39,194 nucleotides of DNA, from positions 1 through 39,194 of IMG/VR virus record IMGVR_UViG_3300048576_000459. The stretch is one strand, 5' to 3'. Positions 1 to 39,194 of this stretch are shown here, piece after piece. Positions within the stretch are counted from its first letter, which is position 1, and each line of letters opens with the position of its first letter. The notes under the pieces were generated by a model. That model was given only the letters and a program-made list of their open reading frames with translations, ran no database searches and was not told the DNA's origin. The translations under genes and the position numbers were made by a program. Source of the stretch: a virus (Duplodnaviria; Caudoviricetes).

Positions 1-450
1 ATGCAGAAGTATAGTCAGATTGATAATAAAAAAAGTCTTCCTATTATATATAAAAAAAATCATCGGGGCACATTAGTTGCTAATTTAAGGCTCAAACACA
101 ATTTAACAGCAAAAAAAATGTCATCTTTACTTAATATTACTGAGCATACTTTAAAGGAAATAGAAGGAGGTAAAAGTAAGTATGACTACTATTACTATAG
201 TAAATATTGTAGACACTTTTCAGTTGATCCATACATCTACTTAGACTATTATTCTCTTCCGGAAAAAACTTTAGCTGATAAAGTAAAGAAGTTAAAAACA
301 TTTATCGGTGTTAAATCTCTACGAGAACTAGACAAATATTTAGGATTATATAGTGGGTGCCTAAGTGATTGCTTAAGTAGAAATGTTAATAGAAATGGAA
401 TTGACAACCTTGTTACAAAAAAACTAATTTTATATAATAAAAAGAAGTAG
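1..450 (+). CDS. XRE-type HTH protein, possibly with two tandem HTH domains
   Basis: LRLKHNLTAKKMSSLLNITEHTLKEIEGG is XRE-like. A second HTH-like segment is TLADKVKKLK...SLRELDKYLGLYSGCLSD. The start cannot be verified because no upstream sequence is given. Confidence 0.7.
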   Translation: MQKYSQIDNKKSLPIIYKKNHRGTLVANLRLKHNLTAKKMSSLLNITEHTLKEIEGGKSKYDYYYYSKYCRHFSVDPYIYLDYYSLPEKTLADKVKKLKTFIGVKSLRELDKYLGLYSGCLSDCLSRNVNRNGIDNLVTKKLILYNKKK

Positions 451-477
451 AGAAATAACTCTACTTCTTTTTATTAT
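434..477. terminator. Bidirectional intrinsic terminator (perfect 19-bp inverted repeat)
   Basis: ATAATAAAAAGAAGTAGAG-aaataa-CTCTACTTCTTTTTATTAT, lying between convergent ORFs 1-450 and 461-532. Confidence 0.9.
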
Positions 478-532
478 TTCTTATTATTTTAATTTTCTTT
501 TTTCCCTCTTCATTCTTCACAATAATTAGCAA
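461..532 (-). CDS. Unannotated 23-aa basic mini-protein MLIIVKNEEGKKKIKIIRNNKKK (candidate AimX-like output)
   Basis: Hand translation: TTG start at 532, RBS AAGGGG 8 nt upstream, own sigma-A promoter (593-621) and terminator. Similar to ORF 36678-36794. Confidence 0.65.
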   Translation of the reverse strand: MLIIVKNEEGKKKIKIIRNNKKK

Positions 533-592
533 AGTATCATCCCCTTGTTTCCCATCCTGCATATATTTTTTTGTAGTTTTAACAATGAAATG

Positions 593-621
593 ATTATATA
601 AAAATTTTTTCCATTTTGCAA
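593..621 (-). promoter_or_regulatory. Sigma-A promoter for the 23-aa ORF
   Basis: TTGCAA(621-616)-17 bp-TATAAT(598-593) on the minus strand. Confidence 0.75.
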
Positions 622-624
622 ATT

Positions 625-667
625 AAAAAAAGTTGACTAAACTCTCATTGAATTTGGTCAACTTTTT
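625..667 (-). terminator. Intrinsic terminator after the pro-peptide gene
   Basis: Minus strand AAAAAGTTGACCAAAttcaatgagagTTTAGTCAACTTTTTTT: hairpin plus U tract. Confidence 0.8.
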
Positions 668-720
668 CCTTTTTTTGTAATTGTATTTTGTAGCATTTTT
701 TCAATTTCTATTTGTGATTT

Positions 721-879
721 TTACCATCCATCTGGGTCATTTACTTGTAAGTGAATTCGGTTTAAACTAGATGCTACGTAGCTTTTGCCAGTATTTGCAT
801 TTGTATTTTTATCTGCTGCAAATGCCACATTTGATAGTACCATAGCTACTGCTATTACTGTTACTATAATTTTTTTCAT
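721..879 (-). CDS. Unannotated 52-aa secreted signalling pro-peptide (AimP/Qsp/Phr-like)
   Basis: Hand translation MKKIIVTVIAVAMVLSNVAFA|ADKNTNANTGKSYVASSLNRIHLQVNDPDGW. Sec signal peptide with AFA cleavage site, RBS GGGGGTG, directly downstream of the HTH-TPR gene. Confidence 0.9.
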   Translation of the reverse strand: MKKIIVTVIAVAMVLSNVAFAADKNTNANTGKSYVASSLNRIHLQVNDPDGW

Positions 880-930
880 AAAATACACCCCCATTAAAAG
901 TTGACTTTTTTTACATTCATTCCCGTTAAC

Positions 931-939
931 ATTGTAACA
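931..939 (-). promoter_or_regulatory. Candidate extended -10 promoter of the pro-peptide gene
   Basis: TGtTACAAT on the minus strand; no clear -35 at canonical spacing. Confidence 0.45.
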
Positions 940-990
940 TAATATTGAAATTGCACGATAAAAAAATTTTTTTATTTTATTCCTTTAATT

Positions 991-2259
991 TTATTTAAGT
1001 TTATTAATTAATGCATCATTGAAATAGACACTTTTTTCCTCATTTCGATATCTATAATACTTTATAAGTTCTGCATAAATCAAATAACAATTTATATTTA
1101 GTTCATCTATCTTTTGCATTATCAATATTATGTTATCTTCATCTTCCCTTCCAATGTAAATCAACATTAAATTATGAATTATTTTTTCAACTATCTCCAC
1201 ATTCTCACCATTGTTTTTTTCCCACGCCTTTAATGCTCTTAAAAGATATATTTCAACATCTTCATTTATGAATCTAAGCACGTTTGATGCATAATATAGA
1301 TTTTCAGCTAGATACCAGTTTTTAGGATTGTTTTCCAATGACTTCTTTATCGTTGTTGCTGCATCCTTATATTTTTTTTGTTTTAAATATACCTCTGATA
1401 AATTCCTGTAAGCCATAGTCAGCAAACTTTTGTCATTAAGTTTCATCGATGGCTCTAATATTTCAATATATTCATTTGCAGCTTCTTCCAATCTATTCTG
1501 TTCAATGAGGCAATTTGCATGTAACATTTTTACATCAAGTAGCTTTTTCTCTTCCAATCTAAATTCATCTATTAATATTCTTAAATATTTTATGGATTTT
1601 TCATATCTACTCATTTTTTTATATGTTAGTGCTTTATTAAAATATATCCTCTTAAAAACCTCATCATCATTTATATTACTATTTAACTTTAAAGCATAAT
1701 CTAGCTGTTCTAACGCAACTGTATACTTCTTACAAATTGTATTATTGCGAGACTTAATTATATATAAGCCTGCTTCTTCTAATACATTTCCTGAGCTAAT
1801 ACATATTTTTAATCCACACCTACACATTTCGTCACTTTTATTATACTTTTCTTTAAAGTAATAAATATTAGCTGCTAGTTTATACATATCAATTTTCATA
1901 TTATCTTCAATGTTATATTTCTCTATTAAATCTTCTGCTTCACTCAGCTTTTTTTCAAGTGCATTTACTTCTTTGATTTCTTTTAACTCATTTATAATAT
2001 TCTTCTTTAATATATTGTTAGCTTGAATATCTTCAGTTATCATCAACTCTTCAGTTGTAATTAATCCAATATCTATTTTCTTCCTTTTTACAACTTTGTT
2101 TAAATTTTTAGCAAGCCCCACTGCTAATTTATAATTTAAATTTTTCTTATCATTTTCAATTCGACTAATTAAATATTTCGTGCAAACTCCCTCTGCAATT
2201 TCTTCTTGAGTTGCTCCAATAAGATTTCTAATATTTTTCAATTTTACATTCGGTGACAT
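991..2259 (-). CDS. RRNPP-family HTH-TPR peptide-sensing regulator (AimR/Qsr-like)
   Basis: N-terminal XRE HTH (LKNIRNLIGATQEEIAEGVCTKYLISRIEN), then TPR-like helical repeats (IYFNKALTYKKMSRYEKSIKYL; AYRNLSEVYLKQKKYKDAATTIKKSL). About 420 aa, adjacent to a pro-peptide gene. The true start may be ATT at 2277. Confidence 0.88.
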   Translation of the reverse strand: MSPNVKLKNIRNLIGATQEEIAEGVCTKYLISRIENDKKNLNYKLAVGLAKNLNKVVKRKKIDIGLITTEELMITEDIQANNILKKNIINELKEIKEVNALEKKLSEAEDLIEKYNIEDNMKIDMYKLAANIYYFKEKYNKSDEMCRCGLKICISSGNVLEEAGLYIIKSRNNTICKKYTVALEQLDYALKLNSNINDDEVFKRIYFNKALTYKKMSRYEKSIKYLRILIDEFRLEEKKLLDVKMLHANCLIEQNRLEEAANEYIEILEPSMKLNDKSLLTMAYRNLSEVYLKQKKYKDAATTIKKSLENNPKNWYLAENLYYASNVLRFINEDVEIYLLRALKAWEKNNGENVEIVEKIIHNLMLIYIGREDEDNIILIMQKIDELNINCYLIYAELIKYYRYRNEEKSVYFNDALINKLK

Positions 2260-2307
2260 GATCTCATTTTCAAAAATTGTTTTCTCCCCCTTTTTAAACT
2301 TGGTAAT

Positions 2308-2336
2308 ATTTTATATATGCTCGAATACCATGTCAA
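2308..2336 (-). promoter_or_regulatory. Sigma-A promoter of the receptor gene
   Basis: TTGACA(2336-2331)-17 bp-TAAAAT(2313-2308). Confidence 0.8.
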
Positions 2337-2407
2337 CAATCAAATTATGGAAATAGATATCTAATAAGAGCTATATAGGTCTATATATACTAACTGTTCC
2401 AAACAAA

Positions 2408-2443
2408 TAAAGACCAGGATAAATTAATTAATCCTAGCCTTTA
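2408..2443 (-). terminator. Terminator after the ltp-like gene
   Basis: Minus strand TAAAGGCTAGGAT...ATCCTGGTCTTTA followed by TTTGTTT. Confidence 0.7.
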
Positions 2444-2475
2444 GATTGTTAAATTAAATTGTGATTTTATTGTTT

Positions 2476-3123
2476 CTAATTTTCTAAATTGTTTATAGCG
2501 TATTGTGCTTCTTCTTCAGTAAATTTTTCACCTGCCTCAGATACTAATTGGTCATGGATAGCACTCTTAGACATACTCATTTTATTTTGATATGATTTAG
2601 CTTTAGCTAATGCATTCTTTTTCCAATCTGCTTTTACATTATCTACAGCATACTGTGCAGCTTCTTTAGGAAATTTTTCTCCAGCATCTGATGTTAATTG
2701 CTCATATAAACCTTTTTTAGATAAATTCATTTTGTTAGCATAAGTATCTGCTTTTTTTAATGCTGATTGATATTCCTTAGGTATATTATCTTTTGCTTTC
2801 TTAGCATCTGCATCTGCCTTCGCCTTCGCTTTTGCTTCTTCATCTGCTTTTTGTTTAGCAACTTCTGCTGCTTTTTCTTCTTCTGTTTTCTCTTTTGGTT
2901 GTTCTTGTACAGTTGCAGTTTCAGTTTTTGTTGTTGCAGTTTTACTATCTTTCTTGCCACCCATATTAGATATTAATACTATTGCAAAAAATATTGAGAT
3001 TACTATTTTAGCAACCTTATTCCATCTGCTATATTTCCACATAAGAAAGAGTCCTACTGGAAAAAAGAAAATTAGAAATAATATAATTGCTAAGTTTTTT
3101 TCATACCATTTTTGATTCATCAT
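2476..3123 (-). CDS. Ltp-family surface-exposed protein (putative superinfection exclusion)
   Basis: Two C-terminal Ltp repeats (ALKKADTY...LSKKGLYEQLTSDAGEKF..EAAQYAVDN; ALAKAKSY...MSKSAIHDQLVSEAGEKFTEEEAQYAINNL) and two N-terminal TM helices. Confidence 0.85.
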   Translation of the reverse strand: MMNQKWYEKNLAIILFLIFFFPVGLFLMWKYSRWNKVAKIVISIFFAIVLISNMGGKKDSKTATTKTETATVQEQPKEKTEEEKAAEVAKQKADEEAKAKAKADADAKKAKDNIPKEYQSALKKADTYANKMNLSKKGLYEQLTSDAGEKFPKEAAQYAVDNVKADWKKNALAKAKSYQNKMSMSKSAIHDQLVSEAGEKFTEEEAQYAINNLEN

Positions 3124-3150
3124 TATTCCCCCTTAAATATTTATACCTTA

Positions 3151-3178
3151 ATTGTATATTATTTGGAATTATTGTCAA
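3151..3178 (-). promoter_or_regulatory. Sigma-A promoter of the ltp-like gene
   Basis: TTGACA-16 bp-TACAAT on the minus strand. Confidence 0.65.
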
Positions 3179-3206
3179 ATTAATTAACCTTTATCCATCT
3201 ATAGGC

Positions 3207-3243
3207 AAAAAAATAAAGGGCATAGAAATTAATCTACACCCTT
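3207..3243 (-). terminator. Terminator after the endolysin
   Basis: Minus strand AAGGGTGTAGA-loop-TCTATGCCCTT-TATTTTTTT. Confidence 0.75.
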
Positions 3244-3270
3244 GAACGCTCTTACCTTATTTAATTATAT

Positions 3271-4203
3271 TTATAAGCCTAATAATGCTCTCCAAGTATT
3301 TTCTCCAATAACACCGTCTGCTTCTATGCCTTTAGATGATTGAAACCCAATTACTGCATTCTTTGTATTCTCTCCAAATATACCATCCACATCATCCCCT
3401 GTAAATCCTACTCTAAGCTGAATCCATTTAGTTATGTCCCCTCGGCCCCCTTCTTTAACTACTGGGCAATGCTTTAATGTATCGGGTCCAGGTATTCCAT
3501 CTACAACTATATCTCCAAAACCCTGTTGGTTAATCAGCTTTTGTAGTTGCGAATATATATTGTCTGTATTAGCTTGTACAGGTTGAATAGTTTCTCTTGG
3601 TGTATTTGTATTGCTTAGAAACATTAACCCGTTGTTATAGAAGTTATCCGTATCTACGTTTCCATCAATTCCGCTAACCGAACCACTTTCTGAATATTGG
3701 TGTCCTACATATTCACCCCACTTAGGTATTTCCATAGGCTTATTCACCCCATAATGAGCTATCCATAGCCAACTATTATTAGCTAATCTTTCGTCTAAAT
3801 TATCTTGTGCAAAATAAGCACCACTATAGATCATACAGTCTTGTCCGCTTATTTCTTTAAAATGGCTAATAAATTCTAAACATCTATCTGTTATCTCCTC
3901 AGAACTCCTCTCAAGATTATTAGTTTCAACATCAAGACAAGGTTTTATATCATACTCTCTATCCTTTATAGCATTATAAAAATCCTCTGCTTGTGTAGTA
4001 GGGCTAGTTTTTTCACTCATAAAATGATAAAAACCTATATGTGATACTCCTGATTTTTTTGCACCATTATAATATATTTCTAACCAATCATCTCTAAAAT
4101 CTACACCTTCAGTTGCTTTGATCATTACAACCTCAACGCCATCATTTTTGACAGCTTCAAAATCTATATTTCCATTATGACTTGATATATCTATTCCTTT
4201 CAT
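3271..4203 (-). CDS. Endolysin, GH25 muramidase with C-terminal peptidoglycan-binding domain
   Basis: KGIDISSHNG, KATEG, GFYHF, LDVE and QYSESG motifs; DGIFGENTKNAVIGFQ...DGVIGENTW binding domain. AGGAGG RBS favours the ATG at 4203 over 4224. Confidence 0.95.
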   Translation of the reverse strand: MKGIDISSHNGNIDFEAVKNDGVEVVMIKATEGVDFRDDWLEIYYNGAKKSGVSHIGFYHFMSEKTSPTTQAEDFYNAIKDREYDIKPCLDVETNNLERSSEEITDRCLEFISHFKEISGQDCMIYSGAYFAQDNLDERLANNSWLWIAHYGVNKPMEIPKWGEYVGHQYSESGSVSGIDGNVDTDNFYNNGLMFLSNTNTPRETIQPVQANTDNIYSQLQKLINQQGFGDIVVDGIPGPDTLKHCPVVKEGGRGDITKWIQLRVGFTGDDVDGIFGENTKNAVIGFQSSKGIEADGVIGENTWRALLGL

Positions 4204-4214
4204 TTTAAACCCTC

Positions 4215-4358
4215 CTACAAACATTTAATTACTATATAATCATGTTCTTCTTTTATAGCTGATTCTTGTACGCATATTCTACAAGAGTCATTTGCAAGCC
4301 TTATTTCTTTATCTACACCTAACTCTAATATTTTTTTGATTAATTCTTTTCCATTCAT
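4215..4358 (-). CDS. Unannotated 47-aa protein MNGKELIKKILELGVDKEIRLANDSCRICVQESAIKEEHDYIVIKCL
   Basis: Hand translation; GGGAGG RBS; stop codon overlaps the endolysin RBS. Confidence 0.7.
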   Translation of the reverse strand: MNGKELIKKILELGVDKEIRLANDSCRICVQESAIKEEHDYIVIKCL

Positions 4359-4399
4359 AGTAAAAACCTCCCAAAATTAAAATAGAGTAGCCACAAAGG

Positions 4400-4858
4400 C
4401 TACCCCTGTACTGAATTTAATGTATTATTTGTTTGTGTTGCTTCAATGGAATCCGTTGCAACTACTGACTGAACTTTCTTTAATTGCTCTTTAGCAGCTG
4501 TATTTTCTGCTTGTAATCTCGCATTATCCGCTTGCATTTGTCTTAATATTTCTGAATTATCTAAGACTGCTGCTTTACCCTTATTTATAGATCCCGCTAC
4601 ACTCTGCCTTAAGTTATCAATATCCTTTTGTGTAAGCTCTGGAAACTTTTCTATCAATGCATTATTAAATTCATCTACCTTAGATATTATCTTGTCTTCT
4701 ATTGTCTTACTTATTCTTTTGTTTTCATCTACCATGTCCCATATCTTCCCTGCCTCAGTAATGTAATTCTTATTTTTTAATATTTCCTCTTCAATCCCAC
4801 TTTTCTTTAGTCTACTTTCTAACACCTTTACAATTAATCCCAAAATTGTTTTTAACAT
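4400..4858 (-). CDS. Lysis-cassette protein with amphipathic N-terminus and coiled coil (possible second holin-like protein)
   Basis: Lies between holin and endolysin; AAGGA RBS favours the MLKTIL start. Confidence 0.55.
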   Translation of the reverse strand: MLKTILGLIVKVLESRLKKSGIEEEILKNKNYITEAGKIWDMVDENKRISKTIEDKIISKVDEFNNALIEKFPELTQKDIDNLRQSVAGSINKGKAAVLDNSEILRQMQADNARLQAENTAAKEQLKKVQSVVATDSIEATQTNNTLNSVQG

Positions 4859-4907
4859 TTTACATCCTTCTTTCATTTTTTTATATTAAAAAAGAGCAAC
4901 CAATTAG

Positions 4908-5324
4908 TTACTCTTTAATTTCTTTTTTCTCTCCATCTTTTAATTGTGCTAATGCTTCTTTAAGTTTATTCGGCACTGGTATCCCTAAACTTATTGCATT
5001 TTCTAATATACTTAATCCCTCATTTGCTATATAAAAATAGCAGACCATTGTCCTGAATAACCAAGTACCAGTATTTAAAAGTCTATCTAACGATACTGCA
5101 ACTATTAAAACCGAAAATATTATTGCTTTTCTTGCTATACCTTTTAGTCCTACATTTGAACTAAGTTTACCATTTATAAATCCCCTTAATACTCCTGTCA
5201 CATAATCTACAGCTATAAATGTTACTAAGACTATTAATGGTTTATCCCATGCACCGAATAGCCATGTTAGCATAGTGCCTATGACTGTTATTGCTGTTTT
5301 GAAATGTTTGGATACCTCTTCCAC
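4908..5324 (-). CDS. Holin (toxin secretion/phage lysis holin family)
   Basis: TM helices with DYVTGVLRG, LSSNVGLKGIARK and YIANEGLSILENAISLGIPVP motifs; GTG start with AAAGGAGG RBS. Confidence 0.93.
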   Translation of the reverse strand: MEEVSKHFKTAITVIGTMLTWLFGAWDKPLIVLVTFIAVDYVTGVLRGFINGKLSSNVGLKGIARKAIIFSVLIVAVSLDRLLNTGTWLFRTMVCYFYIANEGLSILENAISLGIPVPNKLKEALAQLKDGEKKEIKE

Positions 5325-5553
5325 TTTTTAACCTTCTTTCTTCTCTTCTTACACATAAATAAAAATATATTGATAATACGAATAAATAAAAATATAAAGT
5401 GCAATAATAAGCATGTAAAGACAGAAATACACATGTAATATACACGTGTTTGTCTTTGCATAAAGGAATGATGGATTTTATTTTCTCACAATTATATCTT
5501 CCGCATTCCTCTTTTCTTTTATGCATTGAATTATTTGAAAATTATTACAAAAT

Positions 5554-5584
5554 AAAAGAACCTACTAAACTTTAGTAAGTTCTT
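5554..5584 (-). terminator. Terminator at the end of the tail module
   Basis: Minus strand AAGAACTTACTAAA-G-TTTAGTAGGTTCTT-TTATTTT. Confidence 0.7.
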
Positions 5585-5644
5585 AATTTGCTGCTAATTC
5601 AAGTAGCTCTTATAATTATTTAATCTCCAAACGATTGGAATTTT

Positions 5645-5809
5645 CTATTGTGCTGTTTCAACACTTGTACCATTAACCATTCCTAATAATTCTTCATATT
5701 GCTCTTGTGTAATTTGGTTGAAAGTATAAAATACATTAAGTTTGTTAGTCATATCCTCCTTTGTAAATCTCTTATTAGTAATTAAATTTTTTAATAAATT
5801 GTATAACAT
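5645..5809 (-). CDS. Unannotated 54-aa XkdX-like protein
   Basis: Hand translation MLYNLLKNLITNKRFTKEDMTNKLNVFYTFNQITQEQYEELLGMVNGTSVETAQ; AGGAGGTG RBS; ITxEQYEEL motif. Confidence 0.8.
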   Translation of the reverse strand: MLYNLLKNLITNKRFTKEDMTNKLNVFYTFNQITQEQYEELLGMVNGTSVETAQ

Positions 5810-5810
5810 C

Positions 5811-6122
5811 TTATACACCTCCTGTTGTTAATTTTTCATATTTTATATTAGTAACTAGCTCTTGTAAGTCTAGTATTTGTTCTTTTAATATGTCTGTTTT
5901 TGTTTTTTCTACCTCTAAAGGTATAGGTTCACATTCTTTTATATAATCGAATAATCCTGTTCCTGTTGATAATTCCTTTAATCTAAATTGTTTTCCTTGG
6001 TTTTGTAATTCAAAAAACTTATTATAATCTTCATCAGTAATTTTTATATCTCCTGATATTATTTCATGTATTCCTTCTACAACAAACCCAAATTCTCCAT
6101 TTACTATTCTTAAATAATGCAT
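5811..6122 (-). CDS. Putative tail fibre assembly chaperone
   Basis: Follows the fibre gene; IKITDEDYNKFFELQNQGK motif; GGAGGTGG RBS. Confidence 0.6.
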   Translation of the reverse strand: MHYLRIVNGEFGFVVEGIHEIISGDIKITDEDYNKFFELQNQGKQFRLKELSTGTGLFDYIKECEPIPLEVEKTKTDILKEQILDLQELVTNIKYEKLTTGGV

Positions 6123-6137
6123 ATTTTACCACCTCCC

Positions 6138-7694
6138 CTAACATCCTATAGCCACCCAGCCAATATTAAATGTTTGCTTTCCCACATTAGTATCTGCGGC
6201 TTTCATTTTTATACGCATTTGTGTTTTGCTTTCTGTATTTGCATTTCCAATACATGTACTAGTATATATTTGTCCAAATTCCACATAACTTGCCGCATGA
6301 TCATCTCTACATATAACAGAAGCATTAGTATAAATTACCTTATTAGGAAAAGCTATAGGATAATTATAAGTATATTCAGCACCGAAATAATAACCAACTC
6401 CATATCCATATTGTATTATTGTCCCATCAGGATATTTAATCCATTTTGCCACACCAGTTGTCCCATAGGAAATTTTAGATATTACTGCAGATAATTCATT
6501 TATTGTACGCTGTTTGCCTTCCAAGTTATTATTTATTGCAATTAATCTAGTATCAAGAGTTTCTCCGCTACTTCCATTTACATAAACAGCTTTTGTATCC
6601 GTCTCAAAATGAAATACATCACTATTTTTATTCTGAAACTTCCCATGATAATAAGTGTGCGGTGCTCCACTGCTTGCATCCATCCAAGTATCATTATTTC
6701 TTTCTATATAATATGTTTTATCTATTCTATTAGGATGAGTTCCAATTCTATCATATTCGACTAGATTTATTTTTTCTGCTAAATTTAAAGCATCAATTTG
6801 TTTAACTAAGTTTTCTGCTTTAGTAATACTTGTACCTAAATTGGTATAATTAGTAGCAGAACTTGTATTTTGTTGCCCTAATGCAGTTATATTACTCCTA
6901 GCTTCTGTATTTTTACTATCCAACTTAGTTATATTACTAGTTGCATTAGTGTTTTGAATAGTTAAGCTTCCGATATTGGTTGTAGCACTAGCATTTTGAG
7001 CTACTAAATTATTTATATTTGCTGGTACTTTATCATTTTCGATTTTTAAATTAGCTGTATTAGTTGGTGCTTTAGTATTCTCTGCTTTTAAATTTATTAT
7101 ATTATTATTAGCAACATTATTTTGATTGGTTAAGTTTGTAATATTGGTTGTTGCCACACTGTTTTGGCTTGTTAAATTAGCTATGTTAGTAGTTGCTGCA
7201 TTGTTTTGAGTTAATAAATTAGTTATCTTAGTCTCTGCTGTTGCTATTAATTGATCCAGCTTAGTTATATCAATATCAGCTTTATTTAATGCTTCATTTA
7301 ATTCATCTAATAAATTTGCAACATTTTTGCTAACTTCCATGTCTTCTAACAATATACTTTTTATTACTGTTATTTTTACGCTAAAAGATGATACTTGTTT
7401 TCCACCACTTGTTATTACTAATTGTGCTTCTGCAATTCCATCACTTCTAGTGCAATTCCTCGGACAAATTACAGTAACGGTATTACCACTTGTGTTTACT
7501 AAATCTGTCGTTATTATAGTAATGGTATTGTTAGCATTAACATAATTAAGTGTAATACTGCACCCTGTTAAATCCTTTGCTACTCCATTCTCAAACAACT
7601 TAAATGTTAATACTATATCGTCATTTTGTTGAGCTTGTATAAATTTAATCTTGTCTTTCTTCAAATCGGATTTTATTTGTATATTATTTTGCAT
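6138..7694 (-). CDS. BppU-like baseplate upper / tail fibre protein
   Basis: N-terminal BppU-like domain, central coiled-coil repeats, C-terminal fibre-tip domain (WIKYPDGTIIQYG...YPIAFPN...WVAIG). Confidence 0.8.
   Translation of the reverse strand: MQNNIQIKSDLKKDKIKFIQAQQNDDIVLTFKLFENGVAKDLTGCSITLNYVNANNTITIITTDLVNTSGNTVTVICPRNCTRSDGIAEAQLVITSGGKQVSSFSVKITVIKSILLEDMEVSKNVANLLDELNEALNKADIDITKLDQLIATAETKITNLLTQNNAATTNIANLTSQNSVATTNITNLTNQNNVANNNIINLKAENTKAPTNTANLKIENDKVPANINNLVAQNASATTNIGSLTIQNTNATSNITKLDSKNTEARSNITALGQQNTSSATNYTNLGTSITKAENLVKQIDALNLAEKINLVEYDRIGTHPNRIDKTYYIERNNDTWMDASSGAPHTYYHGKFQNKNSDVFHFETDTKAVYVNGSSGETLDTRLIAINNNLEGKQRTINELSAVISKISYGTTGVAKWIKYPDGTIIQYGYGVGYYFGAEYTYNYPIAFPNKVIYTNASVICRDDHAASYVEFGQIYTSTCIGNANTESKTQMRIKMKAADTNVGKQTFNIGWVAIGC
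6849..7226 (-). repeat. About nine degenerate 14-aa (42-bp) repeats IxxLxxQNxxAxxN in the fibre stalk
   Basis: ITNLLTQNNAATTN / IANLTSQNSVATTN / ITNLTNQNNVANNN / IINLKAENTKAPTN / ... / ITALGQQNTSSATN. Confidence 0.85.
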
Positions 7695-7697
7695 ATC

Positions 7698-7937
7698 TTA
7701 CACCTCCAATACCTTGATATTTGTATCCTCTTTGACAAATTCAACTTTTCCATTAATTACTTTATAGTCCTTTATATTTTTAAGTAGAAACTCATCATAT
7801 TCTACATAAACGTAATTAATTAAATCTACTACATCCTCTTTTTCAGGTCCATAATAATCTAGTGTTTGTTTCCCTGAACAATAACATTTTATTACTCCTG
7901 ACTTTTTCATATAGAATAATGTTATTATGTTATCCAT
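7698..7937 (-). CDS. Small tail-module protein
   Basis: AGGAGG RBS; tightly packed between Tal and fibre genes. Confidence 0.7.
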   Translation of the reverse strand: MDNIITLFYMKKSGVIKCYCSGKQTLDYYGPEKEDVVDLINYVYVEYDEFLLKNIKDYKVINGKVEFVKEDTNIKVLEV

Positions 7938-7938
7938 A

Positions 7939-9828
7939 TTAGCCTCCTATCACAATATACATGCTCTTTAACTCCTTATTATTTTCCAGCCCGTTATATC
8001 CAGCAGTCCAGCTACCTGTTATATTAAATCTAGCATTTACAGTATCTATATTGCCAACCTCTAAGTATATTCTTTTTACATATTCATTTGCCAAGCCACC
8101 TTCAGTATCTACAGTAGAAGCAATTACTCTAAAATCTTTCCCTTTCCACTCGTTTCCTAATTGTATAGTAGCTGTTTTAGGTGCTGAACCAGCAGAACCT
8201 CCAGTAATACAAGTTCCTCCTGTCATTAGAGTGTGGTATGGCCTCCCATTCTTGAAAAAGCCATCTGCATTAGCTTCAGTATATTCTCCATTATGGTGTC
8301 TCCAAGTAGAATTGTGGTTAGTATGTGTTGCTACATCTGAACCATCTGTACTCCCAAATCTGAACTCTCCATCATTTAGATTAATATTTACACTGCCATC
8401 TAAGCTTTCAATTAATACAGTTTTAAGTTTTCCTATAAGCTGGTCTGCATATACTTGTCCGCCAGTTATAAATGTATTCCACATCCATTCTTTATTATCT
8501 GGCGTTCTTTTATTTGCTATCTCTAGCCCTAAAGTTCCTACGGCTGTAGCTCCAAAGGTTGGACTTTTAGGATCTAAATCTTCATAAAACATAGCTCTTA
8601 CGTGTTGCGTTTGTGCTATATCTTTTTGTGCTTTAAACATTGTATTAAATCCATTTATAATTCCAACTATTTCATCTGCTTTAACTTTGCCACCATCTAA
8701 TACTTTGCTAACTGCATTACTTAAATCTGCTTGTTTATCAAAGAAATTTTTTGTAACATCTCCTATTTCTATTTCAATATATTTCTCGGTTAAGATGTTC
8801 CATCTGTAACCAATACATCTAGCTTCTGTTTCAATATTCAATTTATAATGGTTGCATGATACCGTATCTCCTAAATTTATTTCTTCAAGTCCACTATATC
8901 CCATGGATTTATATTCTATAGTTTGACTTATATCTTCCATAGAAGTCTTTATATTGACTGTAGGAACATCTACATGTTGTTCTGTATACATTAGGTTAGC
9001 TAATCTTATAAGCTCTGCTCTAGCTAGTTCCACAGTAGCAAATCCATCTGTATCTGAAGAATTAGTCTTTACCTTTACATTGCTAAACTCAACTACTTTT
9101 TCATGCACTTGAGCATATTTATTTATATTAGGGCTGTCTATCCAAGGTGTTTTACCCGTTAATCTTAAGCCATCATATCCAACTGGTATTATTCTAGTAA
9201 CTACTCCATCCATATTTATATTTTCTGTAATACCAGTCAAGTTTTTACCATATGAAATCCTAACTCCATAGTTGCCACCTATCTTAGTATTCATATAAAT
9301 ATTAAAGTTATTATAGAATAATTCGCCTTTCCATCTATTTATATAGCTATTATCTTCCGTCCCTAATAGAGCTTCTGTAATGATTTTTCTTTCCCATCTA
9401 ACGCTGTCTGTAGTGGTTATATTGCTATGTCCTGTATAACCTGTATTAGCTAATAGTTTTGTTATGGCTCCTTGGCCATCAACTGTTCCTGTAGCCACTA
9501 TCATCACATCATCATTCGCTAAGTCTTTAGCTGTAATATTAATTAAATCTGCTATAATGTGCCTACCATATACTTTATAACTATCCATATCTTTTTCTGT
9601 TTCATAGACTCTAAATAGCTGTCCTTTATCTTTATCCCAAGGAGTATGGCATCTAACTACAGAATCCTTGATTGCATATTCCCAAGCTCCATATTCATCA
9701 AAAGGAAGTTCTATCTCTACGTTTGCTATTCCATTAAGCTCAACACTTAACTCGGCAACATTAGGCTGAATTACCATATCACCATTTTCACTAAAATTCT
9801 TATTATCCGGATTATATACTTGTATCAT
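7939..9828 (-). CDS. Tal-like tail endopeptidase / tail spike protein
   Basis: QLFRVY, RWKGELFYNNF, YGKNLTGI, VVTRIIPVGYDG and LGDTV motifs; follows Dit. Confidence 0.88.
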   Translation of the reverse strand: MIQVYNPDNKNFSENGDMVIQPNVAELSVELNGIANVEIELPFDEYGAWEYAIKDSVVRCHTPWDKDKGQLFRVYETEKDMDSYKVYGRHIIADLINITAKDLANDDVMIVATGTVDGQGAITKLLANTGYTGHSNITTTDSVRWERKIITEALLGTEDNSYINRWKGELFYNNFNIYMNTKIGGNYGVRISYGKNLTGITENINMDGVVTRIIPVGYDGLRLTGKTPWIDSPNINKYAQVHEKVVEFSNVKVKTNSSDTDGFATVELARAELIRLANLMYTEQHVDVPTVNIKTSMEDISQTIEYKSMGYSGLEEINLGDTVSCNHYKLNIETEARCIGYRWNILTEKYIEIEIGDVTKNFFDKQADLSNAVSKVLDGGKVKADEIVGIINGFNTMFKAQKDIAQTQHVRAMFYEDLDPKSPTFGATAVGTLGLEIANKRTPDNKEWMWNTFITGGQVYADQLIGKLKTVLIESLDGSVNINLNDGEFRFGSTDGSDVATHTNHNSTWRHHNGEYTEANADGFFKNGRPYHTLMTGGTCITGGSAGSAPKTATIQLGNEWKGKDFRVIASTVDTEGGLANEYVKRIYLEVGNIDTVNARFNITGSWTAGYNGLENNKELKSMYIVIGG

Positions 9829-9882
9829 TTACTCTCCTTTCTAACCCAATGCATAAAAATAAGGCTATACAATGTATGCCCT

Positions 9883-10629
9883 TTAAATTGTTTTCCAGTT
9901 TGGAATAACTTCTATGCTATTTATTTTTCCGCCAGTACCAGCACTAAAATTTATAGTGTTTTCGCCTTCTTGTAAATATAAATCTTCGAAAGAGCCTTGT
10001 CTTAATGCTAGGTTAATCATCTGGTTATTCTTAAAGCATAATTTTAATTGTGTATCTATCGTCACTTCTTGTCCTACATTTATTACTACTGGTTTATTGT
10101 TTACAGTTAATGTAACATTGCCCTCACCTCTAATAACATAAATAGGTTTGGCTACCTCATAATCATTATCTAAGATCATGTTATTACTTAACTCTATTTC
10201 TTCTTGTCCCTCTTCTATCCATACATAAGGACTACATATAAAATCTATTGTAAAAGTTCCTACATTTAATTTTCTATCAATATCAGTTTTAGCATATTTA
10301 ACTTTATAAAACACTCCTAAATCATCTGACATTCTTAGGTGGTTATCATTTATTCTGTTTATCCACCTCTTTACTCTTCTAGCAGTTTCCTGAAAGTTCT
10401 TTCTATCTATAAAATCATATGGCACTGAAATTGTAATATTTTTATATCCGCCTTCATCTATTGTCAAAGGCTCATCTCTTCCCTCTCTCTCTTCTTCCTT
10501 TATATTCTTTTCAGGTGAAGGTACATTAGGTCGTTTTATAGCTCTAATCCCTATCTCCATATTGGTATAATCATTAAATATAGTATAAAAATCTGTGCTT
10601 ATATTATTGCCATAAAACACTCCGATCAC
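9883..10629 (-). CDS. Distal tail protein (Dit)
   Basis: After the tape measure gene; EGRDEPL, FTIDFICSPY and LQEGENTI motifs. Confidence 0.85.
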   Translation of the reverse strand: MIGVFYGNNISTDFYTIFNDYTNMEIGIRAIKRPNVPSPEKNIKEEEREGRDEPLTIDEGGYKNITISVPYDFIDRKNFQETARRVKRWINRINDNHLRMSDDLGVFYKVKYAKTDIDRKLNVGTFTIDFICSPYVWIEEGQEEIELSNNMILDNDYEVAKPIYVIRGEGNVTLTVNNKPVVINVGQEVTIDTQLKLCFKNNQMINLALRQGSFEDLYLQEGENTINFSAGTGGKINSIEVIPNWKTI

Positions 10630-13600
10630 ACCTTTCTATTGGTTTGTTTCCTATCAATTTTCTTAACAACCCCATCAGCTAACATATTAGTTAATTCTTT
10701 ATTTCCTAAGTATAAATGAAGCTCATTAACAATAGTTCCATTGCTATCTTTAGTTTTCATATTGCTAAAGGCATTTCCTATTTCTGTTGCTATTCCAGAA
10801 GCTAGAGCATCTATAGCCTTTACAGTATTGCTCTGTATCCCTGTTTCTATTGCTCTATTCATCTTTGCGGTAGTCATAAGTGCATTAGTAACTTTAGTTC
10901 CACTTGATAAATAAGCACTATCATAATTACTAGCCATTAAACTACTGGTTAAAGAAAAGCTTTGACTTCCACTAATGGAATCAAATAATTCTTGGCCACG
11001 TTCATTTACATTGTAAACACCTGCTGGAGCATTGCTTGTACCTTCTGCTTGTCCAAAGAATCCACCAATAGCACCCATAATACCTCCATTCTTAAAAAAT
11101 CCAGCTAATGCTCCTTCAATTCTAGTACCTATAGTAACTTGTTTATATCCAGGCACATCGTTAACTGCTTGAGTAACTCCATTCACATCTCTAATAGTAC
11201 CATCAGCATTAGTGGAAATTGCAACAGGAGTTCCGTTAATATTTAGTATTCCTTGTACAGTACCATCTGTAGCTGTGGTTACATTTTGCAAGCTTCCAAC
11301 AACATCCCCATTAGCATTCTTTATTTGTCCCGCAGAATTAACAGTATTACCAGCCATATTATTCATTGCTGCATTCATAATATCTCCCGTAACTGTTGTT
11401 TGTCCTGCTACATCTTTTAAACTATTTTCTATATCTTTACTATAAGCTCCCATATTGCCACTTAATCCATCATACATTCCTGTTATTTCTCCTGTATTTT
11501 GATCTACTGTAACACTAACTTTTTGTAAAGAACCAGTAATAGTATTTTCCATTAAATATGTTCCACTTTGAGTTATGCTATCTAGATTTTCATAATGGCT
11601 TTTTAACTTTTCTAATTCTTTTTGACTTTCTAATTCTTTTGCATCTAATTCAGCACCAGTAAACTTGTTTATATTTTTCATTATTTCAGGATATTTTTCT
11701 TGAATTACTTTGATATATCCATCATACTTACTATTTGCTATTCCTAATTCTTTTGTTTCTTGTTCTGTTAAGGATGTTATTTTAGCTTCATTATCTTTTC
11801 TTTCTTCTTCTGTACAATCCTTTAAACTAGCCTTTAATATACCAATACTCTTGTCATAATGGCCTCTAATCTTCTCTACTTCATCATTTCTTGTCTGTGC
11901 CTGTTGTGAAGCTATTTCCTTTGCATTCTCTAAACTTAGTGTATTAGCTTGTTGTTTAAACACCTCTAAGTCTTGTGAATTTGTTTTCTCTTTAGCTATC
12001 ATTTGTTCTCCATATATATCCTGTAGTTGTACTATTTTATCATTGAGTTGTTTTCTACCTTCTACAGTGTTTAATGCTCCATTCTTTTCAAGTTCATTTT
12101 CTTCTTGTTGAAGAGTAGTTATTTTATTCTTAATATCAGTACCAGCTTTATCCATAGAATCAAGAATCTTTTGTTCACTCTCATCTATTATTCCATCAAG
12201 CATGAAAGTATCTTTAAGTGTATTATAAGATTCACTTTGCACAGTGCCTAATTGATCATTAACAGTCTTGAATAAATCATTAAATTTAGTAATAAGTGAA
12301 TTCTTTTCTTCATCTGTTATAGCATCAGATACATTCACTCTATCAATTTCAAACTGTAACTCTCTAAATTTATTAGCTGTATCTGTTAAAGCATCTTGTG
12401 TTTCTTTGCTTGTATTCTCGCTAAAATCTTTATATTCAATGCCCATATCTTGTAATTCAGCCTTGGAATATCTTTGTATTCCCATAAGACTAGCCATGGC
12501 ACGTTCCATCAAACTCATTTTGTCAGTAGTTGTAGAGATACCAGTTTTCATTACATCATTTGCTTCATGTAGTGCATAGATTCCACCAGCTACTACACCT
12601 ATGACACCAACTATAGGTAATAATACACCACTAAAAACACCAAATGCTCCTGCACTAGCTGTTGTAGCTCCTGCCATTGCTTCTGTTGCGACTGTTGCCG
12701 TTTCTGTTGCTGTTGCAAATTTACCAATGAAACTTAATAGTTTACCACCAGCTCCAAGAATGTCTGAAGAAGCTTTTACTACGCCACCAGTTACCTTCAA
12801 TAATCCACCAGTAGCAAAAGTAATCATTCCTGTTTTTAGTATTAACTGTTGTGTTCCACTATCCAAGCTACCAAACCATTTTACTAAGTTTTCTAAGCCT
12901 CCTATCATATCAGTAACATATGGTAAAAGTTTATCGCCTATTTCAATCCCAAATTCTTTTAATTTATTTTTGCAAATTTCTATCTTAGATTTAGTAGTTT
13001 CATAACGTTTTTCTGCTTCATTTGTTAGAGCCACATTCTTATCCCACGCATTTGTACTCAGATTAATAGATTGTGTAAATTTATCACCTGCACCACTAGC
13101 TCTTAAAAGCGCATCTCTCATTCTAACCTCTGTTATCCCCATACTATCTAACACACTTATTGCACTAGTACCATTCTTTTCACAATTTTGTAGTCCTTTT
13201 ATAAATTCTAGCAATGCACCTGTTGCATCTTTCTTGAAAGATTGACTAAATTCATTTGCTGTTTTCCCTGTAACTTTACTAAATGCTTCTAAGCTAGCAG
13301 AACTATCAACCATTTTCTTTAGTTCTTCACTTGTCATTCCCATACCTTCAGCTAGAGCTTTAAACTTTTTAGCACTTTTATCTTGTAGCATTTGTAAATC
13401 TCTAAGACCATACCCTGTCTTAGCTATAACATCATTAGCTTTAGAACCTGTTTCACTTGCTAATTGCATTTGTACCATCAGTTTACTAAATGCACTTCCT
13501 CCAGCTTCTGCTTCAACACCAACACTAGACAATCCAGCACCTAACCCAACTATTTGAGCTTCGCTCATTCCTACTTGATGCCCTGCTCCAGCTAACCGTA

Positions 13601-14660
13601 AACTCATTTCGGTAATATCGCTCTCCGTTGTAGCCATGTTATTACCTAGTTCAACTACCGAACTACCTAACCTTTGAAAATTTTCTTGTGGCATTTGAGT
13701 AATATTAGCTAACTTTGCTAATGCAATTGCAGCCTCTTCACTGCTTAAATTTGTACTATCCCCCATCATAACCATTGTTTTAGTAAAATCTAATACATTT
13801 TCAGTTTTAATCCCCAATTGCCCTGCTGCTTCGCCAACTGTACTTATTTGCTCTGCACTTTCTGGCATTTCTTCACTTAATTTCAATATTCCTTGTCGTA
13901 TTTCTTCTAGTTGCTCTGGAGTTCCATCAACAGTTTTCTTAACACCAGCAAAAGCACTTTCAAAATCCACCGCGCTCTTAACGCCTAATGCCCCTACAAC
14001 AGCAAATGGAGCACTTAACCCCATTAAAGAACCGCCAACATCACTTACTGTGCCACCAACACTTTTCAGTTTTTCGGACGCATCAGTAAATTTTTTACCA
14101 GCCTGTATAAAACCGCTAGACTGCTCACTTATAGCCTTATTGGTTTCTTTCATTTGTAGTTGGTATTTTGCTAATTCTGCTTCTGTTTGTACTATTTGTC
14201 TTTGGCTAGAATTTAAGCTACTAACATTGTTTTTAATTTTATCATTCATTTCATTATATTCAGATTTACATTGGCTTATTTTTTCTTTAAGTTTTTGGAC
14301 TTCTTCACTCTCTTTTCCATATGTTTTTATAGCTTGATTGTATTCTGCTGTGAGTTCTTTTTTCTTATTTACTAATTGCTCTAAAGCCTGCTTATTTGAA
14401 TTTAGTTTAGTTGTAGTAGTATCCAAATTACTTTTATATTTGTTTAGCTTATCAGTAACTTGTGAAATTTGAGTTTTTAATAAAGTATGCTTTTCTCCAA
14501 GCGTTTGGAGATTACTGCCATATAAATTCATCTTCGCTGAAGCTGTTTGCAACTCTTTAGCTGTTAAATTAATTTGTTGCTTAGTTTCATTCAAATTACG
14601 ATTAAATTCATCATTTTTAACAGTAAATACTACACTAACCTTCTTTTCACTATTGGCCAT
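10626..14660 (-). CDS. Tail tape measure protein (TP901 family)
   Basis: 1344 aa; AVDFESAFAGVKKTVD, AAGQLGI and EAEAGGSAFSK core motifs; long coiled coils. Confidence 0.96.
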   Translation of the reverse strand: MANSEKKVSVVFTVKNDEFNRNLNETKQQINLTAKELQTASAKMNLYGSNLQTLGEKHTLLKTQISQVTDKLNKYKSNLDTTTTKLNSNKQALEQLVNKKKELTAEYNQAIKTYGKESEEVQKLKEKISQCKSEYNEMNDKIKNNVSSLNSSQRQIVQTEAELAKYQLQMKETNKAISEQSSGFIQAGKKFTDASEKLKSVGGTVSDVGGSLMGLSAPFAVVGALGVKSAVDFESAFAGVKKTVDGTPEQLEEIRQGILKLSEEMPESAEQISTVGEAAGQLGIKTENVLDFTKTMVMMGDSTNLSSEEAAIALAKLANITQMPQENFQRLGSSVVELGNNMATTESDITEMSLRLAGAGHQVGMSEAQIVGLGAGLSSVGVEAEAGGSAFSKLMVQMQLASETGSKANDVIAKTGYGLRDLQMLQDKSAKKFKALAEGMGMTSEELKKMVDSSASLEAFSKVTGKTANEFSQSFKKDATGALLEFIKGLQNCEKNGTSAISVLDSMGITEVRMRDALLRASGAGDKFTQSINLSTNAWDKNVALTNEAEKRYETTKSKIEICKNKLKEFGIEIGDKLLPYVTDMIGGLENLVKWFGSLDSGTQQLILKTGMITFATGGLLKVTGGVVKASSDILGAGGKLLSFIGKFATATETATVATEAMAGATTASAGAFGVFSGVLLPIVGVIGVVAGGIYALHEANDVMKTGISTTTDKMSLMERAMASLMGIQRYSKAELQDMGIEYKDFSENTSKETQDALTDTANKFRELQFEIDRVNVSDAITDEEKNSLITKFNDLFKTVNDQLGTVQSESYNTLKDTFMLDGIIDESEQKILDSMDKAGTDIKNKITTLQQEENELEKNGALNTVEGRKQLNDKIVQLQDIYGEQMIAKEKTNSQDLEVFKQQANTLSLENAKEIASQQAQTRNDEVEKIRGHYDKSIGILKASLKDCTEEERKDNEAKITSLTEQETKELGIANSKYDGYIKVIQEKYPEIMKNINKFTGAELDAKELESQKELEKLKSHYENLDSITQSGTYLMENTITGSLQKVSVTVDQNTGEITGMYDGLSGNMGAYSKDIENSLKDVAGQTTVTGDIMNAAMNNMAGNTVNSAGQIKNANGDVVGSLQNVTTATDGTVQGILNINGTPVAISTNADGTIRDVNGVTQAVNDVPGYKQVTIGTRIEGALAGFFKNGGIMGAIGGFFGQAEGTSNAPAGVYNVNERGQELFDSISGSQSFSLTSSLMASNYDSAYLSSGTKVTNALMTTAKMNRAIETGIQSNTVKAIDALASGIATEIGNAFSNMKTKDSNGTIVNELHLYLGNKELTNMLADGVVKKIDRKQTNRKV

Positions 14661-14698
14661 GTTTTCCCTCCTTTCTATAAAATAAAAAAGGATAGTCC

Positions 14699-15310
14699 TT
14701 AAAACATATCCTTTAGCCTTGTACCTTCAATTATTTCTTCTTTTTCTCCATATTCATTAGCTTTTTTTCTAGTATTTTGAATTACCATATCTCTCTGTAA
14801 TATAATGTTCTTATAATACTCTGCATTTAATTTATTTAATGTTCCTATCTCCCTTGGACTACTATTTAAAAACTCTTCTTCAGTCATATTTAACTGATAA
14901 ATAGCATTATAATAGTTACTGTCCCAAAATCTTAAAAACTCATTTTCATTACTTTCCTTTTCAGCTTCTTCTTCAGAATCATTTTCTTCATTTTCGAAAA
15001 TATCTTCAACTCTCCACTCTGTAACTATAAGCATAAATAAAACAGGGAATAAATTTTCTTTAACTTTTTCTATTATTTCTTGTAGATCTTCTAAACTTAT
15101 CTCTCCATTTAGCATACAGTACAAAATATCTATATAATATTTTTCTTTATCTTCTGCTTTAATAAAATTGTCTATATAATCTATTGGACTACAATTAGAG
15201 TTACTTTCTCTTAATAAACTATTTAAATTTCTTAAAAATCTAAAATCAAATTTCAATTCTCTTTCTTCATCATTAATACTTAGTTCCAGTAAATAATTGT
15301 CTCCTAGCAT
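14699..15310 (-). CDS. Tail assembly chaperone (single ORF, apparently G+T-like fusion)
   Basis: Between major tail and tape measure genes; ELKFDFRFL N-domain, acidic linker, LNMTEEEFLNSSPRE C-domain. Confidence 0.7.
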   Translation of the reverse strand: MLGDNYLLELSINDEERELKFDFRFLRNLNSLLRESNSNCSPIDYIDNFIKAEDKEKYYIDILYCMLNGEISLEDLQEIIEKVKENLFPVLFMLIVTEWRVEDIFENEENDSEEEAEKESNENEFLRFWDSNYYNAIYQLNMTEEEFLNSSPREIGTLNKLNAEYYKNIILQRDMVIQNTRKKANEYGEKEEIIEGTRLKDMF

Positions 15311-15326
15311 TTAGCACCTTCCCTAT

Positions 15327-15362
15327 AAAAAAGTAAGGATGGAATAAATCCACCCTTGTTTT
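15327..15362 (-). terminator. Terminator/attenuator after the major tail gene
   Basis: Minus strand CAAGGGTGGATTTATTCCATCCTTACTTTTT. Confidence 0.6.
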
Positions 15363-15985
15363 TATTTAGCAGTTGTAGTTTCCTCTGTTTTGGTTGTTGT
15401 GCTGGCTGTTTTAACTGCTGGTATCGGAACAGTTTTCCCCCAAATTTCTGCCCAAGCTTTTGCGTCAAAATCTGCTGAATCGCTTGAAACTGTACTACAA
15501 TACTTTCCATCATCTAAATCTTGAAATGTTCCCGATATTTGCTTAGACTGAAACTCTGTTTTTCCTTTTTCCTTTGACTTCCCTTTTACTTCGGGCTCTT
15601 GGCATTGCCCTTTAAATAATGTTGTATAATCCGTTACCTCCGCACTTTCAGTCCTTGAATGTTGTTCAAACATTAGAGCCACATAAGGAACAACATCTGT
15701 TGAAGATTTTATAATTTCACCTTTTGTCCCCATTTTATGACCATACAAATCACAATAAGCTTCATCTGCTATGTTATATAACGAAAATGTTACATCAGTT
15801 CCTCCGTATTCAGTCGTTTGCAGATATGTTTTATCTGCTGCATTTGCACTTGATGTACTCATAGAATGTTTATTGGTTACCTCTATTAAATCTCCTGCCT
15901 CTTTTACTGGTCCATATTCATTTTTTTCATCTAATACACTATAATATATTTTCCCTAACCCTGTATTTGCTTTCTTTTTTGGCAT
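15362..15985 (-). CDS. Major tail protein (phi13-like)
   Basis: GLGKIYYS, DLYGH and PYVALMFE...LFKG motifs; position in tail module. Confidence 0.85.
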   Translation of the reverse strand: MPKKKANTGLGKIYYSVLDEKNEYGPVKEAGDLIEVTNKHSMSTSSANAADKTYLQTTEYGGTDVTFSLYNIADEAYCDLYGHKMGTKGEIIKSSTDVVPYVALMFEQHSRTESAEVTDYTTLFKGQCQEPEVKGKSKEKGKTEFQSKQISGTFQDLDDGKYCSTVSSDSADFDAKAWAEIWGKTVPIPAVKTASTTTKTEETTTAK

Positions 15986-16001
15986 TTTACATCATCCTTT
16001 C

Positions 16002-16364
16002 CTATTTAAAAACTTTCTTGTTAAAACGAATACCTCTATGATATAAAGCTGTTTCTTGTTCATAAAGCTCTATTCCATAAAGGTATCCATACTCTTTTTC
16101 TTTTAGCACATCTTGCACTATTTGATCTAATTTAAAATAATCTTTTAATCCAGCTACATTACTAAATATATCTACTTGTATAGTAGCTTCTAAAGTTAAA
16201 TTATCATCACCACAAAAATCCTCTTCAGTATCTCTTATAATTTCAAATTCTATATATACATTAGGTTTGCTGTCTCCTGACATATGCAAATAATAAATAT
16301 TTTTACCTACTATATCAGTGATTCTAGTGTCTTGGAGATCCTTATTTAATATGTCTCTAATCAC
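16002..16364 (-). CDS. Tail terminator / completion protein
   Basis: IQVDIFS and LYEQETALYH motifs; position. Confidence 0.75.
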   Translation of the reverse strand: MIRDILNKDLQDTRITDIVGKNIYYLHMSGDSKPNVYIEFEIIRDTEEDFCGDDNLTLEATIQVDIFSNVAGLKDYFKLDQIVQDVLKEKEYGYLYGIELYEQETALYHRGIRFNKKVFK

Positions 16365-16714
16365 TTAAGCACCTCATTCTTCATGGCTTCAACAACTTTA
16401 TCTGCACAACCTTCAACAGCTCTTTCGAAGAATCCTACATTGTGTTTTTGCTGGCTTGTACCCCAATCCTGAAAACTAGAATACCATTCGCCAACATAAA
16501 CCTTACAAGCTAAATCCCCATTAACTCTAGTTATTTGTTTCTTTTCACTTTCTTTCATTTTCCCAGTTTTTTCTGGTGTATTTTTGCTTGCAGCTTCTAA
16601 AAGTATATCTCCACCAGCATTCAAAGCTCTTCTAGCTTTTGCATCAGATATATCCATTTCAGTACAAAGATTTTGTAAATCATCTAATCCATCAAAACTT
16701 AATTCCACACTCAT
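16361..16714 (-). CDS. HK97 gp10-family neck protein
   Basis: TPEKTGKMKES and FQDWGTS...FF motifs. Confidence 0.85.
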   Translation of the reverse strand: MSVELSFDGLDDLQNLCTEMDISDAKARRALNAGGDILLEAASKNTPEKTGKMKESEKKQITRVNGDLACKVYVGEWYSSFQDWGTSQQKHNVGFFERAVEGCADKVVEAMKNEVLK

Positions 16715-16723
16715 ACAATCACC

Positions 16724-17053
16724 TTACTTTATTAGAGTGGCTTTTATATCTATATATTTGTGCAAATTCTTATAATCTAAAGCAAACTTAATATCATATA
16801 AATTACCACTATATCTAATCTTATATTTTTCTGTATTAACATTTAAGTCTTTAGTAAATTTACAATATCTAACCCTAAAACTGGACTTTAATTCACTGAA
16901 ATTAGTATCAGCTGCATTAAATTCTCTTCCACTAACATCAAGATAATTGCATCTGCAAGTATAAAATATAACTTCCTTTTGGCCTATAAGAATAGATCCT
17001 TCATACTCATTTTCTGTTGTTACAAACTCTATTTTTTCTCTTAAATCATCCAT
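16724..17053 (-). CDS. Head closure (head-tail joining) protein
   Basis: LREKIEF, SGREF, FRVRY and YDIK motifs. Confidence 0.85.
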   Translation of the reverse strand: MDDLREKIEFVTTENEYEGSILIGQKEVIFYTCRCNYLDVSGREFNAADTNFSELKSSFRVRYCKFTKDLNVNTEKYKIRYSGNLYDIKFALDYKNLHKYIDIKATLIK

Positions 17054-17348
17054 CAGTTTCAGCGCTCCAATTATATATAACTAATTTATCAATTATCGAT
17101 GTAGCCATTAAGCCACTTTTTGCATTAGATGCTATTTCCATCGATCTATTCTCATACATATCAGATATTAATTTCTTTTGTAAGAGATTTTTCAATTTAA
17201 CAGCTTTTTCATCTGCTTTATATTCTTCTCCCACCATACTGTCAATCCATATTTGCGATACCTCCATCATATCTTTTATGTCTGTATCATCATCCTCAAA
17301 ATCAATTCTAAGATATTGCTTTACTTCTTCCAATGTTAAGTCATTCAT
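17046..17348 (-). CDS. Head-tail connector protein (gp6-like)
   Basis: TLEEVKQYLRIDFEDDD...MYENR; GGGGGTGGTG RBS favours the MNDL start. Confidence 0.9.
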   Translation of the reverse strand: MNDLTLEEVKQYLRIDFEDDDTDIKDMMEVSQIWIDSMVGEEYKADEKAVKLKNLLQKKLISDMYENRSMEIASNAKSGLMATSIIDKLVIYNWSAETDG

Positions 17349-17395
17349 AATCACCACCCCCAATAATTAATAAGAAGGGATGTTTCCCTCCTCTA

Positions 17396-18490
17396 TTAAG
17401 CTAATTCAACCTTCTTAATACTTCTCTTAACTCCAGCTTGTATATCTAATCTTTCTAATATAGACGCTTTCTTAGTGTCTGTATCATTATCTAACCATCT
17501 GTTTACAGTAGTTCCATTCGTTCTATCGAAGAATTTTATAGCTTCTTTCATGTTTAATGAATAGAATACTTTCGTCATACCTTCACTTAGTTTTATCAAT
17601 TCAGAATCAAAAGTAACTATTTCCTTACCATTGAAATATTCTTTTCCATCTGGTCCAACAGTAATTAAGCCTAAGCTTCTACCTTGCTTATCTTTCATGT
17701 TCTTTAATAAAGCATACCCTTCTACATTACATAAAGTAATTAATCCATTCTTTACTGCTGGTATTGCTTTTGCCATAATATCTTCTAAAACTGTATAATC
17801 TGTTGCTCCAGTAACTGCTGTAGCGTTTTTATCTATGGATTGTAAAACAGAGTAATTTTCAGTAGCTGTTGATGATTCTGCAAAAGTTGAGTTTACTGCA
17901 TTTTCAATACTTATTTCTGCGTCTTCAACTAACTCTTCTGATAATGGTATTTTAATACCAATTTTCTTACATTTGAATGTAAAATCAGTAGTTACTAACT
18001 TACCATCAGGAATAACGTCGCCTTCTGCTATGTCCTTTAAAAATCCATTTTGTGTTGGGTCGTATACGGGGATAGAACCTTCGTTTTTAGTTACTGGAAT
18101 TACATCACAATAAGGCTTTAAAGTACCATACCCCTTTTTAAGTTCAATTAATTTGTTTATATATTGTGGTGGCAATACTGCACTATTGTCTGTAGTCTTT
18201 ACAACCGCTCTTTCCTCACTAGATAATTCTTGTTTTAATACCGCCTTTACAAAAGCTCTTGTTTCATTAACTCTCTCGTTGTTTCTTGACTCTACTTTCT
18301 TATTTTTCTTTTGTTTTTCAAGCTCTCTCTTTTCCTCTTCTTCTATTTCTTCCTGGATCTCTATTTGTTTCTTTAGCTTTCTTACTTCCTCCATTTTCTT
18401 TTCAGCTTCATCAACTTTATTTTCATCATTTAAAGCTCTAACCTCAATTTTTAATTCTGTTAATTTCTTTCTTAATTCTTCAATTTTCAT
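17396..18490 (-). CDS. Major capsid protein (HK97 fold with delta domain)
   Basis: N-terminal coiled coil; AVLP, AEG, LSEELVED and KDKQGR motifs. Confidence 0.93.
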   Translation of the reverse strand: MKIEELRKKLTELKIEVRALNDENKVDEAEKKMEEVRKLKKQIEIQEEIEEEEKRELEKQKKNKKVESRNNERVNETRAFVKAVLKQELSSEERAVVKTTDNSAVLPPQYINKLIELKKGYGTLKPYCDVIPVTKNEGSIPVYDPTQNGFLKDIAEGDVIPDGKLVTTDFTFKCKKIGIKIPLSEELVEDAEISIENAVNSTFAESSTATENYSVLQSIDKNATAVTGATDYTVLEDIMAKAIPAVKNGLITLCNVEGYALLKNMKDKQGRSLGLITVGPDGKEYFNGKEIVTFDSELIKLSEGMTKVFYSLNMKEAIKFFDRTNGTTVNRWLDNDTDTKKASILERLDIQAGVKRSIKKVELA

Positions 18491-18534
18491 TTATAAAATC
18501 ATTCCTTCCAATTCTTGTTTATAATTTTAGGTAT

Positions 18535-18562
18535 AAAAATAAGCCTTAGTTTTCTAAGACTT
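18535..18562 (-). terminator. Terminator-like hairpin upstream of the capsid gene
   Basis: Minus strand AAGTCTTAG-AAAA-CTAAGGCTT-ATTTTT. Confidence 0.6.
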
Positions 18563-18563
18563 T

Positions 18564-18824
18564 CTAACCAACTAGATTTTTTTCAATTTTTTTAAACGAA
18601 TCACCATAGGTAAATCCAACAATTTTAATTCCACTAAATGCTTTAAGAGTTAAATCTTCATTATATGAATGCTCATAATATCGAAATTTCCTATCAAAGT
18701 TTTCATTTGCATTTATTATAATTTCTTCTTTAGGAAAACTCTCCATCTTAATTTTTACTCCCACATATTTAGCACCTTTTCGACTTGCTTCATTAAAACA
18801 TTTTTCTAAATTTTTAATATTCAT
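18564..18824 (-). CDS. Hypothetical 86-aa protein
   Basis: GAGGAGG RBS; sits between protease and capsid genes. Confidence 0.75.
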   Translation of the reverse strand: MNIKNLEKCFNEASRKGAKYVGVKIKMESFPKEEIIINANENFDRKFRYYEHSYNEDLTLKAFSGIKIVGFTYGDSFKKIEKNLVG

Positions 18825-18839
18825 AAAATCCTCCTCTAT

Positions 18840-19490
18840 TTAAGCTAATTCTAATTCAATAGCTAACTTACGCTTTCTTATTTCATTTTCTTTTAGCTGC
18901 TTTATTTTATTTCTTTCAGTTTTATCAATTTCTTTTGCTCTTGCAAATACTGTGGTGTCCTCATACTGAGGTATACACAATACAGAGCCTTCGTATAAAG
19001 CAATCTTTTTTAACGTTCTTGTAGCCGTGTCAGTGTCTTTATTATAGTTGTAACCCTCCTCTATGCAGTTAAATCCAAAGGAACAACCTTGAATTAGTCC
19101 TTGTCTTATTAATTCTAATGTATCCTTGGCATAGCTAAGATTACTATTAATAATTGCCTTAAATCTTAATCCAATATTATCTGTTGAAAGTTCCAAAGTA
19201 CCCGTCTGAGTTGAAGCAAGTGGTTTATCCCAATGATGATGATAAAGTAAAAATATATTGTGTCCATCAGCTAAAGTATCATTAAAAGCATTTCTATCTA
19301 TTTTTTCAAAAAACCCTTCCCATAGTTCGGTTAGACTATCAAACTTAGCAAAATAACCTTCAATTTCTACTTCTTGAACGCCTTCTTCTGTAACAGATTC
19401 TCTTATCTCATATTTTTCAACATTTCTAAATTCTTTACTCATTGTCATTCTTTCCATCACCTCCTTCATCATTAGAATTTTTTGTATCAT
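18840..19490 (-). CDS. HK97-family prohead protease
   Basis: IEGYFAKFD, FFEKIDRNAF, LYHH, GCSFGF and EGSVLCIPQY motifs; true start probably somewhat internal (M12-M17). Confidence 0.93.
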   Translation of the reverse strand: MIQKILMMKEVMERMTMSKEFRNVEKYEIRESVTEEGVQEVEIEGYFAKFDSLTELWEGFFEKIDRNAFNDTLADGHNIFLLYHHHWDKPLASTQTGTLELSTDNIGLRFKAIINSNLSYAKDTLELIRQGLIQGCSFGFNCIEEGYNYNKDTDTATRTLKKIALYEGSVLCIPQYEDTTVFARAKEIDKTERNKIKQLKENEIRKRKLAIELELA

Positions 19491-20694
19491 TTACGAATTT
19501 TCTTTGATAAGAAACAACTCCAGCTTTAAGGTCAGATAATAGTACTTGTCCACTAGGCAAGGTAACTGTTTCATTTTCAAAATCATAATCAATTCCCAAT
19601 ACATCTCTAGCATACTCAATACTATAAACACCATTTTTAGCATAATCACAAATAATATTCTTTTGTGTTTCTGGTGAAGTTCTTAATAAAGAATTTACAT
19701 TAAATCTTACTTTATAGCCTTTTCTTCTGTCTAAGCCAAGAACCTTCCAATCAAATTCTTGTTCTAAAGCTGTTAAAAGTGGAATAACTGTATTTGTCAA
19801 ATAACTTACTCTATCTGCATCTGTTAATACACCAGTTTCTAGTGCATTGAATGGTATTCCTATCATCGCTGCTATATCTCTTTTTCCTGATACTTTTAGC
19901 TCTGAAAATTGAGAATCTACTAATGATAAATTAAGTGGTTGAACATTAAAGCCAACTGGAATTGTTAAAATCCTTCCTTTTTGACCATATAATTTATCAA
20001 ATTTTGTTTGAACTTTTTTCAAGCTCTCTCCCTCTTTTAACGAACTTGTCATTTGGACTACTGCTTTTGAAGTTAATCCATTGCTAAATAAATCATTTTG
20101 GTATGATTGAGCTTTTAAATTTGTATCTATTGTTTGTTTTAAATATCTTCTTGATGCTCTACCATGAATACCATCTAATGAATTATCTCTTAAAATAATA
20201 ATATCTTTATCAAAACAACTCCCTTGATAACTTCCTTGTTCCCCTGATAGGCACGTAAAATCAACCAAAACCTTATTATTCATTTTAGATTCAATTAGTC
20301 CTGCATCATCTACTGTAAATTGGTCTATTCTTACCGGATATAAAGCTGTAGTATTTCCGTTATAATCTCTTTCAATGAATAATCCAGCTAATCCATAATG
20401 TTTATACATCATTATCAAGGCTTTTTTACATTCAAATGCATTCATATTTGAATTAGGTCTTAATCTTAATAAATCCCATAAATAATGATTACTCGCTTCA
20501 ATTTCTCCGTTTTCAGTAGTTTGTTTTATGGAAATTGGTAAAGATCCTATTGTATTACTTAAAAAATTTAAAGCATTTAAATAATTCTGCTCTTTTAATG
20601 AATTTTCACTTACATAATCATCGCCTTTTATCCATGAACTCCAATCAAATTCTCTATTTCCTGCTTCCCTTTTGCTTAACTTATCAAATATCAC
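19435..20694 (-). CDS. Portal protein (HK97 family)
   Basis: IGSLPI, LLRLRPNSNMN, LYPV and FNVNSLLR motifs. Confidence 0.93.
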   Translation of the reverse strand: MIFDKLSKREAGNREFDWSSWIKGDDYVSENSLKEQNYLNALNFLSNTIGSLPISIKQTTENGEIEASNHYLWDLLRLRPNSNMNAFECKKALIMMYKHYGLAGLFIERDYNGNTTALYPVRIDQFTVDDAGLIESKMNNKVLVDFTCLSGEQGSYQGSCFDKDIIILRDNSLDGIHGRASRRYLKQTIDTNLKAQSYQNDLFSNGLTSKAVVQMTSSLKEGESLKKVQTKFDKLYGQKGRILTIPVGFNVQPLNLSLVDSQFSELKVSGKRDIAAMIGIPFNALETGVLTDADRVSYLTNTVIPLLTALEQEFDWKVLGLDRRKGYKVRFNVNSLLRTSPETQKNIICDYAKNGVYSIEYARDVLGIDYDFENETVTLPSGQVLLSDLKAGVVSYQRKFVNDTKNSNDEGGDGKNDNE

Positions 20695-20909
20695 TTATTA
20701 TCACCCCCTCTTCCAGTAAACTTAAAGGAAAATATACTATAAGCTATCAATGAAAATCCTATGCTATATAAACCAAAACATAAGTTTATTAGAAAGTTAG
20801 TGAAAATAACAATAAATACTCCAATAAAAAACACCATTTCTATCTTGAAAAACTTCTTAGAAATAGTGTTTTTTATTAATTTATTCAGTTTTAAGAGCTT
20901 TTTTTTCAA
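20691..20909 (-). CDS. Small two-TM protein between TerL and portal
   Basis: GAGGTG RBS, TTG start, hydrophobic segments; stop overlaps the portal start. Confidence 0.7.
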   Translation of the reverse strand: MKKKLLKLNKLIKNTISKKFFKIEMVFFIGVFIVIFTNFLINLCFGLYSIGFSLIAYSIFSFKFTGRGGDNK

Positions 20910-20925
20910 TTATTTCACCTCTTTT

Positions 20926-22611
20926 CTAAGCATCCCATCCTAATCGTTCTAATGCATCCTCTGTATTATATTCCTCTGTTTCTACTACAAATTCTGTATA
21001 AGCAATTATTAATACTGCTGACATATCTATTCTTTGTTTATTTTTATCTTCTTTAGCTAACATTTCATCATCTGATTTTCCTTTGGTAGTTATTGCATTT
21101 CTCATATTCCAATCTAACAATTCATTTTTTTCATACACTACTTCTTCATCATAGATTTTTTTTCTAAATTCTTTTGTTGCTGGAGATAAGTTGGTATAAG
21201 TTTGTTTTAAAAGAATAACATCAAAATCATTTGCCAATCTTTCCATCATTTCTTTAGCATTCATAGGATCTGTTACAATACATTTAATTGTACAATTATA
21301 TACTGTTTCAATATTTCTAATGTATTCCTCAACCAACGTGTAATTTACTGTCATACCTTTATGACAATCACAATAACCTAATTCCTCATATTTTCTATAA
21401 TCAATGTTTTCTCTCCTGTTTCCCAAACTATCAGCAGGTAAAAAGCCATGGGACTTACAATATATTTTATTATCTTCCTTAAACATTATAGATACCGCTG
21501 TCAAATCTGTTGTTACCGATAAATCTACACCAATAACGACTTCTTTTCCTTCAAAATCTATATAATCTACTCTGCATTTCTTCCAGTAACTTATATCTAT
21601 ATATTTATTTATCTCATTACTTTCTAGGAATATATTAAAGTTTTTAGTAAAAAGTTCTGCCTGCTCACTAGTTTTAATTTTAGCTGTTTCTCTATCTTCT
21701 CTAATTTCTTTATAATTCTCTTCAACTCTTAAAGGATTTGCTTTATATAATCCTTCTTCAGTCCATACTTCTTCCTTAGTGCAATAATACAATAAGCAAA
21801 ATAACCTTTTATTATCTACCGTACCATCTAATACAGCTCTATCATATTCTAATTCCTCTGGCATTATACTATCACTTTCAGCATAAGCTGTTGTTATTTT
21901 AAACATTATTGGATTTAATACAGATAATTGCCCTTTTCTCATAGCTTGTATGTTCGCATTATCTGTAAATGCTCCTATTTCATCGCAACAAACAGCAGAA
22001 GGCCTTATAGAGTTATTCTTATTTGCTTTAGCTGTTCTAGGATAATAGAAACTATTAGTTATTTTGCATTTAATGACACCTATTTCGCTTTCTGAAACAA
22101 AAAAATGTTTATTAATTGCTGGACTCGCTTGTAATATTTGCGCCATAGCTTTTCTAACTTCTTTGGCTAGATCTCTATCAATACATATAGAGTAAAATTC
22201 ACTAAAGTTTTGTTCTGTAAGCATTAATAGCAGCAATACAAGTGCTATTATAAATGTTTTTGCATTTTTTCTAGGTATAAAAAGAACTACATCTCTATAT
22301 CTAAATTTCTTTAAATTGCTTTTATATCTCCAACCAAAAATAGCACATAAAAATAATGCTTGAAACCCATCCAAACCTTTTAATACTTGTTTTCCCGCTA
22401 CGAATCCTGTTGCATAATTAAATAGCTTTAATATATTATTTATCTTCTTTAGCTTCTTTTCACTAAAACAAAATTCAAAATTATCTTTATACTGATTAAC
22501 ATTTAAATCTTCAATGAATATTTCACATTGTTGTTTAACTTCATCAGTAGTTATTTCTTCCCCAGCAATAACATCATTACAATATTTTAATGCTTTATCC
22601 AGTAACTTCAT
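20926..22611 (-). CDS. terL: Terminase large subunit (cos-type)
   Basis: Walker A IPRKNAKT, Walker B CCDE, ITTA coupling motif, nuclease GVDLS...D and RID. Confidence 0.96.
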   Translation of the reverse strand: MKLLDKALKYCNDVIAGEEITTDEVKQQCEIFIEDLNVNQYKDNFEFCFSEKKLKKINNILKLFNYATGFVAGKQVLKGLDGFQALFLCAIFGWRYKSNLKKFRYRDVVLFIPRKNAKTFIIALVLLLLMLTEQNFSEFYSICIDRDLAKEVRKAMAQILQASPAINKHFFVSESEIGVIKCKITNSFYYPRTAKANKNNSIRPSAVCCDEIGAFTDNANIQAMRKGQLSVLNPIMFKITTAYAESDSIMPEELEYDRAVLDGTVDNKRLFCLLYYCTKEEVWTEEGLYKANPLRVEENYKEIREDRETAKIKTSEQAELFTKNFNIFLESNEINKYIDISYWKKCRVDYIDFEGKEVVIGVDLSVTTDLTAVSIMFKEDNKIYCKSHGFLPADSLGNRRENIDYRKYEELGYCDCHKGMTVNYTLVEEYIRNIETVYNCTIKCIVTDPMNAKEMMERLANDFDVILLKQTYTNLSPATKEFRKKIYDEEVVYEKNELLDWNMRNAITTKGKSDDEMLAKEDKNKQRIDMSAVLIIAYTEFVVETEEYNTEDALERLGWDA

Positions 22612-23075
22612 TAATCATCATCATCTCTAAGTATATTTAACAATTCATCTTCTTTTTCATCCTTAGCTTGTAAAGCTAAACTTCCAAACTTAGCTCTACT
22701 TTGTGGAGATAGTGACAATTCATTACAACATCTAAAAAAGTCTTTTGTATATTTATCTTTTGCACTCATGATCTCTTTATTTCTAATAAATTTTATATTT
22801 TTATTAATTAAAGTTTCTATATCTTGCATTCTATCTATTGCTATACAACAATTTGCAAGAATATATACATCTAAATTAGCTAATATTCCACTAGCAATCA
22901 ATTCCTCGATGATATACTTATAAATTTTCTTTTGTGCTTCTGATAAGTAATCAGGCGGATTTTCTATTTTATCTGTCATTCCTTTTAATTTCTCTTCTGC
23001 TTCTTTTCTTTTTTCAATCGCTTCTTTTGTATTATGTCTACTTTGGCCTTCTATATTCTTACATGGTCTAGCCAT
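22611..23075 (-). CDS. terS: Terminase small subunit, P27 family
   Basis: PPDYLSE, LANLD, LANCC and ELSLSPQSRAK motifs; stop overlaps the TerL start. Confidence 0.92.
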   Translation of the reverse strand: MARPCKNIEGQSRHNTKEAIEKRKEAEEKLKGMTDKIENPPDYLSEAQKKIYKYIIEELIASGILANLDVYILANCCIAIDRMQDIETLINKNIKFIRNKEIMSAKDKYTKDFFRCCNELSLSPQSRAKFGSLALQAKDEKEDELLNILRDDDD

Positions 23076-23099
23076 TTTAGAATCACCCTCCTCTCCGAA

Positions 23100-23190
23100 A
23101 CTTTGATTTTGGGATATTTATGTGACTGAGAGTCCCCCGGGACCTTTGTCGGCTCAAAAATTTAGAGATACCCCTCCCCCCGTCTTAATT
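23100..23190. other. Candidate cos region
   Basis: Locally GC-rich runs (GTCCCCCGGGAC, CCCCTCCCCCCGTC) in the HNH-terS gap, the usual cos position in HK97-like phages. Confidence 0.55.
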
Positions 23191-23245
23191 TTTGGTCATA
23201 TACATAGATAAATATATAAATTTTATTGTAAGAACATAAAAATAT

Positions 23246-23686
23246 TTATAAAAACTCTTTTTCATATTTAATTAGTACTTCTCTTAATATCCTTTGCATA
23301 TGCTCCTTATCCTTCTTGCCTTTACTATAAGCATTGTGCACCTTCTTATGGTTGCTATCTGTTAATAGTATTAAGTTGTCCTTATCTAATCCTAGCTCAT
23401 ACGATTCTTCTAAAGGTATAATATGATGCATGATTAGTTTATCTACAACTATCTTTCCTGTTCTGTAATACTCTAACCAATCAATACCTAATAGGTCTGT
23501 AGCTCTTTCATTCCTACATTTGATCCATATCTTAGAACCATAGAATCTTTGCCTATCTTTATCTTGTCTTAACTTCTTATATTCTTTATAGCTATCTTTC
23601 TTGGCCTTTATCTCGCACTCACATAGCTGTCCATGTGGTACTTTCTTGTGACATATATTGCACCTTCTTACTAATGCCATTATCAC
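23246..23686 (-). CDS. Packaging-associated HNH endonuclease
   Basis: FYGSKIW, HHIIPL, NLILL...H...H motifs; directly upstream of terS. Confidence 0.9.
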   Translation of the reverse strand: MIMALVRRCNICHKKVPHGQLCECEIKAKKDSYKEYKKLRQDKDRQRFYGSKIWIKCRNERATDLLGIDWLEYYRTGKIVVDKLIMHHIIPLEESYELGLDKDNLILLTDSNHKKVHNAYSKGKKDKEHMQRILREVLIKYEKEFL

Positions 23687-23687
23687 T

Positions 23688-24047
23688 TTATCTCCTAGCT
23701 TTTACTATCTTCCTTAGCCCTTCACTTAATCTTTTACTTGCTTCATCACAAGTTATGCCAACTGATGCTGTTAATAAATTTAGTCTATTACTTTTTTCTA
23801 TTACTTGATCTAATGTATTATCTATATCCTTTAATGTTTCCTTAAGCTGTTCTAGTTTCTCTTCACCTTCTATGTTTATAGATATAGTTACGGTATGTTT
23901 TTTATCTTTAGTTGGATTGCTTGGTGGTGGATACTTTGGCTCTATACCCATTCCTCCTTTTGTATTTGGTGGTGCTGGTTTTTTAAATTTAGGTTGCTTA
24001 CATCTCATTTTTTCTAACTCACTATTGTCATGATCTACTCTCCACAT
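23688..24047 (-). CDS. Hypothetical protein (Pro-rich N-terminus, coiled coil)
   Basis: AGGAGG RBS; tight packing with neighbours. Confidence 0.7.
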   Translation of the reverse strand: MWRVDHDNSELEKMRCKQPKFKKPAPPNTKGGMGIEPKYPPPSNPTKDKKHTVTISINIEGEEKLEQLKETLKDIDNTLDQVIEKSNRLNLLTASVGITCDEASKRLSEGLRKIVKARR

Positions 24048-24061
24048 AATTACATGTCCTC

Positions 24062-24856
24062 CTAAATATCAATAATATTAGATTCTATTTCTTTCTGCTT
24101 TAACTTCAACATATTAATTTCTTCATTAAGCTTCTTTATTGTTATCCTCTGTTCTTCTGTTGCTAAATCCATATGCTCACTTAGCCATTGTAGAGCTTTC
24201 ATCTGGTCTTGTAACTTAATCTTTACCTCGCCTTTAGCATTTGATATCTCTGTAATTAAAGTACCATCTATTTCATCGCTATTCTTTATGTTAGAGTAAG
24301 TAACATCCATAACACTTACCTTGCCATCCTTACTTATAGCTGGCACTTCCTTAGTTCCGAAATCTATATAGTCTGTTATGTCTGAAAAGGCTATATCAAT
24401 GTATTTTTGGAATATATCTTCTTCGCTTATTAGTGCTCTGTTTAGCTTGTTTTGCTTAAGTTTCATTATTTCTCCTTTCACATTATCCTTTTTTAACAGT
24501 CTTGAACCACTAACTGCAGCTGTCTCATATTTGCATTTATATACTTTTTGATATGCCTTTGTAGCATTAAATAGTTTTATATAATAAACACAAAAAAGCA
24601 TTTGTTTATCAGTAAGTTCAGCATTCTCTGAAATCTCTTCAATATCCTCTGATATAGCTTTTTTCTTAGTACTCTTTTTCTTGTCCGAACGTTCGCTTTT
24701 TTTATCTGAACGTTTTTTATCCCAATCATAAGTATGTTTCCAACGTCTTACCGTTCCTGCTGGTATGTCTAATTGCTTAGCTATATCCACCAACTTATAG
24801 CCTCGAATATACAATTGATATGCCTTTTTTGCTTTTTCGTTTGGTGCTCTAGCCAT
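24062..24856 (-). CDS. Second terminase small subunit-like protein (N-terminal HTH plus Terminase_2-like domain)
   Basis: KLVDIAKQLDIPAGTVRRWKHTYDW; LTDKQMLFCVYYIKLFNATKAY...GSRLL; IAFSDITDY; KLQDQMKAL. Confidence 0.85.
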   Translation of the reverse strand: MARAPNEKAKKAYQLYIRGYKLVDIAKQLDIPAGTVRRWKHTYDWDKKRSDKKSERSDKKKSTKKKAISEDIEEISENAELTDKQMLFCVYYIKLFNATKAYQKVYKCKYETAAVSGSRLLKKDNVKGEIMKLKQNKLNRALISEEDIFQKYIDIAFSDITDYIDFGTKEVPAISKDGKVSVMDVTYSNIKNSDEIDGTLITEISNAKGEVKIKLQDQMKALQWLSEHMDLATEEQRITIKKLNEEINMLKLKQKEIESNIIDI

Positions 24857-24956
24857 TGTTTATCATCCCCTTTTTATATCATCCTCTTCCATTGTTCTTT
24901 ATTTTTCCAAGCAATTGGAATTTATCTATCCCCTTTCTTTTTATTTATTGCATAAT

Positions 24957-24985
24957 AAAAGGAACTCTATTACTAGAGTTCCTTT
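24957..24985. terminator. Terminator after the moron gene
   Basis: AAAGGAACTCTA-TTAC-TAGAGTTCCTTT perfect stem. Confidence 0.85.
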
Positions 24986-24988
24986 TAA

Positions 24989-25630
24989 CTACTTATAAAA
25001 TTTTTTCTTTTTATATAAATTTAAGCTAGAAATTTTTTGTCCCACCTTTTTATTTAAATAACAATATTCTTTACTTGACTTATTACATCTCTGGCCAAAA
25101 TACCTTGTCCTTTCTATTTCATCTTTTATAAATTCTTTATTTTTTAATTCGTCACAAACTTCAACTAAAACATTATTTGCCTTTACCAAATAGTCATACA
25201 GTTCATCATCTAATATACAACTCTGTATATTTCTAATTTTCTTCGAATTAATAATTAGCTCATCAAACAACTTCTTAAATTTAGACCCATTTATTGAAGT
25301 TTCATTAGTACACTTAGATATATCATATAAAACTGAACTTAAATCCTCTATAATAGATGTATACTCCCTTAAATACTGAATTTCTTCATTTATCATTTGA
25401 ATTATTAATATATTTCTATTGCCTTTAAAAGATACATAAAGTCCCACACCTGTAATAGTTCCTCCTAATACTGCACTACCAACACTTCCAAAGAAAAGAA
25501 GCCAATTGTCATATGTAATATAATTTGTCTTCTCTTTATTCTGCAACCAGTATGGACACATTATTAAACAAATAATAATTGTTGAAACTGCTATCCCTAT
25601 TAAAAATCCTATGAATTTATCTTTTTTCAA
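24989..25630 (-). CDS. Moron: two N-terminal TM helices plus helical cytoplasmic domain
   Basis: AAAGGTGGGG RBS, TTG start, WLLFFGSVGSAVLGGTIT; flanked by its own promoter and terminators. Confidence 0.8.
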   Translation of the reverse strand: MKKDKFIGFLIGIAVSTIIICLIMCPYWLQNKEKTNYITYDNWLLFFGSVGSAVLGGTITGVGLYVSFKGNRNILIIQMINEEIQYLREYTSIIEDLSSVLYDISKCTNETSINGSKFKKLFDELIINSKKIRNIQSCILDDELYDYLVKANNVLVEVCDELKNKEFIKDEIERTRYFGQRCNKSSKEYCYLNKKVGQKISSLNLYKKKKFYK

Positions 25631-25657
25631 AAATCATCCCCACCTTTCATATAAAAT

Positions 25658-25686
25658 AATTATACAAAAGTTAGTAAATTCCTCTT
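25658..25686 (-). promoter_or_regulatory. Candidate moron promoter
   Basis: Minus strand AGAGGAATT-11 bp-GTATAAT: a sigma-H-like -35 with a TATAAT -10. Confidence 0.45.
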
Positions 25687-25795
25687 AAAACTACAAATAA
25701 ACTCACAATATTTTAATTAATAAAATAACGCCTATACAAGTAAGTACCTTTCAAATCGTTTGGAATTATTATTCTAATTATTCGCTACCTATAAT

Positions 25796-25827
25796 AAAAA
25801 GCACCTAACATTTCTGCTAGATGCTTT
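25796..25827 (-). terminator. Terminator downstream of the late promoter
   Basis: Minus strand AAAGCATCTAGCA-GAAA-TGTTAGGTGCTTT-TTATT. Confidence 0.75.
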
Positions 25828-25887
25828 CCAAGGTAAAAGGGTATTGAGAAATTATATCTTTTTCTTTTGTGTTAAATCTTCACTAAC

Positions 25888-25944
25888 ATTAAACCATATA
25901 TATTTAGCACATACAATGGCACTGTTTGTGCATGATTTGTGCAT
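25888..25944 (-). promoter_or_regulatory. Putative late promoter with activator-binding direct repeats
   Basis: ATGCACAAA twice at an 11-bp period (25925-25933, 25936-25944) right after the rinA-like stop; extended -10 TGgTTTAAT. Confidence 0.6.
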
Positions 25945-25946
25945 TT

Positions 25947-26519
25947 TTATATTACGTCTCTAATGCTATTGGGGAATAACACCGTTATCAGCTTATTCAT
26001 TAGCCTCTTTCTATTTCTTGTTATTGTACTTCTGTCTTTTTCTAATTTCTCTGCTAAATTTTCATCCGTTCCTATCTTATCCTCTTCTTTGCTTAAATAC
26101 TTAAGTTCTATTATCTTATAGTACTTGTCTACTTTTATCTTATCTAATGCATTCTCTATTCTTCTAAGATCTCTTTCAGTTTCTGTCTTCTCTACTTTAT
26201 ATTTTTCAATTAACTGTGTATATCTTTCTCCTGCAGATATGCCTCCTGAAGATGAAGAATATACAACTATAGATTTGCTTTTATTAGGAAGTCCATTCAC
26301 TTCTATGTCCCGTATATCCTCTTCTTTCTGCTTGACTGCCTCTTTTAAATTTTCGTAGTTATATAATAGGATCTCTACTCTTTTGTAATAGCTCATTTCT
26401 GATTTAATTAGATTTTTGCTTTTAAGCTCTTCCATTATAACCTTAGCAGCTTCATTCGCTGACTTCTTTGCTGCTCTATTTATTAATTGCTCTGTACTTA
26501 ATTCCTTGTTTTCTCCCAT
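25947..26519 (-). CDS. RinA/ArpU-like late transcriptional activator
   Basis: Last early gene; EILLYNY, IENALDKI, IIELKY and C-terminal HTH (LAEKLEKDRSTITRNRKRL). Confidence 0.82.
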   Translation of the reverse strand: MGENKELSTEQLINRAAKKSANEAAKVIMEELKSKNLIKSEMSYYKRVEILLYNYENLKEAVKQKEEDIRDIEVNGLPNKSKSIVVYSSSSGGISAGERYTQLIEKYKVEKTETERDLRRIENALDKIKVDKYYKIIELKYLSKEEDKIGTDENLAEKLEKDRSTITRNRKRLMNKLITVLFPNSIRDVI

Positions 26520-26545
26520 TTATTATTCCTCCTTCGCTTATCTAC

Positions 26546-27103
26546 TTAATCTTTTTTCTTTTTTATTGCTATCGGTTTTACTATTTCCACAATAGAATCT
26601 GTTACAATATTCTTCATTTCTTCACTATTTACTGAAGCTTCCTCTACCTTTTCGACTACTCTATCTACATTGCTAGATGTTTCTTGTATTACTTTATTAA
26701 TTTGACGTTCTGTTTTTTCTGCAATCTCATGTGCTTTCCTTTCAAAATTGCTATTTACCTCTAAGAGTAATTTTGTATTATCTATAAGTACATTACCTAA
26801 ACATTCAGATAAATTTATATCTTTCATAATACTTTCTAATTGCTTTAGCTCCATAACCTTAGTTTTAATTGCTGCTTGTAAACCTACAGTAAATATTTCT
26901 TTTGCTATTCTATGGCTTTCATTGCCAACTGAAAAAGGTATTATGCTACTTAGCCATGATGACGAAAACTTAATATCTCCATCTTCTATATATACATAAT
27001 TAGCATCTCGGCTTTCTTCCATACTATCTATTCTTACAGCAAATAATGGTTTGCCATTCCTCGCAATCATTATTTCTCTAGTTCTAAATTCATTATTCTT
27101 CAT
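26546..27103 (-). CDS. Hypothetical protein
   Basis: AGGAGG RBS; operon packing. Confidence 0.7.
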   Translation of the reverse strand: MKNNEFRTREIMIARNGKPLFAVRIDSMEESRDANYVYIEDGDIKFSSSWLSSIIPFSVGNESHRIAKEIFTVGLQAAIKTKVMELKQLESIMKDINLSECLGNVLIDNTKLLLEVNSNFERKAHEIAEKTERQINKVIQETSSNVDRVVEKVEEASVNSEEMKNIVTDSIVEIVKPIAIKKKKD

Positions 27104-27482
27104 TTTGCATCCTCCTGATTTCTCCTTCTATCTTCCCAGTATTAATATTAATCGTTGCACATACTGTTACATCTTCATTTGAAGCATAATCTACACCTAT
27201 CATTTCACTCGATGTTGTACCGAATTCAATATGTTTTCCTATTACTGCTTCTAATAAATCTTCCATATCATCAACTAAAACTGTTTTTATATGAGGACTC
27301 CTTAGTGGCAACTCTCTTAATGTTATTGGAAAAGGTATATCTAGTAACAGAAATTTAGCAACATCTACAATAACTTTTGCTCTTTCTCTATCTCTGCAAA
27401 CAATATAGAGCCATTCCTTATTAGATAATTTAACTAATTCTGTTGTTTTACCTTTGCCTCTATCTATTCTTAATATTTTCAT
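27093..27482 (-). CDS. Small P-loop-like protein
   Basis: RGKGKTT (Walker A-like) and VLVDD (Walker B-like). Confidence 0.6.
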   Translation of the reverse strand: MKILRIDRGKGKTTELVKLSNKEWLYIVCRDRERAKVIVDVAKFLLLDIPFPITLRELPLRSPHIKTVLVDDMEDLLEAVIGKHIEFGTTSSEMIGVDYASNEDVTVCATININTGKIEGEIRRMQNEE

Positions 27483-27497
27483 TTCTATACCCTCCCT

Positions 27498-27896
27498 TTA
27501 CATCACCAGTTCTTTTAAATCTTGGTTTTGATATACAGTACCAATAATTCTATCTACTGCAGTTTCTGAAAACAAAGGTACTGCTCTTTGCTCCTTATGG
27601 TTTACAATCCACCATGCACATTCAAAAGACTCAACTACTCCTATTATTTCCTCATCTTCTATATCTCCTGCTTTTCTCTCTACAATAAAATTTTGATATA
27701 TTTCTTTGCCATCTATATCATTTTTATTTGTATATTGAATTGGTATTAGGTGAGTATTTTCTGCTGTTCCTTCTAAATCTCCATGCTTATCAAAAGATTG
27801 TATTGTTCCATCTGCTATAGCTATAGAACAATTTATATAACTAACTATTTGGCCCTTCTTGCTGTCATATAATTTAAATTTTAGTTTATATCCCAT
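27498..27896 (-). CDS. YopX-family protein
   Basis: LKFKLYD, IQYTNKNDIDGKEIYQNFIV and IIGTVYQN motifs; GAGGAG RBS favours the start at 27896. Confidence 0.85.
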   Translation of the reverse strand: MGYKLKFKLYDSKKGQIVSYINCSIAIADGTIQSFDKHGDLEGTAENTHLIPIQYTNKNDIDGKEIYQNFIVERKAGDIEDEEIIGVVESFECAWWIVNHKEQRAVPLFSETAVDRIIGTVYQNQDLKELVM

Positions 27897-27900
27897 ACTT

Positions 27901-28188
27901 TCACTCCTCATCTTCTTGATATATAATCTTTTTTCCTTGTATTTTCGCATATTCATGTTCTACCTTAGCGCCTTTGCTATCTTTCCAATTATTAAGCATA
28001 AAAACTGTGTCACACGCTTCTAGCATTGCTAAACATATTGGCATATATGTTTCATAATTAAATCCTTCTCCTAAGACTGCTGGATTCATCACAACATTGC
28101 CCTCTTCTACAAGTTCTTTTTCTGCTTCTTTAAAAATTTCTCTATAATTCTTAAATCCATTTATCTTACCTGCTATATAAACTTTCAT
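27901..28188 (-). CDS. DUF4406 / nucleoside deoxyribosyltransferase-like protein
   Basis: KVYIAGKING, VMNPA and CDTVFML..W..SKGAKVEHEYA motifs. Confidence 0.88.
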   Translation of the reverse strand: MKVYIAGKINGFKNYREIFKEAEKELVEEGNVVMNPAVLGEGFNYETYMPICLAMLEACDTVFMLNNWKDSKGAKVEHEYAKIQGKKIIYQEDEE

Positions 28189-28192
28189 TGTT

Positions 28193-28354
28193 TTATTCCT
28201 TTCTTAATTGTCCTACAATCTTAACAGTAGTTGGATTATTTATTACACCAAGTAATTGAGTTTTTCCGCAATTACTACACTTATGTTCAAATACTTTATT
28301 TTTATTTTTAGTAGGATACATAACTCCTTGTTTGCAATCTAAACATATATACAT
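28193..28354 (-). CDS. Unannotated 53-aa zinc-ribbon protein
   Basis: Hand translation MYICLDCKQGVMYPTKNKNKVFEHKCSNCGKTQLLGVINNPTTVKIVGQLRKE; two CxxC motifs; AAGGAG RBS. Confidence 0.8.
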   Translation of the reverse strand: MYICLDCKQGVMYPTKNKNKVFEHKCSNCGKTQLLGVINNPTTVKIVGQLRKE

Positions 28355-28384
28355 ATTTTTCACTCCTTATTTTAGTATTACGAA

Positions 28385-28588
28385 TTACCTGTTCCTTTTA
28401 ATTGGTTCATTTTTCCACCATCTTTTATTTATGCATTCACTCTCTAACCATTTAATCGTCCCTGTCTCTTTAACTTCTTTCTGAAACTCTCTTACTTCTT
28501 TCCTTGGATGGTTAGGAAATTCAAGAAGCAAAGCTAAAGAATCCACTGCTCTTTCTTTTGTCCCAAAATAAACTTCATAATTTGTCAT
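28385..28588 (-). CDS. Hypothetical protein
   Basis: GAGGA RBS; MTNYE...WLESE pattern common in phage early genes. Confidence 0.7.
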   Translation of the reverse strand: MTNYEVYFGTKERAVDSLALLLEFPNHPRKEVREFQKEVKETGTIKWLESECINKRWWKNEPIKRNR

Positions 28589-28781
28589 TGTTGCTCTTCC
28601 TCACTTTCTTACTTCTTCTCTTTAAAGCTAATTCATCTACTGGCCTATTTAATTCTTTTCTAAAACTTAAATACTCTTTAACAGAATAAAAAACTATTTT
28701 AAATATATTTGAGTATTTCTTACTACCTTTTCCATTCCCAGTACTGTAATATCTTAAATTACAACTTATATAATCAAGCAT
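28575..28781 (-). CDS. Hypothetical protein
   Basis: GAGGT RBS; overlaps both neighbours. Confidence 0.6.
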   Translation of the reverse strand: MLDYISCNLRYYSTGNGKGSKKYSNIFKIVFYSVKEYLSFRKELNRPVDELALKRRSKKVRKSNNDKL

Positions 28782-29376
28782 CTAACCTACCTCGCTTCTG
28801 AAAAATCCATAAATAACTATGAGTTTTTCTCGCATGTTGCTGCTTATATGTTGGTTTTGGATTCTTTTCATTTACCAGGATAAATAAATCTTTTGGATAC
28901 AATCCTAATTCCAAAGCTATATTAAATATCTCTATATGACTCCATCTTTGCTTGCATCCACATATTTCATCCTGGCACTTACAAAGAATATAACCATCTT
29001 CCTTAGTTATCCTTACAAGTTCCTTTAAGCCATCCTCATAGAGTTTTATTATGTCTTCATGGCTTGTAAATCTAGTTGTGTTATAGCAATCAACCATACC
29101 TTTTAAATTAGTTATCCTTGCATATGGTGGATCTATTACACTGTGGTTAAAAGAACTATCTTCATAAGGTAGCTTTCTAAAATCTGTACCAGTTTTTAAG
29201 TCAGTTCCAATTACATAATATTTGCTCAAGTCAATTTCTCTCCAAAATGCACCTTTACCATAAGTTACATCTGCAATTTTATCTCCTTGTTTAAAATATA
29301 ACTTGGCTACATTTTCAATCAATCCTGAATTATTACCTTTACAAACTGTATAAATTGGAGTATCTAATTGCTCCAT
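28774..29376 (-). CDS. Orphan amino-DNA methyltransferase (N6-A/N4-C)
   Basis: SAM-binding motif ADVTYGKG followed by catalytic DPPY; AGGAGGTG RBS. Confidence 0.82.
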   Translation of the reverse strand: MEQLDTPIYTVCKGNNSGLIENVAKLYFKQGDKIADVTYGKGAFWREIDLSKYYVIGTDLKTGTDFRKLPYEDSSFNHSVIDPPYARITNLKGMVDCYNTTRFTSHEDIIKLYEDGLKELVRITKEDGYILCKCQDEICGCKQRWSHIEIFNIALELGLYPKDLFILVNEKNPKPTYKQQHARKTHSYLWIFQKRGRLDA

Positions 29377-29399
29377 GTCCTCACCTCCTGGTTTTGTAA

Positions 29400-29990
29400 T
29401 TAGTCCATCTTATCAAAACTTATTACTTGGTATCCCTTACTTTTCAATGCAAACATAAAGTGATTTCTTGCAACAGTTCTTTTATTAGCTTGTCCTGTAT
29501 TTATTGATATAAAATATCCTGTGCCTATCCAGTTCCTTTTACCTTCACTCAATAATCCTGCTTTTTTAATAGCTTCAACTACTTTTTCTTCATTCCATCT
29601 TTTTAAAATTAAGAATGTTGAATCTAAATTTGCAGTTCCACCATCACGTATACTCTCTACAAATTCAATAGCTGCTTCTTTTGCTTCCTTAAGATCTAGT
29701 GTAAGTTTCTCATATTTATCTAATTTCTTGTCCTTAACTTTAACTATGGCCTGTACATCATTTATATAAATTATTGGTATCTCCCTCATGTATTTGCTCT
29801 CTCCCATCTTTAGTGCTATTATTCCGCTCTTTAGCTTTTTACTTGATATATCTGCTATTATCCCTCTACTTTCATGTTCTACTTTATTTAACACACTATG
29901 CTTTATAAGTACCTCTTCACCTATCTTAAAATCTTTTATGCTGTATTTACTCATATTTTTACTAATGAGAGTGTATTGTAAACCTCCCAT
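29400..29990 (-). CDS. Hypothetical protein
   Basis: GAGGAGG RBS; 196 aa in the early operon. Confidence 0.75.
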   Translation of the reverse strand: MGGLQYTLISKNMSKYSIKDFKIGEEVLIKHSVLNKVEHESRGIIADISSKKLKSGIIALKMGESKYMREIPIIYINDVQAIVKVKDKKLDKYEKLTLDLKEAKEAAIEFVESIRDGGTANLDSTFLILKRWNEEKVVEAIKKAGLLSEGKRNWIGTGYFISINTGQANKRTVARNHFMFALKSKGYQVISFDKMD

Positions 29991-30085
29991 TAAATCCTCC
30001 TCTCTAAATCTTTAATGTATAGTTCAGTTCTAAACTGGATATAATATTAGTAATTTAATATTATAAAGACTGGAGGTTGATCCAG

Positions 30086-30169
30086 GTGAAAAGAATTGGT
30101 TTTAGGATTATTGCAATTTTGCTTGCAGTAATGTTCATTGTCCTTACTATTTTTTTCAGAATTTATTAA
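30086..30169 (+). CDS. Unannotated 27-aa single-TM peptide MKRIGFRIIAILLAVMFIVLTIFFRIY
   Basis: Hand translation; GGAGGT RBS, GTG start, TATAAT at 30040-30045; opposite strand to the early operon. Confidence 0.6.
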   Translation: MKRIGFRIIAILLAVMFIVLTIFFRIY

Positions 30170-30316
30170 TTACACTATTCTGAAATTAACCAATTACTAT
30201 TTACTTTGTATAGCAGTTATTTGCTATACATCTTAGAGAATTAACATAAATAAAAAGTTATTGACTCTCTAAGTGGATCAACCTTTTAATATATTTCACA
30301 CTCATACCGTCTAAAT

Positions 30317-30790
30317 TTAATCCTCTACAAATCCATCCCACTTTAACTTTCCCCAATTACTTATGTTCCTGTAAAATGTATCTAGTCTATAAGACACCTC
30401 TTCTTTGGGTATAGCTAATGCATATGGTAATGCTCTTCTATCTCTATATTCACTTCCATAATATTTTTCTACTAACCTATAACAATCTTGTCTATTAACT
30501 AATTGAATATGCTTTTTTATTACATATTCATATCCATAATGGTAATAATTCAAGTTTGTCATTCCCTTATTTTCCCTAACTTCAGAATGTAGGCCTATTT
30601 CATGTTTAAATATTCTTATATTGTCTTCATTCTCCAGGGCATACCATTCGTAATACCCTGGATATTTTTCTGTTAGTTCTGTATGTGGTATGTCCTCAAG
30701 GTTTATGTGTTCATTTCTAGTTTTTAATATACTTTCTATAGTTTCTTCCTCCAAGCTCTCCATATCTTTAAATAGAAAATAGAAAAACAT
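30317..30790 (-). CDS. Hypothetical protein
   Basis: 157-aa ORF packed behind DUF3102. Confidence 0.7.
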   Translation of the reverse strand: MFFYFLFKDMESLEEETIESILKTRNEHINLEDIPHTELTEKYPGYYEWYALENEDNIRIFKHEIGLHSEVRENKGMTNLNYYHYGYEYVIKKHIQLVNRQDCYRLVEKYYGSEYRDRRALPYALAIPKEEVSYRLDTFYRNISNWGKLKWDGFVED

Positions 30791-30795
30791 TTTCT

Positions 30796-31776
30796 TTACA
30801 GCCTTTCCAACATCACATTTATAAACTTTTTAGTAGCATTTTTATATTTTTCTCTTTCTTCTTCAAGTTTTATTTGTCCAATTGATCCTATTAGCTTGTC
30901 AAAATAATCTACTAATGCGTTAAAATAAATTGCATATCTTATTGTTGCATCGTCTACATCTACTTCTTCACTTTCTTTTAGTTTTATCTCTAATTCCTCT
31001 TTTTCCTTGTTAAGCTTATCTAATTCGGATTGCTTTTCCATATTTAGCTTGTCCAATTCAGCTTGCTTTTCTTCCTTAAGTCTTTCTATTTCCTCTTCTA
31101 GTTCTTTATTAGGTTCAGCTACTCCAGTAACTTCTATTGGCCTATCCTCTAATTCTTTAATCTTTTTCTCGTAATCTTTGGATGTTTTTTCGTATTCTTT
31201 TACCTTCAACTCATATTCCTTAGCTTCTGCCTTTGCCCGGAAAGCCTCAGAATTTTTAGTTGCTGCATCTTTCTTAAGCTTTTCTATTATTTCTTTACTT
31301 TTCTCTGCCATAGTTTCTCTTTCTTTTAGTTTTATCTCTACCTCTTCTCTTGCTTCTTTTTCTTTTTTTAAATCCTCTATTGCCTTTTTTAATTCCCTAG
31401 AAGACATATCCTCTACATTGTTTTCTTTTATAAATTCTTCTCTATCCTCTGAAGGTATTCCTAAAAGTGCTATTGCTTGTGTATAACTTAATTCTCCAAA
31501 CGCTTGGCATTTTGCATTGTCTCCTAAAAGACTTAGCTGGTCTGCTCCATATTCTTCAAATATCTTCATGAAGTTATTTGCTGTTGATTTTTTATAATCT
31601 ACCGATACCTCTAACCAATTCCCCCACTCTCCATGTGGCACTAGTTCTTTTGCTTCTGTTAACTTCCTGCCTATCTCAATAACGCTATATAGAACTTGTC
31701 TTCTAGTCTGCTCCTTGATGTGATTTATCTCTGCTGCTATTACCTCTGGTGTTCTTGATAATGCTAATCCTTCCAT
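30796..31776 (-). CDS. DUF3102-domain coiled-coil protein
   Basis: IEIGRKLTEAKELVPHGEWGNWL...STANNFMKIF and LSYTQAIALL motifs. Confidence 0.9.
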   Translation of the reverse strand: MEGLALSRTPEVIAAEINHIKEQTRRQVLYSVIEIGRKLTEAKELVPHGEWGNWLEVSVDYKKSTANNFMKIFEEYGADQLSLLGDNAKCQAFGELSYTQAIALLGIPSEDREEFIKENNVEDMSSRELKKAIEDLKKEKEAREEVEIKLKERETMAEKSKEIIEKLKKDAATKNSEAFRAKAEAKEYELKVKEYEKTSKDYEKKIKELEDRPIEVTGVAEPNKELEEEIERLKEEKQAELDKLNMEKQSELDKLNKEKEELEIKLKESEEVDVDDATIRYAIYFNALVDYFDKLIGSIGQIKLEEEREKYKNATKKFINVMLERL

Positions 31777-31788
31777 CTCTTAATCCCC

Positions 31789-33408
31789 CTATGCTACCTT
31801 TTTAGATTTTTTCTTAGACTTATTTAAAATTGCTTTTTTATACTCTTCTATAAATTCCAATACTTCTTGTTTGGGCCTTGTATCATGTATCCCATATGCT
31901 TGTTTAACCTCATTCCTTTTAACTTCTACTGTAACTAAAGGAATATTAGGTTTATCTATCTTTCTAACTACAAGTATTATTGTTTTACCTTCTGCATATG
32001 GCTCTAGATAATGAGTTGCTACACAATGGTCTAGCTTTTTGCCCTCCTCAATCAGTTCCTCTGAGCTTTCTGCCGCTCTAATTAGATAATCACCATATTT
32101 AAAGCTATACTTTTCTAACTTTTCTAACCTTGATTTTATTTTGTTATTTAATATTTTGCTTGCTGCTATTTTTATTTGTTTGACTATATTATCATGTGAT
32201 TTAAAAACATTTTTAGGAAATAGCACATGTTCATTCTTCATGTTCATCTCTAGCTTTTTACAGCCTTCCAAGTAATCCTTATAAGTTATTAATGTATCTA
32301 CATATTGCTTGTCTTTCCCATACTTTTCTTTTTGTTTATCCATGTATCTTGTGCATGCCTTTAAACTCGAATATTTAGATACTTTGAAAAAGTAGTCAGA
32401 ATGTCCTTCATATCTGTAGTTTACTTTTCTCACCTCTTCAGGAGTAAGTTTTGAATTATCAGCTATATTTATTTGATACAATTTCAAGAAAACTGGATAA
32501 CACTCTATTCCACTTTCCTTTATTGCTTTTACTTCTGCTCTATTTAATTTTAGGAATTTGAATACATCTGTTTGTTTCCATCTAACAGTTCCTTGTAAAG
32601 AATAGCCATTTACCATGCTATTGGCTATTTTATCGAATCCCATCTTAATTAATCTTTCAATTATTGGATATTTATTATATACGTAAAAGAAATTAGTCAT
32701 ATCCTCTCCATAACCCATATATAATTTATATGGACTATATCTAAACCTTGTACCTTCTACAGCTCTATCAATACTATCAGTATCTACATAATCTCTATAA
32801 TTGCCATAGCCATCTTTATAGCTGCAACAACCATTTCTTTTACTCCATCCCGAAATTGCCCATTTAGTAAGCATAATACTTTTTCCTTGCTGAAAAATAT
32901 ATCTCGATAATTCTGTATACTGTGTTCTTACCTTTTTATAATCTCCACTATAATCCCTCTTAACAAAATATCCCCTTGCTACTAATACTTCAGGATCTAT
33001 TGGTGATTTATCATAAGTAATAAAAATGGCCCTATCATTCAAATTACTTCTTCTATACCTATCAAACTTAACCATACATTCGCTTCCACATTCTTCACAT
33101 GCTACAAAAGAATTATGCTTTATTGTATCTCCTACTTCTTCCACATTAACTTCATATTCTTTTTTGCAGTGAGTACAATATGCAAAATATCTCTTTTGTT
33201 TCTGTTCTCTACCATTCAGATACATTTTGTATATCTCTTTTCTTATAAAAATATACCTGCTACTTTTTAATGCTGTATTTATAACAAACTCTTCCACTTC
33301 CTTAGATATTTCAGTTCTGAAATGCTCTAACAGTTTTTCTATTTCGGTTTTTTCTTTTTCACGCTTCTCATTTTTCTTAGCGTAGTATTCACACATCACT
33401 CTAATCAC
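31789..33408 (-). CDS. PcfJ-domain protein
   Basis: YKDYL, LFPKN...HD, ELIEEGKKLDHCV..Y and TVEV...QAYG motifs; N-terminal CxxC pairs. Confidence 0.9.
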   Translation of the reverse strand: MIRVMCEYYAKKNEKREKEKTEIEKLLEHFRTEISKEVEEFVINTALKSSRYIFIRKEIYKMYLNGREQKQKRYFAYCTHCKKEYEVNVEEVGDTIKHNSFVACEECGSECMVKFDRYRRSNLNDRAIFITYDKSPIDPEVLVARGYFVKRDYSGDYKKVRTQYTELSRYIFQQGKSIMLTKWAISGWSKRNGCCSYKDGYGNYRDYVDTDSIDRAVEGTRFRYSPYKLYMGYGEDMTNFFYVYNKYPIIERLIKMGFDKIANSMVNGYSLQGTVRWKQTDVFKFLKLNRAEVKAIKESGIECYPVFLKLYQINIADNSKLTPEEVRKVNYRYEGHSDYFFKVSKYSSLKACTRYMDKQKEKYGKDKQYVDTLITYKDYLEGCKKLEMNMKNEHVLFPKNVFKSHDNIVKQIKIAASKILNNKIKSRLEKLEKYSFKYGDYLIRAAESSEELIEEGKKLDHCVATHYLEPYAEGKTIILVVRKIDKPNIPLVTVEVKRNEVKQAYGIHDTRPKQEVLEFIEEYKKAILNKSKKKSKKVA

Positions 33409-33797
33409 TCCTCCTGTCCTAATAATTCTTTTAGATTTACGCTAAAATTTTTATGTTGAGTTATTGGCTCTTGTACTACTGGCTTAACCTCTTCCGCTTC
33501 TAACTTAAATATTTTATCTTGTACTGCTTCAAGTCCGTAATATTTTCTAACAAGCTTGTACACTTCTGCATCTTCCAATACTGCACAATTTCCAACAGCT
33601 TTTTTCCTTGCAACTTTCTCGACTTCTTTTAAACTCTTTTGTATTGTTTTTTCACCGCTTACTATTTTTTCTGCTGCATCTTTATTAATTTCTATTTGTT
33701 TTAATAGATAATTTCCAATCGCTTGGACATATGAATTTTTGCTTTTTGCCATTTCTGACTTTATTTTTTCTATTGCTTTTTCAATCATTTTTTCCAC
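33405..33797 (-). CDS. PcfK-like protein (AcrIIA9-related family)
   Basis: KTIQKSL...ARKKAVGNCAVLEDAEVYKLVRKYY; directly upstream of pcfJ. Confidence 0.75.
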   Translation of the reverse strand: MEKMIEKAIEKIKSEMAKSKNSYVQAIGNYLLKQIEINKDAAEKIVSGEKTIQKSLKEVEKVARKKAVGNCAVLEDAEVYKLVRKYYGLEAVQDKIFKLEAEEVKPVVQEPITQHKNFSVNLKELLGQEE

Positions 33798-33801
33798 CTC
33801 T

Positions 33802-34554
33802 TCAATTTAATTTCCGCATTTTTATATAAATATAAGTACCTGCATTTATTTCATTTACATCAACCTTGTAATTTGTATATGTGTATCCTGGATAAAGTTT
33901 TTCAAATACTTCCCTATCACCTTGGCACTTGCTTAACTCCCATGCCTTTCTATGTGAATATTTATAATCATTCACTTTTATTATTGGTTGCTTCAAATTT
34001 CTACTGCCTGACCATCTCTTTTTTCCTTTAGGATCTTTCATCATGTATTTTGCTAGTGCTTCATATCCAAATTCATCTGCTTTCAATCTATCTGCATTAG
34101 CTCTACCATGTCCCCACATTTTTTCTAACTCATCTCTATCTATTCCACCAGATATTACTACATGATGATGTATCCTTGTTCTGGTCCTTTTATCTTCTGT
34201 AGCTTCTTTATATTCCGTTACCACCATATATCTTAGTGGCTCTAATCCTTTTCTTTTTCTGCGTCTGCTTACTCTTGCAAAATAGTTCTTAAGTTTTCTC
34301 TTAGCCTCTTCTTCATCTTTTGGCAGGTTATTCTTATCGTATGTCAAATGAAGTGCTATATCTTCATCTGTAAAATTTTCATGCATCACTCTTACAAAAT
34401 GTTTCTTTGCATTCTTATCATTTAAGTTTTTTTGTTTATTTAGTGATACCTTTTTCTTCTTTCCTCTCTTCTGTTTTTGTTCTTGTTTTGTTATTGGATA
34501 GATTTCAACTTCCAAATACTTGCCACTATATATCCTCTTCTCTCTTATTGGCAT
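33802..34554 (-). CDS. HUH-superfamily rolling-circle Rep-like endonuclease
   Basis: Motif I LHLTY, motif II RIHHHVVI, motif III LAKYMMK in Rep order, followed by WSGSRNL. Confidence 0.8.
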   Translation of the reverse strand: MPIREKRIYSGKYLEVEIYPITKQEQKQKRGKKKKVSLNKQKNLNDKNAKKHFVRVMHENFTDEDIALHLTYDKNNLPKDEEEAKRKLKNYFARVSRRRKRKGLEPLRYMVVTEYKEATEDKRTRTRIHHHVVISGGIDRDELEKMWGHGRANADRLKADEFGYEALAKYMMKDPKGKKRWSGSRNLKQPIIKVNDYKYSHRKAWELSKCQGDREVFEKLYPGYTYTNYKVDVNEINAGTYIYIKMRKLN

Positions 34555-34639
34555 TTCTCTCTACTCCTATTCACCTTTAGTAATTCATCTTAGTTAATAT
34601 AGTTCTAAAGATAATACCTATTACAAGCCCGATAAAAGG

Positions 34640-34668
34640 TTGTTTTATAGCCATTTTTACGCTATAAT
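34640..34668 (+). promoter_or_regulatory. Antisense sigma-A promoter in the rep leader
   Basis: TTGTTT(34640-34645)-17 bp-TATAAT(34663-34668). Confidence 0.6.
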
Positions 34669-34674
34669 GAATAT

Positions 34675-34738
34675 GAGGTTTTTAATCAGGCTTCACACAC
34701 ATTGCAAGCTTTGGACGGGTTGCAATGTGTATTTTTTT
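34675..34738 (+). ncRNA. Candidate ~65-nt antisense (countertranscript-like) RNA
   Basis: Promoter upstream; perfect 11-bp stem ACACATTGCAA/TTGCAATGTGT around GCTTTGGACGGG, then ATTTTTTT; no RBS-linked ORF. Confidence 0.55.
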
Positions 34739-34763
34739 GTAATAGTTTCATTGATAACTGTTT

Positions 34764-35147
34764 TCAATAAAGTTTTCCTCCCATGCAAGCTCGAATAACT
34801 TTCTCTTTGTCAAATTTTCCATTCTTAGCTATTACAAGTTTTAGGAGCTTGTCCAGGTTCTTTCCTCCAAGTTTTAATGATTCCTGAATTTCTTCTCTAG
34901 TTAATTCTTTACTTTTTAATCTGTAATCTAGTTCTTCTTGGACCCTTAATTTAAGTTCTTTATCAAATTGCTTATTATGATGTGCTCCTGCTCTATGATC
35001 TCTATGGTGATAGTGGCATAAATAAATGAAATTAAACTCACTATCTTCTAATGGCTTGCACTCACTTTTGAAAATAATATGGTGTAGTTCTGCATAATTC
35101 GCACCACAAATTTGACAATAATGTATTTCTTTCATCCTTACCCCCAA
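34764..35147 (-). CDS. HNH-like zinc-binding nuclease
   Basis: CQIC...ELHHIIF...N..YLCHYHH...GAH. Confidence 0.75.
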   Translation of the reverse strand: MGVRMKEIHYCQICGANYAELHHIIFKSECKPLEDSEFNFIYLCHYHHRDHRAGAHHNKQFDKELKLRVQEELDYRLKSKELTREEIQESLKLGGKNLDKLLKLVIAKNGKFDKEKVIRACMGGKLY

Positions 35148-35422
35148 GCAAATAGTTTGCTATCATCTATCTGTATCTTTTCCCGTTTTCTCCCTTTAAA
35201 TAGTGTTTCTTTTTGTCCTTTCTTTGACTCCCTTTCTGCTACGTTTTCTTCTGCTGCCACTCTCATGTTTAAGTGCGCATTTTCTGAATAAATAACTCTT
35301 ACAGATGTTACTTTTAAATCAAATTTCTTTGCAGCTTCTTTAATCAATTCTTGTGGATCACTACCATAAAAATTTTCTTGTATATACTCTGCTGCTTTTG
35401 CTGTTCTAGTATTTCTAGCCAA
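35138..35422 (-). CDS. Hypothetical protein
   Basis: AGGAGGG RBS, TTG start. Confidence 0.72.
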   Translation of the reverse strand: MARNTRTAKAAEYIQENFYGSDPQELIKEAAKKFDLKVTSVRVIYSENAHLNMRVAAEENVAERESKKGQKETLFKGRKREKIQIDDSKLFAWG

Positions 35423-35433
35423 ATCAATCCCTC

Positions 35434-35796
35434 CTATTCTAATAATTCAATTTTCTCTAGTACTACAGTCTCGCATATTATGTCCTGCTCCATGTACTCT
35501 CTGCTTGGTTCATCCCATTCATAAATATTTGCTTTTAGTTTTCCATCCTTGTCCTTATATAAGATAAATGGACACTTTCTACAAATAATTTCTTCAATCA
35601 GTTTATACTTGTCTTCCCTTAATTCACTTACCAAATGCGAAAATTCACTTTTGTCTACTATTTCATAAGCTTCTTTAATTGTTTCTCTTACCAAATTATT
35701 AAACTCTTCCAGCGCTCTACTATAGTTAGTTGCAAATATTTCTGTATCTCCTTCATATCCCATACAATCCACTACATAAACCTTAAATATATTCAC
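35434..35796 (-). CDS. Hypothetical protein
   Basis: AAGGAGAGG RBS favours the GTG at 35796 over 35832. Confidence 0.7.
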   Translation of the reverse strand: MNIFKVYVVDCMGYEGDTEIFATNYSRALEEFNNLVRETIKEAYEIVDKSEFSHLVSELREDKYKLIEEIICRKCPFILYKDKDGKLKANIYEWDEPSREYMEQDIICETVVLEKIELLE

Positions 35797-35864
35797 ATTA
35801 CCTCTCCTTTTATTTATAAATTCTTTCAGCATACGGTAAAGTATTGTTGAAAGGAGGTGCTTTC

Positions 35865-36065
35865 ATGAGCGATTTTCAAAAGCAACTTATCTCTGACCTT
35901 GCTAAAAAATATACATTTGAAACATTTAATTTTTCAGACAAATCTCCTGAAGATTTATTAACTGCTTACCAAGAAACTTTTGATAAAATTTCAAAAGTAA
36001 TTGATGAACAAAATTCTGAAATTGAAAGAGAATGTACGACTTCTTGGTTAAATTCACAAAATTAA
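35865..36065 (+). CDS. Small acidic protein on the strand opposite the early operon
   Basis: AAAGGAGGTG RBS before the ATG at 35865; stop overlaps the convergent gene. Confidence 0.75.
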   Translation: MSDFQKQLISDLAKKYTFETFNFSDKSPEDLLTAYQETFDKISKVIDEQNSEIERECTTSWLNSQN

Positions 36066-36310
36066 TTTACTTTTGTAAGTCTTAAAATTTCTATGCAGAA
36101 TTTAAGAATTGCTGTTGCTCTGTGTATAGTAATTGAATTTCCCTTAAATTCATTAATTATATTTTTCGCAATAGACTCTTCTACTGAATTTTGTATTGAA
36201 ATTCCATTGTAATTAATGCAATTTATTGTATTTATTACTGCTTTCATTTCTTTTGAAACAGACTGCTCTTGAACTGGTACTTCAGGAGCAGTTTCTTTTT
36301 TCTTTGCCAC
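36062..36310 (-). CDS. Hypothetical protein
   Basis: AAGGAGGGGAG RBS; GTG start overlaps the abrB stop. Confidence 0.72.
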   Translation of the reverse strand: MAKKKETAPEVPVQEQSVSKEMKAVINTINCINYNGISIQNSVEESIAKNIINEFKGNSITIHRATAILKFCIEILRLTKVN

Positions 36311-36555
36311 TATCTCCCCTCCTTAATATCTTTCATGCAACTTTTGCATATGTTCTTACCCTTGAAATTGACTACGTTACCTGCTTCTCCACAGAATACA
36401 CAGCTTGGCTCATATTTCTTTAATATGATTTCTTCACCTTCTACATAGATTTCTAAAGAATCTTTTTCTGCTACATTTAATGTTCTTCTAGTTTCTATTG
36501 GGATAACTATTCTCCCTAAATCGTCCACTCTTCTTACTACTCCTGTACTTTTCAT
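36310..36555 (-). CDS. abrB: AbrB-family transition-state regulator (clostridial type with C-terminal CxxC pairs)
   Basis: MKSTGVVRRVDDLGRIVIPIETRRTL...LEIYVEGEEIILKKY..SCVFCG...ICKSC. Confidence 0.93.
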   Translation of the reverse strand: MKSTGVVRRVDDLGRIVIPIETRRTLNVAEKDSLEIYVEGEEIILKKYEPSCVFCGEAGNVVNFKGKNICKSCMKDIKEGR

Positions 36556-36677
36556 TTCCTTTTCCTCCTCTAAATTTATTCCTTGTTGTAATACATCTAC
36601 TTAGAATCACCGTAGTATGATTTTGTGGTGAAGCTTGTACATTAATTGTTTTTTAAGTTTAAAATTACCGAATGTAA

Positions 36678-36794
36678 TCACTTTCTATTCCCACAAACTA
36701 TATCTGCTGCTTCTTTTCTTCTGTCTTCCCCATTGCAAGTACTGACTACATACACTTTTCTTTTACCTTCAATGCAAGCCACATGTATTTTCAT
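36678..36794 (-). CDS. Unannotated 38-aa protein MKIHVACIEGKRKVYVVSTCNGEDRRKEAADIVCGNRK
   Basis: Hand translation; GAGGGGAG RBS within the end of cro; N-terminus similar to ORF 461-532. Confidence 0.7.
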   Translation of the reverse strand: MKIHVACIEGKRKVYVVSTCNGEDRRKEAADIVCGNRK

Positions 36795-36999
36795 TCAATT
36801 CTCTCCCCTCCGAAATTATTTTTTGAAGTTCGTCTAAGGACATATCAAGTCCCTTGGCAATCTTAACAGCCGTAGAAAGCTTAATGTCTTTTCTTGTGCC
36901 GTTAATGAATTGACTTAAAGTTGAATCTGCAATTCCAGCCTTTTTACAAAGTTCTCCGCTAGCTATATTTTCCTCTTGTAAATACTTTTTTAAACCCAT
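36769..36999 (-). CDS. Cro-like XRE HTH regulator
   Basis: ELCKKAGIADSTLSQFING..KDIKLSTAVKIAKGL; divergent from cI; AAAGGAGGG RBS. Confidence 0.88.
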   Translation of the reverse strand: MGLKKYLQEENIASGELCKKAGIADSTLSQFINGTRKDIKLSTAVKIAKGLDMSLDELQKIISEGRELNENTCGLH

Positions 37000-37014
37000 T
37001 TTGCCCTCCTTTCT

Positions 37015-37198
37015 TTCACATTTGTGAATAACTTACTTTTATTTTATTCTCATTCGTGAAAGCGTGCAACCTTCAATTTTCCCTATTATGTTACATTAGC
37101 ATTGTTTTTCTAGGTTTTATTTTGCTTTTATACGTTTTGCTTTTCCGTTCACATTCGTGAAAATATTTTAGTATTTCTGTTTACTTTCGTTTCGTGAA
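37015..37198. promoter_or_regulatory. Four operator-like sites TTCAC-N4-GTGAA in the genetic switch
   Basis: 37015 TTCACATTTGTGAA; 37047 TTCTCATTCGTGAA; 37148 TTCACATTCGTGAA; 37185 TTTCGTTTCGTGAA. Confidence 0.8.
37041..37069 (-). promoter_or_regulatory. Early lytic (cro) promoter
   Basis: TTGCAC-17 bp-TAAAAT with operator 2 in the spacer. Confidence 0.75.
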
Positions 37199-37208
37199 AG
37201 GATATAAT
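37180..37208 (+). promoter_or_regulatory. cI/integrase promoter
   Basis: TTTACT-17 bp-TATAAT with degenerate operator 4 in the spacer. Confidence 0.65.
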
Positions 37209-37236
37209 ATCAATAGAAATAGGAACTACGCTTATT

Positions 37237-37268
37237 AAGTAAATTTTGAAAAGAAGTAAATTTTGAAA
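37237..37268 (+). repeat. 15-bp direct repeat in the cI leader
   Basis: AAGTAAATTTTGAAA at 37237-37251 and 37254-37268. Confidence 0.85.
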
Positions 37269-37284
37269 GAGGTAAATATTAAAT

Positions 37285-37647
37285 ATGAGTATTATAGGAG
37301 AAAACATTAAAAAATTAAGAACTGAAAAAGGATATAGTATGAATGAACTTGCTAATTTATCAGGAAAAGGGGTTTCGACTATAAGTCAGATTGAATCTGG
37401 CAAAAGGAAAAACTTATCAGGTGAAACAATTAGTGCAATTGCAGCCGCTTTAGAAACAACCCCAGATGGGTTAATGTCTGTTGCCGATGGAGTACATGAA
37501 GTAACTGATTTACTAGATATTATAAAGTACATTTTAGAGGATGAAGAAGTAAGTATTAATGATGTAACTATGACTAAAGAGGAAAAAAACCAATTCTGTT
37601 TTGCTGCGGAAGTTGCAATGAATACAATTATAGCTAATAGGAAGTGA
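37285..37647 (+). CDS. CI/ImmR-like XRE repressor
   Basis: IGENIKKLRTEKGYSMNELANLSGKGVSTISQIESG; short acidic C-terminal domain with no S24 peptidase. Confidence 0.9.
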   Translation: MSIIGENIKKLRTEKGYSMNELANLSGKGVSTISQIESGKRKNLSGETISAIAAALETTPDGLMSVADGVHEVTDLLDIIKYILEDEEVSINDVTMTKEEKNQFCFAAEVAMNTIIANRK

Positions 37648-39194
37648 TTTACATGAAAAAACGAGTAGCTATTTACTGTAGAGTTAGTAGTGATGACCAA
37701 AAAGAACGAGAAACTATTGAAAATCAAGTTGACATTTTGAGAACATATGTTGAAATGAAAGAGGATCTAGAAATATATAACGAATATCTCGATGACGGCG
37801 TAAGTGGAACTATTGCTTTCGAAGATAGAAAAGGTGGCAGTTTAACTCTTAATGATGCTCAAAACGGTTTATTTGATATTGTCTTAGTATATAAAGTTGA
37901 TCGTTTTGGCAGAGACACCTTGAGTGGACTACAAGCTGTAGAAAAAATTAGAAAGTATAATGTTGAAATAGTTTCTCTAACTGAACCTTTTGATCTAAAT
38001 ACTCCGGTTGGAAGATATCAATTTATTAACTATCTAAACATGGCAGAGCTTGAAAGAAATAATATATTAGATAGAATGTTTTTAGGAGCAACCAGAGCTG
38101 CTAAACAAGGTCGTTGGCTAGGTGGTATAGTTCCTTACGGTTATTACGTCGACAAAAAGCATTTTTTGCAAATAAATGAATATGAAGCAAACGTAGTAAG
38201 AAAGATTTATGATATGTATGTAAATGATAGAATGACAGTGCTTGACATAACAGTATATTTAAATAGCGTTAACATTCCTTGCAACTATGCTGCACGTGGA
38301 ACTGGCAAAAGGAACGCTGGTGAAAAGAAAAGTCTTTGGTCGCCAACCACAGTACAAAGAATACTTACATCCACCACATACATGGGAATACACGAATATG
38401 GTAAACGTTCTACTAAAAGAAAAGAAACAATAGTAAGAGAAGTTCCTCAAATAATACCGATAGAAATATTTGAGCAAACTAAACAAATAAAAAAAGAGAA
38501 TACTAGAATATTGAAAAAGAATAGTCCTAACAGAGAATTTTTACTTAGGACATTATTAAAGTGTGCTGATTGTGGTAAAACTTATTACGGGATTTTTTAC
38601 AGAAAAAGTCCAAGTGTTTATTCTTGCAGTGGTAAAAACCACTTAAACAAAAAATTGTATAATATTAAATGTAATAACGTTAACCTAAATGCTGAAGATA
38701 TAGAAGAACATATATGGGGAATGTGTAAAAAAATACTTATGAATTTTGATGAATACACTATAGATTCTTCTTCTAACGACGAAAGAACATCTATTGGGAA
38801 TGAATTGAGAGCACTAAATGAAAAGATAAACACATTTGAAGATGAAAAATCCAACATTTTAAAATTATACAGAAAAAAAATAATAGGTGATAAGGAAGTT
38901 GAAGAGCAACTAGAAGATATAAAAAAAGAACATGATAAAGTGCGGAATTTAGTTCTAATAACTAAGAATAAATTAAATTCTCTAGATGATAAAGATTCAA
39001 TTATAACCGAGTTTAAAAGTAAATTTGATTTTTATAAAGAAAAAATTGAGAATTTATCTACAGAGGAAAAAATGCAAGTAATTAGAATGCTAATTAGGCA
39101 GATTACTGTAATTCCTAAAATTGAAGATTGCAAAAAAATTGGCGTCTTACATATAGATTTCAATTTATCTGACTTAATATTCGCAAGGACATAA
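37644..39194 (+). CDS. Large serine recombinase (integrase)
   Basis: YCRVSS catalytic motif, DRFGR, GGIVPYGY recombinase domain, CADCG..YSC..C zinc ribbon, coiled coil; start at GTG 37644 or ATG 37653. Confidence 0.96.
   Translation: MIYMKKRVAIYCRVSSDDQKERETIENQVDILRTYVEMKEDLEIYNEYLDDGVSGTIAFEDRKGGSLTLNDAQNGLFDIVLVYKVDRFGRDTLSGLQAVEKIRKYNVEIVSLTEPFDLNTPVGRYQFINYLNMAELERNNILDRMFLGATRAAKQGRWLGGIVPYGYYVDKKHFLQINEYEANVVRKIYDMYVNDRMTVLDITVYLNSVNIPCNYAARGTGKRNAGEKKSLWSPTTVQRILTSTTYMGIHEYGKRSTKRKETIVREVPQIIPIEIFEQTKQIKKENTRILKKNSPNREFLLRTLLKCADCGKTYYGIFYRKSPSVYSCSGKNHLNKKLYNIKCNNVNLNAEDIEEHIWGMCKKILMNFDEYTIDSSSNDERTSIGNELRALNEKINTFEDEKSNILKLYRKKIIGDKEVEEQLEDIKKEHDKVRNLVLITKNKLNSLDDKDSIITEFKSKFDFYKEKIENLSTEEKMQVIRMLIRQITVIPKIEDCKKIGVLHIDFNLSDLIFART

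Follow-up and report, generated by a model that had tools for sequence, protein, structure and literature searches.

Peptide control of the choice between lysis and lysogeny has been shown in Bacillus phages that carry the receptor AimR. In the arbitrium systems of SPbeta and phi3T, AimR antiterminates and AimX acts through MazEF (PMC9232636, PMC10769878); the AimR operator consists of two 6-bp arms separated by a 25-bp spacer (PMC9232636). An extended arbitrium of Bacillus phages is composed of AimR-AimP-AimX-AimC-AimL, whereby AimX (29-80 aa) binds the C-terminal domain of a short repressor (Kabel et al., 10.1101/2025.11.23.689978); the accessible text of that report makes no mention of clostridia. 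The QssR/QssP systems of Clostridium saccharoperbutylacetonicum have been linked to solvent formation, motility, sporulation, and downstream spo0E genes, and overexpression of QssR lowered qssP1/2/5 in one medium and raised the downstream spo0E genes, while qssP1/2 rose in PG medium (Feng et al. 2020, PMC7206700). Qss5 is predicted to be prophage-borne, for which hijacking of sporulation has been proposed (10.1101/2021.07.15.452460). QssR, with AGF59421.1 as the QssR5 reference, and AimR fall in separate clusters (PMC10075063). QsrB of C. acetobutylicum is counteracted by its own peptide, the active QspB being a 7-9-mer (PMC7376267). In the literature searched, with subscription journals outside its range, no description was found of clostridial peptide control of lysis-lysogeny, a QssR operator, a link between QssR and an antirepressor, or the mini-protein family reported below.

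The locus described here resembles the QssR/QssP systems in its gene order, a receptor that is 50% identical over its full length, a homologous propeptide, and the DPDGW end of QssP3; it differs in that its downstream gene is a phage mini-ORF, no operator or phage-repressor link being seen in the accessible text on those systems (PMC7206700). With QsrB/QspB it shares a clostridial HTH-TPR receptor, a downstream propeptide, and L, P, and a terminal W in the C-terminal peptide region, although QsrB/QspB represents a separate subfamily (PMC10075063), known for host phenotypes only. Its likeness to extended arbitrium, as far as that system is described, comprises the succession of receptor, propeptide, terminator, and same-strand small ORF, a divergent cro-like gene, and a short, non-cleavable repressor with a helix-hairpin-helix C-domain (80-140 aa there, 120 aa here). 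However, the receptor belongs to another subfamily, the mini-protein (23 aa, basic, predicted beta-hairpin) is unlike AimX, and the repressor/cro pair (36769-37647) is found at the other prophage end (approximately 2 kb away in the circle) and is not immediately convergent. A LexA site precedes the small ORF in some members of extended arbitrium, whereas no LexA-type box is present here.

General features of the prophage

The window, i.e. the whole stretch of 39,194 nt that was analysed, equals the complete virus record IMGVR_UViG_3300048576_000459 and represents an apparently intact 39-kb serine-integrase prophage of the siphovirus type. The right end carries a serine integrase, a repressor, and a cro-like gene, and the left end a receptor-propeptide-mini-ORF cassette. 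Between both ends, genes for replication, packaging, head, tail, and lysis were retrieved, followed by a gene coding for an Ltp-type superinfection-exclusion lipoprotein (2476-3123, minus strand; strong promoter of its own), which immediately precedes the receptor gene, and then by the cassette.

According to Pfam, PHROGs, and a comparison with unsplit relatives, the large serine integrase (37644-39194, plus strand) is a truncated prophage form, and the frame at 1-450 (plus strand) encodes its double-HTH tail, marking the left prophage end. Indeed, P0092 (668 aa) matches the integrase of the window at 63% and frame 1-450 at 41% in one chain, and P0088, P0096, and P0103 also carry integrase and tail as one chain. 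An interpretation of frame 1-450 as an AimC-like convergent repressor, based on its Xre-like look, was rejected on account of these four proteins. Integration thus separates the serine integrase from its double-HTH tail, and the free phage would encode a fusion of approximately 665 aa. As frame 1-450 belongs to the integrase of this same phage, from which it has been severed, sequence comparison places the left attachment site at approximately position 1 and the cassette inside the prophage. A position outside attL as a core host locus, which the sequence-only reading had named as speaking against a phage communication cassette, was thus not found. In the complete phage G004, a 7-bp core occurs in frame at both ends, with halves of the interrupted host gene outside (L076:1-172 and L078:17486-17719, both open). 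An automatic search for att cores in the relatives yielded mostly A/T-rich chance words, and G004 alone was checked in frame.

Receptor and propeptide genes

The receptor gene (991-2259, minus strand) encodes 422 aa from its ATG codon and is preceded by a predicted sigma70-like promoter (2308-2336, minus strand; 11/12 consensus matches). An N-terminal Xre HTH (weak, under the Pfam cut-off) and TPRs (above the cut-off) were detected, confirming the HTH-TPR gene with its own promoter that had been read from the letters alone. An in-frame ATT at 2277 follows a GGGGGAG ribosome site, and relatives P0003 and P0005 display the same pattern; translation therefore probably starts there, giving 428 aa as in the relatives. 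The protein is 49.8% identical to AGF59421.1 (QssR5; also the receptor of record L003) over 422 aa, i.e. its full length, which by sequence places it in the QssR subfamily and not with AimR. Its AlphaFold model (pLDDT 92.9) is all-helical, consisting of an HTH and a TPR superhelix, and matches NprR (Z 24.1, rmsd 8.0, 338 residues aligned) and RapI (Z 23.1), with the eukaryotic LGN above both. AimR was absent among the fold matches listed, which are dominated by generic TPR proteins, and from the 35 PDB sequence matches (E up to 1). Hence, of the arbitrium-like RRNPP receptor proposed earlier, the RRNPP type holds, given 422 aa with TPRs above the Pfam cut-off (250-500 aa with TPRs being expected) and the adjacent propeptide, but the family is QssR instead of AimR. 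Residues N249 and N286 are invariant among the relatives, which originate from Clostridium, and by analogy these residues would fit as part of the predicted peptide groove. The receptor had no match in cultured phage records, and single-sequence viral scans were empty. Among the sequencing runs listed with the receptor (shares up to 0.10), none was of RNA, and four contained scattered pieces of relatives.

The propeptide gene (721-879, minus strand), 111 nt downstream of the receptor gene, encodes 52 aa with a predicted Sec signal (n, h, and c regions and an A-x-A site by inspection) and the C-terminus LQVNDPDGW, which harbours the predicted signal peptide. It is preceded by a predicted extended -10 promoter (931-939, minus strand), a motif that 36 of 38 loci carry in the gap separating the receptor and propeptide genes. 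Of 43 distinct receptor entries, 38 have a homologous propeptide of 49-64 aa behind the receptor, and 35 of these 38 display an A-x-A site, so that the unannotated ORF with a Sec-like signal noticed from the sequence alone represents a conserved gene. The five other entries comprise two that are cut short or fragmentary, one damaged copy, and two without a propeptide within 1.5 kb. The match of the propeptide with the PhrK model was far under the cut-off. By analogy with QspB (PMC7376267), the mature peptide may count 7-9 residues.

The peptide ends cluster by receptor clade in a tree of 35 full-length receptors, a pattern for which descent alone can account; the covariation of receptor and peptide that the sequence-only reading called for is thus seen as a grouping only. 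Seven propeptides end in GW. The last five residues of the peptide of the window (DPDGW) are those of QssP3, and loci L060 and L065, with the same last five residues, contain both published qssP3 primer sites. Consequently, the DPDGW end foreseen in a peptide such as (V)NDPDGW is present but is not private to this phage. Systems of the QSS3 type ending in DPDGW are found at the ends of provirus records (L091:7356-7520, L092:7341-7505, and L065), so that QSS3 may itself be phage-derived, judging from these positions. One propeptide displays a doubled C-terminal motif (L005:9375-9569), and several loci (L024, L030, L063, and L070) contain extra, decayed propeptide copies.

A predicted operator for the receptor

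Two copies of a dyad, composed of 6-bp arms around a 19-bp spacer, flank the propeptide gene. The first one (O1, 900-930) starts directly after the -10 box of the propeptide, a repressing position, and forms no RNA hairpin (-0.8 kcal/mol). The second one (O2, 632-662) is centred approximately 61 bp before the next predicted start, lies ten bases upstream of the -35 box of the mini-ORF, and also supplies the arms of the propeptide terminator, so that its symmetry is explicable by the latter role alone. This terminator, a hairpin with a T-run at approximately 675-625 (-18.6 kcal/mol), was not listed by the terminator scan, although it corresponds to the terminator after the propeptide that had been noticed earlier. 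A 6-bp dyad with a long spacer, downstream of the propeptide and near a terminator, also occurs in SPbeta and phi3T (PMC9232636), albeit with a spacer of 25 bp versus 19 bp here (18-19 bp in relatives); unlike in those phages, the present dyad coincides with the terminator arms, has a second copy over the propeptide start, and is followed by a separate promoter-like site.

By count alone, two dyads are not significant (11/100 shuffles), the search pattern having been derived from O2. Nevertheless, no further copy occurs within two mismatches over the 39 kb of the window, including the cro/repressor switch, abrB, and the integrase. Moreover, O1 matches the O2 region of its own locus at 8.8/12 positions versus 7.1/12 between loci (27 of 38 loci with both anchors; 0/20000 permutations), with a poor match in several of the 27. 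The distance between O1 sequences tracks that between recognition-helix residues 27-33 of the receptor (r 0.62; partial r 0.56 given the TPR distance; 0/5000 permutations), and none of 53 other residue spans of the receptor reaches a partial r of 0.56 (best 0.38). These Mantel tests, from which relatedness is not fully removed, were run on those loci (21 of 36) whose O1 is clear and whose HTH is complete. Because of this covariation with the recognition helix across loci, the dyad is considered the predicted operator of the receptor.

Mini-ORF, repressor, and early genes

The mini-ORF (461-532, minus strand) encodes a basic protein of 23 aa (net +7; predicted beta-hairpin), a candidate antirepressor. 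Its start codon, TTG, follows a GGGGATG site, and its stop codon falls within a bidirectional terminator (434-477; -23.6 kcal/mol on one strand and -22.6 kcal/mol on the other) common to the mini-ORF and the integrase tail. Its predicted promoter (593-621, minus strand; 10/12 consensus matches) lacks a LexA-type box; as the region contains 32 promoter-like matches versus 25 in shuffles, this match alone means little. The same layout is found in 27 of 38 loci. An origin as an artefact of the A-rich arm of the terminator was rejected, since homologues exist, although the final lysines do fall in that arm. These homologues, which occupy the equivalent position in 19 further elements, contain an invariant GK and form two sequence classes, all basic; hence, the separately promoted 23-aa ORF of the sequence-only reading is a real and conserved gene. 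Provirus G135, with a related repressor and tail and without a receptor, possesses an 18-codon homologue at the same place.

The repressor (37285-37647, plus strand; 120 aa) contains an Xre HTH, the only domain recognised by Pfam, and no autocleavage domain. According to its model, the C-domain is an acidic helix-hairpin-helix, with a net charge of -8 in residues 65-105, and its fold matches include the AimC entries 9iaq and 9sf2, mostly through the HTH. No recognised antirepressor or ImmA-type protease was retrieved among the scanned genes of the window. The cro-like gene (36769-36999, minus strand; Pfam, PHROGs) is divergent from the repressor gene and directly followed by an uncalled early gene of 38 aa (36678-36794, minus strand), detected by a profile match and related as a paralogue to the mini-ORF through its N-terminal hairpin (z 4.0; 0/500 shuffles). 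This paralogue follows cro in the window and in most relatives, and early genes partly resembling it occur in G105 and G190, which have the same integrase and other repressors. The early operon also encodes an AbrB-like transition-state regulator (36310-36555, minus strand), without a receptor dyad nearby.

A search of 383 scored Clostridiaceae genomes revealed integrase tails in 39, and 30 tail loci, two more regions, the window, G004, and G135 were examined, of which 34 elements were paired with an integrase end, many by genome instead of by contig. The mini-ORF, whose second class was chosen by eye, was present in 20 of 21 elements with a repressor C-domain as in the window (the exception being G300), across two integrase groups, and in none of 13 elements with related integrases and without this repressor, among which G330 was counted in spite of a weak profile match (7e-5). 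As the profile was built from 17 repressors, the seven matches of the second group alone are independent of it, and the elements being related, the split does not reflect 34 independent events. Two elements without the mini-ORF carry an ImmA-like gene next to another repressor (sequence, by eye). The repressor is the likely target of the mini-protein, in view of this co-occurrence and the opposite charges, and this is the most tentative step of the proposal below.

A LexA-type box (at most one mismatch, within 200 nt upstream of the mini-ORF) was found in 11 of 18 receptor-less loci versus 3% in shuffles, and no receptor was found in the flanks of these 18 loci. Neither of the two receptor-bearing loci had such a box, a weak result (approximately 15% by chance), as 7 of the 18 receptor-less loci also lack it; none was detected in the cassette or the switch region of the window (at most one mismatch). 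By sequence, the dyad occupies the place of the LexA-type box upstream of the mini-ORF of the window.

Gene orders in related loci

All parts of the cassette recur in other elements. The complete phage G004 has the layout of the window with its own dyad and mini-ORF, its receptor being 59% identical. Three further QssR loci (L002:2583-5222, phage record G133; L017:2349-4973, also represented by L018; and L026:461-3222) contain a receptor, a propeptide, and an ORF of 23-37 aa preceded by a LexA-type box, together with an Xre gene in convergent and a further gene in divergent orientation, i.e. the full gene order defined for extended arbitrium in the accessible text (10.1101/2025.11.23.689978), with a QssR receptor. 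In L017, the small ORF and the first divergent gene are paralogues (z 10.5); the idea that the small ORFs of L002, L017, and L026 are sequence mimics of the repressor C-terminus was unsupported (z 0.1-1.1). Across the family, a Spo0E-like gene is found downstream of 23 of 38 QssR loci and a convergent HTH gene in only 7 of 38, the former indicating that, from gene context, host control is the usual setting of QssR. In locus L004 (3397-8774), two QssR systems stand in tandem; their peptides and dyads differ, and a Spo0E-like gene with a LexA-like leader site is found behind each of them. QssR loci show mobility in relatives, where degenerate or duplicated copies are frequent.

Proposed mechanism and alternatives

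The favoured explanation, with a probability of roughly 0.45, is a convergent arbitrium-type induction switch, in which the peptide-free receptor would turn on an antirepressor mini-ORF that the peptide silences. The propeptide would be exported, trimmed to a C-terminal 7-9-mer ending in DPDGW, and re-imported. Without peptide, the receptor would occupy both dyads, which would damp the propeptide promoter and turn on the mini-ORF, either via activation from approximately position -61 or via antitermination as with AimR. The basic mini-protein would attach to the repressor (120 aa) at its acidic oligomerisation domain and free the cro operon, whereupon the early paralogue after cro would lock in lysis. 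When lysogens accumulate, the peptide would take the receptor off the DNA, favouring lysogeny. The acidic repressor facing a basic mini-protein, the operator statistics, the co-occurrence of mini-ORF and repressor type, the LexA-type boxes of the receptor-less loci, the lack of a cleavage domain in the repressor, the gene order of L002, L017, and L026, and the layout of G004 count for this switch; the mini-ORF being shorter than AimX and not adjacent to the repressor gene in the prophage, and the Spo0E-like genes behind 23 of 38 loci, count against it, as do the early genes of G105 and G190. In favour of its sign are the lowered qssP1/2/5 and raised spo0E genes upon overexpression of QssR in one medium (PMC7206700) and the inhibition of QsrB by its peptide (PMC7376267). 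The sequence-only reading had left undecided whether the cassette controls induction or host physiology; on comparative grounds, control of induction is favoured, since the conserved mini-ORF tracks the repressor type, often with a LexA-type box in the relatives.

The usual context of the family suggests a host-manipulating moron, in which the receptor-propeptide pair would act on sporulation, solvent, or motility genes or on the phage abrB homologue (36555-36310), listening to or jamming host signals of the QSS3 type, the link with the mini-ORF being incidental. The phenotypes of the QssR family (PMC7206700), the sporulation-hijacking proposal for prophage Qss5 (10.1101/2021.07.15.452460), and the QssP3-like peptide end agree with this, but it is rather unlikely, as no Spo0E-like gene follows, O2 is located at the promoter of the mini-ORF in the window as well as in G004, and, among the sites searched, all in the window, the dyad occurs at O1 and O2 and not at abrB or the cro/repressor switch. 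The sign of the switch might also be the opposite, with a peptide-bound receptor activating the mini-ORF and lysogens inducing at high density, according to PlcR/Rgg logic. Several RRNPP regulators are indeed activated by their peptides, and without a LexA-type box a switch that is on in the peptide-free state would destabilise isolated lysogens. The rise of qssP1/2 upon receptor overexpression in PG medium (PMC7206700) points in the same direction. Yet O1 begins right behind the -10 box, the closest tested clostridial case, QsrB, is inhibited by its peptide (PMC7376267), and L002, L017, and L026 copy the arbitrium layout that is on without peptide, which makes this sign unlikely.

The receptor could also control a mini-protein with a role other than that of antirepressor, either in excision (as a directionality factor) or in regulating the integrase tail. 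The mini-ORF is located at the prophage end opposite to the integrase, convergent on the integrase tail, comparable to sprB at the prophage end of SPbeta, and a search of the window yielded no other directionality factor (best E 0.13). However, the absence of the mini-ORF from all 13 elements with related integrases and without the repressor type of the window renders this function quite improbable, and the second integrase group contains a better candidate, namely a different gene of 53 aa that is kept in repressor-less elements. This integrase-adjacent gene of 48-53 aa (L160-L175, L078:14685-14834) is, from its position and conservation, a candidate directionality factor. Finally, given the mobility and frequent decay of QssR loci, the pair might be vestigial cargo, inserted upstream of the mini-ORF without any remaining control of relevance; this is least probable, as all frames are intact, both dyads fit the helix type of the receptor, and the layout is kept in G004 despite 59% receptor identity.

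Implications

Both the QssR receptor family and the arbitrium design are known; new are their combination in a different host class with a predicted operator and effector, and, as separate points, the dyad as a predicted operator of the QssR family, the association of mini-ORF and repressor type, and the dyad in the place of a LexA-type box. A wider interpretation, offered tentatively, is that clostridial phages independently evolved arbitrium-type communication by recruiting QssR pairs to drive small antirepressors at least twice, namely at the prophage end (window and G004) and in the immunity region (L002, L017, and L026). In the phage of the window, the peptide would then have replaced the SOS input altogether, and, as its signal ends like QssP3, this phage may also answer the peptide of other lysogens or of the host. 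If true, a QssR-based switch would mean that the same design arose again from another receptor family. The small size of all cassette parts allows their reconstruction as reporters in a laboratory host, and the predicted operator makes the regulon of the QssR family in butanol-producing clostridia directly testable. Finally, a family of candidate antirepressors of 18-40 aa would explain how prophages without a cleavable repressor are induced.

What the first reader, a model, noticed from the sequence alone, without database searches (positions are those of the whole stretch)
461..36794. The cassette's 23-aa mini-protein resembles the mini-gene behind cro: candidate link from peptide signal to genetic switch
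Seen: ORF 461-532 (MLIIVKNEEGKKKIKII) and ORF 36678-36794 (MKIHVACIEGKRKVYVV) align from the start Met without gaps. They share 7 of 17 identical residues plus K/R and three I/V pairs, in a strand-EGK-strand pattern. Neither is in the ORF track, and both have an RBS. Inference: a family of basic beta-hairpin peptides with one target, such as the acidic C-terminal domain of CI (antirepressor) or the integrase (directionality factor). One copy would be signal-controlled and the other would give early-lytic positive feedback, or the short copy could be a competitive decoy. The alignment is short, so chance is possible.
Basis: partly seen in the sequence, partly recalled or inferred. Interest (0 to 1): 0.85.

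Follow-up and report, generated by a model that had tools for sequence, protein, structure and literature searches.

The report
Twin mini-antirepressors in clostridial prophages
This clostridial prophage carries two related tiny genes, one behind a peptide-signalling cassette and one behind cro, an arrangement that recurs in related prophages (often with a DNA-damage box in place of the cassette); the first likely inactivates the phage repressor and the second would likely lock in the switch to lysis.

Summary
The resemblance is real. Alone it is marginal (6 of 16 identities beyond the start codon; 2 of 1687 window ORF pairs score as high). Relatives settle it. Prophages with this repressor family carry a mini-gene behind cro and often a second copy at the far attachment end. 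A profile of three foreign far-end copies ranks ORF 461-532 first and ORF 36678-36794 second of 1049 small ORFs. Looked up by position alone, a far-end copy was present at 6 of 8 loci. Of 13 far-end copies without a peptide cassette, 9 carry a clostridial LexA box; 0 of 3 cassette-linked copies do. ORF 461-532 sits in the slot that spo0E-like genes fill in chromosomal Qss cassettes. CI has no cleavage domain, and its C-terminal domain matches AimC, the target of Bacillus AimX antirepressors. Best reading: an AimX-like antirepressor wired to a non-arbitrium receptor, with an early-lytic paralog as likely positive feedback.

The parts
461..532 (-). miniA: 23-aa basic beta-hairpin mini-protein, output gene of the cassette, candidate antirepressor
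   Evidence: near-orthologue in G339 (TTG start, 22 aa, 9 of first 18 residues identical)
434..477 (.). bidirectional terminator shared by miniA and the converging double-HTH gene; holds miniA's last codons
593..622 (-). sigma-A-like promoter in front of miniA; no LexA box (3 mismatches)
   Evidence: 10 of 12 match; such matches are no more frequent than in shuffles; aligns with chromosomal Qss cassettes and in register with the LexA-boxed promoter of G339
625..669 (-). terminator-like hairpin after the peptide gene, conserved with compensatory changes
   Evidence: 5 of 19 pairs with a two-sided change in 7 sequences
721..879 (-). 52-aa secreted-type signalling propeptide (QssP-like)
991..2259 (-). 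HTH-TPR RRNPP receptor of the Clostridium Qss kind
1..450 (+). double-HTH gene converging on miniA; marks the same prophage end in relatives
36678..36794 (-). miniB: 38-aa hairpin-plus-helix paralog directly behind cro
36769..36999 (-). cro-like HTH gene
37015..37161 (.). three TTCAC-N4-GTGAA operator-like sites between cro and cI
37285..37647 (+). 120-aa CI: HTH plus acidic AimC-type oligomerisation domain, no autocleavage domain
37644..39194 (+). large serine integrase

Best explanation
ORF 461-532 and ORF 36678-36794 are paralogous mini-genes conserved at the same two positions in related prophages, and ORF 461-532 likely encodes the trigger antirepressor that the peptide cassette switches on, predicted to bind the C-terminal oligomerisation domain of CI, while the post-cro copy would likely reinforce that inhibition once the lytic promoter fires. 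Shown: the paralogy, the two conserved positions, the upstream control elements and the kinship of CI's C-terminal domain to AimC. Inferred steps: (1) the Qss-type receptor raises miniA expression at the promoter and hairpin it controls in chromosomal cassettes, and its peptide counteracts this, so that high lysogen density favours lysogeny (polarity inferred by analogy); (2) the basic hairpin binds the acidic CI domain and breaks oligomers; (3) the cro operon is freed; (4) miniB made from it keeps CI off, so a brief signal becomes commitment. In most relatives LexA controls the far-end copy; here a host-type quorum cassette has taken that role.
For: Profile of three foreign far-end copies: miniA 17.7 bits (E 1.6e-4, rank 1), miniB 11.8 bits (E 0.011, rank 2) of 1049 small window ORFs; a combined profile holding neither window ORF: 23.3 and 13.6 bits, next 4.5. 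Blind by position: a converging hairpin mini-gene at 2 of 3 and 4 of 5 double-HTH loci. A prediction noted held: G131's cassette mini and its post-cro mini are both of the KRVxLxIKK type. G325's two copies share 11 of 12 residues with synonymous changes. Far-end genes show codon-position identity 0.64/0.60/0.40, and 64 of 120 conserved residues differ synonymously (anchored on the motif, so inflated). Published clostridial LexA motif GAAC-N4-GTT[TC] (PMC4234289, passages) within 130 nt upstream of 9 of 13 cassette-free far-end copies, 0 of 3 cassette-linked ones; a looser pattern is found at 30 of 2105 background starts; 0 of 11 post-cro copies have a box within one mismatch. CI has only HTH families; family profile matches AimC 9IAQ over residues 37-140 (E 2.5e-10) and the phi106 repressor of 9SF2 (E 1.9e-6); the C-terminal part alone gives 9IAQ 105-140 as best hit (E 0.0087); model shows helix-hairpin-helix. 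CI 66-120 has 12 acidic against 5 basic residues, miniA 9 basic against 2 acidic. miniA's start falls where the spo0E-like gene starts in chromosomal cassettes.
Against: A profile of post-cro copies alone gives miniA only 2.9 bits, within noise. The hairpin profiles do not link the KRVxLxIKK type to the GK type, so 'one family' is shown only within each type. Matching of cognate copies is significant across types (p 5e-5, n=11) but not within the window's type (p 0.055, n=7; 0.16 without G325), and types follow CI clades, so kinship may explain it. No far-end copy was found in G135, G139, G142, G310 or at the G103 locus. Three cassette-free copies (G134, G290, G287) have no box and a fourth (G328) only a looser one. 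No sequence match to any solved antirepressor, including the 9SF2 entry. Characterised AimX proteins are mostly helical (bioRxiv 2025.11.23.689978). miniB has a conserved extra helix that could change its job. An antirepressor inside a CI-repressed operon could make lysogeny harder to establish.
Confidence: 0.6

Rival explanations
1. miniA is the antirepressor, but miniB does the opposite or something else: it competes for the same CI surface without breaking the oligomer, or tunes Cro, and so damps or delays lysis.
For: miniB-type copies carry a conserved C-terminal helix that far-end copies lack; the post-cro profile scores miniA poorly.
Against: Some post-cro copies are as short as far-end ones (21 aa in L053, 19-25 aa in L044-L048). 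G325's copies are nearly identical in the hairpin. In L015 the first early gene resembles the prophage's own CI C-terminal domain (score 68, 0 of 5000 shuffles), the classic antirepressor design.
Confidence: 0.17
2. Both peptides act on the integrase or the double-HTH protein as excision (directionality) factors, or on a host protein.
For: The far-end copy lies near the attachment end and converges on the double-HTH gene; SOS-boxed and early-lytic expression would suit an excision factor too.
Against: The GK-type hairpin goes with integrases of 50-54% and about 26% identity to the window's; peptide type follows CI clade; G145 has a boxed far-end copy with no double-HTH hit; CI needs an inactivator and none other was seen among the 15 window proteins scanned.
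Confidence: 0.12
3. miniA works as RNA (antisense to the double-HTH gene or terminator read-through) or is an untranslated remnant; the protein likeness reflects shared Lys/Ile-rich, AT-rich composition.
For: TTG start, modest RBS, tail inside a terminator; low-complexity peptides align easily.
Against: Start, RBS, frame and GK turn are kept across 16 far-end loci with synonymous divergence; the terminator is bidirectional; in Bacillus phages the antisense model was tested and the protein was needed.
Confidence: 0.08

Closest known systems
Extended arbitrium module aimR-aimP-aimX-aimC-aimL of Bacillus phages (Kabel et al., bioRxiv 10.1101/2025.11.23.689978; parts 1-4 and 7 of 7 read, plus a term search; PDB 9IAQ, 9SF2)
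   Same: RRNPP receptor, peptide, terminator, tiny ORF; short cleavage-less repressor with the same kind of C-terminal domain; LexA box on the small gene in phi106; small gene co-varies with the repressor.
   Different: The receptor is a Clostridium Qss type; the small gene lies 36 kb from cI at the other prophage end (about 2.4 kb away across the integrase in the circular form) and faces a double-HTH gene, not cI; it is a basic beta-hairpin, shorter than the 29-80 aa given for AimX; a paralog sits behind cro. The term search found no 'Clostridi', 'second copy' or 'positive feedback' in the main text; its supplementary files could not be seen.
QssR-QssP / Qsr-Qsp systems of solventogenic clostridia (PMC7206700, passages; PMC7376267, abstract; bioRxiv 2021.07.15.452460, passages)
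   Same: Receptor relatives at 46-71%, same propeptide, hairpin and downstream promoter; some were reported in prophages.
   Different: The reported or predicted output is spo0E or abrB and host sporulation or solvent formation; here the output slot holds a paralog of a lytic-switch gene.
LexA-controlled phage antirepressors (Gifsy and Fels-2 type; PMC3121763 seen as a search listing only; details recalled) and SinI/SinR
   Same: An unlinked, SOS-boxed small gene that would inactivate a non-cleavable repressor.
   Different: No sequence likeness found; the minis are not copies of CI's own C-terminal domain as SinI is of SinR's (hhalign probability 0.3%).

Membership tests
Extended arbitrium (AimX-AimC) | AimR-family receptor | tested here: inconclusive
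   All named homologues are Clostridium HTH-TPR proteins and no annotated phage, AimR phages included, matched by tblastn; no direct comparison with an AimR sequence was run
Extended arbitrium (AimX-AimC) | Small ORF downstream of the peptide gene, same direction, after a terminator | tested here: met
Extended arbitrium (AimX-AimC) | aimC directly downstream and convergent, with divergent aimL | tested here: not met
   cI/cro lie at the other end; a double-HTH gene is the convergent neighbour. L015 and L020 do have the convergent repressor
Extended arbitrium (AimX-AimC) | Short repressor, no autocleavage domain, AimC-type oligomerisation domain | tested here: met
Extended arbitrium (AimX-AimC) | Small protein binds the repressor and blocks oligomerisation | not testable with these tools
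AimX sequence families | Sequence similarity to a characterised AimX | tested here: inconclusive
   family profile finds no antirepressor chain in PDB at E up to 10; AimX proteins are highly divergent and only PDB chains were searched
Clostridium Qss RRNPP cassette | HTH-TPR receptor followed by a propeptide gene | tested here: met
Clostridium Qss RRNPP cassette | spo0E-like gene downstream | tested here: not met
   miniA occupies that slot; spo0E label of the neighbours' gene is recalled and agrees with PMC7206700
LexA-controlled antirepressor | SOS box in the promoter | tested here: not met
   none at miniA (3 mismatches); present at 9 of 13 cassette-free relatives
SinI-type mimic | Homology to the repressor's oligomerisation domain | tested here: not met
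Serine-integrase directionality factor | Co-varies with and binds the integrase | tested here: inconclusive
   co-variation not seen; binding untested

The most novel reading that the evidence does not exclude
Clostridial prophages use a two-copy antirepressor switch: an exchangeable sensor-side copy at the attachment end (LexA, or either of two unrelated RRNPP cassettes) and a latch copy behind cro. This prophage has swapped SOS input for a captured host quorum cassette, an independently evolved arbitrium-like lysis-lysogeny communication system outside Bacillus with an 18-35 aa beta-hairpin antirepressor.
Probability: 0.42. Interest if true: 0.86.

Novelty: new variant of a known kind. Interest (0 to 1): 0.7.

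Why it matters
The phage peptide systems shown to steer lysis and lysogeny in the papers seen here are Bacillus arbitrium systems, and clostridial prophage RRNPP cassettes were proposed to steer host sporulation. This locus points to a second origin of peptide-controlled lysis decisions, gives a candidate answer to how cleavage-less clostridial repressors are induced, and suggests a design (sensor copy plus latch copy of one tiny antirepressor) that I did not find in print (searches; most subscription journals are not covered). All parts are small and testable with a three-gene reporter.

Tried and rejected
Complex prediction of CI with miniA: tool not available, no verdict. Pfam and PHROGs: no family for either mini-ORF. 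ESM Atlas: no usable hit for miniB. phmmer of miniB over 1.84 billion representatives: 6 hits, 5 true short relatives and 1 repeat protein dropped. DNA repeat search: no shared repeat between the two regions among the families shown; 25 of 51 bases identical. Degenerate DNA patterns: 0 of 130 genomes; 1 viral hit, the G134 copy already known; the SOS-box pattern gave 5 hits judged chance. Annotated phages: no receptor match, only abrB-like matches. None of 18 other viral records with this CI family carries the A1 receptor family; many are incomplete. Sequencing runs: no RNA holder listed. Earlier scan findings: 3 look-ups, nothing. One paper search was uninformative. SinI-type mimicry rejected. 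The 33-aa ATG form of miniA rejected as the natural start. L015's cassette mini versus its early gene: not significant (p 0.11). G133/G174, G146/G170 and L049/G328 appear to be the same prophages and were counted once.

Full report
Setting. The window is a whole 39-kb prophage record. Its right end holds cro (36769-36999), a 120-aa cI and a serine integrase; its left end, beyond lysin and a lipoprotein gene, holds an HTH-TPR receptor (991-2259), a propeptide (721-879), ORF 461-532 (miniA) and a converging double-HTH gene (1-450). Named receptor homologues are from Clostridium.

The observation. Both ORFs and the alignment are as described, with the caveat that one of the seven identities is the start codon (TTG in miniA). 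Within the window the match is suggestive only: p 0.0014 anchored, 0.018 local, and one unrelated pair among 1687 scores higher.

The post-cro gene is a conserved family. Among loci with this CI family, a mini-gene lies directly behind cro, or first in the early operon where no cro was seen, in 24 of the 26 close-family loci L038-L048 and L049-L067 that I could list by eye without duplicates of one record; I did not score this count formally. By eye there are three types: a GK-turn hairpin (the window's), a KRVxLxIKK type, and a third type in prophages with no match to the window's integrase. Lengths run from 19 to about 55 aa, so a 23-aa member is full length. The miniB model is a hairpin (2-8, 11-17) plus a helix, at low confidence (pLDDT 65).

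The far-end gene is conserved too, and is the same family. G134 has an 18-aa copy in miniA's position that scores 22 bits (E 3e-6) against the post-cro profile, whereas miniA itself scores only 2.9 bits. Searching for the double-HTH gene and then looking at what converges on it gave hairpin mini-genes at 2 of 3 loci and, as a prospective test, 4 of 5. G339's copy is a near-orthologue of miniA: TTG start, 22 aa, aligned RBS, promoter and terminator. A profile from three foreign far-end copies ranks miniA first and miniB second among 1049 small window ORFs; G134's copy in that profile had been spotted by likeness, the other two by position. Using each prophage's own post-cro peptide as query, its far-end copy ranks first in 9 of 11 records and third in 2; five of the 11 had been found by similarity, and of the other six, four rank first. 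In all, 16 far-end copies were collected. None was found in G135, G139, G142, G310 or at the G103 locus.

The two copies vary together by type. I predicted that G131, whose cassette resembles the window's (receptor 59% identical) but whose cassette mini is of the second type, would have a second-type post-cro gene; it does. G325 has a different RRNPP receptor, a peptide gene and a hairpin, then a mini that shares 11 of 12 residues with its own post-cro copy. Cognate matching is significant over all 11 pairs (p 5e-5) but not within the window's type (p 0.055), and types follow CI clades, so this shows type matching, not fine co-evolution. The design also recurs with unrelated helical peptides: in L020 the cassette mini and the first early gene are clearly alike (score 69, 0 of 5000 shuffles); in L015 they are not, but the early gene resembles that prophage's CI C-terminal domain.

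What controls the far-end copy. The published clostridial LexA motif lies within 130 nt upstream of 9 of 13 cassette-free copies (G077's was found through its box, so 8 of 12 otherwise); a looser pattern chosen after seeing the data gives 10 of 13 against 1.4% of background starts. In several records it is the only such box in 34-60 kb. None of the three cassette-linked copies matches the published motif; G325 has a one-mismatch variant, and the window and G131 have none. In the window, miniA starts where the spo0E-like gene starts in chromosomal Qss cassettes, behind the same hairpin and promoter. The slot is therefore an output slot with an exchangeable input.

The likely target. CI has no autocleavage domain, so induction needs another factor. 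The CI family profile matches AimC of BMBtp14 along its length, and the C-terminal part alone has AimC's oligomerisation domain as best PDB hit; it also matches the phi106 repressor deposited in complex with AimX. In Bacillus phages AimX binds that domain and blocks oligomerisation; phi106 AimX is 29 aa, LexA-boxed, and the only one predicted with a beta sheet. CI's domain is acidic and the minis are basic. An SOS-boxed tiny gene in a prophage with such a repressor is most simply its antirepressor (about 0.75). That miniB binds the same surface follows from homology (about 0.65); that it acts as positive feedback is the weakest step (about 0.5). Signal polarity rests on analogy: QspB peptides counteract QsrB (abstract), and spo0E-like genes rose in strains over-expressing qssR and qssP (passages).

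Limits. No binding prediction could be run, and there are no expression data. Relatives are related by descent, so counts are not independent. Short Lys/Ile-rich peptides align easily; the case rests on position, control elements and profile ranks together. Supplements of the bioRxiv papers could not be seen and may list clostridial cases or second copies.

Verdict. A real, conserved feature: a new variant of the AimX-AimC logic with a non-arbitrium receptor, an unlinked beta-hairpin trigger gene and an early-lytic paralog. Interest 0.7.

Noticed in passing
L015 3977-5222; L020 3738-4973: Qss-type cassettes in a full extended-arbitrium layout (receptor, peptide, helical mini, convergent repressor) with a CGAAC-N4-GTTTG box; the divergent first early gene is a paralog of the mini (L020) or a copy of CI's C-terminal domain (L015) instead of an HTH Cro.
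   Followed up: partly
G325, G290, G174, G047, G079, G170 (L180, L197, L175-L176, L136, L132, L193): Prophages with the window's integrase clade sit next to a Mg-chelatase-like gene (Pfam; comM/yifB by recall) and genes that look like dprA and topA (recalled), so integration may disrupt a transformation gene.
   Followed up: partly
window 1-450: The double-HTH gene is conserved at the attachment end opposite the integrase; it is a candidate directionality factor or regulator.
   Followed up: partly
G325:C1 about 1836400-1838200 (L180 16426-18195): A distant RRNPP receptor and propeptide drive the same mini-gene family: a probable second capture of a peptide cassette.
   Followed up: partly
L039, L041, L052, L055-L061, L065, L066: No cro was seen; a mini-gene of a third type is the first early gene, and no far-end copy was found in the three records checked.
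   Followed up: partly
L118 1483-1605 and 2250-2333; L120 1474-1605: G031 has two hairpin copies within its early region; G017 has a long-form copy behind a lipoprotein gene beyond the lysin.
   Followed up: no
window 36310-36555 and 2476-3123: AbrB-like gene in the early operon and an Ltp-type superinfection-exclusion lipoprotein next to the cassette.
   Followed up: no
window 628-637, 659-668, 896-905: The motif AAAGTTGAC of the post-peptide hairpin recurs just upstream of the peptide gene; possible receptor site.
   Followed up: no
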